Shown piece after piece: positions 1-64,000 of a DNA stretch of 64,000 nucleotides. The translations under genes and the position numbers were made by a program. Under the pieces are notes generated by a model. It saw only the letters and a program-made list of their open reading frames with translations. It made no database searches and was not told the origin of the DNA. Source of the DNA: Gemmatimonadaceae bacterium (GTDB lineage: Bacteria > Gemmatimonadota > Gemmatimonadetes > Gemmatimonadales > Gemmatimonadaceae); assembly GCA_035455745.1 (NCBI GenBank), contig DATIEP010000023.1, positions 16,628 through 80,627 of the forward strand. Reading direction: 5' to 3'. Within the stretch, counting starts at the first letter, position 1, and each line of letters opens with the position of its first letter.

Positions 1-1873
1 GGGCCTGCACGAGCAGATTCGTGACGGTGTCGGCGCGATCGACGCCGCCATGCAGGCGCAGGAGGTCGAGTCGGATCGACTCGAGCGCGGCGATGGCGCG
101 AGCGAAATCGTGCCGCGCGGCGTCGCGCTGCTCCCGCAAACGCGCGACCGTTTCGCGCGCGCGGTCGTCCGGCGACGGGGCCAGGTCGCGCTCCGCTTCT
201 GCCGTGAGGCGGCTCAGCTCGTCGACGTGCTCGCGGACGCGGACGGCGCGTTCCTCCAGCCGGCGGACGAGCTCGGGCAGCGCGCGCAGGTCTCGTCGAT
301 AGGCGGTGGGCAGCGCGGCAAACAGCTCGCTCGCCGCCAGGCCGAGCGCGGCTTCCGTTGGGCGGTTGAGCAGTTGTGGCGCGGCCGAGCGTCCGCGCCC
401 GAGCATCGCGCCGACCCAGGCGCCTAACCGGGAGCCCCAGAAGGTCGTGCGGCCGAACCCGATCATGGCCGACCGCAGCTTTCTGGGCAGCAGGCGCACG
501 CCGAGCGCGTTGCTCAGCAGCAGACTCCCGCCGGCGGGCCACGCCGTCAGCTTGAACACGAATTCCAGCATCTGCGGTCCATTCGTGCGGCCGACATCAG
601 CAGCCGACACGATCACGCCCGCGAACGCGGCGACCGACGCCCAGGTGAACCAGCGTAGCAGGCGCGGCCCGACAGCGGTCTCCGTCGATTCGAACGCCAT
701 CTCTTCACGCCGAATGTCCCGCCAGCGCGCCAGCGCGGTGCGAAGATCTGCCACCGAGTAGCCGGCGTGGAGCGCGCGCCAGGTCTGTCGCAGGTGGAAC
801 GCTGCCAGGGTGACTAGCGGCACGGCCGTCAGCACGGACGTCACGACCAACTGTTGCAGCCGAAAGCCGCGCATTGCGTGCGACGCGCCGAACCGCAGGA
901 CGAACCACGCATCGATCGCGGTGACAATGCCGGCAACACCGGCCCACGTCACGAGCAGGGCGCGCGCGGGATTCTGTGTCGTGAGCCAGGCCCGCAGCGG
1001 AATGGGCAGCTCGCTTCGCTCGATGGACGCGGGCTCGAGCGCGTCGGCGAGCGCTTCGCCGCCGGGAAAACGCCCCGCCGGGTCGCGATGGAGGCAGCGG
1101 TCGATGGCGCGCGCGAGTGCCGGCGGCACGCCGGGCGACACGCGCTCGACGGGCCGCGCGGCTTCGCCTAACTGCTTGCCCGCCAGTGCGGCGACCGACG
1201 TCGCGTCGTACGGCAGCCGGCCGGACACGATGTAGTAGCCGACGACACCGAGGGCGTAGAGGTCCGAGCGGCCGTCGACTTCCGTGCCGGCCAACTGCTC
1301 GGGACTCGCGAAGGCCGCGGTCCCCATCGCCCGCTCGGTTTCGTCCTCCGTCTCGGCCTGCCGCACGCGCGCGATGCCGAAGTCGGTGACTAACGCGCGG
1401 CCGGTGCCCGTCTCGAGCAGAATGTTGTCGGGCTTCACGTCGCGATGGATCACCCCCCGCCCGTGGGCGTACGCGAGCGCCCACGACACTTCGCGCAGCA
1501 CTCGTGCTGCGACGGCGGCGCCGAGCTGTCCCTGCGTGCGCACGCGATGGCCCAGGGTTTCGCCGTCGACGTACGCCATGACGAAGAACACGAAGCCGCC
1601 CGCTTCACCGACGCGATGGATCGGCACGATGTTCGGGTGCGAGAGCTGGGCAGCCGTTCTGGCTTCGCGGAGGAAGCGCTCGCGGAAGCCCGGGCGTTCG
1701 GCGAGCGCCGCCGGGAGCACCTTGATCGCGACGAGGCGCTCGAGCTGCACTTCGCGCGCGAGATACACGATGCCCATGCCGCCGCGTCCGAGCTCGCGCT
1801 CGAGCGAGTACTCGCCCGCGAGCGCCTGCTGCACGGCGAGAAACTCGGCATCGATCGGAAGTGCGTTGTCCAT
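1..1873 (-). CDS. Ser/Thr protein kinase (Hanks type) with C-terminal membrane-associated region; 3' end runs off the window
   Basis: Absent from the ORF track because there is no stop inside the window. Hand translation from ATG (complement of 1871-1873) gives MDNALPIDAEFLAVQQALAGEYSLERELGRGGMGIVYLAREV. VIHRDVKPDNILLE lies near 1414-1455 and VTDFGIA near 1375-1395. The frame is still open at bases 2-61 (LRLHGGVDRADTVTNLLVQA). The middle was not checked codon by codon. Confidence 0.8.
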   Translation of the reverse strand, partial: MDNALPIDAEFLAVQQALAGEYSLERELGRGGMGIVYLAREVQLERLVAIKVLPAALAERPGFRERFLREARTAAQLSHPNIVPIHRVGEAGGFVFFVMAYVDGETLGHRVRTQGQLGAAVAARVLREVSWALAYAHGRGVIHRDVKPDNILLETGTGRALVTDFGIARVRQAETEDETERAMGTAAFASPEQLAGTEVDGRSDLYALGVVGYYIVSGRLPYDATSVAALAGKQLGEAARPVERVSPGVPPALARAIDRCLHRDPAGRFPGGEALADALEPASIERSELPIPLRAWLTTQNPARALLVTWAGVAGIVTAIDAWFVLRFGASHAMRGFRLQQLVVTSVLTAVPLVTLAAFHLRQTWRALHAGYSVADLRTALARWRDIRREEMAFESTETAVGPRLLRWFTWASVAAFAGVIVSAADVGRTNGPQMLEFVFKLTAWPAGGSLLLSNALGVRLLPRKLRSAMIGFGRTTFWGSRLGAWVGAMLGRGRSAAPQLLNRPTEAALGLAASELFAALPTAYRRDLRALPELVRRLEERAVRVREHVDELSRLTAEAERDLAPSPDDRARETVARLREQRDAARHDFARAIAALESIRLDLLRLHGGVDRADTVTNLLVQA

Positions 1874-1944
1874 CAGGGCTCCGCGTTGGTCCCGCTCGTG
1901 CTCCGCGTCCGATGTTTTCCGTCGGGCTCCGGGCGCCTGGCGGG

Positions 1945-4900
1945 TCAGTCGACTTTGGCCTCGCTGTCGCCTAACCGCGCCAACCGTCTCCGCACATCGG
2001 CCACCTGCGGCTGCAGCTCGGGATCGGCGGTCCGCCACAGATCGATGAAGGCCGCGTAGTGGGACGCAGCCTTGTCGCGCTCGCCCTTGGCCTCGTACAG
2101 CTCGCCTAACCGCTTGTGGATCCCGGCCAGCACGATCGCATCGCCGAAACCGATGTGATCGCCGGACGCGCCGTACAGCTTCGACCAGAACGGTGTGGCG
2201 AGGTACGCTTCGTATTCCGCGATCGCCGAGTCGGCCTCGGACGACGCGTCGAACGCCCGCGCGAGCACGACATGAATGCAGGGCGCGCACTCGTCAGACG
2301 GCAGGCCGTCGTACCACACGTCGGCCTGACGGAACTGCGACAGCGCGGTCTTCCCGTCGCCGCGCGCGAGCGCGATCGAGCCCAACGCGCCGTGTAGTCC
2401 GCGCGACTTGAGGCGCATGTCACTCGTGTCCGGGTCGTCCCGCCGGAACTGCGCGATACTCGCCGCCGCCTTGTCCGGATCCCCGGCGATGGCATAGGCC
2501 ATCGCGACGTCGAAATACGGACGGTCGGCCAGCGGAATCCGCGACAGCGGCACGTCGGACACCGCCGCATCCACTTGGCGCACTGCGTTAGGCGACGGTC
2601 CGTGGAACCACGCATCGATGATCGCCGTGGTCAGCGCATCCTCGAGGCGGTCGCCGTCAGCCCGCGGCAGAACGGCCGCCTGCTCGCGCAACGCGCGCAC
2701 CCCATCGGCGAGATGGCCGTGCAGGAGATCCACTGCGGCACGGGCGCCGTGAGCCCATCGCTGCAAGACCGGATCACCGCTCCGCGAGAAGCTGTCGACG
2801 AGCGCCCGGAACGCCGCCGTGTCGCCGGCCGCACGGCGCACCAACACCTCGTGCATCTTGAACCCATGCGAATCGGGCGCGCGTCGCCGCCAGTACTCCA
2901 GTGTCTTCTCGGCGCCGCGCACATTCCCCTGGTCGAGCTGCAGCTCGATCGTGTTGCCAATCGCGATGCCCGGCTGCACGCCCTGACTTCTCGACATCGC
3001 GTCGAGCGATTCGGCCTTGGCATAGAGGCGCTCCGTGCGCAGCACCTCGCCGGCATTGATCGGGGCGACGGTCGAATCGCCGCGCTGGACGAGCGCCATG
3101 TACGCAGCGAGCGCGCGTGCGCGATCCTGGTGCGGACCTTCGTGAAAGTAATAGGCCTCCGTTTGCAGGCGCTCCATCTCGGGCAGACGGTCGCGCAATC
3201 GGTACGCGTGCACCAGCGCCGAATCCTGTTCGTCGCGAGAGCCGCCGCTGTTGCCGATCGCGACCGCGAGCAGCCTCCACGCGGACGCAAAGTTCGAGTC
3301 CGCAGCCACTGCTTGGCGCGCGAACTGTACCGCCGCCTCTACGTTTTCTGCTCCGTTCGCACGACTGCCCTCGCTGAACAGGCGGAGCGCCTCGAGCGAT
3401 GCCGTCGTCGCCTGCGCGAGCGGCGGACTGGCCTGCACGCTGCGCAGCGACTCGCCGATTTTTCCGCGCAGCTCCCTCGCCAACTTGTCCGTCGCGTCGA
3501 TCAGCCCGCGCGGCCCGTCACCGGATTCGCGAAAGGAGGCGAGCTCGAGCCCGGAGTCGGCGCTGACTAACCGGAGCGTGATGATGTAGCCCGTGCCGAC
3601 GCCCGTCACTTCGCCGTCGACCACGGCCTTCACGCCTTCGCGCTGCGCCATCTCGCGCGCCGTCGCCAGGTCGAGGCGTGTGTTGGCCGGACGCTCCATC
3701 CGGCGCAGCTCAGCGGCGATCTGCGGCGCCGGCACGAGCGAGATCATCGACGACTGCGCGAGCGCCGCCCGCACCGCGTCGCTGGCCACGGCGCCGAGCG
3801 CCGTGTCCGTGTGCTGCACGCCGAAGTCGGCGATGATCACCGGCTCGCGCGCGGTGAACGTGCCGCGCGCCAGCAACGAGCCCGCCGGACCGATGCCTAA
3901 CGCACGGAGCAGCATGAACGCGCCCACGAGGAGCACGAACGCGCCCACCGCGTAGGCGCCGCCGAACATGGTTCTGCGCCACGACAGGTGCGGACTCGCC
4001 CTGAGCGCCAGATGCGCCATCGTGCCGTGCGCCGGCACACTCGGCGTCCCGCCGGGCGTGAACGTGGGCGAGGTCGTGAGCGCCCGGCGCGCGACGAATT
4101 GGGCATACCCCGTGAACAGGATCACCGGCAGGCCAAGCGCCATGACGATGAGCGAGCCCGGGAACACCCAGTCGGGAAGCCCGATGCCGACGATCGCCGC
4201 CTTCGCCAGCACCGCGACGGCAACGAACGCCACCACGTAAATCATGAGCGCCCGCCGAACCATCGCGCGCCCGCCAATGAGGATGCCGGGCAGCGCCCGT
4301 TGGCGCGACGAGTCGCCCGTCGAAATCGCGTCCAGCGTCGCCAGGATCTCATCGGCCGACCGGGGACGCGCGCCCGGCTCCTTCTCGAGACATTGCGACA
4401 CGAGCCGCGCCAATTCCGGCGGCGTATCCGGACGTTCGTCGGTCACCGGCTTCGGCGTCTCGCTCATGTGCGCGGCGAGCAGCCGCTGCGGCGTTTTCGC
4501 GTCGAACGGGGGATGCCCCGTGAGCAGCTCGTACGCCATGCAGCCGAACGCATAGAAGTCGGCGCGGTGATCCGTGTTCGGATCTCCCGCCGCCTGCTCC
4601 GGCGCCATGTACGCCGGGGTGCCCAACGCCGTGCCTAACTGAGTGAGCGTGGCGCCGCGCGGGCCAGTCGCCGAGGCGGCGATGGCCTTGGCGATCCCGA
4701 AATCCGTGACCATCGCCGCGCCGCGCGAAAGCAGCACGTTGTCGGGCTTGATGTCGCGATGCACCACGCCGCGCTCGTGCGCGTAGGCGAGCGCCCGCGC
4801 CACGTCGCGAAGTATCGAAATGACCTCGGCGATGGGCAGCGCCCCGAGCGCCAGCCGCGCACGCAGACTCTGCCCTTCCACGTACGGCATGGTGAAGTAC

Positions 4901-5160
4901 GGCGCGCCCCTGCTGTCGCCCGCACTCAACACGGGAACGATGTTCGCCTGCTGAAGCGAGGCGGCCAACAGGATCTCACGCTCGAACCGATCCGCGCTCA
5001 ACCCCTGCATGAGCTCGGGCGCCAGGACCTTGACGACGACCTTGCGGTTGAGTCGCAGCTCGTTGGCCACGAACACGCGCGACATGCCGCCGCCCCCGAG
5101 CTCACGCTCGAGGGTGTACGTGGTGCGCAGTGTGTCCTGGAGTTGGTCCCGCAGATCCAT
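1945..5160 (-). CDS. Ser/Thr protein kinase with transmembrane segments and long TPR-like C-terminal domain
   Basis: 1071-aa ORF with GGGGMSRVF, VVVKVL, HRDIKPDNVLL, DFGIAK and GTPAYMAPEQ. Hydrophobic stretches include MIYVVAFVAVAVLAKAAIVGIGL and GAYAVGAFVLLVGAFMLL. The C-terminus is helical-repeat. Confidence 0.9.
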   Translation of the reverse strand: MDLRDQLQDTLRTTYTLERELGGGGMSRVFVANELRLNRKVVVKVLAPELMQGLSADRFEREILLAASLQQANIVPVLSAGDSRGAPYFTMPYVEGQSLRARLALGALPIAEVISILRDVARALAYAHERGVVHRDIKPDNVLLSRGAAMVTDFGIAKAIAASATGPRGATLTQLGTALGTPAYMAPEQAAGDPNTDHRADFYAFGCMAYELLTGHPPFDAKTPQRLLAAHMSETPKPVTDERPDTPPELARLVSQCLEKEPGARPRSADEILATLDAISTGDSSRQRALPGILIGGRAMVRRALMIYVVAFVAVAVLAKAAIVGIGLPDWVFPGSLIVMALGLPVILFTGYAQFVARRALTTSPTFTPGGTPSVPAHGTMAHLALRASPHLSWRRTMFGGAYAVGAFVLLVGAFMLLRALGIGPAGSLLARGTFTAREPVIIADFGVQHTDTALGAVASDAVRAALAQSSMISLVPAPQIAAELRRMERPANTRLDLATAREMAQREGVKAVVDGEVTGVGTGYIITLRLVSADSGLELASFRESGDGPRGLIDATDKLARELRGKIGESLRSVQASPPLAQATTASLEALRLFSEGSRANGAENVEAAVQFARQAVAADSNFASAWRLLAVAIGNSGGSRDEQDSALVHAYRLRDRLPEMERLQTEAYYFHEGPHQDRARALAAYMALVQRGDSTVAPINAGEVLRTERLYAKAESLDAMSRSQGVQPGIAIGNTIELQLDQGNVRGAEKTLEYWRRRAPDSHGFKMHEVLVRRAAGDTAAFRALVDSFSRSGDPVLQRWAHGARAAVDLLHGHLADGVRALREQAAVLPRADGDRLEDALTTAIIDAWFHGPSPNAVRQVDAAVSDVPLSRIPLADRPYFDVAMAYAIAGDPDKAAASIAQFRRDDPDTSDMRLKSRGLHGALGSIALARGDGKTALSQFRQADVWYDGLPSDECAPCIHVVLARAFDASSEADSAIAEYEAYLATPFWSKLYGASGDHIGFGDAIVLAGIHKRLGELYEAKGERDKAASHYAAFIDLWRTADPELQPQVADVRRRLARLGDSEAKVD

Positions 5161-5295
5161 CGTGTGGTGCGGCGTCCGCGAAGGGTCGCAAAAACTTACG
5201 GCGACACGGCTGGTGTCGCCAGCGTTTTCGCCTCGCCGGCCTCGGTTAGGCTGTACGCCGCATCGTCACGCCGCCGGACGTCGCAACAGCCTGCG

Positions 5296-6555
5296 TCAGG
5301 AAGACAGCGACGGTAACCCGGGCCTGGCATCCGGAATCTGTCCCTCGGACCGCTTCGCGGCGACGGCCAGATACTCCGCGATCATGCTGCGCCCGATCGT
5401 CTCCCAGGAGTACACCCGCTCCACCGTCGAGCGGCCGGAGCGGCCGAGCCGGTTGCGCAGTGATTCGTCATTCAATACCGCAATCACGGCGTCCGCAAAT
5501 CCGCGCGGGTCGTCGCGCACCAGGATGTTGTCACCATCGACTGCCGACAGTCCCTCGCAGCCGATCGATGTGCTGACCACCGCTTTCCCCATGGCCCATG
5601 CGTCCAGAATCTTGATCCGCGTGCCGCCTCCGACCCGAATCGGAGCGATACAGCACCCCGCCTCTCCGACGTACGGCCGCGTGTCTTCGACGTAGCCGGT
5701 CGCCTCGATGCCGAAGTCGCGCCGGAATGCGCCTCTTTCCTCCGCCGTCGTGCTCCCGACCCACACGACGTCCGGTGATGCGCCCCGCTCCCGAATCAAC
5801 GGGAGAATCGCTTGGCCAAAGTGCCGCATGGCGTCGGCGTTCGGAAACCAGCTGCTGCCGCCGACAAAAACGACGGTGTTGGCAGCTCCGCCGCCCTGCG
5901 GGCGGAAGTAGTCCACGTCTACTCCATTCGGGACAACGGCGACACGCGACCCAGGCGCCACGGCGCGAAGCGCATCGCGGTCGACGTCCGACACCGTCAC
6001 GTTCAAATCGACACGCGGGCACCAGCGACGTTCCTCGCGCCTCATCAACTCGGCCTGATACGCGATGTAGCCGCGCATCCACGGCGCGCGCTGTTGTTGG
6101 GCGCGTCTCCTGAGCAACGCCGATTGCACATCGTGATGGACGCAGATCAGCGGCACGTCGCCGACGAGCGGGAAATAGTCGGACAGGTCGAGACTGTCCG
6201 CATGAGCAAGCGCGAAGTGCTCGGAGGCGAGAAGGTCGACGAGACGCGCGCGGAATTTGTGCGAACGGTACGCGAACGCGGTGTAGACGCGCCGGCTCAC
6301 CGAGCTATGAAGATGGTCGCGCAGCAAGCGCAGCCGCGAATGCTCCTGTGGAATCGGGAATGCTTCCACACGCGCCAAGCCTCGAAGCCCCGCGACCGCC
6401 GAGTCGCTGCTGGTCTTCGAGCGATAGAAGCAAAGCGCGACGATATCGAACGCGATCGCGAGCTGCTTGAGGACGTTGTACGTGCGAACCTTGACTCCGC
6501 CGTCGGGCGGGAACGGCAGCGTTTGCGACAGAACGAGAAGCTTCGGCCGCGTCAC
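5296..6555 (-). CDS. Glycosyltransferase, family 4 (GT-B fold)
   Basis: 419-aa ORF with a GT4-like C-terminal half (VVFVGGSSWFPNADAM, GGTRIKILDAWAMGKAVVSTSIGCEGL). Its ATG overlaps the stop of the upstream gene (ATGA at 6552-6555). Confidence 0.8.
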   Translation of the reverse strand: MTRPKLLVLSQTLPFPPDGGVKVRTYNVLKQLAIAFDIVALCFYRSKTSSDSAVAGLRGLARVEAFPIPQEHSRLRLLRDHLHSSVSRRVYTAFAYRSHKFRARLVDLLASEHFALAHADSLDLSDYFPLVGDVPLICVHHDVQSALLRRRAQQQRAPWMRGYIAYQAELMRREERRWCPRVDLNVTVSDVDRDALRAVAPGSRVAVVPNGVDVDYFRPQGGGAANTVVFVGGSSWFPNADAMRHFGQAILPLIRERGASPDVVWVGSTTAEERGAFRRDFGIEATGYVEDTRPYVGEAGCCIAPIRVGGGTRIKILDAWAMGKAVVSTSIGCEGLSAVDGDNILVRDDPRGFADAVIAVLNDESLRNRLGRSGRSTVERVYSWETIGRSMIAEYLAVAAKRSEGQIPDARPGLPSLSS

Positions 6556-8618
6556 GGATACGCCGTGCCCCGATTCGCGTTTCCGCCGCTCGCGGTTGCA
6601 GACTTCTCGTCACCCATGCGCGCCGCCAAGGCGCGGACTTGCGCGTTGTCGTAGCGCCGCGAAGCAAAGACCTTGCGCAAGCTGATCGCTGGGCGTCGCG
6701 GCCGCAGTGCCTTCTGTAGCAGCGTGGCCATGCCCGAGAGCGGCACAAGAACCGGCCACGGGAGCCAGATGACGGTGAGGCCGGGGTTGTCCCGACGCAG
6801 GTTTCCGACGAGGTCCCGTTTCGTGGGCGGGTCCGTTGCGATCAGGTTGACGACGTTCGGCGCCTCGTTGAACCGCTCGGCCATATGGGCCAGGACATCG
6901 GCTGTGAATTGGATGTCGACGGCGTCGACACGGTCGCGTCGTCCGCCGACGGCCACGAACATCGGGCCGATGCGCCGGCCGAGCAGCCCCGGAGGATCGA
7001 ACGCCGCGTAATCCACGAGGGCGCCCGGACGGACAACCTTCACGCTGAGCCCGAGCGACGCGCCTAACTCGATGGCGCGCCGCTCCGACTCGACCTTGCC
7101 CCACACGTACGGTCCCGAGCCCCGGCTATCAGGCTCGAGCGCAGTGTTCTCGTCGATCAGTCCGCGGCGAGGACGCGAGAGCACCGCCAGACTGCTGACG
7201 TGGATTACCTGACGCACACCGGCGGCTGCCGCCGCGCGAAGCACTCGCTCGGTCGCGTCGATCGAATTGCGCTGATGCTCTTCCCAACCGCCCGACGTTT
7301 CGGCTGCGGCGTGGATCAGGACATCTGCGCCCGCCAGCGCTTGTGGATCGACACCTTTTCCCAGATCCGCTGCGATGTACTCGACTCCTGGCGACCGCTC
7401 CCACGCAGCCGGTGGTCGCCTGGCCAGCACGCGGACGCCCAGTCCCCGATCGAGCAGCTTCTTTGTGACGGCCTTGCCGAGAAATCCGGTCCCGCCGGTG
7501 AGAGCAACCCTGAGCCGGCCCACCGGCACCGCTGTTTCGGCGACAGACGATCCTGCCGTCAACGCCTGCGAGATTTTTTCGCAGATGCGAACGGTTTCGA
7601 TGATGCTCTCCGGGCTGATGGGCGACGGTGCGCCGTCCCGGATTGCGCTATAGAAAGCGCCGAACAGTTCCGCGAGCCCGGGATACCATCGCTGGCGTTT
7701 GATGAACCGGCGACCGAGCGCGCGCGTCGTCCCGCCGACAAGCTGCGTGGCGATACGATACGGCGACAGGATTTTGTCGATTCCGGACGTGCCGGGGCCG
7801 AACAACTTTTGCACCGTGCCGCGAACGAAGTCGGCGAAAATTGCTCCGTTAGTCCCAACCAGCCGCAGGTAGCTTTCGACCGGACGTCCTTCCACCGTCA
7901 CGATCAGGTGGCCGGTCACGGATCCGCGCCGCACCAGCGCGTGCACTGTCCCCGCTTGTCCCACTTGGATGGATTTCAGCTCTGTGGGTCCCGGCGACGC
8001 CCGCTCGAGAAAATTCAGCAGCAGGTACACTGGATGGGGCAGGACGTCGAGAAGCATGAGGTCGGCGGGAAGCGGCGCCCCGCCGCCGATGCGAAACGAG
8101 AAATAGCTCTCGACATGAACGATCCGACCCAGCGCTGCCGCGTTCGCCTCCGCCTTGCGAGCCGGTCGCTCGTAAAGCAACTGGTGGCCCGCGCATACGA
8201 GCACGTGGCGTGACGAAGCGAGCCGCAGCAGCTCTTCTGCTTCGCCCACCGTGGGCGTGAACGGCTTCTCGACGTACACGTGGCATCCCGCTTCGATTGC
8301 CGCTCGCGCCAAGCGCATGTGAGTCGCGGGCGGGGTGCAGATGTGAATCACGTCCATGCCGCCACTGGCCAGCATCTCCTCGACGGACTCGTAGGCGGCC
8401 GCGTCCGGCGCCTGCGCCGCAAGAACGTTGCGTGCAACCGACGACGGGTCCGCGAAGGCGACGACCCGGGCGGGAATCCCGGCCCGGGCAATGGCCAGCG
8501 CATGATTCACGGCCATGTGCCCGGCGCCCACAATTCCTATGCGCAGCGGGCTCTTCGTTTGGGTGGAGGGGGGTTTGGTGTCAGGAAGTAAACCGGCAGC
8601 AGGCGGTGCAGAGGTCAT
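6552..8618 (-). CDS. Fusion protein: Gfo/Idh/MocA-type oxidoreductase (N) + NAD-dependent epimerase/dehydratase (SDR, C)
   Basis: 688-aa ORF with two Rossmann motifs, LRIGIVGAGHMAVNHA near the N-terminus and LTGGTGFLGKAV in the middle. Translationally coupled to the GT4 gene. Confidence 0.75.
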   Translation of the reverse strand: MTSAPPAAGLLPDTKPPSTQTKSPLRIGIVGAGHMAVNHALAIARAGIPARVVAFADPSSVARNVLAAQAPDAAAYESVEEMLASGGMDVIHICTPPATHMRLARAAIEAGCHVYVEKPFTPTVGEAEELLRLASSRHVLVCAGHQLLYERPARKAEANAAALGRIVHVESYFSFRIGGGAPLPADLMLLDVLPHPVYLLLNFLERASPGPTELKSIQVGQAGTVHALVRRGSVTGHLIVTVEGRPVESYLRLVGTNGAIFADFVRGTVQKLFGPGTSGIDKILSPYRIATQLVGGTTRALGRRFIKRQRWYPGLAELFGAFYSAIRDGAPSPISPESIIETVRICEKISQALTAGSSVAETAVPVGRLRVALTGGTGFLGKAVTKKLLDRGLGVRVLARRPPAAWERSPGVEYIAADLGKGVDPQALAGADVLIHAAAETSGGWEEHQRNSIDATERVLRAAAAAGVRQVIHVSSLAVLSRPRRGLIDENTALEPDSRGSGPYVWGKVESERRAIELGASLGLSVKVVRPGALVDYAAFDPPGLLGRRIGPMFVAVGGRRDRVDAVDIQFTADVLAHMAERFNEAPNVVNLIATDPPTKRDLVGNLRRDNPGLTVIWLPWPVLVPLSGMATLLQKALRPRRPAISLRKVFASRRYDNAQVRALAARMGDEKSATASGGNANRGTAYP

Positions 8619-8689
8619 TGTATGCGTCGTATCGGGAGTCGGAGAGGCGTTAGCAAGTTACAAGCCCGCGGTGCGACGCGTTTCGGGGC

Positions 8690-9007
8690 TCATTCCTTCA
8701 CGCCCGAGGCCGCGAGCACGTCATAGTGCACGACGAACGGCTCGCGTTCCAACAGATAATCGTCGTCCTCCGGGTAGTAGCGCGCCCGGTCGTAGGCCTC
8801 GCCGGCGAACGCGCGGATCGCGTCGAGCGACTCCCAGAGTGTGAGCAGCAAGAAGTGCGTCACATCACCGTCGTCGCGGCGCAGCACGAATACGCCGCGG
8901 TTGCCGGGGGTCGCGGCGTAGTCGGAGAGTCCCGTACGCAGCAGATACTTGTGATAGGCGTCGGCTTTCTTGGCCGGCACGCGGCCGTGCCAGGTTCGTC
9001 CAATCAT
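8690..9007 (-). CDS. Antibiotic-biosynthesis-monooxygenase (ABM/Dabb) family protein
   Basis: 105-aa ORF. The pattern WHGRVP...FLLLTLWESLDAIRAFAGE...VVHYDV is typical of small ABM-domain proteins. Confidence 0.6.
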   Translation of the reverse strand: MIGRTWHGRVPAKKADAYHKYLLRTGLSDYAATPGNRGVFVLRRDDGDVTHFLLLTLWESLDAIRAFAGEAYDRARYYPEDDDYLLEREPFVVHYDVLAASGVKE

Positions 9008-9032
9008 GGGCCCTCGATGGCTAGCGTTAGGC

Positions 9033-9503
9033 TTAGAGGTGCCGGGCGAGATGCACCGTGCCGGCGAGCAGCGCGATGAACACGACGAACAGCAAGATGC
9101 CGCGCACCCAGTTGCCCGTCGCCCACTGGCGAGCCGCGCGGCGCAACACCGCCGGATCCTGCGGCTCCGGCGACGTGAACATCACAGCGAGTCTCGGGTA
9201 GTGGAACGTGTACGTGATCACGTCGGCCACGATCAGCGCGATGAGGGCGACGAGAAATGCGTTGTCGCCGGGCTTGGCCCAGTCGAACACCACGGCGCCG
9301 AGCGTGAGCAGCTGTGCGGCAGGGGCGACGACGCGGAAGAACCGCGCCGGCGTGGCGCCCGCCAGAAACTGCCGCGCGAGTGCGATGGACGCGGGAATGT
9401 CCCGCTCGTAGTTGGGCGCCATGACGACGGTCTCGTACCACGTCGCGCCGAAGAGCAGCGCGACGGCGATGAGCGCGATGACACCGAGGACGTGGGGAAG
9501 CAT
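9033..9503 (-). CDS. DUF1772-like (anthrone-oxygenase family) membrane protein
   Basis: Start moved to MLPHVLGVIALIAVALLFG (complement of 9501-9503). Four hydrophobic helices and a C-terminal WATGNWVRGILLFVVFIALL. The stop TAA is immediately followed by GCCTAAC. Confidence 0.5.
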   Translation of the reverse strand: MLPHVLGVIALIAVALLFGATWYETVVMAPNYERDIPASIALARQFLAGATPARFFRVVAPAAQLLTLGAVVFDWAKPGDNAFLVALIALIVADVITYTFHYPRLAVMFTSPEPQDPAVLRRAARQWATGNWVRGILLFVVFIALLAGTVHLARHL

Positions 9504-9617
9504 CGATGGGTTTGCGTTAGGCAACGAGGACGGCGCGGCGGCGATGCACGACGCCGGAAACGGTCGCCGCTGAATGTGGCACCGGTCCCTTGCCCTGCGC
9601 AAATGCGGATGTCGGGG

Positions 9618-10133
9618 TCACACAGCGCGCGCCATGCGCACGAGCGGGATCACGACGCCGCCCGGCAGTGTGGCCTCGATGCGCTCAATCTCCGAGAAGC
9701 CCAGTGCGCGATACACGGGTTCACCGGGGAGCGTGGCCATGAGCTCGATCCGACGGAATCCCGCCGCGCGCGCCGCGCCGACGCATTCGGCATAGAGTCG
9801 TCGCGCCAGGCCGCGTCGAGCGAACGCCGGGTGCACGAAGAACGCGCGGATCTTTGCGGCGTCCCGCGCCGGATCGAGTCGCTCATCTGTGGTGTCGTGC
9901 GACGCCATCTGATCGCCACCATACAGGGCGCGACGAGAGCTCCAGCCGCCCGCCGCGGCGGGCGCGCCGTCCGGCGCGTCGATCACGTAGTACGTGCCGT
10001 CGGTGACGAGATGCGTGTCGACGCCAAACACATGCGTCACCAGCGCCTCGACCTGCGCAGGCGCATAATAGCCTGCGCTCAGTGCCCGAGCGGATTCCGC
10101 AATCATGGCGTTGAGCGCCGACACGTCGGCCAT
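9618..10133 (-). CDS. GNAT family N-acetyltransferase
   Basis: C-terminal part of the 310-aa ORF. IRAFFVHPAFARRGLARRLYAEC is an acetyl-CoA binding motif (R/Q-x-x-G-x-A type). The start is uncertain: ATG at 10133 or an upstream GTG. Confidence 0.75.
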   Translation of the reverse strand: MADVSALNAMIAESARALSAGYYAPAQVEALVTHVFGVDTHLVTDGTYYVIDAPDGAPAAAGGWSSRRALYGGDQMASHDTTDERLDPARDAAKIRAFFVHPAFARRGLARRLYAECVGAARAAGFRRIELMATLPGEPVYRALGFSEIERIEATLPGGVVIPLVRMARAV

Positions 10134-10310
10134 CGTTGCCACACGGAGCGCGAGAGGCGCGTTCTTTGTTAGGCGATCGCCGGCCGCGGCTGCCGTATCG
10201 GGACGCACGCCGGAGCCGGCCACCTCGTTCCGGGGCAGGTCTCCCGCTGATCGCTTGTCAGGCCCGCGCATTGGTTGAAAGTTATGCGTCGCGACCAACC
10301 ACACGGAACC

Positions 10311-12842
10311 ATGTCCGAGTCCAAGATGTCCCGCCGCGATGCCCTGCTCACAGGAGCAGCCTCCGTCCTCGGCCTCGTCAGCATCCCATCGCCGCTCGAC
10401 GCCCTGCGAAGCGGCACCGATCGCGTCGTCGGGACCACGCCCGCGCGGGCGTCGCTCGCGCGCGGTGACGCCGGAATCTCGCCGGCGGTCGCGGGCGGCG
10501 GGCGAGAACGCATCAGATTCGACACGGACTGGCGCTTTCATCTGGGACACGCATCAGATCCCGCCCGCGACTTCGGCTACGGCGCCGATGAAGAGTTCGC
10601 CAAGTCGGGCGAGCTGTTCGCTCCCGTCTCGCACGCCGACTTCGATGTCTCGTCATGGCGGCGCCTCGACCTGCCGCACGACTGGGCCGTGGAGCTGCCG
10701 TTCGTCGACGAGCACGGCCTAACGAGTTACGGGTTCAAGCCGGTGGGACGCGCACATCCCGACACGAGCATCGGCTGGTATCGCAAGTCGTTCGCGGTTC
10801 CCGCCGAGGACCTGGGCCGACGCATTTCACTCGAGTTCGATGGGGTGTTTCGCGATTGCATGGTTGCGCTCAACGGCCATCTGGTGGCGCGCAATCTGAG
10901 CGGGTACGCCCCGTTCGCGGTGGACATCACACCAGAGCTGAACTACGGCGGCGACAACGTGCTCGTGGTGCGCGTGGATGCGACCGAGCACGAAGGGTGG
11001 TTTTACGAGGGCGCCGGAATCTATCGCCATGTGTGGCTCGTCAAGACGGCGCCGGTGCACGTGGCGCTCTGGGGCACGTTCGTTCGCGCGACGGTGGACG
11101 GCGCGAAGCGCAGCGCCACGGCGCACATCACGACGACCATCCAGAACGACGGCGACGCCGACGCGCGCTGTGCCATCGAATTGCGGATGCTCGACGGCGC
11201 CGGACAGGTCGTACAAACCTCGAGATCGGATCCGGTCACGATTCCGGCGGCCGGTTCCAGCGCCGTCGATCACGCGATGCGCATCGATGCGCCGTCGCTG
11301 TGGTCGCTCGACGCCCCCCATCTCTACACGCTCGTCACGCTGCTCACCGTGGACCAGGTGGAAGTGGATCGCACGGAGACGCCGTTAGGCATTCGCACCG
11401 TGCAATTCGACCCCGACCGCGGCGTTCTCGTGAACGGCGAACACGTCGAGATTCGCGGCACGTGCAATCACCAGGATCACGCCGGCGTCGGCTCTGCCCT
11501 GCCCGACCGCCTGCAGGCCTACCGGATCGAGCGCCTCAAGGCGATGGGCGCCAACGCGTACCGCACGTCGCACAATCCGCCGGCTGCCGAGCTGCTCGAC
11601 GCCTGCGACCGGATCGGCATGCTGGTGCTGGACGAGACGCGCATGTTCGGCGCGGATCCGGAGGCGTTGAGCCAACTCGGTCGTCTGGTGCGCCGCGACA
11701 GAAATCACCCGTGCGTCTTCGCCTGGTCGCTGGCCAACGAGGAAGACGGCGAACAGGGCACCGACCGCGGCGCACGCATGGCGGAGGTGATGAAGGCCAC
11801 CGTTAGGCAGCTCGATCCGACGCGGCCGGTGACGGCGGCGATGAACGGCGACTGGGGGAAAGGCTTCACGGGCGTGATCGATGTGCAGGGCTTCAATTAT
11901 CGCGTCGGGCGCGAGATGGATGCGTTTCGCGCGCGCTTCCCGCGCAAGCCGGCGATGGGCACCGAGGTGGCGAGCACCGTGTCGACGCGCGGGATCTACG
12001 CGAACGACACCGCGCGCGGCTACGTATCGGCGTACGACCGGAATTTCCCGCCCTGGGCGTCGACGGCGGAGGCGTGGTGGACGGCGTACCTCGCCCGGCC
12101 GTGGGCGTCGGGAGGATTCGTGTGGACGGGATTCGATTATCGCGGCGAGCCCACCCCGTACGCGTGGCCCTGCATCAATTCGCACTTCGGCATCATGGAT
12201 ACGTGCGGCTTTCCGAAGGACAACTACTACTACTATCAGGCACAGTGGGGCTCGGCGCCCGTGCTCCACGTTTTCCCGCACTGGAACTGGGCCGGACACG
12301 AAGGGCAGCCGATCGAGGTGTGGTGCCATACGAATCTCGAGCGCGTCGAGCTGTTCCTGAACGGCGCGCGCGTCGGCGGCGGCGCGGAGCGCGTGCCGCC
12401 TAACGGACACGCGGCGTGGCACGTGCCGTTCGCGCCCGGCGTCCTCGAGGCGCGCGGCTACCGCGGCGGCCGCGTCGTGCTCACGGCGCGCCGCGAGACC
12501 GCCGGGGCGCCGGCCGCCGTCGCGCTCGAGGCCGACCGGATTCGACTGACGGCAGACGGCATGGACGTGTCGGTGGTCGCGGCGCGCATCGTCGACGCCA
12601 GGGGCCGGACCGTGCCGACGGCATCGAACCGCGTGACCTTCGGCGTCACGGGACCGCTGGCGGTGATCGGTGTGGGGAACGGCGATCCCAGCTCGCACGA
12701 GAGCGACAAGGATACGTCGCGCAGTGCGTTCAACGGGCTCTGTTGCGCGATCGTGCAGGCGGGAACGGAGCGCGGACCGGCGAAGGTGACGGCGGCGGCG
12801 GACGGATTGCGCGGGTCGGCGATCGACGTCGTCGTCGGTTAG
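10311..12842 (+). CDS. Glycoside hydrolase family 2 (beta-galactosidase/beta-glucuronidase-like), Tat-exported
   Basis: Twin-arginine signal MSRRDALLTGAASVLGLV. GH2 hallmarks WYRKSF, GGDNVLVVRV, NAYRTSHNPP, DETRMFG and HPCVFAWSLANEE. The stop TAG is embedded in GTTAGGC. Confidence 0.85.
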   Translation: MSESKMSRRDALLTGAASVLGLVSIPSPLDALRSGTDRVVGTTPARASLARGDAGISPAVAGGGRERIRFDTDWRFHLGHASDPARDFGYGADEEFAKSGELFAPVSHADFDVSSWRRLDLPHDWAVELPFVDEHGLTSYGFKPVGRAHPDTSIGWYRKSFAVPAEDLGRRISLEFDGVFRDCMVALNGHLVARNLSGYAPFAVDITPELNYGGDNVLVVRVDATEHEGWFYEGAGIYRHVWLVKTAPVHVALWGTFVRATVDGAKRSATAHITTTIQNDGDADARCAIELRMLDGAGQVVQTSRSDPVTIPAAGSSAVDHAMRIDAPSLWSLDAPHLYTLVTLLTVDQVEVDRTETPLGIRTVQFDPDRGVLVNGEHVEIRGTCNHQDHAGVGSALPDRLQAYRIERLKAMGANAYRTSHNPPAAELLDACDRIGMLVLDETRMFGADPEALSQLGRLVRRDRNHPCVFAWSLANEEDGEQGTDRGARMAEVMKATVRQLDPTRPVTAAMNGDWGKGFTGVIDVQGFNYRVGREMDAFRARFPRKPAMGTEVASTVSTRGIYANDTARGYVSAYDRNFPPWASTAEAWWTAYLARPWASGGFVWTGFDYRGEPTPYAWPCINSHFGIMDTCGFPKDNYYYYQAQWGSAPVLHVFPHWNWAGHEGQPIEVWCHTNLERVELFLNGARVGGGAERVPPNGHAAWHVPFAPGVLEARGYRGGRVVLTARRETAGAPAAVALEADRIRLTADGMDVSVVAARIVDARGRTVPTASNRVTFGVTGPLAVIGVGNGDPSSHESDKDTSRSAFNGLCCAIVQAGTERGPAKVTAAADGLRGSAIDVVVG

Positions 12843-12872
12843 GCAGCGATCACCACGCCGGCGGATCTGCGA

Positions 12873-13304
12873 TCACCGCCTGGTGTACGACGCCGTGGCC
12901 GTTTGCGGCGTCTGGGTGATCCCGTAGAAGATGACGGACCCCTGGAGGTGATTCGGCGCGGTGAGCGTTCCGGTGAACTGCCCGGTGATCCCTCCTCCGT
13001 TCTCGAACTGGAAGATGAGCGACAGCAGCGGCGGACTCGCGGCGGTGGGCGGACTGAAGCTGCCGCTGATGTCGACCGGCATCGGCACATCGACGCCCAT
13101 CGACGAGCCCGTACCGGCGACGGCACCATCGTGCTGCGACAGGTGCATCGTCTGCGGAGACAAAATCGTCGCCGTGTCGAGCGACCACACACCGGCAACC
13201 GACGGCTCGACGGGAGACATGCTGGACGGCGAGCAGGCGACTACGGCGCCGAGGGCCATTGCGCACAAGAAGAATCGCACGGGTGACCTCGCTACGAAGG
13301 GCAT
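12873..13304 (-). CDS. Small lipoprotein, unknown function
   Basis: 143-aa ORF with signal plus lipobox (LGAVVAC-S). Shares an overall pattern with ORF 24362..24769. Confidence 0.6.
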   Translation of the reverse strand: MPFVARSPVRFFLCAMALGAVVACSPSSMSPVEPSVAGVWSLDTATILSPQTMHLSQHDGAVAGTGSSMGVDVPMPVDISGSFSPPTAASPPLLSLIFQFENGGGITGQFTGTLTAPNHLQGSVIFYGITQTPQTATASYTRR

Positions 13305-13355
13305 CCGCTCGATACACCGGTCGCCGGGCCGAAGTTTCCCGCGGGCTCGCGCTTC

Positions 13356-14813
13356 TCAGGGAGAAGAGACTGGCGCTGCCAGCGCCGATACGCGGGCCCA
13401 ATCGGAGAGCGGGGCGTGCTCGGCCGCGACCCTGGACGGCGCGACTCCCGTGCGCCTAACGGCAGCCACGATGTCGTCCACGTACTGGGTGGGCGCGCGC
13501 AGATCCTGGATGTAGTCGCTCGCCCACAGGAACCGCGCCGGCCGGATGAAAGCAGCCAGCGCGACTTCGCTCGCCGCGCCGTCGATCGGGAACACATCGA
13601 TATCGCCGCCCGCCAGCGACATCGAGTCGCTCACCGCACGGAACCGGAAGACGGCGCGCGACCGATGGCGTTCCAGCGCATCGGGCGCGAGGGTCCACCG
13701 CCGGTTCACGACTCGCTCCAGAAATGCGCGCGATGCGCGATGCGAGACGATCGTCGCGCCGCGGGCGACCCAGGCGCGCACACCCGCCACGTGCGGCCAC
13801 GCGAGATCGGTCACCACCACCACGATGGGATGGCGGCCCGGGAACAGCGTCGAGATCCACGTCGAGTCTTGCCGCACGCGCTCCTCGCCCTGGGTGGCGT
13901 CGAACACGTACACGGTGTCGCGGTCCAGCGCCACGACCTCGCCGTAGCCGGCGTTGCGCAGCACGAACACATTGTCGCTCACGCGCGTGGTATCCGGACG
14001 GTTCGGCGCCAGGAACGCGGCGATCGCCGGCGTCATCGCCGTCTCGTGCGCCGGCACGGCGAGCGACGGCGCGCTGTCGCGCGGCGCCAGACGCCTCACG
14101 CCAAACGTGCGCGCGATCTGCGTCTCGCCATCTTCCATGCGGAACGCGGCGCCGGGAAGGTGCGCGTCCTGGACGCGCTCCCACGTCGACCACACGAACT
14201 CCACGTGCACCTGGCCCCACAGGTAGTGCGGCTCCTCGCGGTCGAGCTTCTCCGGGTATCCCGACTTGGGATCCAGGTACAGCCGCTCGGGTCCCCGCAC
14301 GCCGCGTCGCGAGAGCACGATGCGCGGGTAGTCACGGTACGTGCATCGTTCCGCGACGCGCACGTCTGTCGCCTCCAGCCAGTCCGTTAGGACTGCCCAC
14401 ACATCGAGCGGGCGGGTCTGGTACAACGCACCGTGCAGCGCGGGATTCGGCACGAGCGCCGTGTCGCGCACGAGATACGACGCGCGCTCGTCGCCGATGG
14501 TGGTGAGACCATACTCGTATCCGGCGATGGTCGAGTGCGATGTCGTACGCTGCACGCCCGATGCGGGATCGAACCACTCATCGAGCGACTGGACTTCGGC
14601 GAGAAACGGCGGATACGTGCGATCGGATTCATATGCGTGCTGCACGACATCGTAGCCGTGCACTTCGAGCACGGTGCGCCGAGCGGTGTCGAGTCCGGTC
14701 GCGGTTGCAGCGCGAACGAGGAGCGCGTGCGCGTCGAGGCCGGACACGGGGCGACATCCGCCCGTGTCGGCGAGCGCTGCCACGAGCGCAGTGATCAGGA
14801 GCAGGGGCGTCAT
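13356..14813 (-). CDS. Secreted hypothetical protein with degenerate MBL-fold-like C-terminal half
   Basis: Start moved to MTPLLLITALVAALADTGGC (complement of 14811-14813); the upstream Arg-rich extension looks like a shadow. VVVTDLAWPHVAGVRAWVARGATIVSH sits where the MBL HxHxDH motif would be. Confidence 0.5.
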   Translation of the reverse strand: MTPLLLITALVAALADTGGCRPVSGLDAHALLVRAATATGLDTARRTVLEVHGYDVVQHAYESDRTYPPFLAEVQSLDEWFDPASGVQRTTSHSTIAGYEYGLTTIGDERASYLVRDTALVPNPALHGALYQTRPLDVWAVLTDWLEATDVRVAERCTYRDYPRIVLSRRGVRGPERLYLDPKSGYPEKLDREEPHYLWGQVHVEFVWSTWERVQDAHLPGAAFRMEDGETQIARTFGVRRLAPRDSAPSLAVPAHETAMTPAIAAFLAPNRPDTTRVSDNVFVLRNAGYGEVVALDRDTVYVFDATQGEERVRQDSTWISTLFPGRHPIVVVVTDLAWPHVAGVRAWVARGATIVSHRASRAFLERVVNRRWTLAPDALERHRSRAVFRFRAVSDSMSLAGGDIDVFPIDGAASEVALAAFIRPARFLWASDYIQDLRAPTQYVDDIVAAVRRTGVAPSRVAAEHAPLSDWARVSALAAPVSSP

Positions 14814-14927
14814 GACGCGCAATTCATGCGCGCCGAGCACCGCGCCGCAAGCGCGCTGTCGCGAGCGGTGCACTTGCCGTTGCGAGCGGTCGCGAGTCCC
14901 TTGCACCGCGCGCCGGCCCAACCGATC

Positions 14928-16070
14928 ATGATCGCCATGAGTCCCGAGCGCTCGTCGCATCGCGCGAACGCAGATCATCGCTGGATACCGGCGTGGCAGA
15001 TCGCGGCGATCTGGCTGATCCCGACGTTGCTGTCGACGGCGGAAACGGTGATCTTCGCCGCGCAAGCCGGCCGGCCGATCCCCGCCTGGCGCGCGTTCAT
15101 CGGCGAGGCGCCGCAATGGCTCGGCTGGGCGCTCCTAACGCCGGGCATCCTGGCGCTGGCCGAACGCTTTCCTCTCCGGCGGCCACTCGAGGCGGTGTCG
15201 GTCGCGGTGCACGTGCTGGCCAGCCTCATCGCCGGCGTGCTGCTGGCCCTGGCCGACGCGCTCGTGAACGCATGGGCCCGCCCGTCGAGCCAAGGACTCT
15301 GGGCCGCGGCCCGCGGATGGTTCCTCGGCGGCCTCGCCGCGACGACGCTTGTCTACTTCGCGATCGTCATCGCCGGCTATGCGTGGCGCAACGCGGCGCG
15401 CCTCAGAGAGCGCGAACGCGAGGCCGCCGCCCTCGAAGCCGAGCTCCGGCGGGCGCAGTTAGGCGCGCTGCGCATGCAGCTCCAGCCGCATTTCCTGTTC
15501 AACAGCCTCAACGCCGTGATGGCGCTGGTGCGGGACCGCGACACCGAGCGCGCGTTAGGCGCGCTGGCCCTCCTCGGCGACGTGCTCCGCGCGACGGTCA
15601 ACGCCGGCGACGCGAACGAGGCTACCCTGGCGTCGGAGCTCGATTTCGTGCGCCAGTACCTGCGCATCGAGCAGATGCGGTTCGGCGACCGGTTGGCCGT
15701 GACGTTCGACACCGACGCCGCGCCCGCCGACGCCATGGTGCCGGTGTTCATCCTGCAGCCCTTCGTCGAGAACTCGCTCAAGCACGGCGTATTGCACGGA
15801 CGCGAACGCAACGCCATCGCGATCGGCGCGTCCGTGGATGGCGGATCGCTCGTGCTGTCGGTGCGCGACGACGGCCGCGGTCTGTCATCGTCGGGCAACG
15901 GCTCCGGCGTCGGCATCGCCAATGCGCGGCGCCGCTTGGAGCACCTGTACGGCGCGAGGGCGACGCTGACCGTCGGTCCCGGTGCGGACGGACGCGGCGT
16001 GCACGTCATGATCGCGATCCCGTTCACTCGCGCGCAGCCGCGCCGCGCGGCGGTGGCGTCCGCGTCATGA
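14928..16070 (+). CDS. LytS/YehU-type sensor histidine kinase
   Basis: In-frame ATG at 14928 followed by 5-6 hydrophobic helices. MQLQPHFLFNSLNAV is the His_kinase motif. HATPase motifs are FVENSLKHG, VRDDGRG and GVGIAN. Confidence 0.85.
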   Translation: MIAMSPERSSHRANADHRWIPAWQIAAIWLIPTLLSTAETVIFAAQAGRPIPAWRAFIGEAPQWLGWALLTPGILALAERFPLRRPLEAVSVAVHVLASLIAGVLLALADALVNAWARPSSQGLWAAARGWFLGGLAATTLVYFAIVIAGYAWRNAARLREREREAAALEAELRRAQLGALRMQLQPHFLFNSLNAVMALVRDRDTERALGALALLGDVLRATVNAGDANEATLASELDFVRQYLRIEQMRFGDRLAVTFDTDAAPADAMVPVFILQPFVENSLKHGVLHGRERNAIAIGASVDGGSLVLSVRDDGRGLSSSGNGSGVGIANARRRLEHLYGARATLTVGPGADGRGVHVMIAIPFTRAQPRRAAVASAS

Positions 16071-16789
16071 TTCGCGCGCTCATTGCCGACGATGAGGAGC
16101 TCTCGAGGCGCGCGCTGCGGCAGCTGTTGTCTCGTCATGCCGATGTCGACATCGTGGCCGAGTGCAGCGATGGCGACGAGGCGCGCACCGCCGTGGCGTC
16201 GCTGCACCCCGACCTGGCGCTGCTCGACGTGCGCATGCCGCTCGGCACCGGACTCGAGGTGGCGCGCGAGCGGTGGAACGGCGATCGGCCGATCATCGTG
16301 TTCGTGACGGCGTTCGATCAGTTCGCGCTGCCGGCGTTCGATGTGGAGGCCGCCGACTACCTGACGAAGCCCTTGAGCGAGACCCGCTTCGACGCGATGC
16401 TCGAGCGGGTCCGCCGCCGGTTATCGGTTAGGCAGATACCCGCGCGCGCCGCCGCCCGGGCGGCGGTCCCGCTCGTGGCTCGGGTGGGAACCGCCGATCT
16501 CGTGATCCCGCTCGAATCGGTGGACTACATCGAGGCCGACGACGTGTACGCGGCCGTCGTCGCCCGCGGCAAACGGCAGTTGGTGCGGACGTCGCTGGAT
16601 GCGCTCGAGCAGACGCTCGATCCGCTGGTGTTCGTACGCGTGCACCGCTCGTACATCGTGCGAGTGGATCGCGTTGCCGCGCTGCGGCGGCGGGGCGCTC
16701 GCGTGGAGCTTGTCCTGACGAGCGGTGCGATCGTGCCGGTGAGCCGGCGGCGCCGGGCGGCCGTGGCGCGGCTCTTCGCCGGCCGTTAG
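16067..16789 (+). CDS. LytR/AlgR (LytTR) family response regulator
   Basis: MIRALIADDEEL...LALLDVRMP is the receiver domain. IPLESVDYIEADDVYAAVV...FVRVHRSYIV is the LytTR domain. The ATG overlaps the kinase stop (ATGA at 16067-16070). The stop TAG is inside GTTAGGC. Confidence 0.9.
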   Translation: MIRALIADDEELSRRALRQLLSRHADVDIVAECSDGDEARTAVASLHPDLALLDVRMPLGTGLEVARERWNGDRPIIVFVTAFDQFALPAFDVEAADYLTKPLSETRFDAMLERVRRRLSVRQIPARAAARAAVPLVARVGTADLVIPLESVDYIEADDVYAAVVARGKRQLVRTSLDALEQTLDPLVFVRVHRSYIVRVDRVAALRRRGARVELVLTSGAIVPVSRRRRAAVARLFAGR

Positions 16790-16796
16790 GCGCTGC

Positions 16797-17132
16797 TTAT
16801 TCCGCAGACTCCGCCGTGCCGCGGTCCAACTCCGCGGCCAGCGTGCGAAAGAGCTCGCTCGTGCCCTCGGGTCCGGACACCGTGAGCGTCAAGGATTCCG
16901 TGCCCGCCGGGATCTCCAGCACGAAATCGAGAAACGGACAGCAGCGGCGCTCGCGCTCGATGACCGATGCGATCCGCGCGATCGAGCCATCGGTCAGATC
17001 GAACGTTAGGCGCAGCCCCGAGTCGGCGGGCACTGCCGTGCGCGCGCTGCGTAGCAAGCCGGGCAGCAGCTCGCTCGCGGCGCGTCGCAGCTCCTCGGGG
17101 GTCAGGCGACAAGCGATCGGCGTGCCGTCCAT
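16797..17132 (-). CDS. Hypothetical protein with CCPF motif
   Basis: 111-aa ORF with good coding appearance and an ERERRCCPFLDF motif. The family was not recognised with certainty. Confidence 0.5.
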   Translation of the reverse strand: MDGTPIACRLTPEELRRAASELLPGLLRSARTAVPADSGLRLTFDLTDGSIARIASVIERERRCCPFLDFVLEIPAGTESLTLTVSGPEGTSELFRTLAAELDRGTAESAE

Positions 17133-17341
17133 ATCTCAATGGTAACCGCCTCGACGCGGGAAGGGGCGGACGGTATTCTGGAAGCCGGCGATCAGCCAGT
17201 GCCCGGATGGCTTCGCCCTGGCGATTGGCGACTGCCGCGATTGCCGCTTCGTCTTGCTGCTGAGCGGCCGCCGAGGTCTGGAAGCTCGGCGCGGCAACAC
17301 TGCCGAGTACTGTCAGGATCCGGGATACGGATCGGAGCCAT

Positions 17342-17923
17342 TCAGGAGCGATAGCCCCGCTTCAATAGCATGTCACCAGCCTTCTCGAACTCGCTCGGCG
17401 ACGGGATCGCAAAATCGAGCGCGTCCGCGTACCGCGTCACGATGTTGAATGCCGACGCGACGGCGATCGCATCCGTCAGTGCTTCGCTCGTCACCCCGGC
17501 GCGCAGCACCGTCCGTGCATCCTCCGCCGACAGGTCGGCAGGGTGCAAGGTCATCTTCTCCAGAAAGCCGAGTGTCGCTCTCAAGCCGTTCGTGATTGGA
17601 GCGGCGCGATAGTCTGCGAGGGTCTGATCGATTGTAGGGCGCGCGAGCTGCTTCGCCGCGACTGCGCTGTGTGCGCCAACGCAAAACTCGCAGGAGTTCC
17701 ACTTCGCAACCATGGCCGCCATCAGTTCGCGTTCGCCGATGGTCCAACTGCTCGACCCCCGCATGGCCGCGTGGGTCCATGCGCCGATCGGGCGGCCGAA
17801 ATCCTTGTGATAGAAAGCCACGCGGGCGGCATCGGGCAGCCGCATGCGCATGACTGTCGAGATGAAGCCAATGAGTAGGCGATTCCCGAAGCTGGAGCCG
17901 CGCTCGACTTCAGGAAGACGCAT
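17342..17923 (-). CDS. Carboxymuconolactone decarboxylase (AhpD-like) family protein
   Basis: 193-aa ORF. WNSCEFCVGAH matches the CxxC...H core of the AhpD/CMD family. Confidence 0.75.
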   Translation of the reverse strand: MRLPEVERGSSFGNRLLIGFISTVMRMRLPDAARVAFYHKDFGRPIGAWTHAAMRGSSSWTIGERELMAAMVAKWNSCEFCVGAHSAVAAKQLARPTIDQTLADYRAAPITNGLRATLGFLEKMTLHPADLSAEDARTVLRAGVTSEALTDAIAVASAFNIVTRYADALDFAIPSPSEFEKAGDMLLKRGYRS

Positions 17924-18248
17924 CGTTTGCCTCGGCCAGAGCCTGCATTGCGAGTCGCCAGCGCAGCAGTCCGGCGCCCGCCGCGGCAGCCAAGGTGACC
18001 TCGAACGCGGCCTTCTCGCTGCCTAACGCTGTGCGAACGGTTGCGACCTGCGCGTCCGTAGTGCGGTGGGCGGCGGCGCCGATCTGTCGCGCAAGCTCAT
18101 CGTACGGCGGTTCCGTGGGAGGACCCCCGGCTGCTCTCGCCGCCACCGCTTGGCGCAATGTCGGCGTGGTCGCAGCAGGGGCTTCGAGAACGGCTCGCCG
18201 AACCGCTTCTGCTAGCGCGCGGTGGTCAGGCCGTGTCGATCCATGCAT
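17910..18248 (-). CDS. Hypothetical protein, CMD-associated
   Basis: C-terminal 113 aa of ORF 17910..18524 starting at MHGSTRPDH. It overlaps the CMD gene start by 14 nt. The upstream part of the ORF is Arg-rich and doubtful. Confidence 0.35.
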   Translation of the reverse strand: MHGSTRPDHRALAEAVRRAVLEAPAATTPTLRQAVAARAAGGPPTEPPYDELARQIGAAAHRTTDAQVATVRTALGSEKAAFEVTLAAAAGAGLLRWRLAMQALAEANDASS

Positions 18249-18686
18249 ATGAAGACCCGCGATCTCGCGGTTCGGATGCCCCGCCGCCGTCGGAGAGCGA
18301 AACGATGCACCGCCGCTCCGCCGGCTCGCCGCACTGCGCGCCGTGCCATGGTGCGGGCACCGTGCTGGACCTCGAGCCTGAGGAAGGGATCGGTCGAGGT
18401 GTCGGGCGCGGCCGATTGCGCGGACGCGGCGTGAGCGTGCGTCAGCGCGAGCGTGGCGAAAAGCAATCCGAGGACACGTAGCTTCATGGAGGGCTCCCAG
18501 AGGCTGGCTGAATCTAGCGAGCACAGGATCGCGTTGGCGAGCGTTTCAACTCGTCGAGCTTTCCGTCAGCATCGCGATTCTAGCGACGCATTGAAGTCCG
18601 ATCATCGCTCTCATTCTCTGCTCTCGTCTCGAGGGGTTTGTTCGGCGACCAGCCGTTTCACTGCATACCGAAGCGCCACCACGGCT

Positions 18687-19063
18687 AACGTCGCCATCTC
18701 CAGGGGGCGTTGCTTGGCGAGCGTCGTGGCGTCGCAAGTACTTCTCGCGGCGGCGTGCTCCACCGTTGAGCAGTTGGGCCTTGCGAGCGGCCTGTGTTTT
18801 GTTCGTGCGTGTGCCAAACAACACGCACGCACGGCTGGCAACGTGGCGGTCGGAATGGTTGAACGCTTGCGCATGCTGCACATGCGCGCCTCCGCGCGAA
18901 ACTGCTGGCTCTGACCCTCATCGCCGATATCGCAGGTCAGACTAACGCTGTGTCCGCCGGCGGTTGAGGAACCGAGCGGTCCTGGACGCAGACCCACATT
19001 TTCGCCGTGATTCGACCCATCAAAGAAGAGATGGCGGCGCGGTTCCGGTTCCTCCTCGGCGTC
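18687..19063 (+). pseudogene. Decayed duplicate of the helicase 3' end plus the 5' end of the downstream membrane-protein gene
   Basis: 18687-18830 and 18988-19063 align at roughly 90% identity (by eye) with 23448-23590 and 23599-23674. They translate as NVAISRGRCLASVVAS..LLAAACSTVEQLGLASGLCFVRA and ..IKEEMAARFRFLLGV. A 157-nt unrelated insert lies at 18831-18987. Confidence 0.8.
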
Positions 19064-19250
19064 GCGGCGACGCGTTTTTCGCCGGGGGGACGGTTTCAAC
19101 ACTCGATAGGAATATTTCGGACACTTTCGCTACGGACACCGCCGTGCGCGTCGCGCTGGGGACGATAAAACGGTAGTCCAGCTGGCCCCGTTACTCTGAA
19201 CGGGCCATCGAGTTACGGAAGGGTGGCTGAGCGAGCGCACGTGATCACGC

Positions 19251-19784
19251 TCACGCAGGAACGCAGGTCAACCGAACCGCGTCCTCGCCGATCAAATCGT
19301 TAGCCACAAGCCTCAGCGGTGGCCGCGGACCCGCAAAGAACGGCGTCCCGCCACCAACCACCACGGGCCGGAAGTACAGTCGATACTCGTCGATCAGCCC
19401 CCAGTCGGTTAGGCTTCGAGCCAGGTGCGGCCCGCCAACGTGAATCTCCCCGTCGAGCCGGGACTTCAGCGCGCGAATCTCCGCTTCGAACTTGTCGCCG
19501 ATGAGCGTCGCGTTAGGCCCGACCGACTCGAGCGACCGCGACACCACCCACTTGGGCTTGCTCCGCCACACGTCCGCAAACTCGCGGTCCTGCGCGTCCC
19601 AGTCCGAGTGGTCTTCGTCCCAATACCGCATGATCTCGTACATGCGGCGACCGTATACAGTCCCGGTCATGCCGCGCACCAGCTCCCAAAAATGACGAGA
19701 GAGCATCGGACCAGGTGGCCCTAATACCATGTGGTCGACATAGCCGTCCAAGGACTGCTGCAATCCGAATACGATCTTCGCCAT
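19251..19784 (-). CDS. Dihydrofolate reductase family protein (RibD C-terminal domain type)
   Basis: Start at MAKIVFGLQQSLDGYVDH. Also VYGRRMYE, KPKWVVSRSL, IHVGGPHLARSL and GLIDEYRLYFRPVVVGGGTPFF. Confidence 0.7.
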   Translation of the reverse strand: MAKIVFGLQQSLDGYVDHMVLGPPGPMLSRHFWELVRGMTGTVYGRRMYEIMRYWDEDHSDWDAQDREFADVWRSKPKWVVSRSLESVGPNATLIGDKFEAEIRALKSRLDGEIHVGGPHLARSLTDWGLIDEYRLYFRPVVVGGGTPFFAGPRPPLRLVANDLIGEDAVRLTCVPA

Positions 19785-20171
19785 ACGACAACGCCTCCAT
19801 GCCGTGTTGTTCGAGGGTCTCCGCACCGTTCACGTCACGCTGAAGTACGCGGCGCCACAACAGCGTCGTGACGGCGGTCGCCAACAACCCCTGCTCGGCC
19901 ACGACCACCGCCGCCAGAATCGCGGTGTCGATCCCACAAGCACCCGGCGGTCGCCAGCGCAATCGTCGGCAATATTCGGTGTGTTTCGCGCCCGGGCAGA
20001 GTCGTCATTCACTGGAGATTATCCCGGCGCGACGATTTCTTGAAGATTCCGCTCGATGTCGCGAACCGGCGGCCGGCTCCGACAGCAGCGGCCCTCCGAA
20101 CCCAGGTGCCGTCGTCCGCTGTCGTATCCCACTGCGACATTGTTATCCGGATTAGCTCCGAGATCGCCTAA

Positions 20172-23100
20172 ATGCGCACCGACCAGTCGTCGCCACTCTA
20201 CTCCGCCAAGGATCTCCTCAATTTCCTCGGCTGCACCCACTCCACAGCTCTGGACCTCCTCGCCCTACAACACCTCGTTGCGCCGCCTTCCGACGAAGAT
20301 GATGCCTACCTCGATCTTCTGAAGAAAAAAGGCATCGATCACGAGCGCGCCTACCTCGAACAGCGCCGCGCCGAGGGACGGTCGCTGTGTGAAGTGCCGC
20401 GATTGGACTCGATTGATGCCATGGCTGCGGCAACCTCGGACGCCATGCGAACGGGCGTCGACCTCATCTATCAAGGCGCACTCGTCAGCCGGCCGTGGCA
20501 CGGCTATTCCGACTTCCTCCTCCGCGTCGACACGCCCTCCGCGCTCGGCGCCTACTCCTACGAGGTCGCCGACACCAAACTCGCACGCACCGCCAAGCCA
20601 AAGCACGTCCTTCAGCTCTGCCTCTATTCCCGACTCGTCGGCCTCGTTCAGGAGCTCATGCCCTCGACAGCACACGTGGTGCTCGGCGACGGCAGCACCT
20701 TCAGCTTCCGGCTGGAAGACTACGTCCACTATTGCGATGCGGCGTGCGAGCGGTTCCTAACGTTCGTTGGTGCTAACGAACGCGCCACGACGCCCGAGCC
20801 GTGCGCCCACTGTGACACCTGCCGCTGGTCGGATCGCTGTACGGCGCATTGGGAACATACCGATGACCTGACGCTCGTCGCGCGCATGAGCCGCCCCCTG
20901 GCAAGGAAGCTGCGCGCGGACGGCGTTGCCACGTTGACCCAGCTCGCCCGGTTGCCGACCGACCGCAGAATCGACGGAGTCCAACCGCGAACGCTCGAAA
21001 ACGTGCGCGAGCAGGCGCTCCTCCAACTCGGCAAGCGCCTAACGGGTGAAAACACGATCGAGGTGTTGCCGCTGCAGCCGCGCCGCGGATTCGCCCGCTT
21101 GCCGCCCCCGGACGACGGCGACCTGTTCTTCGACATGGAGGGCGATCCGCTCTACTCCGCCGACTCATCCCTGGAGTACCTCTTCGGATTCGCATACCTC
21201 GAGAACGGCAACACCCGATTCAAGGGATTCTGGGCGCTCGATCGCGCGGGCGAGAAGAAGGCGTTCGAGGATGCAGTGGACTTCATCGTCGACCGTCTAA
21301 CGCAGTACCCGAATGCGTACGTCTATCACTATGCGCAGTACGAGGAAACCGCGTTACGGCGCCTCGCTCGCCAGTACGGGAAGTCGAAGCGAGCACAGGA
21401 CGACGCGCTCAAGCGGCTCGCTCAACAACACGGCACGCGTGAAAACCAGGTCGACGACCTCCTCCGCAATCGCAAGCTCGTCGACTTGTACAAGGTCGTC
21501 CGCGAAGGCATTCGCGTCTCGGAGGACTCGTACTCCCTCAAGAACCTCGAAGTCTTCTTCGCGCCCGAGCGGACTCAGGACATTCAGGAAGGCAATGCCA
21601 GCATCGTTGCGTTCGAGCGCTGGTTGGCCCTCGGCGACGACAAGATCCTGGGTCAGATCGAGCAATACAACGAGTTCGATTGCAGATCCACGCGGCTGTG
21701 TCGTGACTGGTTGCTCCAATCACGTCCTGAGAATGTCGAGTGGTTCGATCCGGCAAAGGAGAAAGTCGCGGACGACGCCGAGCGCGAGCAAAAACGACGC
21801 GAGGATGACACGCGCATCGCGGATATTGCGGCGCGGCTGATCGCGTGCGCGGATGAAGACAAACCGTGGTGTGAGCTCCTGAGCCACCTCCTGGAATATC
21901 ACCGCCGAGAGGCGCGACGCGAATGGTGGGAGGTGTTCCGGCGCCTGGATCCTGGAATGTCACATGACGACTTTGTCGAGGACGCTGACTGCATCGGCTG
22001 CCTAACGCCGCACGCGAGTATCCAGCCGCGGCCGGAGAAGAAGTCGCGAATTCATACCCTCACGTTTCCTGAGCAGGAGATCAAGCTCGAGGAGGGCGAC
22101 GCCGTTCGGGCCGACACCAGAGAGCAATTGAAAATCGTGAAGCTCGATCGCGACGCTCGCATCCTCGAACTCAAGATCGGTCCTACTCGCAAGCCGTTGG
22201 CGGACGTCATCTCACTCATTCCGTCCGGCCCGGTCAACGACACGATTCAAAGAACGGCCATTGAGCGCGTCGCTGCGCGGGTACTCGACGGCAACGCCGA
22301 TCGCTATGCGGCGGTCGTGAGCATTCTGCGCCGAGATGTCCCGATTCTGGATGGTGGCGTCATTCTCGCGGATGCATCGCCCGACAACCTCCTCGCCGGA
22401 ACCATCGACGCAATCTGCCGAATGAGGAGCACGCACCTTGTCATTCAAGGGCCGCCAGGTACGGGGAAGACGTTTACCTCGGCGCACGCAATTGTCGCAC
22501 TGCTGAGAGCCGGCAAACGCGTTGGTGTAGCATCGTTCACGCATAAAGCGATCAACAATCTGCTGACAAAGATCGAAACGGTCGCCACCGAGCAGCAGGT
22601 CGTCTTTGCCGGCATCAAGAAGAACAGCCAGGCTGATCACGAGCACACGGGAAAGTATATCGTCAACACGGATGACAATGACGATGTGCGAGACACGACG
22701 TACCGGCTCGTCGCGGGCACTGCGTGGCTTTTTGCGCGCGGAGAGCTCGATCAGGAGTTCGACTACCTGTTTGTCGAAGAAGCTGGGCAGGTCAGTCTCG
22801 CGAGTGTCGTCGCGATGGGAACGAGCGCGCAGAACATCGTGCTCGTTGGCGATCAGATGCAGTTGTCGCAGCCGGTGAAGGGTACGCATCCCGGCGGAAG
22901 CGGAGCGTCAGGATTGGAGTATCTCATGAATGGTGCCGCGACCGTCCCGCCCGATCGAGGCATTCTGCTCTCGCGCACCTGGCGGATGCATCCCGACCTG
23001 TGCGCCTTCATCTCCAGCGCGTACTACGACGGTCGCCTAACGCCAGATGCATCCACCGCTCGGCAAAAGCTGGTTCTCCGTGGCGACGTCGACGGCGCTC

Positions 23101-23621
23101 TCGGTGAGTCGGGACTTCGCTTCGTGCCGGTCGATCATACCGCGTGCTCGCAACGGAGCGACGAAGAAGTCGCCCGCGTGAACGAGCTCTACGGCGCGCT
23201 GCTTGGACAGCAATGGATCGACCAACATGGACAGTTGGGCGTCATCGGTCCCGCCGACATCCTCGTTGTGACGCCGTACAACATGCAGGTGCGCGCGCTG
23301 ATCGACGCCTTGCCACTCGGTGCGCGCGTTGGGACGGTAGACAAGTTCCAGGGGCAAGAGGCGGCCGCCGTCCTCATCTCAATGGCGTCGTCGGACGCCG
23401 AGCACGCGCCGCGCGGGATGACATTCTTGTTCTCGCGAAACCGGACGAACGTCGCCATCTCCAGGGGGCGCTGCTTGGCGAGCGTCGTGGCGTCGCCAAC
23501 ACTTCTCGCGGCGGCGTGCTCCACGGTTGAGCAGTTGCGCCTTGCGAACGGCTTGTGTTTTGTGCGCGCGTATGCCAAACAAGACGCACGTCCGGGGCGC
23601 AGACCCACATTGTCGTCATGA
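20172..23621 (+). CDS. RecB-like (PD-(D/E)xK, Cas4-type Cys cluster) nuclease + RNase H-like domain + SF1B (Upf1/DNA2-like) helicase fusion
   Basis: 1149-aa ORF. The N-terminus has YSDFLLRV...YEVADTKLA and CAHCDTCRWSDRC. LFFDMEGDPL is an RNase H-like exonuclease motif. Helicase motifs are QGPPGTGKTF (I), LFVEEAGQ (II), VLVGDQMQLSQP (III), TVDKFQGQEA (V) and NRTNVAISRGR (VI). The architecture matches the TM0106-type RecB-like nuclease family. Confidence 0.85.
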   Translation: MRTDQSSPLYSAKDLLNFLGCTHSTALDLLALQHLVAPPSDEDDAYLDLLKKKGIDHERAYLEQRRAEGRSLCEVPRLDSIDAMAAATSDAMRTGVDLIYQGALVSRPWHGYSDFLLRVDTPSALGAYSYEVADTKLARTAKPKHVLQLCLYSRLVGLVQELMPSTAHVVLGDGSTFSFRLEDYVHYCDAACERFLTFVGANERATTPEPCAHCDTCRWSDRCTAHWEHTDDLTLVARMSRPLARKLRADGVATLTQLARLPTDRRIDGVQPRTLENVREQALLQLGKRLTGENTIEVLPLQPRRGFARLPPPDDGDLFFDMEGDPLYSADSSLEYLFGFAYLENGNTRFKGFWALDRAGEKKAFEDAVDFIVDRLTQYPNAYVYHYAQYEETALRRLARQYGKSKRAQDDALKRLAQQHGTRENQVDDLLRNRKLVDLYKVVREGIRVSEDSYSLKNLEVFFAPERTQDIQEGNASIVAFERWLALGDDKILGQIEQYNEFDCRSTRLCRDWLLQSRPENVEWFDPAKEKVADDAEREQKRREDDTRIADIAARLIACADEDKPWCELLSHLLEYHRREARREWWEVFRRLDPGMSHDDFVEDADCIGCLTPHASIQPRPEKKSRIHTLTFPEQEIKLEEGDAVRADTREQLKIVKLDRDARILELKIGPTRKPLADVISLIPSGPVNDTIQRTAIERVAARVLDGNADRYAAVVSILRRDVPILDGGVILADASPDNLLAGTIDAICRMRSTHLVIQGPPGTGKTFTSAHAIVALLRAGKRVGVASFTHKAINNLLTKIETVATEQQVVFAGIKKNSQADHEHTGKYIVNTDDNDDVRDTTYRLVAGTAWLFARGELDQEFDYLFVEEAGQVSLASVVAMGTSAQNIVLVGDQMQLSQPVKGTHPGGSGASGLEYLMNGAATVPPDRGILLSRTWRMHPDLCAFISSAYYDGRLTPDASTARQKLVLRGDVDGALGESGLRFVPVDHTACSQRSDEEVARVNELYGALLGQQWIDQHGQLGVIGPADILVVTPYNMQVRALIDALPLGARVGTVDKFQGQEAAAVLISMASSDAEHAPRGMTFLFSRNRTNVAISRGRCLASVVASPTLLAAACSTVEQLRLANGLCFVRAYAKQDARPGRRPTLSS

Positions 23622-23674
23622 CTCGACCCCTCAAAGAAGAAATGGCGGCGCGGTTCCGGTTCCTCCTCGGCGTC
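23448..23674 (+). repeat. Intact master copy of the junction duplicated at 18687-19063
   Basis: Spans the helicase 3' end, the ATGA overlap and the first 19 codons of the membrane-protein gene. Confidence 0.8.
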
Positions 23675-24229
23675 ACCCGGTCCGAGGACATCGGCAAGGG
23701 AATCGCCCGCTTCGTGGCCTTTCTCGTCGGATTCTTCGGCCCCTTGCTGGCGTTTCTCGAGGTGGGCCCCCACTTCGTTCTCCTGGACGAGCGCATCTAC
23801 TACAGGCTGGCCTACGGCCTGCTTGCGTGCACCGCGCTCTCGTTCGCCGTCGGGCCCCTCAACAGAATGTTCCGTCCGTATTCGGTCGGGGTGAGCGTCC
23901 TGGCGCGCTTCGGGTTCTCCATACCAGTGGTGTCAGGGCTCTTCACCGCGGCGCTGCTCGTGAACTCGATGGGCCAGCCGTCGGTGCGCGACCGGGATCT
24001 TGCCTGTCTGGCCAAACGTGCCACGTACGGACGCCAACGCATCTACTACGTCCGGGTCCGGCCCTGGGAAGGCTCGGACCGCGCGGTGGAGGTGAGCGTG
24101 CCGCCAGCGGTCTTTGCCGGCACCTGCCCCGGGGGCGACGTGCGGATCACGACCGCGACCGGACCTCTGGGGGTCGAGTGGATCCAGCAGATCGGCGTGC
24201 TGCCGCTGCCGTCTGGAAGCCAGCCGTGA
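23618..24229 (+). CDS. Membrane protein of unknown function, translationally coupled to the helicase
   Basis: The ATG at 23618 overlaps the helicase TGA (ATGA). MTRPLKEEMAARFRFLLGV is followed by 3-4 hydrophobic helices and a soluble beta-rich C-terminus. Confidence 0.65.
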   Translation: MTRPLKEEMAARFRFLLGVTRSEDIGKGIARFVAFLVGFFGPLLAFLEVGPHFVLLDERIYYRLAYGLLACTALSFAVGPLNRMFRPYSVGVSVLARFGFSIPVVSGLFTAALLVNSMGQPSVRDRDLACLAKRATYGRQRIYYVRVRPWEGSDRAVEVSVPPAVFAGTCPGGDVRITTATGPLGVEWIQQIGVLPLPSGSQP

Positions 24230-24361
24230 GACCCTGATCGTCCCTCCCGTCACGGTACTTCGACTTCGTTCACGCCGTCGATGCCCCGCGGGTAGTGCCG
24301 CGGAACCGAACTGGTCAGGTCCGGTACTAATACCTCGACAATCTTCCACGGTAAGGCTGGT

Positions 24362-24769
24362 ATGCAAATCCGTCGTCTGATGCTGGCGATGTCTCTGGTT
24401 TCGGTCGCGGCGTGCTCGAGCAGCGACCTTACCAATCCCAACACCATCGCCGCCGATCTCCGCGGCATGTGGAGCCAGACATCGTTAGGCGTGGGATCCT
24501 CGAGGATCTTCGTCCTGCAGGTCACCGGTACCACGGTGACGGGCGCCGGCTCGTACTCGGGCGAAGCGGGTCCGGCGGGCAGCCTGACGGTAACGGGCTC
24601 AATCGCCGGCTCGCGCATCGCGCTGGATATCGTCCAGGACGACGACGTGACGCTTCACCTGAACGCGATGCTGTCGTCTTCCCGGGTGCTCACCGGATCG
24701 CTCGTCACTGCCAGCGACTCGACCGCGGCGACGTTCCAGAAGATCCAGCAAGATCCGCCGGGACCGTAA
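24362..24769 (+). CDS. Small lipoprotein, unknown function
   Basis: 135-aa ORF with signal plus lipobox (LVSVAAC-S). Pattern similar to 12873..13304. Confidence 0.6.
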   Translation: MQIRRLMLAMSLVSVAACSSSDLTNPNTIAADLRGMWSQTSLGVGSSRIFVLQVTGTTVTGAGSYSGEAGPAGSLTVTGSIAGSRIALDIVQDDDVTLHLNAMLSSSRVLTGSLVTASDSTAATFQKIQQDPPGP

Positions 24770-24833
24770 CGCGTCGGCGGTCTTTTCCCTGCTCTCGCTT
24801 CGCCTCCGGCTCGCCCAGGACGTCACTCGCACG

Positions 24834-25232
24834 TTAGGCGGCGCTCCGTCGGCGTGGACGCGAAACGGAAATGCGCATGCGCGCGCCGGCATGCGCGAGC
24901 ATGTTGACGAGCGTGTCGATCGTGAAGAGGTCAATCCGGCCGCGTGTCAGGTGACTCACGCGAGGCTGTGTGATCCCGAGAAGCGTCGCCGCCTCACGCT
25001 GCGGCAGGTCGCCGATGACGCGCCGAAGCTCGGTCATCAGCAATGACCGCATCTTGAGATTCTCGGCTTCTTCCGGCGCGAATCCGAGGTCAGCGAAGAT
25101 GTTTCCGCCCGCATTCGTGACATGAGACGTGGTCGGAAGGGATCTGTGCGCTGGCTGGCCTGCGCGCCGCCGCCGTGTTGGCTGCTTCGACATCGCCTTG
25201 GCGTACTTCTTCCTGCTCCGAGCTGTTGTCAT
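24834..25232 (-). CDS. XRE-family HTH antitoxin (HigA-like)
   Basis: The C-terminal HTH is QREAATLLGITQPRVSHLTRGRIDLFTIDTLVNML. The ATG overlaps the toxin stop (ATGA at 25229-25232). The stop TAA lies inside GCCTAAC. Confidence 0.75.
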   Translation of the reverse strand: MTTARSRKKYAKAMSKQPTRRRRAGQPAHRSLPTTSHVTNAGGNIFADLGFAPEEAENLKMRSLLMTELRRVIGDLPQREAATLLGITQPRVSHLTRGRIDLFTIDTLVNMLAHAGARMRISVSRPRRRSAA

Positions 25233-25594
25233 CGCCTATCCCTCTCAGCGATCAGATCGCGGTATCGACGTCTCGCAAGGTCGACGTCACTCTTAGCCGT
25301 CTTGCCCGATTTCTTCTCGAATGCGTGGAGCACGTAGATGGCTTCCTCAAACTTGTTGACGACAAAGACGCGATGTGCGGTTCCGCAGCGGATCCGGACC
25401 TCGATTGCCCCGGCACCGACGATTGACATCGGCTTCCAGTCATCAGCCTCTTCGCCTTGCTGAAGTCGTCCAAGCTGAAATCCAGCCAGACGACGGGCAT
25501 CGACTGGGAATGCACAGAGATCGACGTATGAGGTGGCTCTCCACTCAATCGGCTTCTCTGTTGGATCCGAAGGGTCACGGGTCCGGCGACGCAT
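25229..25594 (-). CDS. RelE/ParE-superfamily toxin (phage Gp49/HigB-like)
   Basis: 121-aa ORF containing IEVRIRCGTAHRVFVVNKFEEAIYVLHAFEKKSGKT, typical of Gp49-like toxins. The toxin-first gene order is as in higBA. Confidence 0.7.
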   Translation of the reverse strand: MRRRTRDPSDPTEKPIEWRATSYVDLCAFPVDARRLAGFQLGRLQQGEEADDWKPMSIVGAGAIEVRIRCGTAHRVFVVNKFEEAIYVLHAFEKKSGKTAKSDVDLARRRYRDLIAERDRR

Positions 25595-25972
25595 GAAATA
25601 TTAAACTCTGGTATAGCCTGCACAAGAGCCATCCGCCGTGCCTTACCGAGGTGGGGAGCGGTAGGCCGCCGAGGCTAGAGGTCAGGCGCTCTAGGAAGGG
25701 TCCGGAGACCCGGAGGTTGCCGGCATGATGCGGCGCGGCTCGCGGAAATGCGGTACCAAAATCATGCGGCGGGCAGGGGCTCGATCCCACGGGATTGATA
25801 GCGCGAACCGATGAGGCCAAGCCCTTGCGTGCATCTATGGATGCGGGACCGTACGCCGGCACGAAGCGCAAGGGCGCGATCATCACCTTCCACTCCGTCG
25901 GCCGATCCCATAGACTTGACAAGGAAGCGGGTTGCGCGCATTCTTGCGACGCGCCTGCCCAAGGGATGAGCC

Positions 25973-26323
25973 ATGCCGACCGCCCGCGATCCTGGTGACC
26001 TGCTGCAAGGCACCCTCCGCATCCTGATCCTCAAGTCGCTCCTGTTAGGCCGAGCACACGGCTACGCCATCTCGCGTTGGATCGAGGACACCACCGGCGA
26101 CGTGCTGCGCATCGAAGAAGGCTCGCTCTATCCGGCCCTCCGCCGGCTGCAAGACCGCGGCCTCGTCACCTCGGAGTGGGGACTCTCCGAGAACAATCGC
26201 CGCGCGCGCTACTACACCATCACGCGCGCCGGACGCGCGGTCCTCCGCACCGAAGCGTCGATCTGGCTCGAATACTCCCACGCCGTGACGCGCGTGCTGC
26301 GCGCGGAGCCGTCACTGGCATGA
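25973..26323 (+). CDS. PadR family transcriptional regulator
   Basis: [23 protein letters not shown]...[23 protein letters not shown]...[12 protein letters not shown]. Confidence 0.9.
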
Positions 26324-28995
26324 GCGACGATCGCGCGCCGCGCTGGCGGCGCTATCTCGGTCTCGTGCGCCGGAACGTGCCGGCCGACGTCGATGACGAA
26401 TTGTCGTTCCACATCCAGTCGCGCGTCGAGCGCAACCTGGCGCTCGGGATGTCGCCGCACGAGGCGCGCCGCGACGCCATCGCGCGATTCGGCGACGTGG
26501 CCCTCGTTCGGTCGGCGCTCGTTAGGCACGACGAGCGAGAGCAGGCCGCGGAGCGCCGGGCTGAATACGTTGCCGACTTTGCGCAGGACCTGCGCATCGG
26601 CTGGCGGGCCCTGCGCCGCACGCCGGCCTTCACCATCACGGCCGCGCTCACGCTCGCACTCGGCATCGGCGCCAACACGGCGATCTTCTCGGTGCTCGAC
26701 GCGGTCGTGCTCCAACCGTTGCCTTACGCGCACCCGGATCGCCTCGTCACCCTGGGCCGGGGTTCGTCCGGCGAGTACCTCGCCCTCCGCGACCGGCTGC
26801 GCACGATCAGCGATCTCGCCGAGTGGGATGCGACCACGGATCCGGTTGACGATGGGCGCGATGCGCTCCGCATGACCGGCGTGGCCGTCACCCCGAATCT
26901 CCTGCCGCTGCTCGGCGCCCGGCCCATGCTCGGCCGAGGGTTTACGCCTAACGACGGCGCGGTGGGCGGCGGACACGTGCTGCTGCTGAGCTACGTCACC
27001 TGGCGCCGCGAGTTCGGCGGCGCGCGCGATGTGGTCGGACGCACCGTCAGGCTCGAGGGCTTGCCCTACGCGATCATCGGCGTAATGCCGCCCACCTTCC
27101 GATATCCGGACGCCGGCGTCCAGTACTGGATGCCGTACGTGATCGATACCAGGAATACCGGGCTCCTGTGGGGCGTGGGCGGCAAGACCTTCGTCGGCCG
27201 CCTCGCGCCTAACGCCACGCTCGCCCAGGCGCGGCGGGAGGTGCGCACGGCGTGGCCGTCGCTGCGGACGGCCAACCCGATCTGGGATCCGGGACCGGAA
27301 TACGGCCGCTTCGCGACCGTCACGCCGCTCAAGGCGGACCTCGTGGCGGCGAGCGCGCCGCTGCTCTGGATGCTCTTCGGCGCGACGGTGCTGGTGCTGC
27401 TCATCGCGTGCGTGAACGTGGCCAACCTGCTGCTGGCTCGCGCGACGGCGCGCGAGCGCGAGCTCGCCGTCCGTGCGGCGTTGGGCGGCGGCCGCGGCCG
27501 CCTCGTGCGCCAGCTCGTCACCGAAGGCCTGCTGTTGTCTGCGTTAGGCGCAGCGGTGGGCGTCGCCCTGGCCGGTGTGACGGTGCGTGCGCTCGCCGGC
27601 ACGGTGCCGGCGGCGCTGCCGCGCGGCAATATGATCTCGGTGCGCGGTACGGCGCTCCTGTTCGCGCTCGCGGTGACCGTCGCCACCGGTATCGTGTTCA
27701 GCGTGGTGCCCGCGATCCGCGCGACTGGCGTGGCGGCGCGGTCATCCGGCTCAATGCTCGGCCGGCGAGGATGGGGCTCGCGGTCGCACGCACGCGTTTC
27801 GGGCTGGCTCGTTGGCGGTGAGATCGCGCTGGCGGTGGTGCTGGTGGCCGCAGCGCTGCTCCTGGTAAGGAGCTTCGACGCACTGCGGTCGATTGCGCCC
27901 GGGTTCGATCCGGCGCACGTGGTGGCGGCCCGCATCTCGGCGCCGGCGGCCACGTATGCGCCGGGCAGTGCGCGCCTGGCGAGTTTCTATACCGATGTCC
28001 TGGACCGCACGCGCGCCATGCCCGGCGTCGAGAGCGCTGCGTTAGTCAATCAGCTCTCGCTGGCCGAGCCCGTTTGGGCGCAGGCCATCCGCGTCGAGGG
28101 GCAATTCGAGAACGTCAAGCACACGCTGCCCATGGTCGATCACTTTCAAACGGTCACGCCCGGCTACTTTGCCGCCATGGGCATCCCGGTGCTGCGCGGC
28201 CGGCCGTTCACGGACGACGATCGCGCCGGGCAGCCGCTGGTGGCCGTGGTCAGCCAGAGTGTCGCCAGACGGTTCTGGCCTAACGGCGACGCCATCGGCC
28301 GGCGCATCGGGTACCCGTTCGACAGCCCGTGGATCACCGTCGTGGGCGTCGTACCCGATACCAAGCAGGACAGCCTGCGCGACACCTCCACCACGTCGAT
28401 CTACATGCCGTGGGCACAGCGCACCAACATGGTGAGCACCGAGCTCTGGCTCGTCACGCGCACGCGCGTTGAACCCGGCAGCGCCGGCGCCGCCATTCGC
28501 CGGATCGTGCACGAGATCGATCGCGGCGTGCCGGTGAGCGATGTGAGAACGATGGATGACGTGGTCTCGCGGTCGGTGGTCGGAGCTCGGTTCACGGCCG
28601 CGCTGGTGGCGGTGTTCGCGTTAGTCGCGCTCGCCCTGGGCGCCGTCGGCATTTTCGGTATGATGTCGTACGTCGTCACCGAGCGCCGTCACGAAATGGG
28701 TTTGCGCATGGCGCTCGGCGCCTCGGCGAACGGCATCGTGAAGCTCATCATGGGGCGTGCCCTGCGGCTCGTCGCGATCGGAACCGTGGCGGGACTCGCC
28801 TGCGCGATCGTCGCGATGCAACCGCTCAGCCACTGGCTCTATGGCGTCTCGCCGACCGACCCGGTGACCTTGGCCGGCGTAGCGATTCTGTTCGGGTCGG
28901 TTGCATTGCTTGCGAGCTATCTCCCGGCGCGCCGTGCCGCGCGCGCCAGCCCGGCGGCGGTCATGCGCAATGCCGCCATCGGCAGCGGGCCGTGA
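26320..28995 (+). CDS. Duplicated orphan FtsX/MacB-type ABC permease (ADOP-type) with N-terminal prefix domain
   Basis: The ATG overlaps the PadR stop (ATGA). A prefix helix region ([16 protein letters not shown]) is followed by two modules of TM + periplasmic domain + 3 TM ([21 protein letters not shown], then a second FtsX domain ending [16 protein letters not shown]). There is no adjacent ATPase gene. Confidence 0.85.
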
Positions 28996-29143
28996 ATGGC
29001 CAGGTCACGACCGAGTCGAGGAGCGAGGATCCATGTGGAGGATGGCGTCGCAACTGGCTTCGACAGCCGGGATCGGCCATTGGTTTGAAATCGGCGCGTT
29101 CGCGTGCACACACGAGGCGGGCTTCTTCGACAAAGGGTTCAAA

Positions 29144-29298
29144 GGATCAGAAAAGTGATGCGAGAGATGGGGAAGATTGCCGCGACGCGGCGGTGAGCGC
29201 ATCGCGCACGCGCGTGAAATCATCCAGGTGCGTGCGCCGGTGACTTTGGATGTTCACCGAGCCGATCTTCCCCATCTCTTGTATCACTTTTGTTATCC
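29144..29298. repeat. 155-bp element bounded by 27-34-nt terminal inverted repeats (MITE-like or large hairpin)
   Basis: aaaagtgatgcgagagatggggaagat (29151-29177) versus the reverse complement of atcttccccatctcttgtatcactttt (29265-29291) gives 25/27 matches. Weaker pairing extends to 29144/29298. The element has lower GC than its surroundings. Confidence 0.6.
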
Positions 29299-29427
29299 CT
29301 TCCACCAACTTCAGAGGAGATTGACCAGCCCGCCGCGCGGCCAACATCCCCGCGGTCCCGCACGGCCCTTGCGCCGCTGCGCGCTCGAATATATCGATAA
29401 TCGAGAGGTAACCACTCGTCTGTCGAT

Positions 29428-29775
29428 ATGTCGGAACCGGAGATGCCTCGCGACAAGACCGGCCTGCTGCACGGCTCGCTCGACCTGATCGTGCTCCGCA
29501 CGCTCAGCGTGCAGGCCATGCACGGCTACGCCATCACGCAGCACGTGGCGCGCCTCACCGACGGCGTGCTCACGGCCGACCCCGGCTCCCTCTACCCGGC
29601 GCTCGAACGCTTGAAGCGCAACGGATGGATCACCGCCAAATGGCAGCAGTCGCCGACCGGCCGCCGCGCTCGATATTACGCGATCACGCGCTCGGGCCTC
29701 AAGCAGCTCGGACGCGAGACCAATGAGTTCGAGCGGTTCGTCGACGCGATGCGCCGTGTGCTGCGCGCCACGTAG
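29428..29775 (+). CDS. PadR family transcriptional regulator
   Basis: LDLIVLRTLSVQAMHGYAITQHV...DPGSLYPALERLKRNGWITAKW...RRARYYAITRSG. Confidence 0.9.
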   Translation: MSEPEMPRDKTGLLHGSLDLIVLRTLSVQAMHGYAITQHVARLTDGVLTADPGSLYPALERLKRNGWITAKWQQSPTGRRARYYAITRSGLKQLGRETNEFERFVDAMRRVLRAT

Positions 29776-29784
29776 GAGCGATCG

Positions 29785-32463
29785 GTGTCCTTCATCGATG
29801 GACTAACGTATCGGTGGCGCGCGGCATTCCACCGCGCCGACCTCGATCGTGAGATCGACGACGAAATGCGCCACTACACCGAGCTCGAATTCCGCCAGCG
29901 GGCCAGCGAGAGCGCCGCGCGGCGGCACACCGGTCGCCCGCGGCGTGCCGTGAACGTCACGTACCTGCGCGAGGAGCTGCGCGCGATGTCGCGGCTCCGG
30001 ACGGTGCTCGATCAGGCGGCCCAGGACCTCCGCTATGCCTGGCGGACGCTGCGCACGTCACCGACCTTCGCCATCGTCGCGACGCTGACCCTTGCGTTAG
30101 GCGTCGGCGCGAACGCCACCATCTTCGGCATCGTCGACGCGGTCGTGCTCACCCCGCTGCCGTTTCCGCAGCCGGAGCGGATGGTGCGCCTCTTCTCCAC
30201 GCGCGACGGCCGCGTCGTGGGCAGCCCGTCGGAGTGGGACGTGCAGGAGATCGCACGAACGGCCGGCTCGTTCGAGCACCTCGTCCCCTACGACGAGTGG
30301 CCCAAAACGGTTCGCGTGGGCGGCAGCGCGGCGCGCCCCGAGAACATGCTGGTCGGACTGGTGTCGACGGACTACTTCAGGACATTGGGCGTGACGCCGC
30401 TGATCGGCCGCCTGTTCACGCCCGTCGAAGAGCAGCCCGGCCGCAACTACCTGGCCGTGATCAGCCGCGCCTTCTGGCGACAACGCTTCGGCGGCAGCCC
30501 AACCGTGTTGGGCGCGACGATGGAGATCAACGATGAGCCGTACACGATCATCGGTGTCGTGCCCGACCTCGACGTGGCGTGGCTGAGCCCCCGCGGGGTG
30601 GCGGCGCAAATCTGGACGCCGTGGGCGCTGCCGGCCGTCGCGCCCGCAGGCGCATGGCGCGGCGCCACCGGCAATGATGCAATTGCGCGCCTCCGCCCCG
30701 GCGTTTCGCTCGACCAGGCCCGCGCCGAGGTGGCGCGGTTCGCGGCGCAGTTCAGGCGCACGTACCCGTCGGACGCTCCGTACGGCCTCACGGTGACGCC
30801 CCTCGCCGACACCCGCGCGGGGCCGCTCGATTCTGTGTTAGGCATCCTGGGAGGTGCGGTGGCGTTGGTCCTGCTCATCGCCTGCACCAACCTCGCGAGC
30901 CTGCTCCACGCCCGGCACGCCGCGCGGCAGCGCGAGATGCTCGTGCGCACGGCGCTCGGCGCGAGCCGCAGCCGCCTCGTGCGGCAGCTGCTCATCGAAA
31001 CCGTGGTACTCGGCGGATTCGGCGGAGCGTTAGGCTTTTTGATCGCGATCGCGGGGTGCGCCGCGGTATCGCGCTGGCATCCGGCAAAATTTCCGCAGCT
31101 GGCCGGCCTGTCGGTGGACGGCACCGTGCTCGGCTTCTCCCTCGCCGTGTCGCTCGCCGCGGCGGCCATCTTCGGCGTCTGGCCCGCGTGGTCGACGTCG
31201 CGCATCGAGATCGCCGACCAGCTGCGTGGCGGCGGGCGCACAGGAACGGTCTCACGCGACGAGCGCCGCGCGCGCTCGGCGCTCGTCGTCATCCAGATCG
31301 CGCTCGCGCTCATTCTCGCCGCGTCGACGGCGCTCCTCACCCAGAGTGTCAGACACCTCACGCACCAGAAGCTCGGCTTCGACGCAGACCAGTTGTTCAA
31401 GGCGCAGCTGTACATTCCGCCGGCACGCTATCGCAACCCGGCGGCGGTCGCGCGGTTCGCCGACGAACTCGGCAACCAGATTCGGACGCTGCCGGGCGTC
31501 GAGGCCGCCACCGTGACCATGGGCTATCCGCCGGCGGCGGCGCGGTGGCTTCAGACCGTTTCGATCGAGGGACAAGCATCCGCCCGCGTCGAGGACCGCC
31601 CGACGGCGTTCTTCACCGTTGCCGACGACTCCTACCTTCGGGCATACGGTACCCGACTCGTGCGCGGACGCGATTTCCGCAGCACGGACGTGGCCGGCGG
31701 CCGCGCCGTTGCCATCGTCAGCGAGTCGTTCGTGCGCCGGAACATGCCTAACCGTGATCCCCTCGGCGCGCGCATCGAGCTGAGCACGCCAATCGTGGCG
31801 GTCGCGTCGCCGACGCCGATCACGATCGTCGGCGTGTTCCAGGACGTGAAGAACGATGGATTGAACGAACCCGCGCGCCCGCAAATCGTCGGACTGTACC
31901 GGCAGCTGCCCGAGTTCAGCTCGAACTTCAAGATCCTCATCGTGCGCACGCGAGGCGACCCGTCCGCGTTAGGCGCTCCCATCCGGCGCATCGTGAGGAC
32001 GATGGATCCGGATCTGGCGCTCGGCGAGGTGGCGACGATGCGCGACGTGGTGGCCGCGGCCGCCGGCGGCACCACGTACGCCGCACTCCTGGTCGGTGCC
32101 TTCGCGGTCCTGGGTCTGCTCCTCGCCGCGATCGGGACGTACGGCGTCGTGTCGTACATGGTGGCGCAGCGGTTGGGCGAGATCGGCATCCGGACCGCGT
32201 TGGGCGCCGGACCCTCTGCCATCATCCGCATGGTAATGGGAAGCGGTTGCGCGCTGGGCGCGGCCGGCGTGCTGCTCGGACTGCTCGGCTCGGCAGCGGC
32301 GGCTCGCGTGCTCGCCGGGCAAGTGTACGGCGTCTCGGCGATGGATCCGGCCACGCTCGTGGCGTCGGCCTCGGGATTGCTGCTCGTCACGGCGCTCGCG
32401 AGTGCCATTCCTACGTGGCGGGCGCTCCGCATCGATGCGGCCGCCGCACTGCACATGGACTAA
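29785..32463 (+). CDS. Duplicated orphan FtsX/MacB-type ABC permease (ADOP-type)
   Basis: 892-aa ORF with a GTG start, same architecture as 26320..28995 (TLTLALGVGANATIFGIVDAV ... IPTWRALRIDAAAALHMD). The stop TAA is in GACTAAC. Confidence 0.85.
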   Translation: MSFIDGLTYRWRAAFHRADLDREIDDEMRHYTELEFRQRASESAARRHTGRPRRAVNVTYLREELRAMSRLRTVLDQAAQDLRYAWRTLRTSPTFAIVATLTLALGVGANATIFGIVDAVVLTPLPFPQPERMVRLFSTRDGRVVGSPSEWDVQEIARTAGSFEHLVPYDEWPKTVRVGGSAARPENMLVGLVSTDYFRTLGVTPLIGRLFTPVEEQPGRNYLAVISRAFWRQRFGGSPTVLGATMEINDEPYTIIGVVPDLDVAWLSPRGVAAQIWTPWALPAVAPAGAWRGATGNDAIARLRPGVSLDQARAEVARFAAQFRRTYPSDAPYGLTVTPLADTRAGPLDSVLGILGGAVALVLLIACTNLASLLHARHAARQREMLVRTALGASRSRLVRQLLIETVVLGGFGGALGFLIAIAGCAAVSRWHPAKFPQLAGLSVDGTVLGFSLAVSLAAAAIFGVWPAWSTSRIEIADQLRGGGRTGTVSRDERRARSALVVIQIALALILAASTALLTQSVRHLTHQKLGFDADQLFKAQLYIPPARYRNPAAVARFADELGNQIRTLPGVEAATVTMGYPPAAARWLQTVSIEGQASARVEDRPTAFFTVADDSYLRAYGTRLVRGRDFRSTDVAGGRAVAIVSESFVRRNMPNRDPLGARIELSTPIVAVASPTPITIVGVFQDVKNDGLNEPARPQIVGLYRQLPEFSSNFKILIVRTRGDPSALGAPIRRIVRTMDPDLALGEVATMRDVVAAAAGGTTYAALLVGAFAVLGLLLAAIGTYGVVSYMVAQRLGEIGIRTALGAGPSAIIRMVMGSGCALGAAGVLLGLLGSAAAARVLAGQVYGVSAMDPATLVASASGLLLVTALASAIPTWRALRIDAAAALHMD

Positions 32464-32729
32464 CGCCGCACGCCCGCCGAGCTCGCGCTGCCGGCCCGTC
32501 AGCCATTGACTCGTATACCACGCTACAGAGTTTAGAATCAGAGGGGAGAGGAGACGGCCCTTGCGAATCGGTGCGGTTGCGGCAGAGGCCGAGCTGAATT
32601 TTCAAACGCCACTTCCAATTCATGACCGTAGGCGTTGTGCGCAAATGAATGCGCGCGTCGATCGTCACTCGGAACCGGGCGGGTGCTCGATCGCTTTCCG
32701 GTTCACCGCCTTACCGTCGAGCTCACACC

Positions 32730-33116
32730 ATGCCGAACACGATTGACGCGGTCACGACATGCGCGGGGAAAGACTTGGCCCGTCGTCCTTTGACCATCGT
32801 TCTGTGGTGGGGGCTGCCAATCGCCATCGGAATCGTCTCTGGTCTTCTGCACCTTTCATTTCGAGCTGTGGCTGGCGTTTGGGCCGCTGCATTCGTCTGG
32901 ATGGCGGGCGGCTGCCTGCTCAACGCGTGGCGTTGCCGTCGTGTGCATTGCTACATCTCGGGCCCGGTGTTGCTGTTCGGCGCCATCTTCCAGGGACTGG
33001 TGGCGTCAGGCGTGACCAACGTTGGGCCGCGCCTAGCGGGCAACGCGGTGAATGCGACATTGATTCTGGCTCTGCTGTCGTTCGTGCCGGAGATGGTTTG
33101 GAAGCGCTATGCTTGA
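32730..33116 (+). CDS. Small integral membrane protein, unknown function
   Basis: Start at MPNTIDAV, followed by four hydrophobic helices (LTIVLWWGLPIAIGIVSGLL, AGVWAAAFVWMAGGCLL, YISGPVLLFGAIFQGLV, ATLILALLSFVPEMVW). Confidence 0.55.
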   Translation: MPNTIDAVTTCAGKDLARRPLTIVLWWGLPIAIGIVSGLLHLSFRAVAGVWAAAFVWMAGGCLLNAWRCRRVHCYISGPVLLFGAIFQGLVASGVTNVGPRLAGNAVNATLILALLSFVPEMVWKRYA

Positions 33117-33268
33117 CGCGCGCCGTGCCTGAGCATTTCGATCCTCTTCTCACGCCCAACAACAGTCGGCGTGACTTGGGTCTCGACATTTATACCTTCA
33201 CTCGTCGCAAGAGCTGCGCGTTGAGCGCGACGACGATCGTGCTGAGAGACATCAGCACCGAGGGCGAA

Positions 33269-34555
33269 TCACTCGGCGCGCAACGTCCTCGACGGATCAC
33301 TCCGCGCAGCGCGCGCCGCTGGAACGCCGCACGCCGCGACGGCAACCGCGAGCAGCGTCGCCGCGAGCACCGCGAACACGATCGGGTCGTTGGGGCTGAC
33401 ATCGTACAGGAGCGATCGCTTCCACCGCGTGGCCAGCATCGCCGCGGTCCCGCCGATCAAGAGCCCCACCACGGCCAGCGTCGCTCCTTCACGCAACACG
33501 AGCGCGACGAGACGACCCGGCGCGGCGCCGATCGCCGCACGGACACCGAACTCGCGCTGCCGGCCCGCGACGTACAGCGCCATCACGCCATAGAGACCGA
33601 TCACCGCCAGCGCCAATGCCGCCGCGGCGAATCCGGCGAGTAGCAACTCCGTTAGGCGTCGGTCCTCGAGTGACCGGCTGATCGCGTTGGACAAGGGCCC
33701 CACGTTGTCCAGCGCGATGCTCGCGTCGAGCTCGGCGATCGTCCTTCGGATCGCGGCCACCGTGCCCGCGGACGTCGGGCCTGCCGTTCGCACGGCGAGC
33801 GTCGGGCGACTTCCCGGATTCTGCGCGTATGGGAAGAAGGTGTGCGGGCGCGCCGGCGTCGCCACGTTTTCGTCGCGAATGCTCTCGACCTCGCCGACGA
33901 TCGTGCGCCATGTCGTATCCCCGCTCATGCGAATCCGTTTGCCGATCGCTTCTCCACCCTTCCAGTAGCGATGCGCCAGCTCCTCGTCCACGATGACGAC
34001 CGGCACCGAACTCTTCTGGTCGGCGGACGTGAAGTCCCGGCCGTACAACAGATGCATCCCGAGCGTCGCGATTAACCCGGGCGTGGCGGAAATCTGAACG
34101 GTCTGCGTCGCGGCGCTCGACTCGGCGGCCGGCGCTTGGCCCTCCACAAGATATCCGTCCGTATTCACATCGTTCGCATAAATCGCCGGAAACATTGCGG
34201 CCGCGGCGGTCACGCCGGGGACCGAACGAATGCGTTCGACTAACGCCGACGTGAACACGACGTTCTGCGTCTTGTCCGCCATGCCGTAGCGCTGCGGCGG
34301 CAGTGCCATCGTCATCGATGTCACGCGTTGAGGATCGAATCCGAGGTCGGTCCGGAGAAGCTTCTGGAAGCTCTTCAGCACCAGCCCGGCGGACACGAGC
34401 AGCACGAACGAGAGCGCGATCTGTCCCACGATCAGCGTGTTGTTCAATCGACGCGCCCCACGGTGTGCGCTCCCCTTCGTGCCCGCGAGACTCCCGAGGG
34501 GTCGCATCCCGTTGCCTTGCCGCCTAACGCATGAGTTGAGTTCCTGCCGACGCAT
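33269..34555 (-). CDS. Half-size FtsX/MacB-type permease (second module only), possibly a 5'-truncated ADOP gene
   Basis: Corresponds only to the distal module of the full-length paralogues (LIVGQIALSFVLLVSAGLVLKSF ... GLYGVMALYVAGRQREFGVRAAIGA ... RSDPSRTLRAE). It begins right after the stop of 34584..37061. The ORF-track N-terminus overlapping that gene looks spurious. Confidence 0.5.
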   Translation of the reverse strand: MRRQELNSCVRRQGNGMRPLGSLAGTKGSAHRGARRLNNTLIVGQIALSFVLLVSAGLVLKSFQKLLRTDLGFDPQRVTSMTMALPPQRYGMADKTQNVVFTSALVERIRSVPGVTAAAAMFPAIYANDVNTDGYLVEGQAPAAESSAATQTVQISATPGLIATLGMHLLYGRDFTSADQKSSVPVVIVDEELAHRYWKGGEAIGKRIRMSGDTTWRTIVGEVESIRDENVATPARPHTFFPYAQNPGSRPTLAVRTAGPTSAGTVAAIRRTIAELDASIALDNVGPLSNAISRSLEDRRLTELLLAGFAAAALALAVIGLYGVMALYVAGRQREFGVRAAIGAAPGRLVALVLREGATLAVVGLLIGGTAAMLATRWKRSLLYDVSPNDPIVFAVLAATLLAVAVAACGVPAARAARSDPSRTLRAE

Positions 34556-34583
34556 CGAATGTCGACGCGTGAGGCAGAAGTCG

Positions 34584-37061
34584 CTACTCGCTCCGCAGCG
34601 CAGCCATCGGGTCGGCGCGGGCGGCGCGCCGTGCCGGCCCGTACGCCGACAATATTGCAACGACGAACATGGCTGCCACCACGGCGCCGAGCGTGATCGG
34701 ATCCCAGGGCGACACATTCACCAGCACGACGCGCATGACCTTCCCCGCCCCGAGCGCGCCGATGAGGCCAAACCCGATTCCGATCGCCGCGAGGATGCTG
34801 CTCTCGCCGAACACGAGACGGAACAACGCCGGCGCTCGAGCGCCGAGCGCTCGGCGAATTCCAAATTCCCTCATCCGTTGCGCGACCAGGAAGCTCACGA
34901 TGCCATAGAGTCCAATGATCGCGATCGCCGCCGCCGCGACCGCGAAGCTCATCATCGAGCCGGTCAATACGCGGTACGGAGCAGTCGCGTCCTCGATCAG
35001 TGCGGCGAACGTCTGGACGTTGGTCACCGCAAGATCGCGATCGAAGTCGTGGACCACCCGCGCCGCCTCGCGCGCCGCTTGCAACGGATCCCCCTGCGTA
35101 CGCAAGACGAACTGCACGGTGCTGGATGGCCGCTGCGCGAGCGGCACGTAGATCTCGCCTAACGACGTGGCGCCGATCGGGCGCCGCGCGGTGGGACGCG
35201 TTTCGGCCGCTATTCCGATGATGCGCCACGAGGCCTTGTCGATGACGACCGCGCGTCCGATCGGATCGGCGTTCCCGAACACGATGCGCGCGATGCGGTC
35301 GTCGATGATGGCGACGCGCGGCGCATCGGAGCGATCGCTCGCGTCGAACGCTCGCCCCGCACGAATCGGAACGGCGAGTGTCGTGAAGTAGTCGGCGTCC
35401 GCCGCGATCACGCGCGCCGTCGTCTCATGTCCCGGCGCGGATGGCGCATTCCCTTCAATGGCGAACGCCTCGGCCGGTGCGGCATTGCTGTATGGCAAGC
35501 CGAGGGCGGCAGTCGTCTGGACGACGGAGGGCACCGCACTGAGCCGTTGGGCCAGGCGCGTCCAATAGCGCGCATCGGCCGGCGCGCGACCGGCAGCGGA
35601 CCCGACGCTCGTCGGCGCCGTGACGCGCAACGTGAGCGCATGGTCCGAGCGAAATCCGTCGCGCACCATCTGCTGATGCTGCACGCTGCGTGCGAGTAGG
35701 CCCGCAGCGCCGAGCAGTACAACCGCGAAGGCAATCTCGACGACGACCAGAGCCCGGCGCACGCGCGACGTGCTGCTGCCTGCCGATGAGCCTCGTGCGC
35801 CGGCCTTCAAGTCGTCGACGAGCGCAGCGCGTGTGAATCGAAGCGCCGGCCACAAGCCGATGACGAGGCCCGTGAGTACGCTCGTAATGAGTGCGACGGC
35901 GAGCGCGTTGAGATCGAGATGCAGGCCGCGCCAGCGCGGAATGGCATCGGCGACAAACGACGGCATGTCATCGCGGACGAGGCGGATGCCGATCGCGGCA
36001 ACGCCCGCGCCGGCCAAGCCGCCGATCAGCGTGACCAACACGGTTTCCGTTAGTAACTGACGAACGATGCGCGAACGACTTGCGCCCAACGCGGCGCGAA
36101 CGGCGATCTCCTTGTTCCGCATCGTGAGGCGGGCCAGCAGCAGCCCGGCGAGGTTGACGCACGCGACGGCGAGCACCATGCCGACGGCGACGAAAAGCGG
36201 GATGTCGTCATCGTGCGTCGGCGTTTCCCAATCGGCGAACGTCTGAGCGCCGAAGGATGTGCCGCGCAATTCGGTTGGATAGCGAGCCTCGAGGCGTGCG
36301 CCGATCGTGGCGACCTCCGCGCGCGCGCCGGCGATCGACGCTCCCGCGCGGAGCCGCGCGAATGCATTGCCGCCGCCGGCGGCAGCGTGATTGGCTGTCG
36401 CGGCAGCGTCGAAGACGAGCGGCGCCCACACCGCCGTGCCTTCGGGCAGCGCGGCACGTTGCGGAATGATGCCGACCACGAGGCGCGGGACGCCATCGAT
36501 CACGAGCATGCGGCCGACAATCGAGCTGTCGCCGCCGAGCCGCGCCTTCCAGAACGACTCGCCTAACGCAATGACGTTGGTGTGGCTTTCCGCGCTGTCG
36601 TCGGCGCGGATCGTGCGGCCGAGGAGGGCATGCACGCCCAGTGTGCTGAAGAACCCCGGCGTGACGCGGGCGCCGGCCAGCACCTCGGCGCGCTCGTCGC
36701 CGCGGAGGACGGCTTTCCATGGTGTGACGAAGGCAAAGTCGGTCAACGTGCGCGATGACTCGCGCAGACCAACGAAGTTGCCACTGGCGAGCGTTCCGCA
36801 TGCCGCACAGTCGGCGGCGAGCCCCTGCCCCACGTGGACGAGGGTCGGCGGGTTCGCCACGTCGAGGTTCACGGCGCTGAGCGTCCGCTCGATGCCGAAC
36901 ATCGCCGTAGCCGCGCCGACGCCGAGCGCGAGCGTGAAGATGGTGGTGGCGGTGAATGCCGGGCTCGCGGCGAGTTGGCGCAGCCCGTGGCGCAGATCGT
37001 GGATGAGGTCGTTGAACAGAAAGTCTCCGGAGCTCGTTAGCAATGAAAACGGCCGAGACAA
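34584..37061 (-). CDS. Duplicated orphan FtsX/MacB-type ABC permease (ADOP-type)
   Basis: 825-aa ORF with a TTG start as given (the true start may be slightly downstream). DLRHGLRQLAASPAFTATTIFTLALGVGAATAMFGI ... ARRAARADPMAALRSE. No PadR gene is adjacent. Confidence 0.8.
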   Translation of the reverse strand: MSRPFSLLTSSGDFLFNDLIHDLRHGLRQLAASPAFTATTIFTLALGVGAATAMFGIERTLSAVNLDVANPPTLVHVGQGLAADCAACGTLASGNFVGLRESSRTLTDFAFVTPWKAVLRGDERAEVLAGARVTPGFFSTLGVHALLGRTIRADDSAESHTNVIALGESFWKARLGGDSSIVGRMLVIDGVPRLVVGIIPQRAALPEGTAVWAPLVFDAAATANHAAAGGGNAFARLRAGASIAGARAEVATIGARLEARYPTELRGTSFGAQTFADWETPTHDDDIPLFVAVGMVLAVACVNLAGLLLARLTMRNKEIAVRAALGASRSRIVRQLLTETVLVTLIGGLAGAGVAAIGIRLVRDDMPSFVADAIPRWRGLHLDLNALAVALITSVLTGLVIGLWPALRFTRAALVDDLKAGARGSSAGSSTSRVRRALVVVEIAFAVVLLGAAGLLARSVQHQQMVRDGFRSDHALTLRVTAPTSVGSAAGRAPADARYWTRLAQRLSAVPSVVQTTAALGLPYSNAAPAEAFAIEGNAPSAPGHETTARVIAADADYFTTLAVPIRAGRAFDASDRSDAPRVAIIDDRIARIVFGNADPIGRAVVIDKASWRIIGIAAETRPTARRPIGATSLGEIYVPLAQRPSSTVQFVLRTQGDPLQAAREAARVVHDFDRDLAVTNVQTFAALIEDATAPYRVLTGSMMSFAVAAAAIAIIGLYGIVSFLVAQRMREFGIRRALGARAPALFRLVFGESSILAAIGIGFGLIGALGAGKVMRVVLVNVSPWDPITLGAVVAAMFVVAILSAYGPARRAARADPMAALRSE

Positions 37062-37172
37062 ACGCCGCGGTCACCTGGTACCGAGGCCGTACGGCGCGGA
37101 ATGTCGCCGGTTTCAACGCGTAATTCGGGTTAGTCAGGACTCGTACCCCGTGCACGCATCGAGGATGGAGCC

Positions 37173-37658
37173 TCAACCGCCACGTGCCGCGTCGATTGCC
37201 GCGATGTCGATCTTCTTCATCTGCATCATCGCGTCGAACGCGCGCTTGGCGGCAGCCGGATCGGGATCGGCGATCGCTTTCGTCAGTGCGATCGGCGTGA
37301 TCTGCCAGCACAATCCCCATCTGTCTTTGCACCAGCCGCACGCGCTTTCCTCACCACCGTTGCCGACGATCGCGTTCCAATAGCGATCCGTTTCCGCCTG
37401 GTCAGCCGTTGCGACCTGAAACGAGAACGCCTCGCTGTGCTTGAACGCGGGTCCGCCGTTGAGCCCGAGGCACGGAATACCCATCACGGTGAACTCGACG
37501 GTCAACACGTCCCCTTTCTTTCCCGACGGATAGTCGCCCGGTGCGCGGTGCACCGCGTCGACCGACGAATCGGGAAAGGTCTGCGCGTAAAATCGCGCCG
37601 CGTTCTCGGCGTCGTCTTTGTACCACAAGCAGATCGTATTCTTTGCTGGCTTAGCCAT
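37173..37658 (-). CDS. VOC family protein (PhnB / 3-demethylubiquinone-9 3-methyltransferase-domain type)
   Basis: ICLWYKDDAENAARFYAQTFPDS...VLTVEFTVMGIPCLGLNGGP...GWCKDRWGLCWQI. Confidence 0.8.
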   Translation of the reverse strand: MAKPAKNTICLWYKDDAENAARFYAQTFPDSSVDAVHRAPGDYPSGKKGDVLTVEFTVMGIPCLGLNGGPAFKHSEAFSFQVATADQAETDRYWNAIVGNGGEESACGWCKDRWGLCWQITPIALTKAIADPDPAAAKRAFDAMMQMKKIDIAAIDAARGG

Positions 37659-37679
37659 GTCGCGTCTCCATCGAGTTGA

Positions 37680-38066
37680 TCATTCGCCGGCGGGCGGTTG
37701 CCAGAGCTCAACCTTGTTCCCTTCGGGATCGATGACCCATGCAAACTTTCCGTACTCGCTGTCGTCGATTTTCTCGAGCACGTTGCAGCCCTCTTCGCGC
37801 AATACGTTCACGAGGCCGTGCAGATCCTCCACCCGATAGTTGACCATGAACGGCGCAGTGCCGGGCGCAAACTGGTCACTCTTCTCCGAGGTGATGGACC
37901 AGGCGGTCGTTCCCGCAAACGGCTTGCCGTCGCTGTCGGTCCATGTGAAAGCCGCGCCACCCCATGCTTGAACATCGATTCCGAGGTGCCGCTTGTACCA
38001 CGCCTGTAATGCCGGAGCGTCTTTGGCTTTGAAGAAAATGCCGCCAATGCCGGTGACTCGCTTCAT
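37680..38066 (-). CDS. VOC family protein (glyoxalase/bleomycin-resistance fold)
   Basis: 128-aa ORF: GIGGIFFKAKDAPALQAWYKRHLGI...YGKFAWVIDPEGNKVELWQP. Confidence 0.8.
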   Translation of the reverse strand: MKRVTGIGGIFFKAKDAPALQAWYKRHLGIDVQAWGGAAFTWTDSDGKPFAGTTAWSITSEKSDQFAPGTAPFMVNYRVEDLHGLVNVLREEGCNVLEKIDDSEYGKFAWVIDPEGNKVELWQPPAGE

Positions 38067-38091
38067 GCGGACCTCCGCCGTTGATGCGTTC

Positions 38092-38185
38092 GAGAAGTGA
38101 GGTTAGGCGATAGCCCGGTGAACCGAAGGGTTGCCAGGCGATGGCGCCGGCGGGATGAATTGGATCCTCACCTCTCCCGTTAGGC
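38092..38185 (-). repeat. Degenerate attC-like palindrome (R' box not recognisable)
   Basis: gagaagtgagg (38092-38102) pairs with cctcacctctc (38166-38176), 10/11. Each arm abuts a GTTAGGC copy (38102, 38179), and a third variant GTTAGGA lies at 38207. Confidence 0.35.
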
Positions 38186-38207
38186 CCTCGAGCTCGCCGG
38201 GCCCCCG

Positions 38208-38369
38208 TTAGGAATCCGGTGCGCCGATCTCTTCGAGGCTGACCTGCGTCAATGCCGCGAGACGCGCCGTATGCTCAATGGTCATGTTCACGAGATTGCC
38301 GTCCTTGTCGAGATCGACGTAGACGGTCTCGGAGATCTCTTTCGTCTCATCGACCGGCTTGGCCGAGAA
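38208..38369 (-). pseudogene. DUF2283-like gene stub (C-terminal 53 codons, no start)
   Basis: Hand translation gives FSAKPVDETKEISETVYVDLDKDGNLVNMTIEHTARLAALTQVSLEEIGAPDS*. It begins in frame immediately after the GNAT stop codon, and its stop TAA lies in TCCTAAC. Confidence 0.45.
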
Positions 38370-38903
38370 TCATCCCTGCTGTTCATACCGCCGAATTGGC
38401 CGACGCATAACGAGGTCGCGTTGCGGATCCGTACCCAGGAGGAAGGTATGCTCGCCGACCTCCGCGAAGCCGCACTTCTTGTAGAACGCGATGGCGCGAG
38501 GGTTGCGTTCCCAGACACCAAGCCAGATCTGATCGGCACCGTGCGTTTCGGCGAGAGCGATCGCCGTGGCCATGAGTGCCTGCGCGACCCCACGCCCCTG
38601 CCACGCTTGCGAGACGTAGAATCGCTGGATCTCGACCGACTGTTGCGCACCGACGCACTCGGGACTGGGACCCCAGCGAAGTTGGGCAAATCCGACGAGT
38701 TGCCCATCCCGTTCGCAGACGAGCGTTTCTAAAGCGGGATCGAGGATCTCCCTGAGTTGCAGCGCTGCGCTGTAGTGGGTTTCACAGTGAAGTTGCATAT
38801 CCTCAGGCGTATTCATGCCTTCCAATGTCCCTCGAAACGTCTGCTCGGCCAACAGTGCCAGGGGACGCGCGTCACTCGCTTGAGCGGGTCGAATGTCAGG
38901 CAT
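38370..38903 (-). CDS. GNAT family N-acetyltransferase
   Basis: Start at MPDIRPAQASDARPLALL. IQRFYVSQAWQGRGVAQALM is the acetyl-CoA motif, and AIAFYKKCGF is also present. Confidence 0.85.
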   Translation of the reverse strand: MPDIRPAQASDARPLALLAEQTFRGTLEGMNTPEDMQLHCETHYSAALQLREILDPALETLVCERDGQLVGFAQLRWGPSPECVGAQQSVEIQRFYVSQAWQGRGVAQALMATAIALAETHGADQIWLGVWERNPRAIAFYKKCGFAEVGEHTFLLGTDPQRDLVMRRPIRRYEQQG

Positions 38904-38924
38904 ATCGGATTGCCGCGTCGGTGC

Positions 38925-38975
38925 GCCTAACGCAGTCCTAAGTGGCGAGCGGGCCCTCACCAGCGCCCGTTAGAC
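38925..38975 (-). repeat. Short attC-like palindrome (P5)
   Basis: On the coding strand, GTCTAAC (38975-38969) ... GTTAGGC (38931-38925), 51 nt, with an inner stem GTGGCGAG/CTCACCAG (6/8). The 3' box ends 21 nt before the GNAT ATG. Confidence 0.4.
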
Positions 38976-39181
38976 TGCCGGCACACGATTTGTGTGCTTT
39001 ACAAATTCAGTCCGCAGTAACCTGACGGTGCAGCCGACCAGCGACGTAATAGAACGCCTCGGCCGCTCTTCCGATAAAGGCCTGCTCGATGGCGTCATGG
39101 TCGAGCGGTTGCGGAATGGCGTGACCCTCAACATCGTAGCGCCACGCGCGAATTTGCTTGAGCGGCAGCAGCCGAAGCAAC

Positions 39182-39206
39182 CTTGTCAGTTGCAGCGTTC
39201 GTTAGC
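39182..39206 (-). repeat. Orphan 5' arm of the attC-like family
   Basis: The coding strand reads AGCTAAC-GAACG-CTGCAACTGACAAG and starts 14 nt after the stop of 39221..40102. No convincing partner arm lies within 140 nt. Confidence 0.5.
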
Positions 39207-39220
39207 TAGCAGCGAGGAGA

Positions 39221-40102
39221 TCATTGACCTGCGAGTCGGGCCATGAGCCCGAGTGCCTGCTGCGGCGAGACAAATGGATTGATCGCTGCCTCGTATGCGG
39301 AAATCGCGTCGTCAAGTTCCCGACCGAGTGGCGCGAGCAATGGCTCGAGAGAAGACCGACTGGCGACGGCGAGATGGTCATTGAATCCTAGGTCCACGCC
39401 GATCCCTGCGCTGATGAAGAGATCATCCTCGGCAAGGATGTCTTCAAGGTGTGGAGGCTCGTCGGCTCTAAGCAGCTCGACAATCCGATGGGCACGCTTT
39501 TCCGTCGTGGCAAAGAGACTGATCTCTCCAGCGGCGTCGTTCAGGACCGATTGGAGCAGTGCGACGAGATCCGCGAACGTTCCGATGCGAAACAGCAATG
39601 TTTTGTCGCGCATCCAGCGCTGCCGCTCTGTGGGCGGCGGATGAATGCGGACCGCCGATCGCGCCGGCGTGAAGCCCTTGAAGACAAGATGTCCAGGCGG
39701 TCCCTCACCGTCGGTTTCGAATTGCCAGGAAACGACGCTACCAGCCTGGCTAAGTGCCCTTGCCGCATCCTCCGTCGAAAAGTGGGCGTTGCCGAGCACC
39801 TCGTACTTGGCGATCAGCGACCACACGAATCGCAGGTAGACAGCGACTTCCTCTCGATTGTTGTTGGTGATCGCGAATCGGTGCCAATGCTGGGCATTGA
39901 TCGAATCGATGGCCTCTGAGTCGCTGATCCCAGCCCAGTGCACGCGCACCGGCGAAATGCCATCCGAGACGAAGCGCGCCCAGTGCAGCGATCCTTCACG
40001 CCAATACTGAATGGGTAGACGGGTCACAGATGTCTGTTGCTGGCTAACGCCTGAAGCTATACTGCAAGCGAATGTAACAATGCGAGCGAAGCGAGCATTC
40101 AC
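39221..40102 (-). CDS. Orphan hypothetical protein (lower-GC cassette)
   Basis: 293-aa ORF with a GTG start and no family recognised. The first 20-25 codons overlap attC-like element P4, so an internal GTG at 40026 (..SVTRLPIQYW) may be the real start. Confidence 0.55.
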   Translation of the reverse strand: MNARFARIVTFACSIASGVSQQQTSVTRLPIQYWREGSLHWARFVSDGISPVRVHWAGISDSEAIDSINAQHWHRFAITNNNREEVAVYLRFVWSLIAKYEVLGNAHFSTEDAARALSQAGSVVSWQFETDGEGPPGHLVFKGFTPARSAVRIHPPPTERQRWMRDKTLLFRIGTFADLVALLQSVLNDAAGEISLFATTEKRAHRIVELLRADEPPHLEDILAEDDLFISAGIGVDLGFNDHLAVASRSSLEPLLAPLGRELDDAISAYEAAINPFVSPQQALGLMARLAGQ

Positions 40103-40135
40103 TAAATCGCTTGTCAGTATCAGCGAGTGTTAGAC
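40042..40135 (-). repeat. attC-like imperfect palindrome (P4)
   Basis: Coding strand: GTCTAAC-ACTC-GCTGATACTGACAAGCG ... CGCTTGCAGTATAGC-TTCAGGC-GTTAGCC, 94 nt. The inner boxes pair 14 bp with 1 mismatch and 2 bulged bases. It starts 22 nt after the stop of 40158..40736. Confidence 0.65.
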
Positions 40136-40157
40136 GACAGCGGCGGGCACTGCGCGC

Positions 40158-40736
40158 CTACGGATGTCCGCCAAACCGCGCAGGGAGGGAGAGGCCGGGC
40201 GCTTCGTATTGCGTGGTGAAGCTCGCCACTTTCCAGTCGCCGCCCACGCGCACAAGCTCGATGCTGTCCACGCCCCTCTCTTCGGCGACGGCGCGCCCTG
40301 GCACGGCGCCCTCGAACGTAACGAACGCATGCGCGATGTGCCCATAGGCATCAATCCGCGCGGTGATGATCCGTTCACGAAAACCCGCCTTGCCCTTCGG
40401 TGTGCCCTCCACCCACGCGCGGAAGTGCGTGATGAAGGTATCGAGCGGCACAGCGCGTGGCGCGACGCCGGTCGTCACGGGATCGACGAACGCCGCGCCG
40501 GGCAATGCCAGCGCGCGCATCGTGGCCCACGCTGGGACGTGGCCCGCGTCAAAAGAGAACGCGGCGTACAACGTGTCCAGCGTGCGGCGGATCGCGCGCT
40601 GCGTGGCCACGTCGAGGGCGGAGTCCGCCGGGGAACGACGAACGGCCGACTGCGCGGCGCCCGAACTGCTCGCGCTGCCAATCGCAATGAGCAACCCGAC
40701 ACCGGCATACACGAATCGAGGAAGAACCTGTTGCAT
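40158..40736 (-). CDS. NTF2/SnoaL-like (DUF4440-type) secreted protein
   Basis: 192-aa ORF with an N-terminal signal (FVYAGVGLLIAIGSASSSGAAQS) and a C-terminus VGGDWKVASFT typical of NTF2-like folds. Confidence 0.45.
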   Translation of the reverse strand: MQQVLPRFVYAGVGLLIAIGSASSSGAAQSAVRRSPADSALDVATQRAIRRTLDTLYAAFSFDAGHVPAWATMRALALPGAAFVDPVTTGVAPRAVPLDTFITHFRAWVEGTPKGKAGFRERIITARIDAYGHIAHAFVTFEGAVPGRAVAEERGVDSIELVRVGGDWKVASFTTQYEAPGLSLPARFGGHP

Positions 40737-40766
40737 GAGTCGTTCAAGTAGATGAATTGAGCTGTC

Positions 40767-40784
40767 GTCTAACGCTTGTTAGGC
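40767..40784. repeat. Back-to-back box pair GTCTAAC-gctt-GTTAGGC (mini hairpin)
   Basis: 7-bp stem with 1 mismatch and a 4-nt loop, 30 nt upstream of the ATG at 40736. Confidence 0.6.
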
Positions 40785-40827
40785 GGCGTCGATAGACTGC
40801 AAGGGATTACAAAATCAAATCTTCTCT

Positions 40828-40931
40828 GCAGTCTAACACGCCCAACGCAAACGGACACGGGTTCGCATAAGTCCAATCGCTGCTCTTGTTTGACATACCG
40901 ACAGTTCACCATACGTCGGGTGTTAGACTGC
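40828..40931 (-). repeat. attC-like imperfect palindrome (P3)
   Basis: Perfect 12-bp outer stem gcaGTCTAACac (40828-40839) / gtGTTAGACtgc (40920-40931). Pairing continues inward with a bulged G, then cc/gg, a and cg. It is 98 nt box to box and lies 107 nt downstream of the esterase stop. Confidence 0.65.
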
Positions 40932-41038
40932 GACGTCGGTCAGCCTATTCCCCCGCTAAAGCCGAGCGTCCCGGAACATCCGCGACCTCGGCACCCAGCC
41001 GGAACTCATACCACAACCGTGCGCTGTCATTCACCGGC

Positions 41039-42787
41039 CTAGTATTCCCAGGCGCTCGTGTTCGTGCCGGACGGCGCGTGCTTCGTGATCGCCGCCGCCA
41101 TTTCCTTGACCAACTCCGCGTTAGTCACGTGCTGCCACCCGTGTCCTTTTTCCGGGCGCCCATAGCGGAACATGCCCGGCACGTGGGGCGACTTCGTCGA
41201 CGCGAGGAAGTGCTGCAGGTCCATCACCGCCAGGTTCAGATAGAAGTTGTCCATGTCCCCGACGTCGACGTGAATCTTGTCCACGAGATCCGGCCCAACG
41301 GTGTTCCAGTTCTTCGCCAGGTACGCTTCGAGATCGTAGCCGTGGTCGCGCATGTAGTCGATCACGGAGCGATCGATGTGCCCCGTTTTCTTGTCCCACA
41401 GCGGCTCGGGATAGCCATCGGCGCCGACAGGAGCGTACACGGATTCCCACGCCTCGAACTGTTCGCCCGAGCGCCCATGGCTGCCGAGCACGTCTTCCAA
41501 ACGACTCAAGTCGCGGATGCTGAGCCACGGCTGCCCGTCGTTGTCGCGCATGACCATGCGCTCGGCATGGTACCACGAGCTGATCGGACTGAACGGCGCG
41601 ATGCCAGGCGCGTCGTCCACGAAGGCGTTCGTGTCGGCGTACGCGTCGAAGGTCCCGTAGTGATGAAAGTCCACGGGATCGGGATAGAGCGTCCAGGTCC
41701 CACCGAAGAACTTGGGATGATAGATCTGCAGCGCGATCGACTCCCACCCGCCGGTCGAGCCGCCGGTTAGCACACGCGCATACGGCGCTTCGATCATCCG
41801 GAAGTGCGATTCGAGATAGGGAATCAGCTCGGTCATGATCGCGTCGCCGTACGGACCGTTGTTCGCCGAGTTGACCGCGTACGAATCATCGAAGTACGGT
41901 GTAGGGTGCTGGAAGGTCACCGCGATCATCCGCGGCATGTTCGGTCCCAGCCACTCGCGTGCGAACACCCATCCCGGTTCTCGGTTGTACGAGGCGAGGA
42001 GCGTCTGGATCTTCGGCGGCAGCGAGACGCTGTCCGGATTGAAGCCGAGCGGCGCGCCGAGCCCGAAGTGCCCCTGCTCGAACACGACAGGATAGTGCAC
42101 GTTCGGGTGTGTCTCGTACCCCGCAGGGAGCAGCACCGTGGCGCCGAGATAGAACGGATGTCCCCAGAACTTCGTGAGCAACGTGCTCTGAATCTTGATG
42201 TGCTTCACCCACTTCGTGTCCGCCGGCATCTGGATGGGCGGGATGACGTGGGTGAGCGAGATCTGCACGGTACCGCCCGCGGCCGGATCGATGTGCACCC
42301 GCTGCGGCTCGCTGATGATGTTGCCCGGCGACGACGTGAAGTGCTGCCCCTCCCACTCATCCATGTGCGCCCAGATGGTATGTCCGTCGGCGCGATGGAA
42401 TTCGGTATAGACGTTCATCACCGCTTGCACCCTGTAATCGCCGGCGGGAATGTCGGAGAGCGACTTGGTGGGATATCCAAGTGTCGACGCGTCGATCACC
42501 GCGGCCTGGCCGGGCGCCAGCGCGCTCACGTCGAGCCCGAAGAGCGGCGTGCTGTTGGTAAAGGAACCGGCGTTCGCGATGGGCGGCGGCGCGGAATCGC
42601 GGCTCAGGGCGAGGAAGACGCGGCCCGTGATCGGCCCGTCGTGCGCTGAGGCAGGAAACGAAATCTCGAAGCGCGGCGGCGCGACGCTCGCGCCGACCGG
42701 GACTCGCGCGCGACGCGTCGGGGAAATGGACGTGCCCGGTGCGACGCCCAAGACCACGAGGGCGAGGGAAAGACTGAGGTTGCGCAT
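41039..42787 (-). CDS. Secreted esterase-family (alpha/beta hydrolase) protein with N-terminal beta-rich domain
   Basis: Start moved to MRNLSLSLALVVLGVAPG (complement of 42785-42787). VLTGGSTGGWESIALQIYHPKFFGG resembles the putative-esterase family nucleophile region. Confidence 0.55.
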   Translation of the reverse strand: MRNLSLSLALVVLGVAPGTSISPTRRARVPVGASVAPPRFEISFPASAHDGPITGRVFLALSRDSAPPPIANAGSFTNSTPLFGLDVSALAPGQAAVIDASTLGYPTKSLSDIPAGDYRVQAVMNVYTEFHRADGHTIWAHMDEWEGQHFTSSPGNIISEPQRVHIDPAAGGTVQISLTHVIPPIQMPADTKWVKHIKIQSTLLTKFWGHPFYLGATVLLPAGYETHPNVHYPVVFEQGHFGLGAPLGFNPDSVSLPPKIQTLLASYNREPGWVFAREWLGPNMPRMIAVTFQHPTPYFDDSYAVNSANNGPYGDAIMTELIPYLESHFRMIEAPYARVLTGGSTGGWESIALQIYHPKFFGGTWTLYPDPVDFHHYGTFDAYADTNAFVDDAPGIAPFSPISSWYHAERMVMRDNDGQPWLSIRDLSRLEDVLGSHGRSGEQFEAWESVYAPVGADGYPEPLWDKKTGHIDRSVIDYMRDHGYDLEAYLAKNWNTVGPDLVDKIHVDVGDMDNFYLNLAVMDLQHFLASTKSPHVPGMFRYGRPEKGHGWQHVTNAELVKEMAAAITKHAPSGTNTSAWEY

Positions 42788-42948
42788 GACGTCCGGCCTC
42801 CGGAGTGAAGGACGGCGGAAGCATAGCGCATGGCCCGGACGTGCGCGACGCAGTCGCTTGTCGGGCGCGGCGCCTCGCTGAAGGTTATGCGACACGCCCA
42901 ACACTGCGCGCACGTACCGTACGCTCCCGGGGTGCTCGAGGCGCGCGA

Positions 42949-43225
42949 CTACCGCTGGAGGGCACTGGGACTCGGTCCCTTGCCTGGCATCACTGCCGCT
43001 TCGACTGACTGTCGGAGCTTGGTCACATCAACATCGAGATTACTGAGGACGGCCAGACCAATGCCGCCGGAATCGTCGAGGATGGCAAGTGCCGATGACT
43101 TCCCTTAGCACGAGCACGTCGTGGGGAACGCGGCGTTCGCCCATGCCCGCTCTCTCTGCAGCGCGTCGAAGGATGTCTGCGGCCTCTTTGGCCGCTAAGT
43201 CCGGATCAATGCCTGATTCGTTCAA
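42949..43225 (-). pseudogene. Clp N-terminal-domain-like gene, apparently frameshifted
   Basis: The 61-aa ORF (MNESGIDPDLAAKEAADILRRAAERAGMGERRVPHDVLVL) continues only after a +1 shift near 43100 as ALAILDDSGGIGLAVLSNLDVDVTKLRQSVEAAV..., with a stop at 42949-42951. Confidence 0.35.
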
Positions 43226-43324
43226 GACCGACTCCAGCAGTTCTACAAATCAGCTGGTACGTCGAGGCTCTCGGCGTCGTCGCCAGGCATCAAGAATACG
43301 ATCTGGGGAAAAAGTCATGTTGCA

Positions 43325-43422
43325 GCCTAACGCCCGAGCTAAGGTGCGGGCGAGTCAAAGAAAAGGGAATGCGCAGCATTCGCAATCATTACGTCGGTTG
43401 TCAGCTTCGGCGTTCGTTAGGC
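43325..43422 (-). repeat. attC-like imperfect palindrome (P2)
   Basis: Coding strand: GCCTAAC-GAACG-CCGAAGCTGACAACCG ... CCTTAGCTCGG-GC-GTTAGGC, 98 nt. The outer boxes are perfect and the inner pairing is about 9 bp with a bulge. Confidence 0.55.
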
Positions 43423-43802
43423 CGCCGCGTCGTGATGTGGGCCGGGTGAGACCCCGGTTGACGGAGCTGCTCTGGATAGCATGCAAGCCGGCGACGCCGG
43501 CACTATCGGCTATGAACGTGGCGGCGAGGTCGTGGTCCAGAGCACAATGCGCCATCCCGCCTCGGTGCGCGTGAGAACCATTGTGCCTGTTTCCGAGACC
43601 ACCTTCCGGGGAGTTCACCCTCGTCCAGACAGATGAAGTGTCCGAGATGGGAGGGCTGTCTCAACCGATCCAGGTAGGCCAGAAACTGCTCGTGAGTTCG
43701 TGGCGGCGAAGCCAAGCCGCGATGCAGTGCTCGGCTCCGGCGAACGGCCCCCAGAAATTCCTGCTCGCGTCGCCGGCTCGGAGTCTCGAGATGTACCGAC
43801 AT
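43355..43802 (-). pseudogene. GNAT (RimJ/RimL-like) acetyltransferase, probably frameshifted
   Basis: ORF 43503..43802 (EQEFLGAVRRSRALHRGLASPPRTHEQFLAYLDRL) has the typical N-terminus. The remainder is found only in an overlapping ORF in another frame (43355..43618). Confidence 0.45.
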
Positions 43803-43829
43803 GGAGAAATGCTTGGGGTAGGTCAGTCT

Positions 43830-43923
43830 GCCTAACGCCAGTGTTACGCCGCGGGCGAATCAAATAGATGCGAGTACAGCGAGCACTCCGCAACTCGACC
43901 GGCGGCTTCGACTTTCGTTAGGC
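43830..43923 (-). repeat. attC-like imperfect palindrome (P1)
   Basis: Coding strand: GCCTAAC-GAAAG-TCGAAGCCGCCGGTCGAG ... TCGCCCGCGGCGTAACA-CTGGC-GTTAGGC, 94 nt. The outer boxes are perfect, and the inner box GCCGCCGGTCGA/TCGCCCGCGGC pairs about 10/12. It starts 55 nt after the AraC stop and ends 27 nt before the GNAT start. Confidence 0.6.
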
Positions 43924-43978
43924 CGACGTGGTTGTACGTACGGTATTGCTCATGTGAATGGACACATGGCGGCCATCA

Positions 43979-44968
43979 CTACCGAGAAGCCGCCGCGCGC
44001 AAACGCTCGGCGTCCCGACGCGGTGGCTGACCAAACAGCCGGACGTACTCCCGATTGAACTGCGACGCGCTCGCGTAACCCACCTCATAGGCAACGGCTT
44101 CCGCACTCGTAGCTTCGGAAAGAAGGAGACGACGAGCCTCCTGCAGGCGCAGATGCTTCTGGTATTGAACCGGACTCATTGCGCACACCGCCTTGAAGTA
44201 GTGATGGAGTGCCGACGGGCTCATGTTGACGTGCTTCGCGAGAGCCTCGATCCGGAGCGGTTCCGCGAAGTGTTCTTTGATCCACGCAATCGCCCCAGAC
44301 ACCCGGCGCAGCCGCCCATCACCGATCGCCATCTGAGCCAAACGTCCAAACTGTTCGCTCTGGAGAAGTCTGTAGTGGAGCTCTCGCAGAATGAGCGGCG
44401 CCAGCACCGGGAGATCCTGCGGCGCATCGAGCAGCCGCACCAGGCGGAGGAACCCGTCGAGCAGCGGAGCCCGTAGCGCGCTCACGTAGAGGGCTCGTCC
44501 GTCGTGATCGTCTCGCGGTGCCTGCCGTCCCGTTTCCACGATCAATGCCGCGAGGTCCCGCGGGTCCACACTGAGAGTCATGCATAGGTACGGCTTGTTC
44601 GGGCTCGCTTCGAAGACACGCCCAACGGCAGGTAGATCCACCGAGACGGCAAGGTATTGTGACTGGTCGTAGATGTACGTCTCGTTGCCCACCGTCACTT
44701 CCTTTCGCCCCTGCGCCACAACGTACACCGCCGGCTCCATGAGGATGGTCGCCGATTCGGTTGGTTGTGAGTACCGATACAGCTTCAACTCCGTGATCGC
44801 CGTCTCGTTCCGCCCTTCGGAATTCGTCCGGCGCTCGAGCACCTTCGCGAGCTCGCGCCGTAGCGCTTCGGCAACTACCACAGTCTCCTCGCGTTCGGCC
44901 GATTCGGATCGACTGCGATTGAATTGCGTAGCTGCGCGTTTCCGATGAGTAGACAGGTTATTCGCCAT
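43979..44968 (-). CDS. AraC family transcriptional regulator
   Basis: 329-aa ORF with a C-terminal HTH_18 (LAKHVNMSPSALHHYFKAVCAMSPVQYQKHLRLQEARRLL...VGYASASQFNREY). Divergent from the aldo/keto reductase gene. Confidence 0.9.
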   Translation of the reverse strand: MANNLSTHRKRAATQFNRSRSESAEREETVVVAEALRRELAKVLERRTNSEGRNETAITELKLYRYSQPTESATILMEPAVYVVAQGRKEVTVGNETYIYDQSQYLAVSVDLPAVGRVFEASPNKPYLCMTLSVDPRDLAALIVETGRQAPRDDHDGRALYVSALRAPLLDGFLRLVRLLDAPQDLPVLAPLILRELHYRLLQSEQFGRLAQMAIGDGRLRRVSGAIAWIKEHFAEPLRIEALAKHVNMSPSALHHYFKAVCAMSPVQYQKHLRLQEARRLLLSEATSAEAVAYEVGYASASQFNREYVRLFGQPPRRDAERLRAAASR

Positions 44969-45158
44969 GTCTGTACGCTAGCGCGCCGCGGAACGTTCCT
45001 CCAGAGACGTGGAGGAATAGGCAAGAGTTCTCCTTGATCAGGCAGGGACGCGCCTCCTGGACAGCGCTACCATCCGTTCGTCGCACTAAAGCAGAAATGA
45101 GCAAATGAAAGCCTGGTCGGAAATGCACAGACCATTCTGAAAACGGGGACACTTCGCG

Positions 45159-46136
<978 letters not shown>

Positions 46137-46279
46137 CGCTGAAGCGACGGTGCATAGGCGCGGGACTGTTGAGCTGTGTCGCCGGCGCTGCCATGGAGCC
46201 ACGCACGAAGCGCCTGCGGAGCAGGCGCAAATCCTCCGATCGATCAGCCGCGGCGCACGTTAGGCAGCGCGCCGTGATG

Positions 46280-46522
46280 CTAGTGCGTTGCGAGTAGTCC
46301 CTCGACGGAAATGTCCTCGTCGACCTCGGGCCAATGAATGCCCACACCGCCGCCGATGAGCCGATAGTTCGCCCGCGCGTCGGGCGAGGCCTGGTACAGC
46401 AGAGGAAACCAGGCCAACGCTACCGCGACTTCCCGTCCATCCGCGAGCCGAACGTGCAGCGTGTCGACGCCGCACGCAACCTCGACGGCTCGCGGTTCGA
46501 GCCTAACGGCTGAAGTACTCAT
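46280..46522 (-). CDS. DUF2442 domain protein
   Basis: Start at MSTSAVRLEPRAVEV. LHVRLADGREVAVALAWFPLL...IHWPEVDEDISVEGLL is typical of DUF2442. Confidence 0.7.
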   Translation of the reverse strand: MSTSAVRLEPRAVEVACGVDTLHVRLADGREVAVALAWFPLLYQASPDARANYRLIGGGVGIHWPEVDEDISVEGLLATH

Positions 46523-46690
46523 TCTCGCCAGCCTTTGACAGCGGTGCCGTTCCTCACGATACTTCCCATCAGTGCGCCTGACAGGGCGCCTCCAACCCGC
46601 GGCAAGGGAACGATTCCCACCTGTCACACACTGAAATGCGGTGCTGTGCACCTTCTTTCAGCCTGATCGCGCAGCGGGTACAGGCGTTTC

Positions 46691-48349
46691 GTGAAAGGAG
46701 GCGCTATGTCCGCTGCTCGAGATCTGCCCGCCCATCCGTCCCTCGACTCTCTTCGCAAGCAAGCGAAGCGACTCGCTCGCGACGCCGCCGCCGGAAATGG
46801 CGACGCCATCGCCCGCATCAGAGCGCAGTTGCCGCACGCAGCGCTGCCGTTGTCCAACCGCGACGCGCAGTTCGTCATCGCACGCGAATACGGATTCGCC
46901 GGCTGGCCGGCACTCACGGCCGAAGTCGAGAACCGCCTGGGCCACGGGCTCGACCGGGCCGCCGCAGACGCACGCGTGGCGATTCACAATGCAGATCATG
47001 ATCGGTTGCGCGCGCTGTTAGGCGAATACCCGGCGCTTGCCTCGTGGCGCGACGAAAGCGGACGGACACTGCTCGATGCCACCATGTCGTACGCGATGGA
47101 CTGCTCGGATGCCGAACGCGAGCGCATCTACACCCGGCCCGTTGCCGCCGAGATGCTCATCGACGCCGGCGCAATGGTCGAGCGTACGACCTGGGAGCAG
47201 GCAATAAAGCCGGGCGCATCGGGCATGCTGCAGGTGCTCGCGAAGAAGACCGCGCCGCCGCGATCTCTCGACGTTCTCGCCGCACTCGGCGACGCCGCTC
47301 CGGTCCGCGCACGCCTCGATGCCGCCGCGCCGAGCCCGGACGACGGCGAACCCGACGCGCGGTTCACGTTAGGCAACGCGTTGATGAGCGCGTGCCGATT
47401 CACGCACACCGCCGTCGCGCTCCTGCTCCTCGAGCGGGCGATCGCCCTCGATCCCGAGCTCGGCCGTCGTATCGATCGCTGGCAGAACCGCGAGGCGTTC
47501 GTCGCCTTTCTGATTCGACATCCGGGCGCCCTCTGGCACATGCGGCCCGAGACGACGCTGTGGCAAGCGTTCGTGGAACTGCGGTTGACGGACGCTCTCG
47601 ATCGGAACGATCTCGCCACGTTTCGCGGCTGGCTGGACGACGAGCCATGGGTCCTCGACGCCCCGTTCACGATTCTGCAAGCCGAGTTGATGCTGCCCGC
47701 CTGCTACGAGAAGGATCGAGGGGAGTTCATCCGGACGTTGCTGGATCGCGATCCGGCGATTCTTCACACCCAGGCGCCGCCCACGCCGCGGTCGTCATTG
47801 ATCGCGCAAGCACTGTCCTATGGGAATGTCCACCTCGTTCCGCTGTTGACGAGGATCTGGCCGCTGCCTAACGATTTACCGCATGCCGCCGGCGTGGGCG
47901 ACGCGACCGCGGTGGCTCGCTGGTTCGACGCAGCCGGCAACCCTGCGCTGGGCGAGCTGGCGCAACACTACCCGCACAGTGATCCGCACTTTCCCCGTGC
48001 CGACTTGCACTGGGGGCCGCCGACGACGCAGCAGACGCTCGACATCGCACTCGCGTGGGCCGTTCTCAACTCGCACTTCGAGATTGCCACGTTTCTCCTG
48101 GAGCGCGGCGCCAACATCGACACCGATTGGGCAACGCACGAGCCGGCGAGCATTCTCCACGAGGCCGCAATTCACGGGAATCTGGATGCCGTGACCTTTC
48201 TCATCGATCACGGCGCCGACTTGACGATGACGGACTACCGGTATCGCTCGAACGCCGAGGGTTGGGCGCGCTACGGATCACACGATGAGCGGATGGCGGA
48301 CGTCCTTGCGTCAGCCGCCGCCCGTGCGCGTCCCAGGATCGAGCGTTAG
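46691..48349 (+). CDS. Ankyrin-repeat-containing protein
   Basis: 552-aa ORF with ankyrin-like repeats at the C-terminus (ILHEAAIHGNLDAVTFLIDHGADLTMTD, ALAWAVLNSHFEIATFLLERGANID). The stop TAG is in GTTAGGC. Confidence 0.65.
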   Translation: MKGGAMSAARDLPAHPSLDSLRKQAKRLARDAAAGNGDAIARIRAQLPHAALPLSNRDAQFVIAREYGFAGWPALTAEVENRLGHGLDRAAADARVAIHNADHDRLRALLGEYPALASWRDESGRTLLDATMSYAMDCSDAERERIYTRPVAAEMLIDAGAMVERTTWEQAIKPGASGMLQVLAKKTAPPRSLDVLAALGDAAPVRARLDAAAPSPDDGEPDARFTLGNALMSACRFTHTAVALLLLERAIALDPELGRRIDRWQNREAFVAFLIRHPGALWHMRPETTLWQAFVELRLTDALDRNDLATFRGWLDDEPWVLDAPFTILQAELMLPACYEKDRGEFIRTLLDRDPAILHTQAPPTPRSSLIAQALSYGNVHLVPLLTRIWPLPNDLPHAAGVGDATAVARWFDAAGNPALGELAQHYPHSDPHFPRADLHWGPPTTQQTLDIALAWAVLNSHFEIATFLLERGANIDTDWATHEPASILHEAAIHGNLDAVTFLIDHGADLTMTDYRYRSNAEGWARYGSHDERMADVLASAAARARPRIER

Positions 48350-48972
48350 GCAGCGTTGGAGCCATTGATCTGGCGCGGTGCATGCCGCATGCGCACCAGC
48401 AGCACCGCGCCGGCAATCCACAACACCAGCACCGTCAGCCGGAATACCAGTGTCGAATCGAACGTGAAGACGTGCCCGGCCGCAACCCCGAGCGAAGGTA
48501 CGATGTCTTTCATGTTGTTGAAGGCGGCGTGCATGAACATCGTGAGCAGCAAACTGCCGCCGGATCGCCAGTAGAGCCAGGCGAGCGCGATCGAATACGC
48601 GGTCAGCTGCAGGGCGTATAGCGGGAACGACTGGTGATAGGTGTTTGCTCCGGGGGTAAAAAAGAGCGGCAGGTGCCACGCCGCCCAGATTATGCCGACG
48701 CTGACGCTCGCCGTCTCGAGGCCCGTGCGTTCTGTTAGGCGCGGCAGGAGGTAGCCGCGCCACCCGACTTCCTCGCCCACCTGCCCGACCGTCGACAAGA
48801 CGGTCGCCGCGACGAGGATGACCGGATGCGTCTCGCCGAAAGGTGGCCACGCGCCGGTCGTGGCGCGGACCAGAACGGCCCAGAGCGCCCACGTGCTGAC
48901 GAAGGTCAGACCCAGAAACGCGCCGACGGCAGGTCCTGTGCGCCGCTCTCGTTCCATGCCTAACGCTCGCAC
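48346..48972 (-). CDS. CPBP family intramembrane glutamic endopeptidase (CAAX protease-like)
   Basis: Motifs EEVGWRGYLLPRL, WAAWHLP and FMHAAFNN. Its 3' end overlaps the ankyrin gene by 4 nt (convergent). Confidence 0.8.
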   Translation of the reverse strand: MRALGMERERRTGPAVGAFLGLTFVSTWALWAVLVRATTGAWPPFGETHPVILVAATVLSTVGQVGEEVGWRGYLLPRLTERTGLETASVSVGIIWAAWHLPLFFTPGANTYHQSFPLYALQLTAYSIALAWLYWRSGGSLLLTMFMHAAFNNMKDIVPSLGVAAGHVFTFDSTLVFRLTVLVLWIAGAVLLVRMRHAPRQINGSNAA

Positions 48973-49024
48973 CGGGCCGATGCCGGCGGTCGCCGACCGC
49001 CGTGGTGAACGGGGCGCCGCACGC

Positions 49025-49192
49025 TCAGCCGCGCTTCAGAAACCTGAGGTAGAACGCGGCGAAGATGAGCACGATTCCGGCGTTCGCCAGCAGCCGCTGC
49101 CCCGATCGACCTTTGAAGAACAGCACATCGACCGCGACGATCACCGCGATCATCACGACGATATACGATATCGTGGCCGTCGAACTTCGCAT
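49025..49192 (-). CDS. Small two-helix membrane protein
   Basis: MRSSTATISYIVVMIAVIVAVDVLFFKGRSGQRLLANAGIVLIFAAFYLRFLKRG. Confidence 0.5.
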   Translation of the reverse strand: MRSSTATISYIVVMIAVIVAVDVLFFKGRSGQRLLANAGIVLIFAAFYLRFLKRG

Positions 49193-49273
49193 GCCGCCTC
49201 CCGTGCAGTGACTGATCTGTCCAGGGGGGGTCCCGTCCCTGATCAAAGCTGCCCAACCGCCTGACGCTACAGC

Positions 49274-50194
49274 TCACAGCTCCATCAGGTCTCTCCCGAC
49301 GATGATTCGGCCCCCGAAATGCTTGCCGGCTGCATCGCGCCACATCGCCTCGGTGACCAAGGGATCGTCGCTCGGGATGAGGTGCGACAGCACCAGCGTG
49401 CCCACCTGCGCTTCGGCGGCGATACGGCCGGCCTCTTCCGCCGTCGTATGATGCGACAGGATGCTGCGCCGGAGATCCGATGCGTTAGGCACGTGCACGA
49501 CGAGCCGGTCGACCGATGCGGCGTCGAACAATGCCTCGTGCACCAGGATGTCCGCGTTCCGCGCCAGCGCGACCAAGCTCTCGCTCGGCGTCGTGTCGCC
49601 GGAAATCACGATCGACCGGTCCTCGGCGTCGAACCGGTACGCGAACGCGGGCGCGATCGGCGGATGGTGCACGACCGCTGCCGTCACGCGTACGTTGTCG
49701 TCGTGCATCACCGCGCCTCCGGCGCGCACGTCATGCGCGTGCACCAGCGGCCGAAGCGGTACCCGCCCTTCGTCGGCTGTCCTGGCGCTGATGTCCGTCG
49801 CATTCATTTCGAAGAACAGGTCCGTCATGCGCTCGAGCGGCGGCGGGCCCCAACCATCGAGCCGCGTGCGCAGGCCGGCCGCCCACGCGAGGAGGATCAG
49901 GTTGCCATAGTCCGCGTTGTGATCGGAATGATGATGCGTGATGAAGATGTGTCGCACGCTTCGGAGCGGCAGGTCCGCAAGCACGAGTTGTCGCGCGACA
50001 CCGTTGCCGCAGTCCACGACGTAGACCGTCTCATTGATCACGATTGCCTGCGCTGGCGCGGCGCGTGTCTTGTGCGGTCGCGGACCGCCGGCAGTGCCGA
50101 GCAGGACGAGCCGCGTGCGGCGGCGTTCCCAGCGCGCGAGGCGTGGCGCGGCGAGAAGCACGGCTGTGCTGGCGAGAAATTGGCGACGGTCCAT
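49274..50194 (-). CDS. MBL-fold metallo-hydrolase (RNase Z/BN-like), Tat signal
   Basis: MDRRQFLASTAVLLAAP is a Tat signal. ITHHHSDH is the MBL motif, and VLSHL lies near the C-terminus. Confidence 0.85.
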   Translation of the reverse strand: MDRRQFLASTAVLLAAPRLARWERRRTRLVLLGTAGGPRPHKTRAAPAQAIVINETVYVVDCGNGVARQLVLADLPLRSVRHIFITHHHSDHNADYGNLILLAWAAGLRTRLDGWGPPPLERMTDLFFEMNATDISARTADEGRVPLRPLVHAHDVRAGGAVMHDDNVRVTAAVVHHPPIAPAFAYRFDAEDRSIVISGDTTPSESLVALARNADILVHEALFDAASVDRLVVHVPNASDLRRSILSHHTTAEEAGRIAAEAQVGTLVLSHLIPSDDPLVTEAMWRDAAGKHFGGRIIVGRDLMEL

Positions 50195-50548
50195 TCGTCC
50201 TCTCGAGAACCGCAGTCATCCGAAGATTTGTGTGGCTGTCTCACGCGAAGCTAAGCGACGAACGTCGGCACGCCCGGCAGGAAGATGCCGACGATGTTCA
50301 GGATCCGCCAGCCACACGACCACGATGACTGCGCTGTCTCTCGCCCTCGTCCACGTCAGCGATTCGTTAGGCTACTTGGGCGCGAGAGCGCGTCGGTTAG
50401 GTAGGAGGCTGTGAGCGTCGCTGTCGCCTCTCCGACTTCAATCGTACAATCAGCCCATCCGTAACCGGTGAGCTCCTAGCGGAGCTTCATTGAATCCCCG
50501 TAGTCGCTTACCGCACGTCAGGCAGTGGCGCTCCCATGCACTCCCGGG

Positions 50549-51469
50549 TCAGTGCTTCTTCTTCGCGACCAGCGCGCTCTCGGCCGGCGCGAGCTCCCGG
50601 ACCTGCCACGGGCTCACCAGAAAGCGTACGCCGCCGGTGTCCGCACGCGCCGTCACTGCGCTCACAGCCGAGTCCATCGTTAGGCCGAAGATCGTCTTGC
50701 CGTGGCGATCCTGCAGTGCGATGTGGATCGGCGCGGCATGCCCCGCCGTCGAGTCGCTCGAACGCGCCGGCGCAAATCCCGATGCACGGAAATCGCGATA
50801 CTGGCCGAGCAAACTCGAGACAGCCGATGTGTCCGCCACTGCGCCCGAGGCGAATCGCCATCCGTTAGGCCCTCGCCGCAATGCATACGCCGCCTTCCGG
50901 CGAATCTCGATCGCGCCAACGCTGTCCGGCACGACATCGGCGATGCGCGTATCGCGCCATTCGTTCGCGTCGCGATGCAACGCCGACGCCAGCGCGCCGC
51001 GCAACGCATACACCGGATCCGCACTCGCCATCCGCACGTACACGCCGCTGCCATCGTCGGCCGCCTTCCCGGCCACCAGATCGAGCACCCTCGTGCCGCG
51101 TGCATCGACCCGCACCGATGTGCCGCTGTCCGGCGTGACGCCCAACTGCGCGTGCATGCCGCGCCCCTCCGATACCAGCTCCGTTTGCCTCGCCGTATCG
51201 GCGAGACCGCCTAACAACGACGCCACGGCGCCCGAATCGGCGCGATAGCCGTTCGCCGTCCAGTGCGCGCGCGCGGTCCCGCGCGCCAGCACGGTCGTGT
51301 CCCGACCTTTCGCCAGCACGATAGTATCCACGCGCGCGGTGTCGATGCGCGGCAGCGCCAGCGTCACGGGCCGGTCGGACACCGGGCCGTGCACGAGCGC
51401 CAGCGCGCCCCATGCCACCAGCGCAATCGCGAGCGCGACCGCGATCCGTACGAGCGCCGTCTTGCTCAT
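50549..51469 (-). CDS. DUF4340-like protein of the GldG-type ABC operon
   Basis: Start at MSKTALVRIAVALAIALVAWGAL (complement of 51467-51469), overlapping the upstream stop (ATGA). The long ORF-track N-terminus is a shadow. Confidence 0.6.
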   Translation of the reverse strand: MSKTALVRIAVALAIALVAWGALALVHGPVSDRPVTLALPRIDTARVDTIVLAKGRDTTVLARGTARAHWTANGYRADSGAVASLLGGLADTARQTELVSEGRGMHAQLGVTPDSGTSVRVDARGTRVLDLVAGKAADDGSGVYVRMASADPVYALRGALASALHRDANEWRDTRIADVVPDSVGAIEIRRKAAYALRRGPNGWRFASGAVADTSAVSSLLGQYRDFRASGFAPARSSDSTAGHAAPIHIALQDRHGKTIFGLTMDSAVSAVTARADTGGVRFLVSPWQVRELAPAESALVAKKKH

Positions 51470-53742
51470 ACGGCCGCCTCGACCAGCCCGGCCCCGCGGC
51501 GCTCGGGCGTCGCGCGCGACCGCCGGCGTCGCCGCAACAGATGCCCGAGGCCTAACAATGCCACGATCGCCGGCAGCGCCACCATGTTCCCGTATTCGGC
51601 CGTATCGTGCCTGGCCGCGCTGGCGAAACTGAGCGGCGGCGGCGCCACGTTCTTCGAGCGAATGCTGATCAGCGACTCGTCCTGCGCCAACCAGTCCGTC
51701 GCATTGAGCACCAGGTCGAGATTGCCCTGCGCATTCTGGACGAACCGGTCGCTCACGAAGTCCGAGTTGCCGACGACGATCACTCGACCGTGCGGCGCGA
51801 CGGCGCCCTTCCCCGTCCCGGTCGGCGCCACCTGCACCGCGAGCAAGCGCGACGCCAGCCCGTCCTGCGACCAATTCTGCGACGGCACGATCGTCGCGCT
51901 CCCGGTGTCCGCGCCCGAGGCGCGACTCGACACGAGCAGCGGCGTGATCGTGTAGCCTGTCTTCTTCGTCGTGTCGATGCTGCTCGTCCACGGCAGCAGC
52001 ACGTCGCTCACATCGCGATTCACCACCGATGCGCCCGTGCTGTGGGCGCGCACGAACAACGGATATCGCTGCACCACTTCCACGCCGCCGGATGTCGACA
52101 TCGGCACGATCGCATTCGCGGCGAGATCGTACACCATGTCGTTCCTGATCTGCACGCCGAAGGGTTCGAGCACCTGATTCCACGACACCACCTGCGGCGC
52201 CGCGATCGGATAGCGGTCGTTCACCCGCATGCCGGATGCGAGCACCAAGGCGCTGCCGCCGCGCTTGAAGAACGCGCTGTAGCGCGCCGCCGCGCGAGGC
52301 GTCAGCATCGGCGGCGAGCCGACGAGTACCAGCGCGGTCACGTCCGGCGCCGGCTGCGTCGAATCGGTGGCCGACACGGTCCGCACGGTGTACGACTTGC
52401 CGAGCTCCTGCGTCAGCTCGCCTAACGTCGAGCCCTGCTGGCCGGCCGTCGCCGTGGCGTCCATCACGGCTACCACCGGTTTCTTCGGCTGCGTGAGGGC
52501 GCGAATGTCGCTCACGATCTGATACTCGAGGTCATCGGTGCTGCTCACGAAGGGGATGGTCTGCGTCTTCGACCCGTACTGGATCGCGAGACCCAGCCAC
52601 CCGTCCTTCACCTGCAGCTCCGACTGGCCGACGACGTTGAACTGCACCGGCTCGATGCCTAACGACTCGGCGTCGTTGCGCGCCGGCACGTCGCTCGACG
52701 GATCGCGCCGTTCGACGCGGATCTTGTCGTGCGCGGCCGAGCGCAGGTCGCGCAGCAGGTCGTCCATCTCGTGCTGCATCAGCGCGACGCGCGTCGGCAG
52801 CTGGCTCGACGCGAACACCTTGATCGTCACCAGATCGTCGAGGTGCCCGACGATCTGCTTCGTGGCCGGCGACAGCGTGTACGCCTTGCCCGGCGTGAGG
52901 TCGAGCCGGCCGCCGATGTATCCACCCAACAAGTCGATGACGACCAGCGTTGCGACGAGCAGCGATACGCCGAGCCGGAGGCGCCGCGCCGCCGCACCCC
53001 GGCGCGCGAGCTTGCGGCGCAGCACCGCGCCGTACGCCAGTGCCAGGAACACGCCGATGAGCGACAGGAAGTACACGGCATCGCGCGCGTCGATCACGCC
53101 GCGGCCGATGTTCTCGAAGTGCGACAGCACGCCTAAGCGTGCCGCGCCCGCAGCCAGGGTCGGCGGCAGGCCGACGAGCAGCTGGTCGAGCCCCACCAGA
53201 ATGAGCACGAACATCACCGCGACCGCCGCGATGAACGCCGTGATCTGGCTGCGCACGAGGCTGCTCGCCCACACGCCGACAGCGGCGAGGCCGGCCGCCA
53301 GCAGCGCCGCCCCCACGTATTGCGCGGCCACCGGGCCCCACTGCACGTCCGCTCCTAACGTTAGGCCGAGTGGGATGCAGAGGGTGAGGGCCAGCGCGAT
53401 CCACAGGAACAACACCGCGCCGACGTACTTGCCCACCACGAACTCGAGCTCGGTGAGCGGCTGCGACAGCACCACTTCCATCACGCCGCTGCGGGCATCC
53501 TCGGCCAGCGTGCGCATGGTGACCGCCGGCACGAAGAACAGGAACACCCACGGCAGCAGCGCGAGCATCGGCCGCAGCGTGGCGATGCCCTGCATGTCGA
53601 TCTCGCGGAAATACAAGAACGCGTTGATCGCCAGAAATACCACGAGCAGCACGTACCCCGTGGGGTGATCGAACATCGCCCCCAGCTCTCGGCGCGCGAT
53701 GGTCCAGATGCGGTGCCAGGCACCGCGCGAAGCACGCGTCAT
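51466..53742 (-). CDS. ABC-2 type permease fused to GldG-like (ABC-type uncharacterized transport system) domain
   Basis: Start at MTRASRGAWHRIWTIARREL (overlaps the ATPase stop, ATGA). Six hydrophobic helices are followed by a large extracytoplasmic domain and a C-terminal anchor (YGNMVALPAIVALLGLGHLL). Confidence 0.7.
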   Translation of the reverse strand: MTRASRGAWHRIWTIARRELGAMFDHPTGYVLLVVFLAINAFLYFREIDMQGIATLRPMLALLPWVFLFFVPAVTMRTLAEDARSGVMEVVLSQPLTELEFVVGKYVGAVLFLWIALALTLCIPLGLTLGADVQWGPVAAQYVGAALLAAGLAAVGVWASSLVRSQITAFIAAVAVMFVLILVGLDQLLVGLPPTLAAGAARLGVLSHFENIGRGVIDARDAVYFLSLIGVFLALAYGAVLRRKLARRGAAARRLRLGVSLLVATLVVIDLLGGYIGGRLDLTPGKAYTLSPATKQIVGHLDDLVTIKVFASSQLPTRVALMQHEMDDLLRDLRSAAHDKIRVERRDPSSDVPARNDAESLGIEPVQFNVVGQSELQVKDGWLGLAIQYGSKTQTIPFVSSTDDLEYQIVSDIRALTQPKKPVVAVMDATATAGQQGSTLGELTQELGKSYTVRTVSATDSTQPAPDVTALVLVGSPPMLTPRAAARYSAFFKRGGSALVLASGMRVNDRYPIAAPQVVSWNQVLEPFGVQIRNDMVYDLAANAIVPMSTSGGVEVVQRYPLFVRAHSTGASVVNRDVSDVLLPWTSSIDTTKKTGYTITPLLVSSRASGADTGSATIVPSQNWSQDGLASRLLAVQVAPTGTGKGAVAPHGRVIVVGNSDFVSDRFVQNAQGNLDLVLNATDWLAQDESLISIRSKNVAPPPLSFASAARHDTAEYGNMVALPAIVALLGLGHLLRRRRRSRATPERRGAGLVEAAV
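53354..53365. repeat. Perfect 12-nt palindrome CCTAACGTTAGG (two overlapping copies of the abundant word)
   Basis: Lies inside the permease CDS, where it is read as L-T-L-G using CTA and TTA codons. Confidence 0.9.
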
Positions 53743-54680
53743 GATTTGTCCTCCGCACCCGTGAGATGCCGGAACAGGTCTTCCAGGGTTTCTGCTTCGC
53801 GGTGGAGCTCGAGGAGCGTCCACCCGCGCGACTTCGCGAGATCGAACACGTCGGCGCGAATGTCGCGGCCGCGTTCGGCGGCGAGACGGAACTTGGAGGT
53901 GTCGCCGGCCGTGTCCTGCTCCTCTATGGATTGCACACCAGGGAGCGCCGCGAGCGCGTCGCCGCCGCCGGCTCCGCGCAGCTCGACCACTACGTGGGCG
54001 CTCCCCGCGTCGCCGCTCAACAGCACGTCGACTGCTCCGTCGGCCGCGATGCGCCCGCGATTGATGATCACGACGCGCGAGCACGTATGTTGGACCTCGG
54101 GCAGCACGTGTGTCGAAAGAATCACCGTGCGCTCCCGGCCTAACTCGCCAATCAGGCGTCGGATCTCGATGCGCTGATTGGGGTCGAGCCCTTCGGTCGG
54201 CTCGTCGAGCACGAGGAGATCGGGCCGGTGGAGGATCGCCGCGGCGAATCCGACGCGCTGCTTGAATCCCTTGGACAGCTCGGCGATGGGCCGCTGGTAG
54301 ACGCTGCCGAGTCCGGTCGCGTCCACGGCGTCCTCGATCGCGCGGCGGCGATCTTCGCCGCGCAGCTCGCGCAGTCGTGCGACGAAGTCGAGGTACTCCG
54401 CGACGAGCATCTCGCCGTACAGCGGGTTGTTCTCGGGGAGAAAGCCGAGCCGGCGCTTTGCGTCGCGGCCGGCCTCGGAGAGGGGCACGCCATCGAGCCG
54501 GATTTCGCCGGCGTCGGGCTCGTAGACTTGCGTCACCATGCGCATGGTGGTGGACTTGCCGGCGCCGTTGGGCCCGAGAAATCCGACCACGTGTCCGCGG
54601 TCGATGCTGAACGACACGTCATCGACGGCGGTGATGCCGTCGAAGCGCTTGGTGACGCGTTCCAGGGTAAGCAGGGACAT
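53739..54680 (-). CDS. ABC transporter ATP-binding protein
   Basis: Start at MSLLTLERVTKRF. GPNGAGKSTT is Walker A, LSKGFKQRV the signature and LLVLDEPTEGLD Walker B. Confidence 0.9.
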   Translation of the reverse strand: MSLLTLERVTKRFDGITAVDDVSFSIDRGHVVGFLGPNGAGKSTTMRMVTQVYEPDAGEIRLDGVPLSEAGRDAKRRLGFLPENNPLYGEMLVAEYLDFVARLRELRGEDRRRAIEDAVDATGLGSVYQRPIAELSKGFKQRVGFAAAILHRPDLLVLDEPTEGLDPNQRIEIRRLIGELGRERTVILSTHVLPEVQHTCSRVVIINRGRIAADGAVDVLLSGDAGSAHVVVELRGAGGGDALAALPGVQSIEEQDTAGDTSKFRLAAERGRDIRADVFDLAKSRGWTLLELHREAETLEDLFRHLTGAEDKS

Positions 54681-54880
54681 TTGTGGGCGATCGTGATGGC
54701 GGCGGTTAGGCGCCGGGATACACGCTCCGCATGGGCGCCCGTGTGGGGCGTCCTGGACGGTTAGGGACGCGGCGCCGCAGCGCGACGCCATGGTCTGATA
54801 TGTGTATCGCTTTTTAGACGCGTGTTCGCGCGTTGTCAACCTCTGCGGTGGTCACGCGGCCTGACGAGTCCAACGCGTGC

Positions 54881-55324
54881 TCACCGCACCGTCACCAGCG
54901 CGACCATACCGAGCATCGCATGCTGCGGCTTGCCCGCGCCGTCCCGGAACTGGCACATCAGCGCGTAGTGCTCCCCGGCACGCAGCTCGGCGTACAGCGC
55001 CTCGCGCGTCGTCTGTCCCGGCGCCGCGATCAGGACCCCGCCGCTCATGTCCGCCACGGAGTCCGGCACGTTGCCGCTCGCGAGATAGGCGCGCGCCGTC
55101 GAATCGTCGACGTTCGTGTTGAAGCGAAAGAGCTGAACCTCGTGCAGGACATGACCGCGATTCACGAAATGGAACACCGTCGGTCCGGCAGGCGCTGTCG
55201 CTGGGACGACGTAACTGTAGTCGTGTGCTTCGATCGTGACGTGGCGCAGTGCCGGCGACGGCCGTGCGGCGCCGGTGAGCGTGAGGGCAACAGCGGCCAG
55301 ACCTGCTCGCGGTGCAAACGGCAT
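54881..55324 (-). CDS. Secreted cupredoxin-like protein (possible type-1 copper site)
   Basis: Signal peptide MPFAPRAGLAAVALTLTGAA. Candidate ligands are H in VLHEV and C...H..M in YALMCQFRDGAGKPQHAMLGM. The spacing is atypical. Confidence 0.35.
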   Translation of the reverse strand: MPFAPRAGLAAVALTLTGAARPSPALRHVTIEAHDYSYVVPATAPAGPTVFHFVNRGHVLHEVQLFRFNTNVDDSTARAYLASGNVPDSVADMSGGVLIAAPGQTTREALYAELRAGEHYALMCQFRDGAGKPQHAMLGMVALVTVR

Positions 55325-55358
55325 GGGTCCCCCTGTCGTTAGGAATGACGCGCTTCGC

Positions 55359-57815
55359 CTAACCGTCAGCGCGGAGCGCCGTCATCGGGTCGACGCGCGC
55401 GCCGGTGCGAGCCGGGCCGATGCTGGCCAGCGCCGCGATGCCGGCCAGCATCATCACGACGCCGGCGAGCGTGACAAGATCAGTCGGTCCGACGCCGTAG
55501 AGCAGCGCCGAGAGCGCCCGGTTCGCCCACGATGCGGCGACCAGTCCAGCAACCGCTCCGGCGGCGGCGATCATCAACCCTCTGCCTAACACCATCGATC
55601 GAATTGCAGACGCTGTCGCGCCCAACGCAATGCGAACGCCGATCTCGTGCGCGCGCTGCCGCACCATGGTCGACATCACGCCGAACAGACCGATCGCTGC
55701 CAGCACCACAGCCGCGCCGGCGAAGGTCAGCAACAAGAACGTGTTCAGGCGCGGCTGGCCGAGCGGCTCGCGCATGTAGGTCGCGAACGGCGCGGCGGTG
55801 GCAAGCCGGACACCCGGCGCCGCGTGGTCGATCACGCGGCGAATGACCGGCACGAGCGCGTTCGGGTCGCCCGTGGAACGAATCGCGAGCGTCGTTGGCG
55901 TGAATGCCAACGAGCTTTGCGCGACGGGGAAGTACACGCTCGGCAGCACGTCACGAAGGTCACGATAGCGCGTATCCGGTACGACGCCAATGACGGTGAA
56001 CAGTTCATTCGGTGACGGTCCCATGATCAGTTGCCGGCCGATCGGATCGCGGCCCGGCCAGTAGGCGCGCGCTGCGCTTTGGCTCACGATCGTCACCCGT
56101 TCGGCGCCTTCATGGTCGCCATCGGTGAAGGCACGACCGCGCAGGACCGGAAGACCAAACGCCGCGAAATAGTCCGGCGACACCACTTCCATGTCGAACG
56201 TAGCGTTCGTCGCGGCCTCGGCGTCCGACTGCCCAACGGTGCGCGCATGCCCGGTCCATCCGCCGTTCCCCGAGAACGGGCGCGCCACCACCGGCGAGAC
56301 GCCCTGCACGCCCGGCGTTGCGCTCAGCTGTATCACCAGCTCGCGCACGAGCGAAGCCAGCGACGCGGTCGAACCGTATTCATCGTAGCGAATGGCGAGC
56401 TCGGCCACGAGCATGTGCGACGCGTCGAATCCCAGCTTCGCGCTCTGCAGGTTGAGCAGGCTCCGCCCAACGAGGGCGGCGGCGGAGAGCATCACGACGG
56501 CGAGAGCGACCTGCGCCGCCGCCAGCGCTTCGCGCAGGCGGCGCGGTCCGTGTCCGGCGCTCTGCCTCGCGCCGGATCGGAGTTGCGCGTTGACGTCGCC
56601 GCGCGTCGAGAGGAATGCCGGCGCCAGACCGAACAGCAGTGTGGCGATCGTCGTGATGCCTAACGCCGCGATCAGGGCGGTACGATCGAGTCGGACGCGG
56701 CCGAGGAGCGGAATCTGCGTTGGCGCGAAGGCGAGAAAGCCGCCGACGGCGAGCGCAGCCACCGCGAGGCCGGCCACGCCTCCGGCCAGCGCAAGCACCG
56801 AGTTCTCGGCCACGAGTTGCGCGATGATTCGCGAGCGAGAGGCGCCGAGCGCGACACGGACCGCCATCTCGCGCGTACGCGCCAGTCCGCGGACGAGCAG
56901 CAGATTGGCGACGTTGATACACGCGATGATCAGCAACACGGCCGCCGCGGCGGCGAATGCAAACACAGCCGGTCGCGCATCGCCCAATATCACCGCTGTG
57001 AGTGCACGCGCTCGACCACGAAGCGCGCGCTGGCCGATCGGCGCATCGGCGCGATGGAAGAATGCGGTGAGCTCGTTCGCCGCTGCGGCCGCGGTGGCGC
57101 CGCGCGCCAGCCGCCCAACGAGATAGAGTGCCGTATACGCGCTGGTGTCGCTGGCGCTGGTCAACCGCGCCGGCACGAAGGGCGCCCAGAAATCTGCGCC
57201 GGTGGGGAATGCGACGCCGCGAGGCATCACGCCGACGACCTGATACCGTAGACCGAATTCTTCGGCCGAGAGAATGCGGCCGATGACGGCCGGATCCTTG
57301 TCGAACCAGCGTTGCCAGGCCTCGTAGCTGATGACGGCCACCGGCGCGGCGCCGAAGAGGTTGTCGTTAGGCGTGAGCACGCGCCCCAGAACCGGCGGCG
57401 CGCCAAGGACCGTGAAGTAGTTGCCGGATACGAGGGCGCGGCGCAGGCGCACATCGGCGTCGCCGAGCCGGACGGTGACGGGCCACGCGCCTTCGTACGC
57501 CACGTACGCGACGCTCTGCTCGGCTCGGGTACGTTGGGCGAAGTCGCGCGTGTCGGCGAGGTCGAGCGGCACGTGGTCGATCGAGCGGCCGTGCGCTTCG
57601 CCCCACAACTCGACGAGGCGGCTCTGGTCGCGGACGGGAAGTCGGCGCAGCACGAGCGCATCGGCGACGGTGAACACCGCCGTCGATAAACCGATGCCTA
57701 ACGCGAGGATGGCGATCACGGTCGCCGAGAACCGCGGCGCGCGGGCCAGGGCGCGGAGCTGCGAGCGGCCGTCGTGCAGCAGACTCACTCGATGTCCCTC
57801 GCCGCCTTCACGCAT
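55359..57815 (-). CDS. Duplicated orphan FtsX/MacB-type ABC permease (ADOP-type)
   Basis: Start at MREGGEGHRVSLLHDGRSQLRALARAPRFSATVIAILALGIGLSTAVFTV (complement of 57813-57815). The protein ends ...RTGARVDPMTALRADG. The stop TAG is inside GTTAGGC. Confidence 0.8.
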   Translation of the reverse strand: MREGGEGHRVSLLHDGRSQLRALARAPRFSATVIAILALGIGLSTAVFTVADALVLRRLPVRDQSRLVELWGEAHGRSIDHVPLDLADTRDFAQRTRAEQSVAYVAYEGAWPVTVRLGDADVRLRRALVSGNYFTVLGAPPVLGRVLTPNDNLFGAAPVAVISYEAWQRWFDKDPAVIGRILSAEEFGLRYQVVGVMPRGVAFPTGADFWAPFVPARLTSASDTSAYTALYLVGRLARGATAAAAANELTAFFHRADAPIGQRALRGRARALTAVILGDARPAVFAFAAAAAVLLIIACINVANLLLVRGLARTREMAVRVALGASRSRIIAQLVAENSVLALAGGVAGLAVAALAVGGFLAFAPTQIPLLGRVRLDRTALIAALGITTIATLLFGLAPAFLSTRGDVNAQLRSGARQSAGHGPRRLREALAAAQVALAVVMLSAAALVGRSLLNLQSAKLGFDASHMLVAELAIRYDEYGSTASLASLVRELVIQLSATPGVQGVSPVVARPFSGNGGWTGHARTVGQSDAEAATNATFDMEVVSPDYFAAFGLPVLRGRAFTDGDHEGAERVTIVSQSAARAYWPGRDPIGRQLIMGPSPNELFTVIGVVPDTRYRDLRDVLPSVYFPVAQSSLAFTPTTLAIRSTGDPNALVPVIRRVIDHAAPGVRLATAAPFATYMREPLGQPRLNTFLLLTFAGAAVVLAAIGLFGVMSTMVRQRAHEIGVRIALGATASAIRSMVLGRGLMIAAAGAVAGLVAASWANRALSALLYGVGPTDLVTLAGVVMMLAGIAALASIGPARTGARVDPMTALRADG

Positions 57816-57875
57816 CGGCCGATCGTCTCCCAGGTGCGCGTCGTCACGTCCGGACCGAACGTCTTGGCGATGAGC
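57654..57875. repeat. Left copy of the duplicated DUF1697-3'end / permease-5'end junction
   Basis: 57654-57707 matches 62417-62470 (50/54). 57797-57875 matches 62471-62548 (about 74/78). The 89 nt at 57708-57796 are missing from the right copy. Confidence 0.8.
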
Positions 57876-58071
57876 CTCGAATTTCCCGGCATCGCGCCGC
57901 AAGGGCGGTATCGGCACTGATCGCACGGGTCCCATGCACAATCTCGTTGATGCGCCGGGCCGGCACGCTCATGTCCTTGGACAGTCGATACTGCGAAATG
58001 GCCAAGGGCCCGAGAAAGTCCAGCGCGAGCACTTCGCCCGGGTGAATCGGAGCCAATTTGCGCTTTGCCAT
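57844..58071 (-). pseudogene. higA: HigA-family antitoxin, C-terminally truncated at the repeat boundary
   Basis: MAKRKLAPIHPGEVLALDFLGPLAISQYRLSKDMSVPARRINEIVHGTRAISADTAL is typical HigA. After about 57886 the reading frame runs into the duplicated DUF1697 3' segment. Confidence 0.6.
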
Positions 58072-58078
58072 CGAAACC

Positions 58079-58330
58079 TCAGTGATAGTCGACGATTTCC
58101 ACGTCATACGCGTTCCCGTCCTTCCAGCGAAAGCAGATTCGCCACTGATCATTGATCCGAATGCTGTGCTGGCCGGCTGATCGCTTGTCGGCTTCGGCGT
58201 ACGCTCGGCAGCGGCGGCGAGATCGATGCGTCGCGCACGCTATGGACGATTCATGATCGCGGCTTCCGAACGGGCGCGGTCTGCCAAAACTCTCGATCCG
58301 CCTGCACCCACTCGGGCGCCGGCATTCTCC
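58079..58330 (-). pseudogene. higB: HigB (RelE/ParE-family killer) toxin, frameshifted
   Basis: The C-terminus is intact in one frame (SAGQHSIRINDQWRICFRWKDGNAYDVEIVDYH*, stop at 58079-58081). N-terminal pieces are recoverable only in the two other frames (..DREFWQT.. and ..RARRIDLAAAAER..). Confidence 0.55.
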
Positions 58331-58360
58331 AGTTGGGCCGGACGGCGAATTATTCGTGTT

Positions 58361-58462
58361 GTCGATCGAACGTCCCAGTTCAGCTGCACGTGAGCTTTAT
58401 TAGGCGCTTGGCCAAGCCGTGGCAATCATTCGATCGCTTGTCAGCTGCAACGTTCGTTAGGC
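58361..58462 (-). repeat. attC-like palindrome with degenerate 3' box (P8)
   Basis: Coding strand: GCCTAAC-GAACG-TTGCAGCTGACAAGCG ... CACGTGCAGCTGAACTGGGA-CGTTC-GATCGAC, 102 nt. The 5-nt spacers pair perfectly, and the inner boxes share the CAGCTG core. It starts 7 nt after the RES stop. Confidence 0.5.
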
Positions 58463-58469
58463 GGCTTGC

Positions 58470-58931
58470 TCAGCGGAGCAAACGAGGATCGAAGTCGTAC
58501 ACAGAGATGGAATCGACTGTAAGCCGGCCAAAGTGTGCGTGCTCCGGATTGATGAGAATGTTGAATCCTCCGTCAACAATCACGCTGGGGACTCGCAAGG
58601 CCAAAGAGCGTCCGGACGTGATCCACTCATCGCCGACAGTCTGAACTGACGAAGGGACTGGCGAAACCTTCCAGTCTTTCGGCAACGCACCTGGAGCGAG
58701 ATCCTCCACAAGGGAGTCAGGCACCGTCGCCGAGATCAGCGAGTATCCAACTGGTGATCCGCCGCCTCCACTCAGATGAACCAGAACCTCCAACACGGCG
58801 AGCGCAGAGTTGCCTGACGCGTAGGCGACACGCGTCCCACGGCTGTTCCATCGCGCCCCGTACAGTCGAGCGCCCTCGCCGTTGAACGCGGTAGCGGCAT
58901 ACCGAGTCTTGGTTAGGCGCCAAACGCGCAT
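58470..58931 (-). CDS. RES-domain toxin (NAD+-degrading family)
   Basis: MRVWRLTKTRYAATAFNGEGARLYGARWNSRGTRVAYASGNSALAVLEVLVHL carries the R..E..S signature. Confidence 0.85.
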   Translation of the reverse strand: MRVWRLTKTRYAATAFNGEGARLYGARWNSRGTRVAYASGNSALAVLEVLVHLSGGGGSPVGYSLISATVPDSLVEDLAPGALPKDWKVSPVPSSVQTVGDEWITSGRSLALRVPSVIVDGGFNILINPEHAHFGRLTVDSISVYDFDPRLLR

Positions 58932-58934
58932 CGC

Positions 58935-59420
58935 CTAGGTCGGAATTCCGTGAGCCAACCGGCCAATCAAGCTCTCTACCTCAATGGCTCCAACATCGGT
59001 CGATGCAAAGTCGATTGGCGTTCGGCCTCCAAGCGCCTTGACAGGGTTGGTAAGCCAGCGTTGCGCGGCATCCGCGCTTCCTTCGAACAACTCGATTGCG
59101 CGGGCAACGATTCGCGACATGCGAACCAAGCGATCTGTTTCGTCGCGCGCGAAGCGCCCACTCTCCTTTCGTCTTGCAAGTGTGCGTTCAGGAATCTCGG
59201 CCACTTGCGCGAGAACGCGATATGGGAGGTCCGTATTGCGATGAAACCTCTCAAACGCGGCGTACGTGAGCCCGCGCCGAATGTGTTCGACAACGTACAG
59301 AGGATCGTAGTTTCGCAGGCCGAATAGCGCGACGTAGTAATGGCCTGCTCGATGGCCTGCTTCCTGATGACTCAGAAGCTCGGCGATATCGGCTGGGATC
59401 TTACGGGCTGTGCTTACCAT
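58935..59420 (-). CDS. Xre/MbcA/ParS-type antitoxin (DUF2384)
   Basis: Start at MVSTARKIPADIAELL. The C-terminus AAQRWLTNPVKALGGRTPIDFASTDVGAIEVESLIGRLAHG is the typical toxin-binding domain. A Shine-Dalgarno aggagg precedes the ATG. Confidence 0.8.
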   Translation of the reverse strand: MVSTARKIPADIAELLSHQEAGHRAGHYYVALFGLRNYDPLYVVEHIRRGLTYAAFERFHRNTDLPYRVLAQVAEIPERTLARRKESGRFARDETDRLVRMSRIVARAIELFEGSADAAQRWLTNPVKALGGRTPIDFASTDVGAIEVESLIGRLAHGIPT

Positions 59421-59434
59421 GCCGCCTCCTGGCT

Positions 59435-59466
59435 GCCATATGGCGTAACTTACAACGCCATATGGC
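59435..59466. promoter_or_regulatory. Perfect 11-bp inverted repeat, candidate operator of the Xre-RES module
   Basis: gccatatggcg (59435-59445), a 10-nt loop, then cgccatatggc (59456-59466), beginning 15 nt upstream of the antitoxin ATG. Confidence 0.45.
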
Positions 59467-59487
59467 AACTGCCAAGGCGCGAGCCGA

Positions 59488-59637
59488 CTAGCCTCCTAGG
59501 CGAAATTGCAGGGAACGCCGAACAGTCGCCAGGTCATCTCCATAGTGAAGGCGGACAAACTCGAAGACCTCGCGAGGCGCGTGGTCATGTTGGGTCATGT
59601 CGGCGAGGAGATCTTCTTCAAGTTGGGAGAGTACCAT
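59488..59637 (-). CDS. Possible 49-aa ORF at the head of the Xre-RES cassette
   Basis: Hand translation gives MVLSQLEEDLLADMTQHDHAPREVFEFVRLHYGDDLATVRRSLQFRLGG*. The ATG lies 9 nt after the 3' box of P9. It is too short for the ORF track. Confidence 0.25.
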   Translation of the reverse strand: MVLSQLEEDLLADMTQHDHAPREVFEFVRLHYGDDLATVRRSLQFRLGG

Positions 59638-59646
59638 TTGCACAGC

Positions 59647-59741
59647 CAGAAACGCCCGAGTTCAGCTGGCCGGCGGCCACGTGGACCGTGCATGCGGTCG
59701 GAGCGTTAGGCTGTCACGTCAGCCCGAACGAGCCGTTAGCC
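59647..59741 (-). repeat. attC-like palindrome with degenerate 3' box (P9)
   Basis: Coding strand: GGCTAAC-GGCTC-GTTCGGGCTGAC ... GGCCAGCTGAAC-TCGGGC-GTTTCTG, 95 nt. The inner boxes pair about 9/12 with one bulge. Confidence 0.45.
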
Positions 59742-59780
59742 CGAAGGCGAGCCGACGGGTGGGTTGCGTCCCCATCCCCA
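59721..59780. repeat. Non-coding copy of the 60-nt block that forms the Imm50-like gene 3' end at 60407-60466
   Basis: 54/60 identical. It would read SPWGWGRNPPVGSPSG* but is preceded by an in-frame stop. Confidence 0.8.
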
Positions 59781-59837
59781 GGGTGATCATCGACCGAAAC
59801 GCTTAGCCATAGCCACAAGAGGAGGCAACGACTCAGC

Positions 59838-60242
59838 TTATGAAGCGGCAGCCAGCGTCTTGAACGGTACCGTGGCCACGATCCCCCTGACCTGCTTGCG
59901 GAGATCCGCGTCAAGGGTGACGAACGCGTCAGCCTGGAGCTTGGCGACGGCGATGTACTCCGCCTTACCAGTATCTGCCCACCCCAGTTGCTCCGCCATC
60001 TTCCACGCGACAGCCCGTGAGACGCGGTCGCCAAGAAGGCGCACGCGCATCGATGTTATTCCATCAAGGAGTGCCGTCGCATCGTCTTGGCTCACCTCTC
60101 CCCGACGATATGCTCGGTACACAATCGATAGCGCATCAGATCGCAAGACATTGGGGCCAACAAGCTGGTGCGCGCTCGGCACCACGATCCCTTCACGAAC
60201 CAGCCGGACGGCAACCTCCGCGTCGATACCATAACGAGTCAT
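59838..60242 (-). CDS. PIN-domain-like protein (VapC-like), no cognate antitoxin gene seen
   Basis: Start at MTRYGIDAEVAVRLV. The C-terminus GKAEYIAVAKLQADAFVTLDADL resembles the D-x-YIA-A...L-T-D region of PIN toxins. Confidence 0.45.
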   Translation of the reverse strand: MTRYGIDAEVAVRLVREGIVVPSAHQLVGPNVLRSDALSIVYRAYRRGEVSQDDATALLDGITSMRVRLLGDRVSRAVAWKMAEQLGWADTGKAEYIAVAKLQADAFVTLDADLRKQVRGIVATVPFKTLAAAS

Positions 60243-60275
60243 AGCCGTTGCGTACCTCAAGTCATTTCGTGGTCG

Positions 60276-60376
60276 GCATAACGCCGAGTTCACCCGCACG
60301 CGCACATCAACAAGATGCGGCCGCGCAGCGGCCGCCGTCCCGAACCGTGCTTGTCGGGTGCAACGCTTCGTTAGGC
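60276..60376 (-). repeat. attC-like imperfect palindrome (P7)
   Basis: Coding strand: GCCTAAC-GAAGC-GTTGCACCCGACAAGC ... GCGTGCGGGTGAAC-TCGGC-GTTATGC, 101 nt. The inner boxes pair 13 bp with 1 mismatch and 2 bulges. The loop contains the GC hairpin gcggccgc-tgc-gcggccgc (60317-60335). The element ends 33 nt before the PIN ATG. Confidence 0.65.
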
Positions 60377-60406
60377 CTCAGCGAGGATGATGCCTGCACG
60401 CGCTCG

Positions 60407-60466
60407 AGCCCTAACGAGTCGTTAGCGCGTATGCGAGCCAACGGGTGGGTTGCGTCCCCATCCCCA
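60407..60466. repeat. 60-nt junction block (coding copy, 3' end of the Imm50-like gene)
   Basis: See 59721-59780. It includes the mini hairpin ctaacg-agt-cgttag (60411-60425) around the stop codon. Confidence 0.8.
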
Positions 60467-60895
60467 CGGCTCGACCCTGCGGACTACTGCGTCGTTGCAG
60501 CTGAAGCGGCCCCCGACGCCGTGGGAGCTCGCCAGCACCACCTCGAACTTTGCCCACTCCAGCTGATCGCGTGTCCGATCCATGATCGCCAGCTCCCAGA
60601 GTGCATTCTGGTCGTTGAACTCCGAGAGCTCAAGCTGCGCGATCCGTCGGAACTCGAACGTGACAAGGCACTCCTTCGACAGGACGTATGTGCCATTCGG
60701 CTCGACCCCGGGACCGGCCAGGTACGCGTAGACTGCCAGCGTGAGTGTCGGCCCCGCGTTCTCGCCAAACCCGCCGCGGTCGAGCACGAGCTGCACAACC
60801 TGGGCATCGTGAAACGTGGGCCAGTGGCCGAACCACTCGACGACGAGCTGTGCACCGTCGATGGACGGTGCGATTGGAGAATCGGATGGCGGCAC
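60422..60895 (-). CDS. Imm50-like immunity protein (polymorphic-toxin immunity family)
   Basis: 157-aa ORF. WFGHWPTFHDAQVVQLVLDR matches the FG-x-WP-x-FHDA signature I associate with Imm50-family proteins. No toxin gene is adjacent. Confidence 0.45.
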   Translation of the reverse strand: MPPSDSPIAPSIDGAQLVVEWFGHWPTFHDAQVVQLVLDRGGFGENAGPTLTLAVYAYLAGPGVEPNGTYVLSKECLVTFEFRRIAQLELSEFNDQNALWELAIMDRTRDQLEWAKFEVVLASSHGVGGRFSCNDAVVRRVEPWGWGRNPPVGSHTR

Positions 60896-60916
60896 GGGCG
60901 AAGGAACGTGTGTGCG

Positions 60917-61040
60917 GGCTAACGCGTAAGGTCAGCTGCGGCGGCGGCATTCGCAGGCGCCAGACAATCAGATAATGCGATGCACCAGCCAAGCGCGCCA
61001 GTATGCATTCAGCGCCGTCCGCTGCAGCGCCTCGTTAGAC
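60917..61040 (-). repeat. attC-like imperfect palindrome (P6)
   Basis: Coding strand: GTCTAAC-GAGGC-GCTGCAGCGGACGG ... CCGCCGCCGCAGC-TGACCTTACGC-GTTAGCC, 124 nt. The inner boxes pair about 10/14. It ends 21 nt before the Imm50-like ATG. Confidence 0.55.
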
Positions 61041-61136
61041 GGAGCCCCTCAGGTGTACGGAGGCGCCGACCACCCGCGGAAGCGTGCGAAGCGGACGGGC
61101 AAAGCGATCCAGTTCTGCGTTCGACGCCAACCCTCG

Positions 61137-61586
61137 CTATTCGTCGTCCGGGATGCCGCGAAGCGCCTCAAGAAATGCGCGCGAACCAGCGCCGTCAGGC
61201 AGGCCCCGCAGGGCCTTGAGCATCGCAACGGGACCGCGCCCGTGCTCGAGACCCCAACTGTGTCCTCGAGCGAACGCGGCGTAGATCTCGTGACGCATCA
61301 CCCGATGGATCTCCCGGCCGAGTTGGCGTCTGGCCCGCCGCTGACGCCAGTAGCGCTCGGGATTCGCTGTTGCTTCCGCCATCAGGCGGGTCTCTCGGCG
61401 CGATAACCGGCGGAGGGGGTGGCCTAAAACGTCGGCCCACCGGGCGCCAGGCTTGAGCGCCCGCATGCGTTGCAGCAACGCGTCGCGGCCATCACCGGCC
61501 ATGGCGAGAGCGCCGAGGCGATCCGGGATCAGCCCAAGGCGCTCCGCTTCCGCGTCGAATGCCTCGATAAACTCCTCCGAAGTCAT
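61137..61586 (-). CDS. Hypothetical protein
   Basis: 149-aa ORF. The ATG overlaps the stop of the upstream gene (ATGA at 61583-61586). No family recognised. Confidence 0.5.
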   Translation of the reverse strand: MTSEEFIEAFDAEAERLGLIPDRLGALAMAGDGRDALLQRMRALKPGARWADVLGHPLRRLSRRETRLMAEATANPERYWRQRRARRQLGREIHRVMRHEIYAAFARGHSWGLEHGRGPVAMLKALRGLPDGAGSRAFLEALRGIPDDE

Positions 61587-62314
61587 CTCTCCCCCACGAT
61601 GCGTCTCGGCGCCACGCCTAACGCCAACGTTCGGCTGCGAGCGCGCAGGAATGCGACTCCCGATGCGGCTCGGTCGCCGGGCGCGCCCGTCAGCCGCGAC
61701 AATCCGTTAGGCATCGGCTCGCGCCCCTCGCTCACGGCGCGCGGCGCGGGCTGCCGAGCCGCCGCGCAGCCGCGCGCCATCCTTAGGTGGGTTGTCAGCT
61801 GCAACGATCGATGTGCGTGTTCCGCTGCGATCAAGGCGCGACTCGCGGCAATCCGGAACTCCTGAATGGGGAACTGCGTCCCAGCGCAGAACTCCTCTAT
61901 CACAGCCAGTGCAGAATCGTAGAGGTCGCTCCGGCGCAGAGCGAGAACCAGTTCCGCGTACCCGAGGTAGCCATCGTCGCCCACCTGGGGGAAGGCGCGT
62001 CGGGCCAAGAAGGCACGTTGGTAGGAATCGAGGGCTTCTGATGCCCGCCCGAGATCGACGAGCGATTCGGCGCGGAGCGCGAGTGCGGAAGCGAGTTGAC
62101 ATGGATCGGGGAATTCAAGAATGAGCCGATCCAGGAGTCCGAGCGCAGCACGCGTCAGATGTTCGTCGCCCGCCTCAAATAGATGCGCCGCCTGAATACG
62201 CAGGTACTGCGCCTTACGGTGAGCTCCGCGTGAGCGAGCGAGTCTCGCATTGAACTCGGCCGCATCGTGGTCACTCCACGTCGATCGACGAAACCACTCA
62301 ACCTTTTCCGTCAT
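61583..62314 (-). CDS. Helical-repeat (TPR-like) hypothetical protein
   Basis: Start moved to MTEKVEWFRRSTWSDHDAAEFNARL (complement of 62312-62314). The ORF-track N-terminus (MREGGGLALGIGRSTAVFIVAGAL) is the decayed permease 5' fragment of the right repeat. Confidence 0.5.
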   Translation of the reverse strand: MTEKVEWFRRSTWSDHDAAEFNARLARSRGAHRKAQYLRIQAAHLFEAGDEHLTRAALGLLDRLILEFPDPCQLASALALRAESLVDLGRASEALDSYQRAFLARRAFPQVGDDGYLGYAELVLALRRSDLYDSALAVIEEFCAGTQFPIQEFRIAASRALIAAEHAHRSLQLTTHLRMARGCAAARQPAPRAVSEGREPMPNGLSRLTGAPGDRAASGVAFLRARSRTLALGVAPRRIVGER

Positions 62315-62416
62315 CGTGATCTGGTGCCGTATACCGCCCGAGCTAACGTGCGGAGCCGCAGGGTCAGAGCAACACGTTGACACAACATCGCCGCACCGCA
62401 TCATCATTTCATTGCG

Positions 62417-62548
62417 GAGCGCACCGGCGACGATGAACACCGCCGTCGATCGACCGATGCCTAACGCGAGCCCGCCGCCTTCACGCACCTGCCGATCGTC
62501 TCCCAGGTGCGCGTCGTCACGTCCGGACCGAACGTCTTGGCAATGAGC
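62417..62548. repeat. Right copy of the duplicated DUF1697-3'end / permease-5'end junction
   Basis: Carries the intact DUF1697 3' end plus a permease start remnant (MREGG..LALGIG.STAVF) with an 89-nt internal deletion relative to 57654-57875. Confidence 0.8.
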
Positions 62549-62988
62549 GCCATGAACGTCGGGGTGCCCGGCGTCGGCACGTACGCCGTGAAGGCCTCGC
62601 GTCCGCTGACCGCGAGAATGCGCACCCCGCCGAGCTCGATGGGCAGCGCGGCTGTCGCGCGGTGTGCGGCTCGCGCAAACGTGACGACGCGGCGGGCGTT
62701 AGGCGCGAGGCGGAACGGCGCGTACGGATCGTCGTCGAGCATCGCTTGTAAGTCCGACACAGGGCGCACGATCGTATAGAACGAGCGGCCAAGCGTCTTT
62801 GACATCGCCGCCTCCGCCTTTCGCTCGAGCGCCGACTCCGATGCGGCGCGCGCGCTGAAGACGACGTTGCCGCTGCCCAGCACCGTCGCCACATCCGCGA
62901 ACGCCGCCGATTCGAACGCCCGCTTGAGCGCCGGCATCTTCGCATTCACCGGCATTACGCCGCGAAGAAACGCTACATAGCGTAGCAC
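62461..62988 (-). CDS. DUF1697 domain protein
   Basis: GTG start preceded by aggagg. MLRYVAFLRGVMPVNAKMPALKRAFESAAFADVATVLGSGNVVF is typical of DUF1697. The stop TAG is in GTTAGGC. Confidence 0.8.
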   Translation of the reverse strand: MLRYVAFLRGVMPVNAKMPALKRAFESAAFADVATVLGSGNVVFSARAASESALERKAEAAMSKTLGRSFYTIVRPVSDLQAMLDDDPYAPFRLAPNARRVVTFARAAHRATAALPIELGGVRILAVSGREAFTAYVPTPGTPTFMALIAKTFGPDVTTRTWETIGRCVKAAGSR

Positions 62989-63424
62989 GATTTCCTCCTA
63001 TGGCACGATCTCGATTCGAACTCGAATGTCGGGAGCTCGTGTATTCGCTTCTGCTTACGCGGAATCATTAGTTCCACTCATTATATGGGACAGCCGCACG
63101 ACCGCACCGCCCTTTCACGCGCACGCGCGTCAGTCAGGCCTGCTCCCAGTAAACGCCCGTCTCGAGCGGCTCCCCGCTCATCAGCGCTTGAAAGCGGGTC
63201 GGGGTAGCTCCCGATCTGTACTAACGCGTCGCTCGCTGCGTCTTCCAGCGGCTCACGAACGAACTGTTTTGAAGACCTTCCAGGCCGGCCACGGCGACAT
63301 GGAGGTGGGCGACAACCCCGCCTCCTCCAGCATGTCCACCAGTCGCATGTACGCGTGTGCGGTTTCCGCCCGGAGTCTCCGAATCAGGAGTGTCGCCTGG
63401 CTTGCGCCTAACGACTACCGGCGG

Positions 63425-63835
63425 CTACGTCGGCAAGCTGTATCGCAACACGAACGGGAAGTCGGCGCCATGCCCAACGGAAGACGCTCCTTCCCCCGTC
63501 AGGCCTCGAAGGTCGCCGGTGCCCGAGCCACGGACGACGGTGTACGACTCGTTCGCCTGCTTACCGTCGAACTCGCCGCTCCGTTGGAGGACGAATGTTC
63601 CCGACTTGCTACCGATCCGGCCAGTGAAGCGCTCCAACCCGACGAACAGCGCCGTGCCATCGCTTCGATACATCATCACGTACTCGACCCGGCTGTCGCC
63701 TTCGATGTCCCCGGTGAAGCTCTTCTCGACGGTCGCCTTGGTCATCTTCGGCAGATTCGGGCCTTCGCTGTACGGCGTTTCGTCCCAACTCTTGATCGCG
63801 AAGCGCGCATTCGCAGTGGCGTTCATGGTCGGCAT
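63425..63835 (-). CDS. DUF3224 domain protein
   Basis: 136-aa ORF: FAIKSWDETPY...FTGDIEGDSRVEYVMMY...GRIGSKSGTFVLQRSG...GSGTGDLRGLTGEG. Confidence 0.7.
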   Translation of the reverse strand: MPTMNATANARFAIKSWDETPYSEGPNLPKMTKATVEKSFTGDIEGDSRVEYVMMYRSDGTALFVGLERFTGRIGSKSGTFVLQRSGEFDGKQANESYTVVRGSGTGDLRGLTGEGASSVGHGADFPFVLRYSLPT

Positions 63836-63862
63836 TCCCGGGCAGAGGTCGGATGCACGTCC

Positions 63863-64000
63863 TTAGAATGTGAGATTGCGCGTAATGCGCCAGTGGCCAT
63901 CGGCTTCGCGGCTCCACACCGTGAGGTAGGCCCCGCCCGAGCGCACCGACGGGCCGGTTCCGCTCGCGGGCGCCTGCGCGATCCACGCGTGGCCCCACTC
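63863..64000 (-). CDS. NTF2-like (DUF4440-type) protein, 5' part outside the window
   Basis: Hand translation of the last 45 codons gives EWGHAWIAQAPASGTGPSVRSGGAYLTVWSREADGHWRITRNLTF*, with stop TAA at 63863-63865. Confidence 0.5.
   Translation of the reverse strand, partial: EWGHAWIAQAPASGTGPSVRSGGAYLTVWSREADGHWRITRNLTF

Follow-up and report, generated by a model that had tools for sequence, protein, structure and literature searches.

The window analysed here, a 64,000-nt stretch of Gemmatimonadaceae DNA, is crowded with one short word, GTTAGGC or its complement GCCTAAC, which raises the question of what keeps it so abundant and whether the DNA or the encoded protein is the thing being maintained.

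A short DNA word is strongly over-represented

A recount of the plus strand across the whole window returned 87 copies (48 GTTAGGC and 39 GCCTAAC starts), identical to the hand-counted totals of the original prediction; 84 of its coordinates were also exact, while three were off by one (30096, 47017 and 27207, not 30095, 47016 and 27206). The full 8-mer CGTTAGGC/GCCTAACG makes up 61 of the 87 copies (34 + 27), the number first proposed. The copies share the consensus Y-GCCTAAC-G, beyond which the flanks of stand-alone copies are unrelated, indicating that the word field is not a repeat family. Window GC is 66.1%, and a zero-order model of the window predicts 7.8 copies of the 7-mer, compared to 87 observed. 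For the 8-mer, 100 dinucleotide-preserving shuffles of the window gave 1.40 ± 1.15 copies (maximum 5) and an order-2 Markov model 1.3, compared to 61 observed. A ratio close to 1 under a Markov model had been named as evidence against an excess, and a maximal-order model indeed predicts 84.8 7-mers for the 87 observed in the window; there this test is invalid, since nearly all of the nested 6-mers and 5-mers are themselves parts of the word. Suitable baselines are low-order models or external comparison with non-word relatives, and both show the excess. We found no prior report of this word in the literature.

Word copies in the window (Leu-Gly, TTA-GGC; Pro-Asn, CCT-AAC; Leu-Thr, CTA-ACx; Val-Arg, GTT-AGG):
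1..64000, unstranded, word field, 87 copies (61 as CGTTAGGC), mean spacing 732 bp, evener than random
422..428, minus, CDS, Leu-Gly
1166..1172, minus, CDS, Leu-Gly
1969..1975, minus, kinase CDS, Leu-Gly; in 3/8 clade genomes aligned at the column (window, L003, L008)
2104..2110, minus, kinase CDS, Leu-Gly; kept in 7/8 clade genomes aligned at the column
2587..2593, plus, kinase CDS, Pro-Asn; kept in 8/8 aligned clade genomes; sister clade CCT-CGC
3895..3901, minus, kinase CDS, Leu-Gly; kept in 8/9 clade genomes
4633..4639, minus, kinase CDS, Leu-Gly; kept in 9/9 clade genomes, nearby wobble sites variable; sister clade CTC-GGG
5245..5251, plus, intergenic
7062..7068, minus, island gene CDS, Leu-Gly
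9026..9032, plus, short intergenic junction between two small genes
9516..9522, plus, intergenic
10168..10174, plus, CDS, Leu-Thr
10717..10723, minus, GH2 CDS, Leu-Thr
11384..11390, plus, GH2 CDS, Leu-Gly
11802..11808, plus, GH2 CDS, Val-Arg
12398..12404, minus, GH2 CDS, Pro-Asn
12838..12844, plus, supplies TAG stop of GH2 gene
13454..13460, minus, intergenic or inside an uncalled gene
15458..15464, plus, CDS, Leu-Gly
15554..15560, plus, CDS, Leu-Gly
16427..16433, plus, CDS, Val-Arg
16785..16791, plus, supplies stop codon
17005..17011, plus, CDS, Leu-Thr
18021..18027, minus, CDS, Leu-Gly
19408..19414, plus, CDS, Leu-Thr
19512..19518, plus, CDS, Pro-Asn
21037..21043, minus, helicase CDS, Leu-Thr
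22000..22006, minus, helicase CDS, Leu-Thr
23035..23041, minus, helicase CDS, Leu-Thr
24484..24490, plus, CDS, Leu-Gly
24833..24839, plus, supplies stop codon
26044..26050, plus, CDS, Leu-Gly
26521..26527, plus, permease CDS, Val-Arg
26946..26952, minus, permease CDS, Pro-Asn
27207..27213, minus, permease CDS, Pro-Asn
27543..27549, plus, permease CDS, Leu-Gly
28278..28284, minus, permease CDS, Pro-Asn
30096..30102, plus, permease CDS, Leu-Gly
30837..30843, plus, permease CDS, Leu-Gly
31029..31035, plus, permease CDS, Leu-Gly
31746..31752, minus, permease CDS, Pro-Asn
31968..31974, plus, permease CDS, Leu-Gly
33651..33657, plus, CDS, Leu-Thr
34522..34528, minus, intergenic
35157..35163, minus, permease CDS, Leu-Gly
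36561..36567, minus, permease CDS, Leu-Gly
38102..38108, plus, intergenic, cassette-like genes either side
38179..38185, plus, intergenic, cassette-like genes either side
38925..38931, minus, intergenic; flank like L'-R' half of attC sites, may be an attC remnant
40778..40784, plus, intergenic
46259..46265, plus, intergenic
46501..46507, minus, DUF2442 CDS, Val-Arg
47017..47023, plus, CDS, Leu-Gly
47368..47374, plus, CDS, Leu-Gly
47866..47872, minus, CDS, Pro-Asn
48345..48351, plus, supplies stop codon
48734..48740, plus, CDS, Leu-Thr
48958..48964, minus, CDS, Leu-Gly
49484..49490, plus, CDS, Pro-Asn
50366..50372, plus, intergenic
50679..50685, plus, CDS, Leu-Thr
50864..50870, plus, CDS, Pro-Asn
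51209..51215, minus, CDS, Leu-Gly
51550..51556, minus, CDS, Leu-Gly
52420..52426, minus, CDS, Leu-Gly
52657..52663, minus, CDS, Leu-Gly
53360..53366, plus, CDS, Leu-Thr
54138..54144, minus, CDS, Leu-Gly
54705..54711, plus, intergenic
55357..55363, minus, supplies stop codon
55584..55590, minus, permease CDS, Leu-Gly
56658..56664, minus, permease CDS, Leu-Gly
57366..57372, plus, permease CDS, Pro-Asn
57696..57702, minus, permease CDS, Leu-Gly
58912..58918, plus, RES toxin CDS, Leu-Thr
62459..62465, minus, supplies stop codon of DUF1697 cassette gene
62698..62704, plus, DUF1697 CDS, Pro-Asn; kept in L004 and L005 homologues
63406..63412, minus, 16 nt past stop of DUF3224 gene

The word is maintained at the DNA level

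Coding sequence holds 59 of the 87 copies, in keeping with the predicted two-thirds or more; 6 supply stop codons, 8 are attC R boxes and 14 are otherwise intergenic. All stop-free frames are used within CDS (31 Leu-Gly, 12 Pro-Asn, 12 Leu-Thr and 4 Val-Arg), and every frame assigned in the original prediction was correct, including that at 46501 in the DUF2442 gene, which the main gene caller missed and which was taken from a separate gene call. Two thirds of the TTA codons in the window (34/51) are TTA-GGC, and 13/36 Pro-Asn pairs are encoded CCT-AAC, which shows that the DNA word itself, not the protein, is selected.

One monophyletic soil clade of Gemmatimonadaceae, together with L038, carries the word at 13–19 copies per 10 kb, and the same pattern appears in at least ten independent assemblies. 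The word is absent from the sister lineage (L007, L009), which has ordinary codons at equivalent sites, and from other Gemmatimonadota, and relatives of equal GC content carry essentially no copies; word genomes hold 107 per 100 kb compared to 0.35 in non-word relatives, a difference of ~300-fold. Synonymous-site conservation, a check proposed beforehand, agrees: where amino acids were conserved at orthologous sites, the word was kept in 88% of comparisons, whereas control 7-mers were kept in 31–40% and other Leu-Gly 7-mers in 6%; four-fold sites were only ~60% identical. The word is maintained by selection (or drive) at the DNA level.

Ancestral sites typically lie 2–3 positions off the word (for example CTCGGG to TTAGGC), and in kinase-gene alignments the word originated by point substitution without indels. 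The +9 position of the motif varies by lineage, in the manner of DUS dialects, and alleles ~8–10% divergent recombine within the population.

Words are evenly spaced, orientation-neutral and scarce in foreign genes

Spacing is evener than random (CV 0.71–0.74, P ~0.001), with 6–9 gaps below 200 bp compared to ~20 expected, and the strand-skew check found the two orientations equal in most loci (48:39 in the window). Among one-mismatch variants, enrichment is confined to the motif edges and to the A>G decay product, as expected for a binding-energy motif. No neighbour of the word is depleted. DUS forms terminator-type inverted pairs, whereas the window holds none apart from the attC sites.

Word density is 1.42 per kb in core genes, where 27% of the sites that could synonymously encode the word do so, compared to 0.31 per kb in cassette and island genes; in Neisseria, DUS-poor regions likewise mark mobile elements (PMC7371117). 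Independent soil contigs showed equal density in isocitrate lyase, malate synthase and AcrB genes, and several unrelated tailed-phage contigs showed host-like density within portal, head, sheath and tape-measure genes. Prophages of classical USS/DUS hosts tend to be tag-poor, and given the word-rich phages, a pure uptake drive would require long-resident, recombining prophages.

The word coincides with the integron core site

The word had been noted to equal the outer boxes of attC-like elements; these are genuine attC sites, six in the window, five of which carry it as an R box.

attC sites:
40040..40137, minus, R''=GTCTAAC, R'=GTTAGCC, no exact word; 20 nt past stop of gene 40158–40712
43323..43424, minus, both R boxes the word (43325, 43416)
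43828..43925, minus, after AraC-family gene; both R boxes the word (43830, 43917)
58363..58464, minus, after RES toxin gene; R''=GCCTAAC (word at 58456), R'=GTTCGAT
59640..59711, minus, possible short attC; R''=GCCTAAC (word at 59705), R' ~ GTTTCTG
60274..60378, minus, after Imm50 gene; R''=GCCTAAC (word at 60370), R'=GTTATGC; L'' with bulged G
61614..61714, minus, both R boxes the word (61616, 61706)

GTTAGGC/GCCTAAC is the consensus integron core and inverse-core site of Hall and Stokes, a match that would arise by chance about once in 1000 cases or fewer. Small cassette-type genes shift genomic position among relatives, and many end GCC-TAA-C. Searches of the window, the 7 kb past it and every word-rich contig turned up no intI.

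Discussion

Every testable part of the original interpretation was supported, including its comparison with USS/DUS and HIP1, which the word resembles in how dense and how evenly spaced it is, in favouring neither orientation, in being confined to one clade and in its scarcity in foreign genes. We tentatively favour reading CGTTAGGC (extended, Y-GCCTAAC-G) as a "self" DNA tag particular to this lineage and of the USS/DUS/HIP1 type, with HIP1 the closest analogue. We count for this reading the excess, unrelated flanks, codon evidence, clade restriction, 88% retention, spacing, orientation, mismatch pattern, +9 variation, cassette and island poverty, soil contigs and allele recombination; the word-rich tailed phages and the lack of terminator-type inverted pairs outside attC count against it, and it does not predict that the word should match the integron core site exactly.

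Possible, though on balance unlikely, is that the word functions where it stands, as a "self" tag that protects or organises DNA and is read by a host protein on any DNA in the cell, with selection holding one site per ~1 kb and phages selected to mimic the host. The reader might be a word-attenuated nuclease or recombination machine (Chi-like without polarity), a tag-sparing defence system or a nucleoid protein. Chi and KOPS, however, are strongly strand-skewed, whereas the word is orientation-neutral, and they are only few-fold over-represented compared to an excess here of 40- to 300-fold. Dense stand-alone words in structural genes of several unrelated phage types, even spacing and conserved orthologous sites would all suit such a tag, cassette genes within a tagged chromosome could remain word-poor, and Xu et al. 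have argued a chromosome-structure role for HIP1 (PMC5861425); yet a system lethal to untagged DNA would be hard to acquire before tags exist, and the window offers no candidate gene for the reader.

We give less credence to stand-alone copies being R-box half-sites for an integron integrase or derived protein, either as cassette landing or exchange points or as an uptake/recombination specificity recruited from the attC core. Such a link would account for the core-site identity, the local attC sites and the mobile cassette-type genes, and transformation does supply cassettes to integrons (PMC12614218), whose integrases can insert them at genomic sites (10.1101/2022.09.11.507474). Stand-alone words, however, lack a second (L) box or hairpin partner and are thus not recombination core sites, and their origin by point substitution without indels shows that they are not insertion scars. 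Genomic attG sites require only GWT rather than the whole 7-mer, insertions into CDS would be harmful, making CDS enrichment unexpected, and intI was missing from the sequences searched.

Biased repair had been offered beside selection as a cause; selection or drive fits, whereas a neutral mutational or repair bias, such as methyltransferase-tied very-short-patch repair making and restoring the word in whatever DNA replicates in these cells, seems highly improbable. It would hit host and phage DNA equally, and it could come and go with a single enzyme, which would match the distribution among clades, but very-short-patch repair corrects one position and should deplete one specific neighbour, which is not seen, while ancestral sites differ at 2–3 positions. 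The mechanism is not known to yield as much as a two-fold excess, and neither even spacing nor the word poverty of resident cassette genes would be expected from it.

An artefactual excess, arising from base composition, codon usage, assembly or a dispersed repeat family, to which the near-unity maximal-order Markov ratio might seem to point were it not circular, can be rejected given the wordless same-GC relatives (107 compared to 0.35 per 100 kb), the shuffles (1.4 compared to 61), the unrelated flanks and the repetition across assemblies.

Under the favoured self-tag reading, we infer a putative sequence-specific DNA-binding component of natural transformation, in either its DNA-uptake or its recombination pathway, that would read the double-stranded word in either orientation. 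Word-bearing fragments would be preferentially taken up or recombined, and word alleles would thereby displace wordless ones, a biased replacement amounting to molecular drive, possibly with added selection, that would also retain existing words. The genome would settle at about one evenly spaced word per 0.7 kb, with most copies accommodated by synonymous and rare codons or by stop codons. HIP1 itself is now linked to transformation (10.1101/2024.09.10.611283; 10.64898/2026.06.24.733823). The word resembles the DNA-uptake tags of Neisseria and Haemophilus but is spelled like the integron recombination core site, and since local attC sites use this 7-mer as their R boxes, integron cassettes would all carry the tag too.

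Abundance, spelling and coding frames of the word

Recounting the 7-mer GTTAGGC/GCCTAAC on the plus strand of the 64-kb window returned 48 GTTAGGC and 39 GCCTAAC starts, 87 in total, exactly the number given in the original prediction, whose list of positions is also exact except for three that are off by one. The large excess over composition that it described is real, with 7.8 copies expected from a zero-order model (window GC, 66.1%), and the 61 copies said to extend to the 8-mer CGTTAGGC were found again, compared with 1.40 ± 1.15 in 100 dinucleotide shuffles, none of which held more than five. A maximal-order Markov model, which had been put forward as the test that could overturn this excess, expects 84.8 copies when applied inside the window; such a test is circular and uninformative on this stretch, because the nested 6-mers and 5-mers occur almost only within the word, making the sub-words the word itself.

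Alignment of all 87 copies showed only one conserved base on each side (Y-GCCTAAC-G, equivalent to C-GTTAGGC-R), with flank information of at most 0.13 bits outside the 7-mer and these two directly adjoining bases. Since the flanks are unrelated, the word is isolated and does not belong to a repeat family, and we rejected a dispersed repeat of the REP or MITE type, as there is no conservation past the core and the copies are not mainly intergenic. All frames assigned in the original prediction proved correct when compared with gene calls.

Placement of the 87 copies, using our own gene calls and calls from public contigs
Coding sequence, xxG-TTA-GGC (Leu-Gly): 31 copies
Coding sequence, xxG-CCT-AAC (Pro-Asn): 12 copies
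Coding sequence, xGC-CTA-ACx (Leu-Thr): 12 copies
Coding sequence, GTT-AGG (Val-Arg): 4 copies
TAA or TAG stop codon supplied by the word: 6 copies
R box of an attC site: 8 copies
Other intergenic: 14 copies

Codon pairs are skewed correspondingly: GGC follows 34 of the 51 TTA codons in the window, ACG follows 15 of the 43 CTA codons, and 13 of the 36 Pro-Asn pairs are spelled CCT-AAC, indicating that the word is written into unrelated protein families, on either strand, through codons that are otherwise avoided.

Conservation and spacing

In codon alignments of a 1071-aa Ser/Thr kinase gene (window 1945–5160, minus strand), several words are kept in seven to nine of nine clade genomes (seven to eight of eight in the C-terminal columns, which lack locus L030), even as the wobble positions next to them differ. 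At these sites the sister clade uses ordinary codons, for example CAG-CTC-GGG versus CAG-TTA-GGC in the clade; lineage-specific gains were also seen, and losses are mainly TTA>TTG. Across all orthologous genes, the word was retained in 48 of 60 comparisons, with four-fold sites only ~60% identical. At sites with conserved amino acids, retention was 88% for the word, compared with 40% for all other 7-mers, 31% for other 7-mers in the same codon phase and 6% for other Leu-Gly 7-mers, so the check on synonymous-site conservation suggested in the original prediction clearly separates the word from control 7-mers (31–40%). Changes at word sites in these alignments are substitutions only, with no indels, on which basis we rejected the idea that the words are insertion scars.

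Orientation is neutral, as had been proposed: the 48:39 ratio divides into 10:10, 14:8, 9:8 and 15:13 by quarters, with no strong strand skew within the window, and syntenic loci behave likewise. Like the word, Chi and KOPS are short, over-represented genome-wide and relevant to the survival of phage DNA; however, they are strongly skewed with replication and only few-fold enriched, whereas the word is orientation-neutral and 40- to 300-fold enriched, and a polar motif of this type was rejected on the 48:39 ratio. The spacing of the words is more even than random (CV 0.74, or 0.71 without attC partners, versus 0.98 simulated; P ~0.001), with six to nine gaps shorter than 200 bp where ~20 are expected, and the same trend is present in every other locus. 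In core genes the word occupies 27% of synonymously possible sites (1.42 per kb), compared with 7% (0.31 per kb) in cassette and island genes.

Within-species variation amounts to only ~20 SNPs per 14 kb. The window is 99.8% identical to the same-species contigs L074–L078, falling abruptly to ~90–93% right of ~48.87 kb; this drop (window about 48863–52000), with a ~233-bp indel at the junction, looks like the recombination import of a divergent allele, and, judging by sequence, divergent alleles are exchanged between strains of this population. Window 5296–8531 encodes a glycosyltransferase and an oxidoreductase/epimerase fusion, both absent from all syntenic relatives; the two genes hold one word in 3.2 kb and are probably a recent island.

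Several other genes in the window were characterised. Four paralogous permeases of 820–890 aa (26320–28995, 29785–32463, 34584–37043 and 55359–57917) are all word-dense; the last two were confirmed as duplicated MacB_PCD/FtsX proteins, and a small gene precedes each of the first two. An 1149-aa protein (20172–23621, plus strand) combines an RNase_H_2-type nuclease domain with an AAA_11/AAA_12 helicase, its C-terminal helicase part matching the Mokosh defence protein MkoA (E = 6e-42). The Pfam matches of a metallo-beta-lactamase-fold protein (49274–50194, minus strand) include Anti-Pycsar_Apyc1, with no PADLOC match.

Carriers of the word

We compared 73 loci matched by a search with the kinase, which placed the source of the window in Gemmatimonadaceae; ~200 kb of clade sequence was readable, in addition to scattered soil and phage contigs. 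Word density is 13–19 per 10 kb in loci L001–L006, L008, L030 and L038 and about zero in nearly all other Gemmatimonadota loci. The kinase tree groups the carriers in a single clade whose sister lineage comprises L007 and L009; these two have no words at all, and their kinase shares 77% amino-acid identity with that of the window, equal to the carriers L005 and L006. Carriers have 107 copies of the 8-mer per 100 kb, whereas non-carrier relatives with comparable GC, read over 571 kb, have 0.35 per 100 kb. One locus, L033, is intermediate (nine words in 20.6 kb, 4.4 per 10 kb), and L038 is the densest (44 words in 23.6 kb); at position +9, after GCCTAACG, L038 favours A or C while the window clade favours C or G. 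The density of L033 and the +9 base of L038 suggest lineages at different stages or with different dialects.

Among metagenome contigs, scanned separately, many from soil had an equal density of stand-alone words, that is, copies outside attC sites, lying within genes for isocitrate lyase, malate synthase, AcrB, an outer-membrane efflux protein and histidine kinases; this indicates that the word is genome-wide and common in soils. No other locus in the comparison proved to have its own dispersed word; L072, L045 and L036 had seemed to offer candidates, which were rejected as tandem 7–8-mers: telomere-like heptamers (GGGGTTA)n and (GGGCTTA)n in L045 (10795–10880 and 12322–12365), about ten copies of the octamer GGACAGTT in L072 (2129–2210) and (CTACTCC)n in L036 (135–180 and 972–1000). 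Literature searches covering the word itself, uptake sequences in Gemmatimonadota and surveys of hyper-abundant k-mers yielded no earlier report of such a word in Gemmatimonadota, nor of one with this spelling elsewhere.

attC sites and cassette genes

Six elements of ~100 nt, all on the minus strand and 5–55 nt 3' of a small gene, match the description of an attC site that we applied, namely an imperfect hairpin of 50–150 nt with bulged bases just 3' of a cassette ORF.

attC sites in the window, each an R''-L''...L'-R' imperfect hairpin with stem covariation
40040–40137, minus strand, attC site
43323–43424, minus strand, attC site
43828–43925, minus strand, attC site
58363–58464, minus strand, attC site
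60274–60378, minus strand, attC site
61614–61714, minus strand, attC site

Their R'' box reads GCCTAAC in five cases and GTCTAAC in one, and their R' box starts with GTT (GTTAGGC, GTTATGC, GTTCGAT or GTTAGCC); each also has a conserved spacer and a variable loop, and the L''/L' stem, in which one base is bulged, shows compensatory changes. A covariance model trained on five of the elements recovered the remaining one (E = 1e-7), and its only further match across 950 kb of other loci was in L005; an Rfam scan of the window returned no matches. On these sequence features we assign all six as attC sites, in agreement with the proposal that the word equals the outer boxes of attC-like elements, since it forms an R box in five of them.

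The adjoining genes are typical cassette cargo, arranged in two clusters of small same-strand genes (window 37173–44881 and 58363–63835, the latter continuing in contig L079, 1–6600) that encode a glyoxalase, a 3-dmu-9_3-mt family protein, an acetyltransferase, an AraC regulator, an Xre/RES toxin pair, Imm50, DUF1697 and DUF3224. No integrase or tyrosine recombinase was found in the window or in the 7 kb past its right end, so these look like attC clusters lacking an integrase. With IntI1 as query, a phmmer search of all sequences read found a single tyrosine-recombinase fragment, in the non-clade locus L034; its remaining matches lay in viral and metagenome contigs and were classical integron arrays. 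The same query against a database gave proteobacterial integrases only.

GTTAGGC/GCCTAAC is the consensus integron core and inverse-core site (Hall-Stokes). Classical arrays with GCCTAAC...GTTAGGC pairs were numerous in our viral and metagenome scans, and some of them had an IntI homologue, which shows that the attC spelling is general and that the peculiarity of the clade lies in its stand-alone copies. These have no second box or hairpin partner, and partner scores of words in coding sequence are at background level.

Small same-strand genes fill the stretch 5' of the conserved kinase, forming a variable array that is different in each relative; many of these genes terminate in GCC-TAA-C.

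Extent of the variable array
Locus L001, 1–4200
Locus L004, 1–5000
Locus L005, 5000–10300
Locus L008, 1–4200
Window, 5160–13300

The arrays of L004 and L005 hold homologues of the DUF1697 and DUF3224 cassette genes of the window, and L008 has an extra gene bracketed by inverted words.

Phage contigs

Viral contigs were chosen by a scan for two 8-mers 300–330 nt apart, which returned attC arrays and contigs with many stand-alone words; the hosts of these phages are inferred.

Phage contigs with stand-alone words
L113: 16 words in 13.9 kb, four in the portal gene; large terminase, portal, holin
L167: 27 words in 11.8 kb; small terminase
L192: 16 words in 14.5 kb; portal, J-like tail protein
L109: 11 words in 12 kb; major head protein, tail sheath
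L178: 9 words in 4.6 kb; virion structural protein
L090: 8 words in 4.5 kb; tape-measure protein

Even with the selection for two copies, the excess is several-fold over a composition expectation of ~1.5 per 10 kb, and many phage genes end in GCC-TAA-C. Unlike the host, phage contigs showed strand asymmetry (GTTAGGC:GCCTAAC of 10:1 in L109, 7:2 in L125, 7:20 in L167 and 5:11 in L113), whose direction relative to the structural genes differs among the four. A restriction-modification target was rejected, because the word is enriched, not avoided, in both host and phage contigs.

Discussion

The magnitude of the excess, neutral orientation, even spacing, orthologous conservation, restriction to a clade with dialects and poverty of foreign genes are together best fitted, tentatively and by analogy, by a self tag of the USS, DUS or HIP1 type, a reading that we hold at somewhat less than even odds. 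A protein would read a double-stranded motif of ~9 bp in either orientation, some force would install sites and hold them at about one per 0.7 kb, at a certain price in codon usage, and biased uptake or recombination of DNA bearing the tag would both spread and maintain it.

Like the word, the USS of Pasteurellaceae and the DUS of Neisseriaceae are short, non-palindromic and equally frequent in both orientations at about one per kb; they lie mainly within genes in the least costly frames, are evenly spaced, conserved between related species and absent from relatives outside the carriers, have lineage dialects and are scarce in foreign DNA. The word differs in its phylum, its 7–9-bp spelling, the coincidence of that spelling with the integron core site and the richness of phage contigs, prophages of the classical USS and DUS hosts tending to be tag-poor. 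Terminator inverted pairs of the DUS type were not found in the window, where the only inverted pairs of ~100 nt are three attC sites, and the two further convergent pairs, with spacings of 229 and 246 nt, fall largely within coding sequence; no competence genes were found within ~200 kb of clade sequence.

HIP1 (GCGATCGC), an octamer over-represented 15- to 300-fold with a patchy on/off distribution across lineages, is conserved at orthologous sites, implying selection (PMC5861425), and the word resembles it in all these features and in a hyper-abundance maintained by selection. The function of HIP1, long obscure, has recently been tied to transformation (10.1101/2024.09.10.611283; 10.64898/2026.06.24.733823). 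However, HIP1 is a palindrome recognised by two methyltransferases and spans a phylum, whereas CGTTAGGC is not its own reverse complement, has no known methyltransferase, for which reasons we do not file it under HIP1, and spans a roughly genus-level clade. By analogy, then, the word appears to act like USS/DUS or HIP1, but we assign it to neither family.

The richness of phage contigs is explained more naturally if the tag is read in place, by a nuclease, a recombination machine, a defence system sparing tagged DNA or a nucleoid protein, than by a self tag of the uptake type; neutral orientation and the size of the excess fit such a reader less well when compared with known polar motifs, and we consider it a possible but lesser contender.

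A link to integrons is rather unlikely. The 7-mer matches the consensus core and inverse-core (GTTRRRY/RYYYAAC) of attC and attI exactly, an identity that is very improbable by chance, and cassette-like gene shuffling occurs beside words in relatives; however, genomic insertion sites require only GWT, stand-alone words do not qualify as recombination sites by the usual criteria, and no integrase was found in the window, the 7 kb beyond it or the clade sequences read. About 77 of the 87 copies lie at conserved core-gene positions and are without an L box, hairpin partner or cassette context, and outside the six attC sites the word is not an integron site.

A bias in repair is poorly supported and improbable; the enriched one-mismatch neighbours are those changed at position 1, 7 or 8 and the one produced by A>G decay, and none is depleted, a spectrum on which we rejected repair of the very-short-patch type. 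An artefact, likewise poorly supported, we regard as next to impossible.

To our knowledge, selected hyper-abundant genomic words have been described only for a few groups, namely Pasteurellaceae, Neisseriaceae and cyanobacteria, and this word adds a case from an abundant, poorly cultured soil phylum. Its interest lies in how sharply the sister clades differ, in its richness in phage contigs and in a spelling shared with the integron core. Sister lineages that divide so cleanly into carriers and non-carriers offer a setting for a comparative-genomic hunt for the reader gene. The word could serve as an inexpensive marker that places soil contigs and phages in the clade, and it probably distorts codon usage and k-mer statistics. 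As attC-targeted primers end in CGTTAGSC, genomes with the primer 8-mer every 0.7 kb in both orientations may add off-target products to attC PCR; in soil cassette PCR with primers HS287/HS286, only 19–24% of amplicons pass an attC filter (10.1101/2021.09.08.459516).

We also entertain, as a long shot, that the clade has coupled genome-wide self-recognition to the integron core site, with a relative of integron integrases or an uptake or recombination factor tuned to the R box as the reader. If so, chromosome, phages and cassettes would all bear one recombination or uptake handle every 0.7 kb, natural transformation would be tied to cassette traffic, and new cassettes might be born from genes already ending in GCC-TAA-C. 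The identity of the word with the core site could join DNA uptake or recombination to cassette exchange.

Follow-up and report, generated by a model that had tools for sequence, protein, structure and literature searches.

The interval 38092-43923 of a 64000-nt stretch of Gemmatimonadaceae DNA (the window) very probably contains, in part of its length, integron gene cassettes in integrase-less clusters of the CALIN type. With the same confidence, three palindromes within it, P1, P2 and P4, are read as genuine integron attC sites of a Gemmatimonadaceae-specific type. A second cluster of such sites, also on the minus strand, lies 12 kb away. As elements the CALINs here are nothing out of the ordinary; what is unusual is the density of the integron core word in ordinary genes.

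The bottom strand of an attC site folds into a hairpin in which R''/R' make up one integrase-binding box and L''/L' the second, and the recombinogenic strand is recognisable from two extrahelical bases on the L'' arm together with an unpaired spacer. The AAC triplet is cut by IntI between A and C, equivalent to G|TT on the top strand, and cassettes are released in this way as circles that insert into attI or secondary sites. Scanning genomes for the 5'-arm pattern of the sites gave 85 loci, nearly all from Gemmatimonadaceae or Gemmatimonadota MAGs. An IntI homologue was present in nine loci: eight were substantial or full-length, with ~50% identity to IntI1, and one was a 34-aa end fragment. 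Six of these proteins scanned against TIGR02249 scored 387-443 bits (cut-off 265), covering all or almost all of the model (positions 1-21 to 315). In eight or more related genomes, members of the attC family are found immediately 3' of genuine integron integrases. The arrays of these relatives begin just 3' of intI and have 13-14 sites in 6.5 kb; they run on the strand of intI, an arrangement termed the 'inverted integrase' layout. Across 18 IntI-adjacent sites, 96.3% of paired cells were paired and 13 pairs showed compensatory changes, a result reached by 0 of 500 shuffles; the covarying structure comprised the R box, the spacer and the L box with two bulges.

A covariance model, R1, was built solely from attC sites beside confirmed IntI (TIGR02249) in other Gemmatimonadaceae genomes, and served as a lineage-level surrogate for the attC covariance models of IntegronFinder and HattCI. 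On a class 1 integron, R1 recovered attC_aadA1 (44.5 bits) and attC_dfrA1 (24.2 bits) and placed their ends exactly; the next best score in its 12 kb was 15.2 bits (E 0.012), with no other clear match. When applied to the window, R1 found six sites of 51-63 bits, on the minus strand only: P1, P2 and P4 in the first array, and B1, B3 and B5 in the second cluster. The other scores below E 0.2 came from B2 (0.008), from P5 (0.08) and, for three of the six sites, from echoes on the opposite strand. Rfam gave no match across the whole window at its gathering thresholds and had no matching family.

The three sites of array 1 scored 59-63 bits (E ~1e-15) on the gene-sense strand and 11-16 bits on the opposite strand: P1 (43830-43923) 60.0 bits (E 4e-15, with 15 bits on the other strand), P2 (43325-43422) 59.3 bits (E 7e-15) and P4 (40135-40042), the attC of a 192-aa ORF cassette, 62.7 bits (E 7e-16). 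P2 was 75-85% identical to attCs of other Gemmatimonadaceae across ~100 nt. In each of the three, outer boxes RYYYAAC / GTTRRRY are followed by a short spacer that stays unpaired and by a second paired box whose 5' arm carries two bulged bases. Their bottom-strand folds were better than those of shuffled sequences, with z-scores of -2.0 to -2.8 (P1 -2.05, P2 -2.32), although the bottom-strand z-scores as a set are modest, at -1.4 to -2.8.

In the second cluster, B1 (61616-61712, minus strand) scored 57.2 bits (E 3e-14); B3 (60276-60376, minus) 51.5 bits (E 1e-12; fold z -2.16), with a mutated R', GTTATGC; and B5 (58365-58462, minus) 58.1 bits (E 2e-14), with R' mutated to GTTCGAT. B2 (60917-61040, minus) is a weak attC of 124 nt (18.3 bits, E 0.008; fold z -0.65). 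The cluster starts at a GTTAGGC (62465-62459) that overlaps the stop codon of a DUF1697 gene, and its minus-strand genes (58470-62465, from Pfam and sequence) include orphans, an Imm50 gene (60422-60895) and a RES toxin (58470-58931) paired with an Xre antitoxin (58935-59468).

Complementary RYYYAAC and GTTRRRY cores were present by sequence at the 5' and 3' sides of P1, P2, P3, P4, P5, B1 and B2, and site lengths were 94-124 nt, inside the attC range of 57-141 nt. In the R1 alignments, an L''/L' box beyond the unpaired spacer, which in attC sites measures about 4-6 nt, was seen in P1, P2, P4, B1, B3 and B5 and was absent from P3 and P5. All six sites with this box carry two extrahelical bases on the L'' arm at a 6-bp spacing, as in aadA1. 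Known attC sites have two or three extrahelical bases on this arm, opposite the AAC triplet of the bottom strand; 6 bp of stem lie between the first, usually G, and the last, which is T (PMC5027507). On the bottom strand, the last base is T in five of the six sites and G in P1, and the first is C, departing from the usual G.

The initial annotation had listed seven palindromic elements or parts of them, all at coordinates and on a strand (minus) that proved correct, and had read them as attC-like. Model and fold tests upheld this reading for P1, P2 and P4 and went against it for P3, P5 and the 'degenerate element'. P3 (40831-40928, minus), despite its GTCTAAC/GTTAGAC boxes and 12-bp outer stem, had no significant R1 score (9-11 bits) and folded no better than shuffles (z -0.41). 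P5 (38925-38975, minus) is an attC-like remnant of 51 nt, under the attC range, with a marginal score (14.9 bits, E 0.08) and a weak fold (z -0.36). The degenerate palindrome (38092-38185, minus) had no R1 match, and its two GCCTAAC copies are direct rather than inverted. A BLAST search of all fetched loci found no relatives of P3, P5, the degenerate element, B2 or B4 elsewhere. The seventh element, an orphan 5' arm (39182-39206, minus; AGCTAACGAACGCTGCAACTGACAAGG), was borne out as a recognisable R''-L'' half of an attC, matching the family 5'-arm consensus at 22 of 28 bases by eye (alignment A2). A mini palindrome, GCCTAAC-AAGC-GTTAGAC (40767-40784, minus), is an attC of which just the R boxes remain, with GTTAGAC forming the left boundary of the next cassette. 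At 46150-46265 (minus), a GCCTAAC, a GTGCG and an L''-like CCGCGGCTGA are followed by no recognisable R'; R1 gave no match there, and by eye this is possibly, if weakly, a decayed attC. The initial annotation also knew of no described attC family built on this word, yet GCCTAAC/GTTAGGC is the classical core consensus.

Array 1 probably extends further upstream than the annotated interval, to near 46507. A solitary GTTAGGC core in the R' orientation (46501-46507, minus) lies inside the start of a small DUF2442 ORF (46280-46522, minus; PF10387, E 1e-19), and synteny with a 93%-identical relative, L173, breaks at 46524, 17 nt from this core. The core is probably the upstream boundary of the array, and the DUF2442 ORF, which is not in L173, probably its first cassette. 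An aldo-keto reductase gene (45159-46136, plus strand) and a divergent AraC regulator (43979-44881, minus), both identified by Pfam and missing from L173, form a pair (43979-46136) inside the window-specific block with zero copies of the core heptamer GCCTAAC in the word map. The Clp_N domain fragment (42952-43104, minus; PF02861, E 2e-5), a 51-aa piece of reading frame, is a pseudogene remnant. Next comes a putative esterase of 582 aa (41039-42787, minus; weak PF00756). The initial annotation had counted it among the cassettes, but it occupies the matching position in L173, with 93% nucleotide identity and no attC there, and is a resident gene and no recent cassette. 'Array 1' is therefore better seen as two blocks flanking the esterase.

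Beyond the esterase lies a complete cassette (40042-40773, minus), consisting of a TTAGAC core, the 192-aa ORF (40736-40158) and P4. It is followed by a cassette-like orphan ORF of 268 aa (39221-40027, minus), which belongs to no family, had no Pfam match and is a called gene in the locus L001. The distal part of the window-specific block (37173-38816) runs from a GNAT gene (38370-38816) through a DUF2283 fragment (38208-38363) to two VOC-type genes (37680-38066 and 37173-37658), all Pfam assignments on the minus strand. Pfam thus confirmed the AraC, GNAT, DUF2283, Clp_N, two VOC-type and, weakly, esterase assignments of the initial annotation, and gave no support to its 'decayed GNAT' and 'NTF2-like' genes. 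Its single gene orientation holds for the array genes but not for the aldo-keto reductase. The lower GC content that it noted was confirmed: values at 37-46 kb were 0.60-0.63, apart from one bin (42-43 kb) at 0.67, and those of the flanks were mostly 0.65-0.72. Low GC and the lack of heptamer copies in the cassette ORFs mark the blocks as foreign.

Window positions 40775-40044 match positions 4178-4909 of the locus L181 at 91.4% nucleotide identity; both ends fall at R' cores (GTTAGAC and the R' of P4), and the homology starts within the mini palindrome, at 40775. L181 has four co-oriented attCs and different neighbouring genes, and this is the one cassette that it shares with the window. The 192-aa ORF and P4 have thus moved as a unit bounded by G|TT cores, a result that applies to one cassette. 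L173 lacks both attC blocks, including 41036-37151, and R1 had no matches in L173 or in a further relative, L092. The blocks of the window replace other L173 genes rather than being simple additions, so homologous replacement fits as well as site-specific insertion. A tblastn search of the 85 genome loci with the cassette genes gave only three weak matches. Another locus, L003, was considered as a strain variant and rejected. Its divergence begins within the 3' end of the second VOC gene instead of at an attC, and an assembly chimera is possible.

No intI was found in the window (best tblastn E 0.6), in agreement with the initial annotation, and neither intI nor any further attC was found in the 7.6 kb beyond its right end (position 64000). 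The clusters are therefore CALINs, defined as two or more attC sites that share a strand, are spaced by under 4 kb and have no intI within 4 kb. The spacings here are 0.4 kb for P1-P2, 3.2 kb for P2-P4, 1.2 kb for B1-B3 and 1.8 kb for B3-B5. A complete integron would have intI, attI and a promoter adjoining the array, and intI is missing. The CALIN proposal of the initial annotation is thus supported for the P1/P2/P4 part of the interval, and extends to the second cluster.

Alternatively, the two clusters could be distal parts of one complete chromosomal integron with its intI beyond the window, which a rearrangement or the insertion of ordinary genes has split; neither would then be an integrase-less array in its own right. 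The common strand of the clusters, 12 kb apart, would fit such an origin, as would the large integrase-linked arrays of this attC family in related genomes; Cury et al. list rearrangement among the origins of CALINs (PMC8618304, PMC4889954). However, the absence of intI from all 64 kb, and of intI and attC from the 7.6 kb past the right end, speaks against it. So do the DNA between the clusters, which is of native type with many heptamer copies and core-like genes, and L173, which has this backbone without the attC blocks. We consider a split integron improbable.

The core heptamer itself was strongly over-represented. GCCTAAC occurs 87 times in 64 kb against ~5 expected (~17-fold), and GYCTAAC 94 times over the same length, where 5 +/- 2.3 copies would be expected. 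Maximal-order Markov statistics hid this excess, the sub-words being equally enriched, and plain counts and shuffles were used. The copies lie mostly inside ordinary genes, in both orientations, at ~1 per kb, a density ~60 times normal (79 other loci, 0.024 per kb). The word uses rare codons and changes amino acids, and 22 of the 36 TTA codons lie in it. Copies are kept in close relatives (11 of 12 and 4 of 4, against 0.61 and 0.21 expected), and the word is absent from other bacteria. Besides this genome, the word-rich clade includes L173, L092, GB_HAYS_MAG_00051 and TC-S_metawrap_bin.232. An artefact of the window was rejected, as independent metagenome assemblies carry the copies at the same positions; these assemblies showed 18 differences from the window in 16.6 kb, 0 of them inside the heptamer. 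The locus L051 was rejected as rich in in-gene words, all of its copies belonging to attCs, with spurious long ORFs in GC-rich DNA.

With the word scattered across the window, box matches alone are weak, and it is the structure and the model that carry the case for attC. The palindromes might instead be REP/BIME-like or terminator-like repeats, inverted GCCTAAC pairs unrelated to integrons. Uptake-type words in other bacteria often form inverted pairs behind genes, the heptamer is ~17-fold over-represented window-wide, and P3 and P5 seem to be hardly more than two inverted words. However, repeats of this type are spread over the genome behind unrelated operons and in either orientation, and in the 64 kb plus 7.6 kb the full elements, like the R1 matches, occur in the two clusters only, on one strand. 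Outside the clusters there are 0 inverted word pairs 40-150 nt apart despite ~70 solitary words. In addition, the L boxes and bulges of the interior are common to the IntI-adjacent sites of relatives and to the aadA1 and dfrA1 attCs, the elements are strand-specific, and one cassette is bounded exactly at G|TT cores. This origin is accordingly very unlikely. MITE-like non-autonomous transposable elements with GCCTAAC/GTTAGGC terminal inverted repeats would account for those repeats and for the uniform length of ~95-100 nt, but are scarcely credible given the absence of target-site duplications, the strand specificity relative to genes, the IntI linkage in relatives, a unit common to L181 that is ORF plus element and not element alone, and the failure to find identical element-alone copies with flanking duplications at unrelated loci among 180 fetched loci.

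On the CALIN reading, the blocks consist of small, mostly promoterless accessory genes, each with a Gemmatimonadaceae-specific attC at its 3' side. They may have arrived through IntI acting in trans, or by recombination of imported DNA, and would now flank the resident esterase gene. Mismatched stems, mutated R' boxes, half sites, the mini site and pseudogenes suggest that they are decaying.

Integrons in Gemmatimonadota are already on record (PMC8618304), and the phylum is absent from the 11 taxa modelled by Ghaly et al. 2021 (PMC8352920). As an advance on integrons the finding is incremental, adding a conserved attC family of Gemmatimonadaceae type outside those 11 taxon models. This family has C in place of G as its first extrahelical base; in relatives its arrays run in the direction of intI, and in a soil bacterium it leaves clusters that lack an integrase and are decaying. 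What stands out is that, across a few related genomes, selection or molecular drive keeps the exact integron core word throughout the native genes. A tentative and on balance doubtful reading is that, in this narrow Gemmatimonadaceae clade, the R-box octamer of its own attC and attI (GCCTAACG), driven to ~1.4 copies per kb in native genes, could be an uptake-type self-recognition signal tied to the integron. In one version, imported DNA would be selected through the R-box word, and arrays, with two words per attC, would be preferentially taken up. In another, solitary GTTAGGC copies would serve as landing pads in the manner of attI, and this would account for small integrase-less clusters among ordinary genes, each starting at such a word. 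We know of no uptake or recombination signal of this sort outside Neisseriaceae and Pasteurellaceae; if the word were one, it would be the first, and would link natural transformation directly to integron site recognition. In Vibrio, recent work has shown that cassette recruitment is fed by natural transformation (PMC12614218).

By analogy, the solitary heptamer resembles a DNA uptake sequence. Like the DUS of Neisseriaceae and the USS of Pasteurellaceae, it is a short exact word found ~1 time per kb in both orientations, in genes despite its codon and amino-acid cost; close relatives keep it, and neither distant relatives nor recently acquired DNA have it. Unlike them, it is a word of only 7-8 bases and is identical to the integron R-box core, an identity for which no parallel is known among uptake sequences, and the likeness is one of sequence pattern. 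Full-text searches found the heptamer in primer lists only, and nothing that joined 'uptake sequence' with 'Gemmatimon'.

The clusters themselves compare closely with CALINs as described in 2016 (PMC4889954), which likewise show the defining spacing of attC sites and lack of intI given above, along with few cassettes, of unknown or accessory function, and signs of decay. They differ in forming two clusters 12 kb apart in native DNA, one of them split by a resident gene, and in having been detected by a lineage model, not that of IntegronFinder. Sedentary chromosomal integrons (e.g. the Vibrio cholerae repeats; Ghaly et al. 2021, PMC8352920) similarly have homogeneous lineage-restricted attCs, here 75-85% identical across species, dense arrays beside intI, here in relatives, and toxin-antitoxin cassettes; the departures are the co-orientation of intI with the cassettes in relatives and the first extrahelical base, C instead of G. 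Finally, the canonical aadA1 and dfrA1 attCs have the same R''/R' cores (RYYYAAC/GTTRRRY), spacer, L-box and positions of the two bulges, with the 6-bp stem between them. The window sites are longer (94-101 nt against 60 nt for aadA1), with a longer variable terminal region, and their L-box sequence is their own, GTTGCAGCTG or GCTGAAGCTG.

Because the heptamer GCCTAAC (reverse complement GTTAGGC) is ubiquitous in the window, a match to the outer boxes of an attC site says little here, and the interior structure must carry the argument. Genomes, one per species, were searched with the 5′-arm pattern GCCTAACGAACGNNGNAGCTGAC. This gave 85 loci, nearly all of them in MAGs of Gemmatimonadaceae or Gemmatimonadota, with about 280 attC sites in total; whole elements (~100 nt) are 75–85% identical between the window and these genomes. 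IntI1 homologues were found by tblastn in nine of the 85 loci, eight being full-length or substantial at ~50% identity and one a 34-aa end fragment. The aadA1 attC sequence used below is exact in 1962 plasmid records. Six of the nine loci were scanned with TIGR02249 (NCBIfam integron integrase; cut-off 265 bits) and scored 387–443 bits over the full or nearly full model. At the intI-bearing loci, the arrays start just downstream of intI on the same strand and are dense, with 13 sites in 6.4 kb at one genome locus (L051) and 14 sites at another (L068). In five of these integrons (L051 258–1326, L060, L036, L046 and L088), intI is transcribed toward the cassettes, and a GTTAGGC or GTTAGG core, the candidate attI crossover, lies 80–200 nt past the intI stop.

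A covariance model (R1) was built from 18 aligned sites, all from integrase-linked loci, with the window sites excluded. When the arrangement of R box, spacer and L box with two bulges was tested on this alignment, 96.3% of cells were paired and compensatory changes occurred at 13 of 24 pairs; none of 500 shuffles attained these values, and slid controls were 26–40% paired. Run over the window with filters off, R1 gave six strong matches (P1, P2, P4, B1, B3 and B5) of 51.5–62.7 bits, all on the minus strand, with only 8–17 bits on the opposite strand of the same sites. Beyond the elements discussed here and opposite-strand echoes, nothing in the window fell below E 0.2, indicating that the solitary heptamers are not attC sites. 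Folding of the bottom strand agreed with the R1 scores: relative to shuffles, z was −1.9 to −2.8 for P1, P2, P4, B3 and B5 and −1.4 for B1, while P3, P5 and B2 folded no better than shuffles.

The initial annotation had listed a series of attC-like elements in array 1, and all of them were recovered on the minus strand exactly where it had placed them. Of the seven, P1 (43923–43830, 60.0 bits), P2 (43422–43325, 59.3 bits) and P4 (40135–40042, 62.7 bits) stand as attC sites by both model and fold. Each has a 7-nt outer box (GCCTAAC or GTCTAAC) followed by a short unpaired stretch, then a 15–17-nt box whose pairing partner lies close to the 3′ end, with two extra bases bulged on the 5′ arm, and a terminal 3′ box GTTAGGC or GTTAGCC. 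The same identity was not borne out for P3, P5 or the element at 38185–38092. P3 (40928–40831, minus strand) does have the outer boxes and, counting three flanking bases, the perfect 12-bp outer stem ascribed to it, but its R1 score of 9–11 bits is not significant. P5 (51 nt, minus strand) reached 14.9 bits (E 0.08), and 38185–38092 (minus strand) gave no match. Array 1 also contains an orphan half site (39206–39182, minus strand) and, at the left boundary of the P4 cassette, a mini palindrome (40784–40767) in which an R″-like and an R′-like box enclose a 4–5-nt loop. Further palindromes of this build occur at 60409–60427 and 59723–59741; all three (e.g. GCCTAACAAGCGTTAGAC) appear to be attC sites stripped of their interior.

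A second integrase-less cassette cluster lies at 58365–62465, on the same (minus) strand as array 1. B1 (61712–61616, 57.2 bits), B3 (60376–60276, 51.5 bits) and B5 (58462–58365, 58.1 bits), all on the minus strand, are strong, with a mutated R′ in B3 and B5; B2 (18.3 bits, E 0.008) and B4 (minus strand) are weak. The cluster carries a RES/Xre toxin–antitoxin pair, Imm50 and orphan ORFs, and has orphan L″ half sites near 61830 and 58200. A direct repeat of ~50 nt (GGGGACGCAACCCACCCGTYGGCTCGC...GCTAACGRCTCGTT) stands ahead of B3 (~60405–60458) and of B4 (~59720–59775).

As initially annotated, intI is absent: tblastn with lineage IntI found none in the 64-kb window (best E 0.6), and contigs that carry the sequence on for 7.6 kb past position 64000 have no IntI and no additional attC. 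A CALIN as described by Cury et al. has at least two attCs within 4 kb and no intI nearby (PMC4889954); both clusters are of this type, as had been proposed for array 1. Both also look old, given their stem mismatches, the mutated R′ boxes of B3 and B5, orphan half sites, R-box-only sites, the Clp_N fragment and the DUF2283 stub.

Comparison with other contigs revealed one cassette as a mobile unit. A homologue of the 192-aa ORF that precedes P4 is present, at 90% identity, on a metagenome contig (L181), and nucleotide homology (91.4% identity) runs from 40775 to 40044, its limits being exactly the GTTAGAC of the mini palindrome 40784–40767 and the R′ core of P4. The surroundings differ on L181, where the cassette is accompanied by a beta-lactamase-fold protein, a lipocalin and an IS110-family transposase within an array of four co-oriented attCs (R1, 40–76 bits). 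Unit 40775–40044 thus shows the hallmark of a gene cassette, with its limits at the G|TT crossover points. The transposase gene (L181 3013–4056) lies within the array, immediately upstream of the cassette boundary; it recalls IS1111-type elements, which target attC sites.

A close relative (L173, ~93% identity in shared genes) has the backbone Ank–esterase–ADOP and gave no R1 match. It lacks window blocks 46523–42883 and 41036–37151, having instead a 172-aa gene and a TauE gene. Since its esterase is present without the flanking attC blocks, the esterase, initially counted as a cassette member, is a resident gene, so that array 1 consists of two attC-bearing blocks flanking it. The start of the array also needed revision, as the upstream block begins near 46507, beyond the interval first drawn, and includes DUF2442, AKR and AraC genes. 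Upstream of the esterase, GCGCCGCGCCCGACAAGCG is common to window 42800–42880 and L173 2800–2860; it is similar to an attC L″ arm (GCTGACAAGCG) and may be what remains of a very old attC. Variation in the region is not limited to the cassettes: an ADOP permease block (32464–37083; 819-aa, 412-aa and 128-aa genes) and an Rce1-like gene (48364–49233) are also absent from L173. Duplicated ADOP-type MacB_PCD/FtsX permeases were confirmed with Pfam at 26077–28995, 29785–32463 and 34584–37061; assignment of the 412-aa gene (33269–34507) and of 55359–57941 is based on precomputed matches on metagenome contigs only, and the 872-aa ORF 51466–54084, whose overlapping gene on metagenome contigs matches ABC2_membrane families, may not be ADOP-type. 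Each cassette cluster is directly followed by a co-oriented ADOP-type gene. Another metagenome contig (L003 8392–12062) matches the window at 99.9% identity as far as the 3′ end of the second VOC gene, beyond which it has other genes (167 aa, TPR 578 aa, 180 aa), an attC at 11148–11241 (33.8 bits) and no heptamer copies; it represents a strain variant or else a chimeric assembly.

The heptamer itself is strongly enriched. The window has 94 copies of GYCTAAC, where dinucleotide-preserving shuffles have 5 ± 2.3, and 87 of exact GCCTAAC (~1.4 per kb, ~5 expected), 61 of them followed by G (mostly GCCTAACG), as in attC R boxes; variants with one mismatch do not rise above background. Most copies stand alone inside long ordinary genes (e.g. 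1969, 11384, 27207, 52420) encoding a kinase, a GH2 hydrolase, a helicase, ADOP permeases and others, in both orientations and in every frame free of stop. They bring in rare TTA and CTA codons and altered amino acids; 22 of the 36 TTA codons (13,611 codons) fall in a heptamer. In six genes the terminal TAA or TAG is embedded in one (GCC TAA C or GT TAG GC; 1166–1172, 12838–12844, 24833–24839, 48345–48351, 55357–55363, 62459–62465), a stop codon being a cost-free site for carrying it. The word is confined to native DNA: cassette ORFs, AraC and AKR contain none in ~7 kb, where ~9 are expected. An assembly artefact was ruled out by independent assemblies with copies at the same positions.

Within the clade the word is conserved beyond its surroundings: 11 of 12 heptamers are intact in L173 (0.61 expected from 93% identity) and four of four in L092 (0.21 expected), where flanking bases differ, and outgroups encode other amino acids at these positions. 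L092, where the nearest GH2 orthologue lies (77% amino-acid identity), carries 17 heptamers in 10.5 kb and no attC. The heptamer was also noted in L175, L067 and L083. In-gene heptamers occur in only two, possibly four, of the 85 loci, and 79 other loci hold 22 copies in 907 kb (0.024 per kb), so the word is restricted to a clade. By analogy, it behaves like a DNA uptake sequence.

The same heptamer is the R-box core of the lineage's attC sites and is met again in relatives, in the candidate attI regions that closely follow intI. That the most over-represented 7-mer should equal the integron core by chance is unlikely (~1 in 8000 heptamer pairs). Read along the sense strand, each cluster opens with a lone GTTAGGC oriented as R′, at 46507–46501 (minus) at the upstream end of array 1 and at 62465–62459 (minus), overlapping the stop codon of DUF1697, in the second cluster. 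Cassette insertion at a secondary site would leave a cluster headed by such a word; with one word per 0.7 kb, however, these openings may be coincidence, which would not be rare. None of the sampled integrase-bearing loci belongs to the word-rich clade or has in-gene heptamers. A possible connection between word and arrays is made plausible by the finding in Vibrio that natural transformation feeds cassette recruitment (PMC12614218). The cassette clusters are a known kind of element; it is the R-box word, spread through the genome, that merits further study.

The initial integron-cassette interpretation is supported, with corrections on four points: the elements verified, the esterase, the extent of the array and the core word. 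In a reverse test, R1 was applied to 12 kb with a class 1 integron from a Salmonella plasmid. It recovered both attC_aadA1 (44.5 bits, E 3e-11) and, at 24.2 bits (E 3e-5), attC_dfrA1, each on the correct strand and with its ends placed exactly; a short hairpin came next (15.2 bits, E 0.012), and the rest were below 9 bits. In the model alignments the two bulges of aadA1 fall at the same positions as those of the Gemmatimonadaceae sites, 6 bp apart, matching the requirement for extrahelical bases on the L″ arm with a 6-bp stem from first to last, the last being T on the bottom strand (PMC5027507). The first extrahelical base (family alignment; P1, P2, P4, B1, B3, B5) is C on the bottom strand (G on top), whereas the literature usually has G; the second is the usual T at the usual spacing. 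The initial annotation knew of no described attC family built on this word; its GCCTAAC/GTTAGGC core is the classical consensus. Ghaly et al. give taxon-specific attC models for 11 taxa, none of them Gemmatimonadota, and integrons in this phylum are already on record (PMC8618304). The elements are thus of a known kind, integron cassettes without an integrase.

Follow-up and report, generated by a model that had tools for sequence, protein, structure and literature searches.

Genes of the array

Positions 57876-62416 of the window (the whole 64-kb stretch of DNA that was analysed) hold short minus-strand genes that follow one another in a row over 4.5 kb, with attC recombination sites between them. 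The cassettes delimited in this way number only about six and measure 0.6-1.3 kb, and each consists of one gene or one toxin-antitoxin pair. G+C content is 0.59-0.63 across the array versus 0.66-0.72 in the flanks.

The first cassette carries an ORF for a helical-repeat protein (61583-62314), which the initial annotation had called TPR-like; the match to TPR is weak (E about 0.3). The frame stays open across attC remnants and a strong attC (61712-61616), which leaves the real 3' end of the cassette 1 gene uncertain. The second cassette encodes a 149-residue hypothetical protein (61137-61586) with no family match, whose start codon lies 30 nt past the preceding R' box. These two ORFs had been described as one unit, and it is the attC at 61712-61616, missing from the initial list, that splits them into two cassettes. 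The sequence further on reads as a 3' remnant of another ORF (61035-61119), which ends at a TAA within the R'' box of the site P6, and this is followed by an Imm50-family immunity-like gene (60422-60895; Pfam PF15594, E 1e-10). As had been proposed, the latter is an orphan in that a toxin partner is absent nearby.

The product of the gene at 59838-60242 has no Pfam or NCBIfam HMM match. Its AlphaFold (AF2) model (pLDDT 94) matches the structures of PAE0151, PAE2754 and VapC at TM 0.70-0.75, the residues D7, D90, E95, D105 and D111 are invariant, and homologues carry the name VapC family. Fold and acidic residues together mark the product as a predicted PIN-domain (VapC-like) nuclease. The gene has no adjacent antitoxin gene, and a 70%-identical homologue is likewise solitary in its own genome. 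Thus, although the gene is antitoxin-less as first noted, this need not mean that it was orphaned by cassette capture, and its membership in a toxin-antitoxin pair is unsupported.

The next cassette holds a 51-aa ORF (59488-59643) upstream of genes for an Xre/ParS-type antitoxin (58935-59420; NF049845, 106.5 bits against a cut-off of 90, and Pfam) and a RES/ParT-type toxin (58470-58931; NF049844, 160 bits against a cut-off of 110). The two genes are 3 nt apart, and from adjacency and profile scores they are predicted to form a type II ParT/ParS toxin-antitoxin pair. The array ends with a higB pseudogene (58075-58345), of which only the C-terminal part is in frame (PF05015, E 0.005, last 25 aa), and a higA fragment (57876-58071; TIGR02607, 59 bits, profile positions 2-53 of 81) that is cut after about residue 65 by the junction with a duplicated host segment. 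With the higB frame broken and higA truncated, the two do not make up a HigBA system; a 77%-identical HigA is present in another array (L106). Apart from the TPR-like assignment, the original gene calls (Imm50, PIN fold, RES/Xre, frameshifted higB and truncated higA) all stand. A consensus scan of the coding strand found no sigma-70-like promoter, and the cassettes may be promoterless; their expression, if any, would need upstream read-through or internal promoters.

attC sites and their remnants

Candidate sites were scored with a lineage-specific covariance model, R1, as a proxy for the IntegronFinder attC covariance model. R1 was trained only on attC from other Gemmatimonadota genomes, in arrays adjoining genuine integron integrases, and its training set was gathered by a 5'-arm pattern derived from three elements of the window. 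A scan of the genome collection with that pattern returned at least 118 stretches, nearly all of them from MAGs of Gemmatimonadota; in some, 3-4 copies fall within 3-4 kb. On the 64-kb window R1 gave six strong matches of 45-65 bits, the next best scoring 14; every one of the six is a minus-strand match inside one of the two arrays of the window. Four of the six (P7, 61712-61616, 43923-43830 and 40135-40042) did not fit the collecting pattern.

Three of the strong matches lie in the array considered here. The site at 61712-61616 (45.4 bits, E 6e-10) combines an L box with an R box that pairs perfectly (GCCTAAC/GTTAGGC); 6 bp separate its two extrahelical bases, and its bottom strand folds into a hairpin from end to end (-27.5 kcal/mol). 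P7 (60276-60376; 50.0 bits, E 3e-11) has the R boxes GCCTAAC (R'') and GTTATGC (R'), and its L box GTT[G]CACCCG[A]CAAGC pairs with CGGGTG-AAC in a hairpin of -26 kcal/mol (z -2.2). A GC-rich stem followed by a T-rich tail is also seen inside P7. P8 (58365-58462) scores 58.5 bits (E about 1e-13), a value to be read with its 5' arm fitting the collecting pattern by construction; the 5' arm and L box are intact, the third stem is disrupted, the R' box is a non-consensus GTTCGAT and the fold is shifted.

The remaining elements are weaker or incomplete. P6 (60917-61040) is a long site of 124 nt with R'' GTCTAAC and R' GTTAGCC; its R1 score is not significant (13.4 bits, E 0.34), both of its arms align with a long, 122-135-nt subfamily of integrase-linked arrays, and its predicted hairpin pairs the R boxes. 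P9 (59647-59711) is a half-site with R'' GCCTAAC, the L' arm CAGCTGAAC and a decayed R' box, GTTTCTG; it has no L'' arm, was missed by R1 and gives no attC-type fold. Among the named elements, then, P7 and P8 proved to be strong attC sites and P6 a weak one, and P9 is reduced to a half-site. The statement that P8 and P9 both keep the 5' arm holds for P8 and fails for P9; their 3' boxes are decayed, as described. The described spacings to neighbouring genes hold as well, with one exception: only 3 nt separate P9 from the GTG of the 51-aa ORF. The consensus R boxes RYYYAAC and GTTRRRY are present in 61712-61616, P6 and P7, and the R' boxes of P8 and P9 depart from it. The folding check gave hairpins for the same three sites, with bottom-strand energies that are not clearly better than those of shuffled sequences (z -0.5 to -2.2).

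Several fragments of sites are scattered through the array. At its upstream edge, a comparison with the family consensus identifies an attC remnant (62339-62416) that retains only the terminal loop and 3' arm, with R' GTTAGCT at 62345-62339; it is cut mid-site where a permease fragment begins and has no fold of its own. A decayed 5' arm, GTTGCAGCTGACAACC (61790-61805; repeat family D5), has lost its R'' box and lies in a weak R1 match (61816-61758, 8.4 bits). The mini inverted pair GCTAAC-GACTC-GTTAGGG (60409-60427; 11.6 bits) overlaps the Imm50 stop codon and is probably a collapsed attC of which only the R box is left. A duplicate of this pair together with the Imm50 3' end occurs at 59721-59783 (repeat family D2), 89% identical to 60407-60469.

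An attC family tied to integron integrases

The sites have the canonical architecture of an R box, an unpaired central spacer, an L box and a variable terminal loop. A hand-drawn hairpin is paired in 93.4% of cells across 41 external sequences, as against about 30% (range 26-44%) in slid-partner controls, and compensatory support comes from 113 cells changed on both sides and 10 pairs with double changes. On the arm that faces the cleaved AAC, the L box carries two extrahelical bases with exactly 6 bp between them: its top strand, GTT[G]CAGCTG[A]CAAG, leaves a C and a T extrahelical on the bottom strand, at positions that do not vary in any of the 41 family members and that 61712-61616, P7 and P8 share. 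This geometry agrees with the published description of attC, in which the extrahelical bases lie opposite the bottom-strand AAC that is cleaved, the furthest is a T, and the stem from first to last is 6 bp (PMC5027507). The sole departure from the canonical form is that the first extrahelical base is a C, the usual base being a G. An Rfam search gave no match at the gathering threshold.

Elsewhere the family stands next to integrases. Full-length IntI homologues flank family sites in seven loci (L081, L073, L061, L069, L022, L110 and L097), and an eighth copy, in L039, is frameshifted; on the TIGR02249 integron integrase model (cut-off 265), those of L081 and L073 reach 437-441 bits. After intI, R1 finds 13 sites in L081, 12 in L110 and 7 in L061; the members of these arrays score 25-104 bits. 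The attC family of the array is thus specific to Gemmatimonadota, and in other genomes genuine intI genes are immediately followed by arrays with as many as 13 of its sites. From its association with TIGR02249 integrases, the family is predicted to be recombined by an integron integrase, which would act on the folded bottom strand of the attC hairpin at AA|C of the R box.

An array without an integrase

No intI or intI remnant was found within 57 kb downstream or 7 kb upstream of the array, and tblastn with IntI1 and two Gemmatimonadaceae IntI proteins returned only noise in the window and in L001. The arrangement of a complete integron, in which intI, attI and Pc adjoin the cassettes, is not seen. 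Three strong attC and P6 lie inside 3.3 kb on a single strand with no intI, and an array of this kind is a CALIN and not a complete integron or the sedentary chromosomal integron of the initial annotation. Very probably, therefore, the minus-strand genes at 57876-62416 constitute a CALIN in a farmland-soil Gemmatimonadaceae chromosome that has no intI nearby. The interpretation of the locus as a cassette array is supported, since R1, built from independent integrase-linked Gemmatimonadota arrays, matches P8, P7 and 61712-61616. The array is a genuine yet partly decayed set of integron gene cassettes, the decay being visible in half-sites, a mid-site truncation, the frameshifted higB and the truncated higA.

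The borders of the array are of another kind. On each side lies one copy of a duplicated host gene junction (130/222 nt). The downstream copy (57654-57875, delimited from repeats and L007) comprises the DUF1697 3' end and the start of the permease gene, an intact ADOP/MacB-like gene at 55359-57815. In the upstream copy (62417-62548; repeat families D1 and D3, 96% and 93% identity), the DUF1697 gene contributes its final 76 nt (62473-62548) and the permease 5' end a 54-nt piece (62417-62470). The two are fused, and the 92 nt that lie between them in L007 and in the downstream copy are missing. The array edges are therefore duplicated host sequence and not integrase-type junctions. A block that is present here and missing from L007, however, does have its right edge at a crossover point, the G|TT of P8.

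Among relatives at 91-96% identity, both whole cassettes and the position of the array vary: the site is vacant, the Imm50-PIN block has moved or other cassettes are present. At 91% nothing occupies the site and Imm50-PIN lies elsewhere, at about 95% the cassette content differs, and at about 75% the cluster is absent from the site; the array is thus not invariant, in keeping with its first description. Cassette 1 is missing in L135 and L136, where the cassette 2 ORF is conserved, and in L136 the ORF remnant at 61035-61119 is fused to Imm50. Within the sampled population the array is fixed: it recurs in at least 16 contigs of about 99.9% identity, and no cassette indel occurs among sixteen population contigs from more than 10 samples.

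It is likely that each cassette was first captured by an integron integrase and that the present site and borders arose by duplication, deletion or homologous recombination of host DNA, not by site-specific insertion. The action of an integrase at this locus is something that we infer, because the outer borders and several internal differences from relatives lie off the G|TT crossover point. With its RES/Xre pair intact, the array may be harder to lose.

Alternative explanations

An alternative is that the array is the distal part of a live integron, with an intI beyond the window or elsewhere that still excises and reshuffles cassettes in trans. Three or four attC look intact, relatives differ at the level of cassettes, the L007-absent block ends at the crossover point of P8, and the same family is tied to intI in other Gemmatimonadaceae. 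However, the intI of this lineage sits directly upstream of its array, and the genes upstream of the array here are host genes syntenic with relatives that have no array. This, the empty integrase search over 57 kb downstream and 7 kb upstream, the lack of cassette indels in the population and the many junctions off attC crossover points make a live integron unlikely.

We give very little credence to the view that the elements are hairpins or terminators built from inverted pairs of a genome-wide motif, with only a coincidental likeness to attC. GTTAGGC/GCCTAAC does occur 87 times in the 64-kb window, some copies lying within core genes and some forming short inverted pairs, so R boxes alone are no evidence for attC, and the stem and T-rich tail within P7 would suit a terminator. 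Yet despite these 87 copies R1 has no strong match outside the two arrays, the conserved L box, the two bulged bases 6 bp apart and the compensatory changes are features of attC and not of terminators, and the family recurs in arrays adjoining TIGR02249 integrases. Least probable of all is an ordinary, vertically inherited toxin-antitoxin/immunity cluster with a promoter for each gene. The identity of the array in all population contigs and the intact look of RES/Xre would fit such a cluster; its absence from the site at 91% and about 75% identity, its other composition at about 95%, its low G+C, its pseudogenes and attC remnants and, as weak evidence, the result of the promoter scan do not. 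A partly decayed CALIN accounts for the locus better than any of these.

The GTTAGGC motif in the host

Of all 7-mers, the attC core GTTAGGC is the most strongly over-represented across the host core genes. It occurs about once per 0.7 kb, equally on both strands and, within genes, in preferred reading frames, where it forces a rare TTA codon. Copies at orthologous positions are conserved, and the motif is rare in the acquired cassette ORFs. The same heptamer is the canonical core site of integrons and, in the attC of this lineage, the most frequent R' box. We would offer only as a speculation, and one we think improbable, that this identity is no coincidence: secondary integrase targets might be seeded in the chromosome, or the motif might be a shared uptake-type or recognition signal, and the invariant extrahelical C may mark a distinct mode of integrase-attC recognition in co-directional integrons. 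If the chromosomal copies were secondary integrase targets, they would explain why there are several detached cassette clusters per genome in changing positions. Like Neisseria DUS and Pasteurellaceae USS, GTTAGGC is a short exact motif found on both strands and inside genes; unlike them, it is only 7-8 nt long and identical to the integron core site.

Comparison with known systems

CALINs are a defined class, and integrons have already been reported in Gemmatimonadota (PMC8618304). The type of element is thus known, and the phylum is little studied. The attC of the array, like those of CALINs, are less than 4 kb apart and co-oriented, and its cassettes are short, mostly single-gene and chromosomal, with no intI nearby; the decay fits the proposed origins of CALINs by rearrangement or loss of intI. 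Cury et al. 2016 reportedly defined a CALIN as at least two attC within about 4 kb of each other with no integrase nearby. Unlike described CALINs, the array belongs to a barely described host phylum, has C and not G as the first extrahelical base, and is bracketed by a host-junction duplication.

In common with the Vibrio cholerae superintegron and its VCR sites, the array has a lineage-specific, highly similar attC family, and toxin-antitoxin genes among cassettes of unassigned function. Its content differs between related strains, as it does in sedentary chromosomal integrons. Unlike the latter, it is without intI, attI and Pc, has about six cassettes, is decaying and is static in the population. 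The complete Gemmatimonadaceae integrons (L081, L110, L061, L073 and L022) share its attC family, with overlapping R1 scores, and its range of cassette sizes, and toxin-antitoxin cassettes are also found in Gemmatimonadaceae loci (HicAB in L081, HigA homologues in L106 and L084). What sets the complete integrons apart from the array is a TIGR02249 integrase that immediately precedes the cassettes and reads in their direction; such a co-directional, "inverted integrase" layout is known in some non-proteobacterial integrons.

Results

The array at window positions 62416 to 57876 on the minus strand (array 2) is a row of short genes in a single orientation, with a G+C content of 0.59-0.63 against 0.66-0.72 in the flanks. 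Most gene calls of the initial annotation hold. The Imm50 gene (60422-60895, minus strand; Pfam E-value 1e-10) is without a toxin partner, and the RES/Xre pair (58470-59420, minus strand) passes the NCBIfam ParT/ParS models at 160 and 106.5 bits; the pair looks intact, which may disfavor loss of the segment. On the same strand, the HigA fragment covers profile positions 2-53 of 81 (59 bits) and the HigB C-terminus has a broken frame; higBA is dead. The call that fared less well was the 'TPR-like' gene, for which support was weak (E about 0.3). A consensus scan for sigma-70-like promoters on the array coding strand found none, the consensus being weakly informative for Gemmatimonadota.

The PIN-like protein (59838-60242, minus strand) had no match in HMM searches, and its AlphaFold model (pLDDT 94) resembles PIN/VapC structures with TM scores of 0.70-0.75. 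Homologues with 60-70% identity are named VapC family toxins in databases, the nearest named ones coming from Actinomycetota (Agromyces, Actinoplanes and Leifsonia). Since a homologue 70% identical to the PIN protein is likewise solitary in its own genome, the protein need not be an orphaned toxin, and its subfamily may lie outside toxin-antitoxin pairs.

Identification of attC sites in this DNA is confounded by GTTAGGC, a sequence identical to the integron core site. It is the top over-represented 7-mer in the window, where GTTAGGC/GCCTAAC occurs in 87 copies with both strands counted (7.3-fold over a third-order Markov expectation; examples at 57696, 62459, 55357, 12838 and 48345, and also in loci L007-L012 of relatives), compared with 15 occurrences of a control heptamer with the order reversed. 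The copies are evenly spread and unskewed (48 versus 39 per strand; 3-9 per 4 kb), and the motif, (C)GTTAGGC(R), is sharply defined: variants with one mismatch are rare. Most copies lie within core genes as nnG-TTA-GGC; long core genes have 34 TTA codons, of which the motif supplies 23. Several copies overlap stop codons. The motif is kept at orthologous positions between permease genes of only 74% identity, has a density of 1.1-1.7 per kb in relatives, and is nearly absent from the cassette ORFs. In these respects GTTAGGC resembles motifs of the uptake or recognition type; a literature search on its over-representation or on uptake sequences in Gemmatimonadota returned nothing relevant. Because the R boxes GCCTAAC/GTTAGGC are uninformative alone here, they were dropped as evidence in themselves, and the case for attC sites must be made from the complete element.

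The window contains seven permease genes or gene fragments of the MacB/FtsX (ADOP-like) type (10275-12842, 26077-28995, 29785-32463, 33269-34717, 34584-37061, 51466-54084 and 55359-57815), and each has GTTAGGC at a conserved LALGIG-coding position near its start. PadR-type regulators precede several of these permease genes in relatives.

The 5' arm common to three window elements was used as a pattern against one genome per bacterial and archaeal species. At least 118 stretches were returned, nearly all from Gemmatimonadota MAGs, with some present as 3-4 copies inside 3-4 kb; in full, the elements span 92-101 nt and closely resemble one another. A tblastn search, in which an IntI1 sequence served as a probe only, placed full-length homologues of 48-52% identity beside attC sites in seven loci (L061, L097, L081, L069, L073, L022 and L110) and a frameshifted one beside attC-family sites in L039. 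Two of the attC-adjacent homologues scored 437 and 441 bits over the entire TIGR02249 integron-integrase model (cut-off 265).

An alignment of 41 external, non-redundant elements was the basis of a covariance model of the family, R1. RNAalifold recovered only part of the hairpin, so the expected structure was written by hand and then verified by pair counts: 93.4% of cells were paired across the 41 sequences, with 113 cells changed on both sides, versus 26-44% paired in slid controls. R1 found 13, 12, 7, 5 and 4 sites directly after intI in L081, L110, L061, L073 and L022, respectively, all co-directional with intI, with array members scoring 25-104 bits. Run on the window with filters off, this model, built from Gemmatimonadota sites external to the window, gave exactly six strong matches, all on the minus strand: 43422-43325 (64.9 bits), 40135-40042 (63.5 bits), P8 at 58462-58365 (58.5 bits), 43923-43830 (56.5 bits), P7 at 60376-60276 (50.0 bits) and 61712-61616 (45.4 bits). 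The next best match had 14 bits, and the 87 motif copies gave zero false matches. Four of the six do not match the collecting pattern and are therefore independent tests of R1. The proposal that the elements of array 2 are attC sites was borne out by the model for P7 and P8. Rfam at its gathering threshold had no match in the window, and a regular expression for R''...R' with a gap of 40-70 nt missed all sites, because the window sites are 94-124 nt long.

The sites of array 2 differ in their state of preservation. P7 and 61712-61616 are well formed, and in each the bottom strand folds over its full length, pairing the R boxes. The latter site, which was not listed previously, lies between the 'TPR-like' gene and a 149-aa gene, so these two genes, earlier taken as one unit, belong to separate cassettes. 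In P8 the 5' arm and L box survive, but the third stem is disrupted and R' reads GTTCGAT. P6 (61040-60917) scores 13.4 bits with R1 (E 0.34), and both of its arms align with a 122-135-nt subfamily of integrase-linked arrays. P9 (59711-59647) has the R'' box and L' arm and lacks the L'' arm; it was not found by R1, and its fold is not attC-like. Further remnants on the minus strand are a 3' half-site (62416-62339), two 18-nt pairs with R boxes only (60427-60409 and 59741-59722) and a 5' arm without its R'' (about 61805-61790). The Imm50 3' end is also present as a duplicate in the array. The suggested single-strand folding analysis agreed with the attC reading in the shape of P7 and 61712-61616 but not in energy, as bottom-strand folding energies of the array 2 sites were not convincingly better than those of shuffles (z -0.5 to -2.2). 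In DNA as GC-rich as this, single-strand folding energies fail to discriminate (z -0.01 to -2.2), and information comes only from the fold's shape.

A second attC cluster, array 1, occupies about 37000-44000 of the window on the minus strand, also without an integrase. Its three strong sites (43923-43830, 43422-43325 and 40135-40042) score 56-65 bits, and weak or remnant sites lie at 40928-40831, 39207-39126 and 38975-38925. As with array 2, a permease gene of the ADOP/MacB-like type (34584-37061) lies just downstream of array 1. An AraC gene (43979-44968) and an aldo-keto reductase gene (45159-46136) are of a size to be intI; both were checked and are not intI.

The same array was found in L001-L006 and L140-L149, contigs from more than 10 farmland soil samples. 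The former six, retrieved by the exact DUF1697 protein, are about 99.9% identical, with 8-17 SNPs per 10 kb and no indel. The other ten were retrieved through an exact match to the permease protein, which as a query assumes nothing about the array; they have the same gene order. At about 95% identity (L135/L136), the left junction is the same; the TPR cassette, higBA and the permease gene are missing, P6 is deleted, and about 850 nt of additional small cassettes follow the 149-aa gene. At about 91% identity (L007/L131/L132), the site is empty, with DUF1697 directly abutting the permease gene, and a P6(3')-Imm50-P9'-P7-PIN block takes the position of a 147-aa ORF downstream of the permease gene. 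At about 75% identity (L009-L012), the permease gene follows DUF1697 directly or after one gene; R1 had no attC matches in L009 and L011. The array is therefore neither syntenic nor invariant among relatives, in keeping with the earlier view of exchangeable cassettes. Content and position thus change by units of cassette size over short evolutionary distances, and within the population sampled the array stays constant.

Two different genomes, those of the window and of L007, each have a cassette block flanked on both sides by a directly duplicated host gene junction. The downstream copy at array 2 is 222 nt (57654-57875), and the upstream copy is 130 nt (62417-62548), with an internal 92 nt missing. 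The L007-type block is bracketed by a 41-nt duplication (3567-3607 and 5352-5392) that starts at GGTTAGGC, overlapping the permease stop codon.

Complete chromosomal integrons occur in Gemmatimonadaceae MAGs (L081 264-8000, L110, L061, L073 and L022), in which a TIGR02249 integrase is followed by up to 13 family attC sites in the same orientation. GTTAGGC at about 1320 of L081 is a likely attI crossover point, and a HicAB cassette lies at 1750-2160. The attC family is also present on L061, L069, L019 and L090, binned as Steroidobacteraceae, Nitrospira, Blastocatellia and Chloroflexota, two of which have intI as well; either inter-phylum transfer or mis-binning would account for this. Elsewhere in the window, a metallo-beta-lactamase-fold protein (49274-50194, minus strand) has a precomputed Pfam match to Anti-Pycsar_Apyc1 in identical population contigs. 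A further lower-GC stretch (about 19000-25500; 0.60-0.65) may have been acquired separately; among its contents is a helicase gene (20172-23621) encoding 1149 aa with RNase_H_2 plus AAA_11/AAA_12.

Discussion

What kind of element is array 2? The earlier observation is confirmed, with corrections, and its reading as integron cassettes with attC sites between them is supported; their placement in a sedentary chromosomal integron is not. Integrase-linked loci of this lineage have intI directly upstream of their own array, and tblastn with IntI1 and two Gemmatimonadaceae IntI proteins gave only noise in the window and in 7 kb beyond its end (contig L001). The genes upstream of array 2 (DUF1697, DUF3224, SnoaL, SpoU methylase and CutC) are host genes common to relatives without the array. 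The structure is therefore a CALIN, a cluster of attC sites lacking an integron integrase, and a decaying one rather than a complete sedentary integron.

A further question is how the cassettes came to their present positions. Integrase activity is one possibility: the sequence after the P8 G|TT (TTCGATCGACAACACGAA) matches that following the PIN gene in L007, and this junction fits integrase chemistry. Of the differences among the window, L007 and L135/L136, this edge was the only one that an exact crossover (attC x attC or attC x GTT) could explain; the remaining junctions are located within sites or host sequence. At the left border of array 2 an attC is interrupted partway, and at the right border higA is cut short. 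Neither is a junction of the integrase type; both suggest duplication and deletion, or else integration by a single crossover of DNA with host homology. The bracketing duplications in the window and L007 likewise suggest movement by homologous recombination or duplication/deletion. The three arrangements in close relatives appear to be those of a detached cassette cluster reshaped by ordinary duplication and deletion plus cassette-sized changes.

A CALIN with cassettes for toxin-antitoxin, immunity and PIN proteins is a recognized type of element, which makes the chief result a confirmation. The GTTAGGC excess is the part of this work likeliest to yield something new. The CALIN class was reportedly defined by Cury et al. 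It is summarized in a review that also includes Gemmatimonadota among the phyla with integrons (PMC8618304). Integrons of this common soil phylum are listed and hardly described, and array 2 adds a documented example. With the lineage-specific attC family and its model, cassettes from soil metagenomes could be attributed to Gemmatimonadota.

As published, an attC site has two R boxes (R' and R''), a central spacer that stays unpaired, a terminal structure that varies, and extrahelical bases close to L''. These bases sit on the arm facing the bottom-strand AAC that is cleaved; the first is usually G and the furthest a conserved T, with 6 bp between the two (Nivina et al. 2016; PMC5027507). The top strand of the Gemmatimonadota family reads RYCTAAC-GAAC-GTT[G]CAGCTG[A]CAAG...CTTG-CAGCTG-AAC-TAAGGC-GTTAGGC, so the extrahelical bases of the bottom strand are C and T, on the expected arm and with a spacing of exactly 6 bp. 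The sole departure of the family from the published attC is this C in place of the usual G at the first extrahelical base, and it is invariant in all 41 of the aligned sequences.
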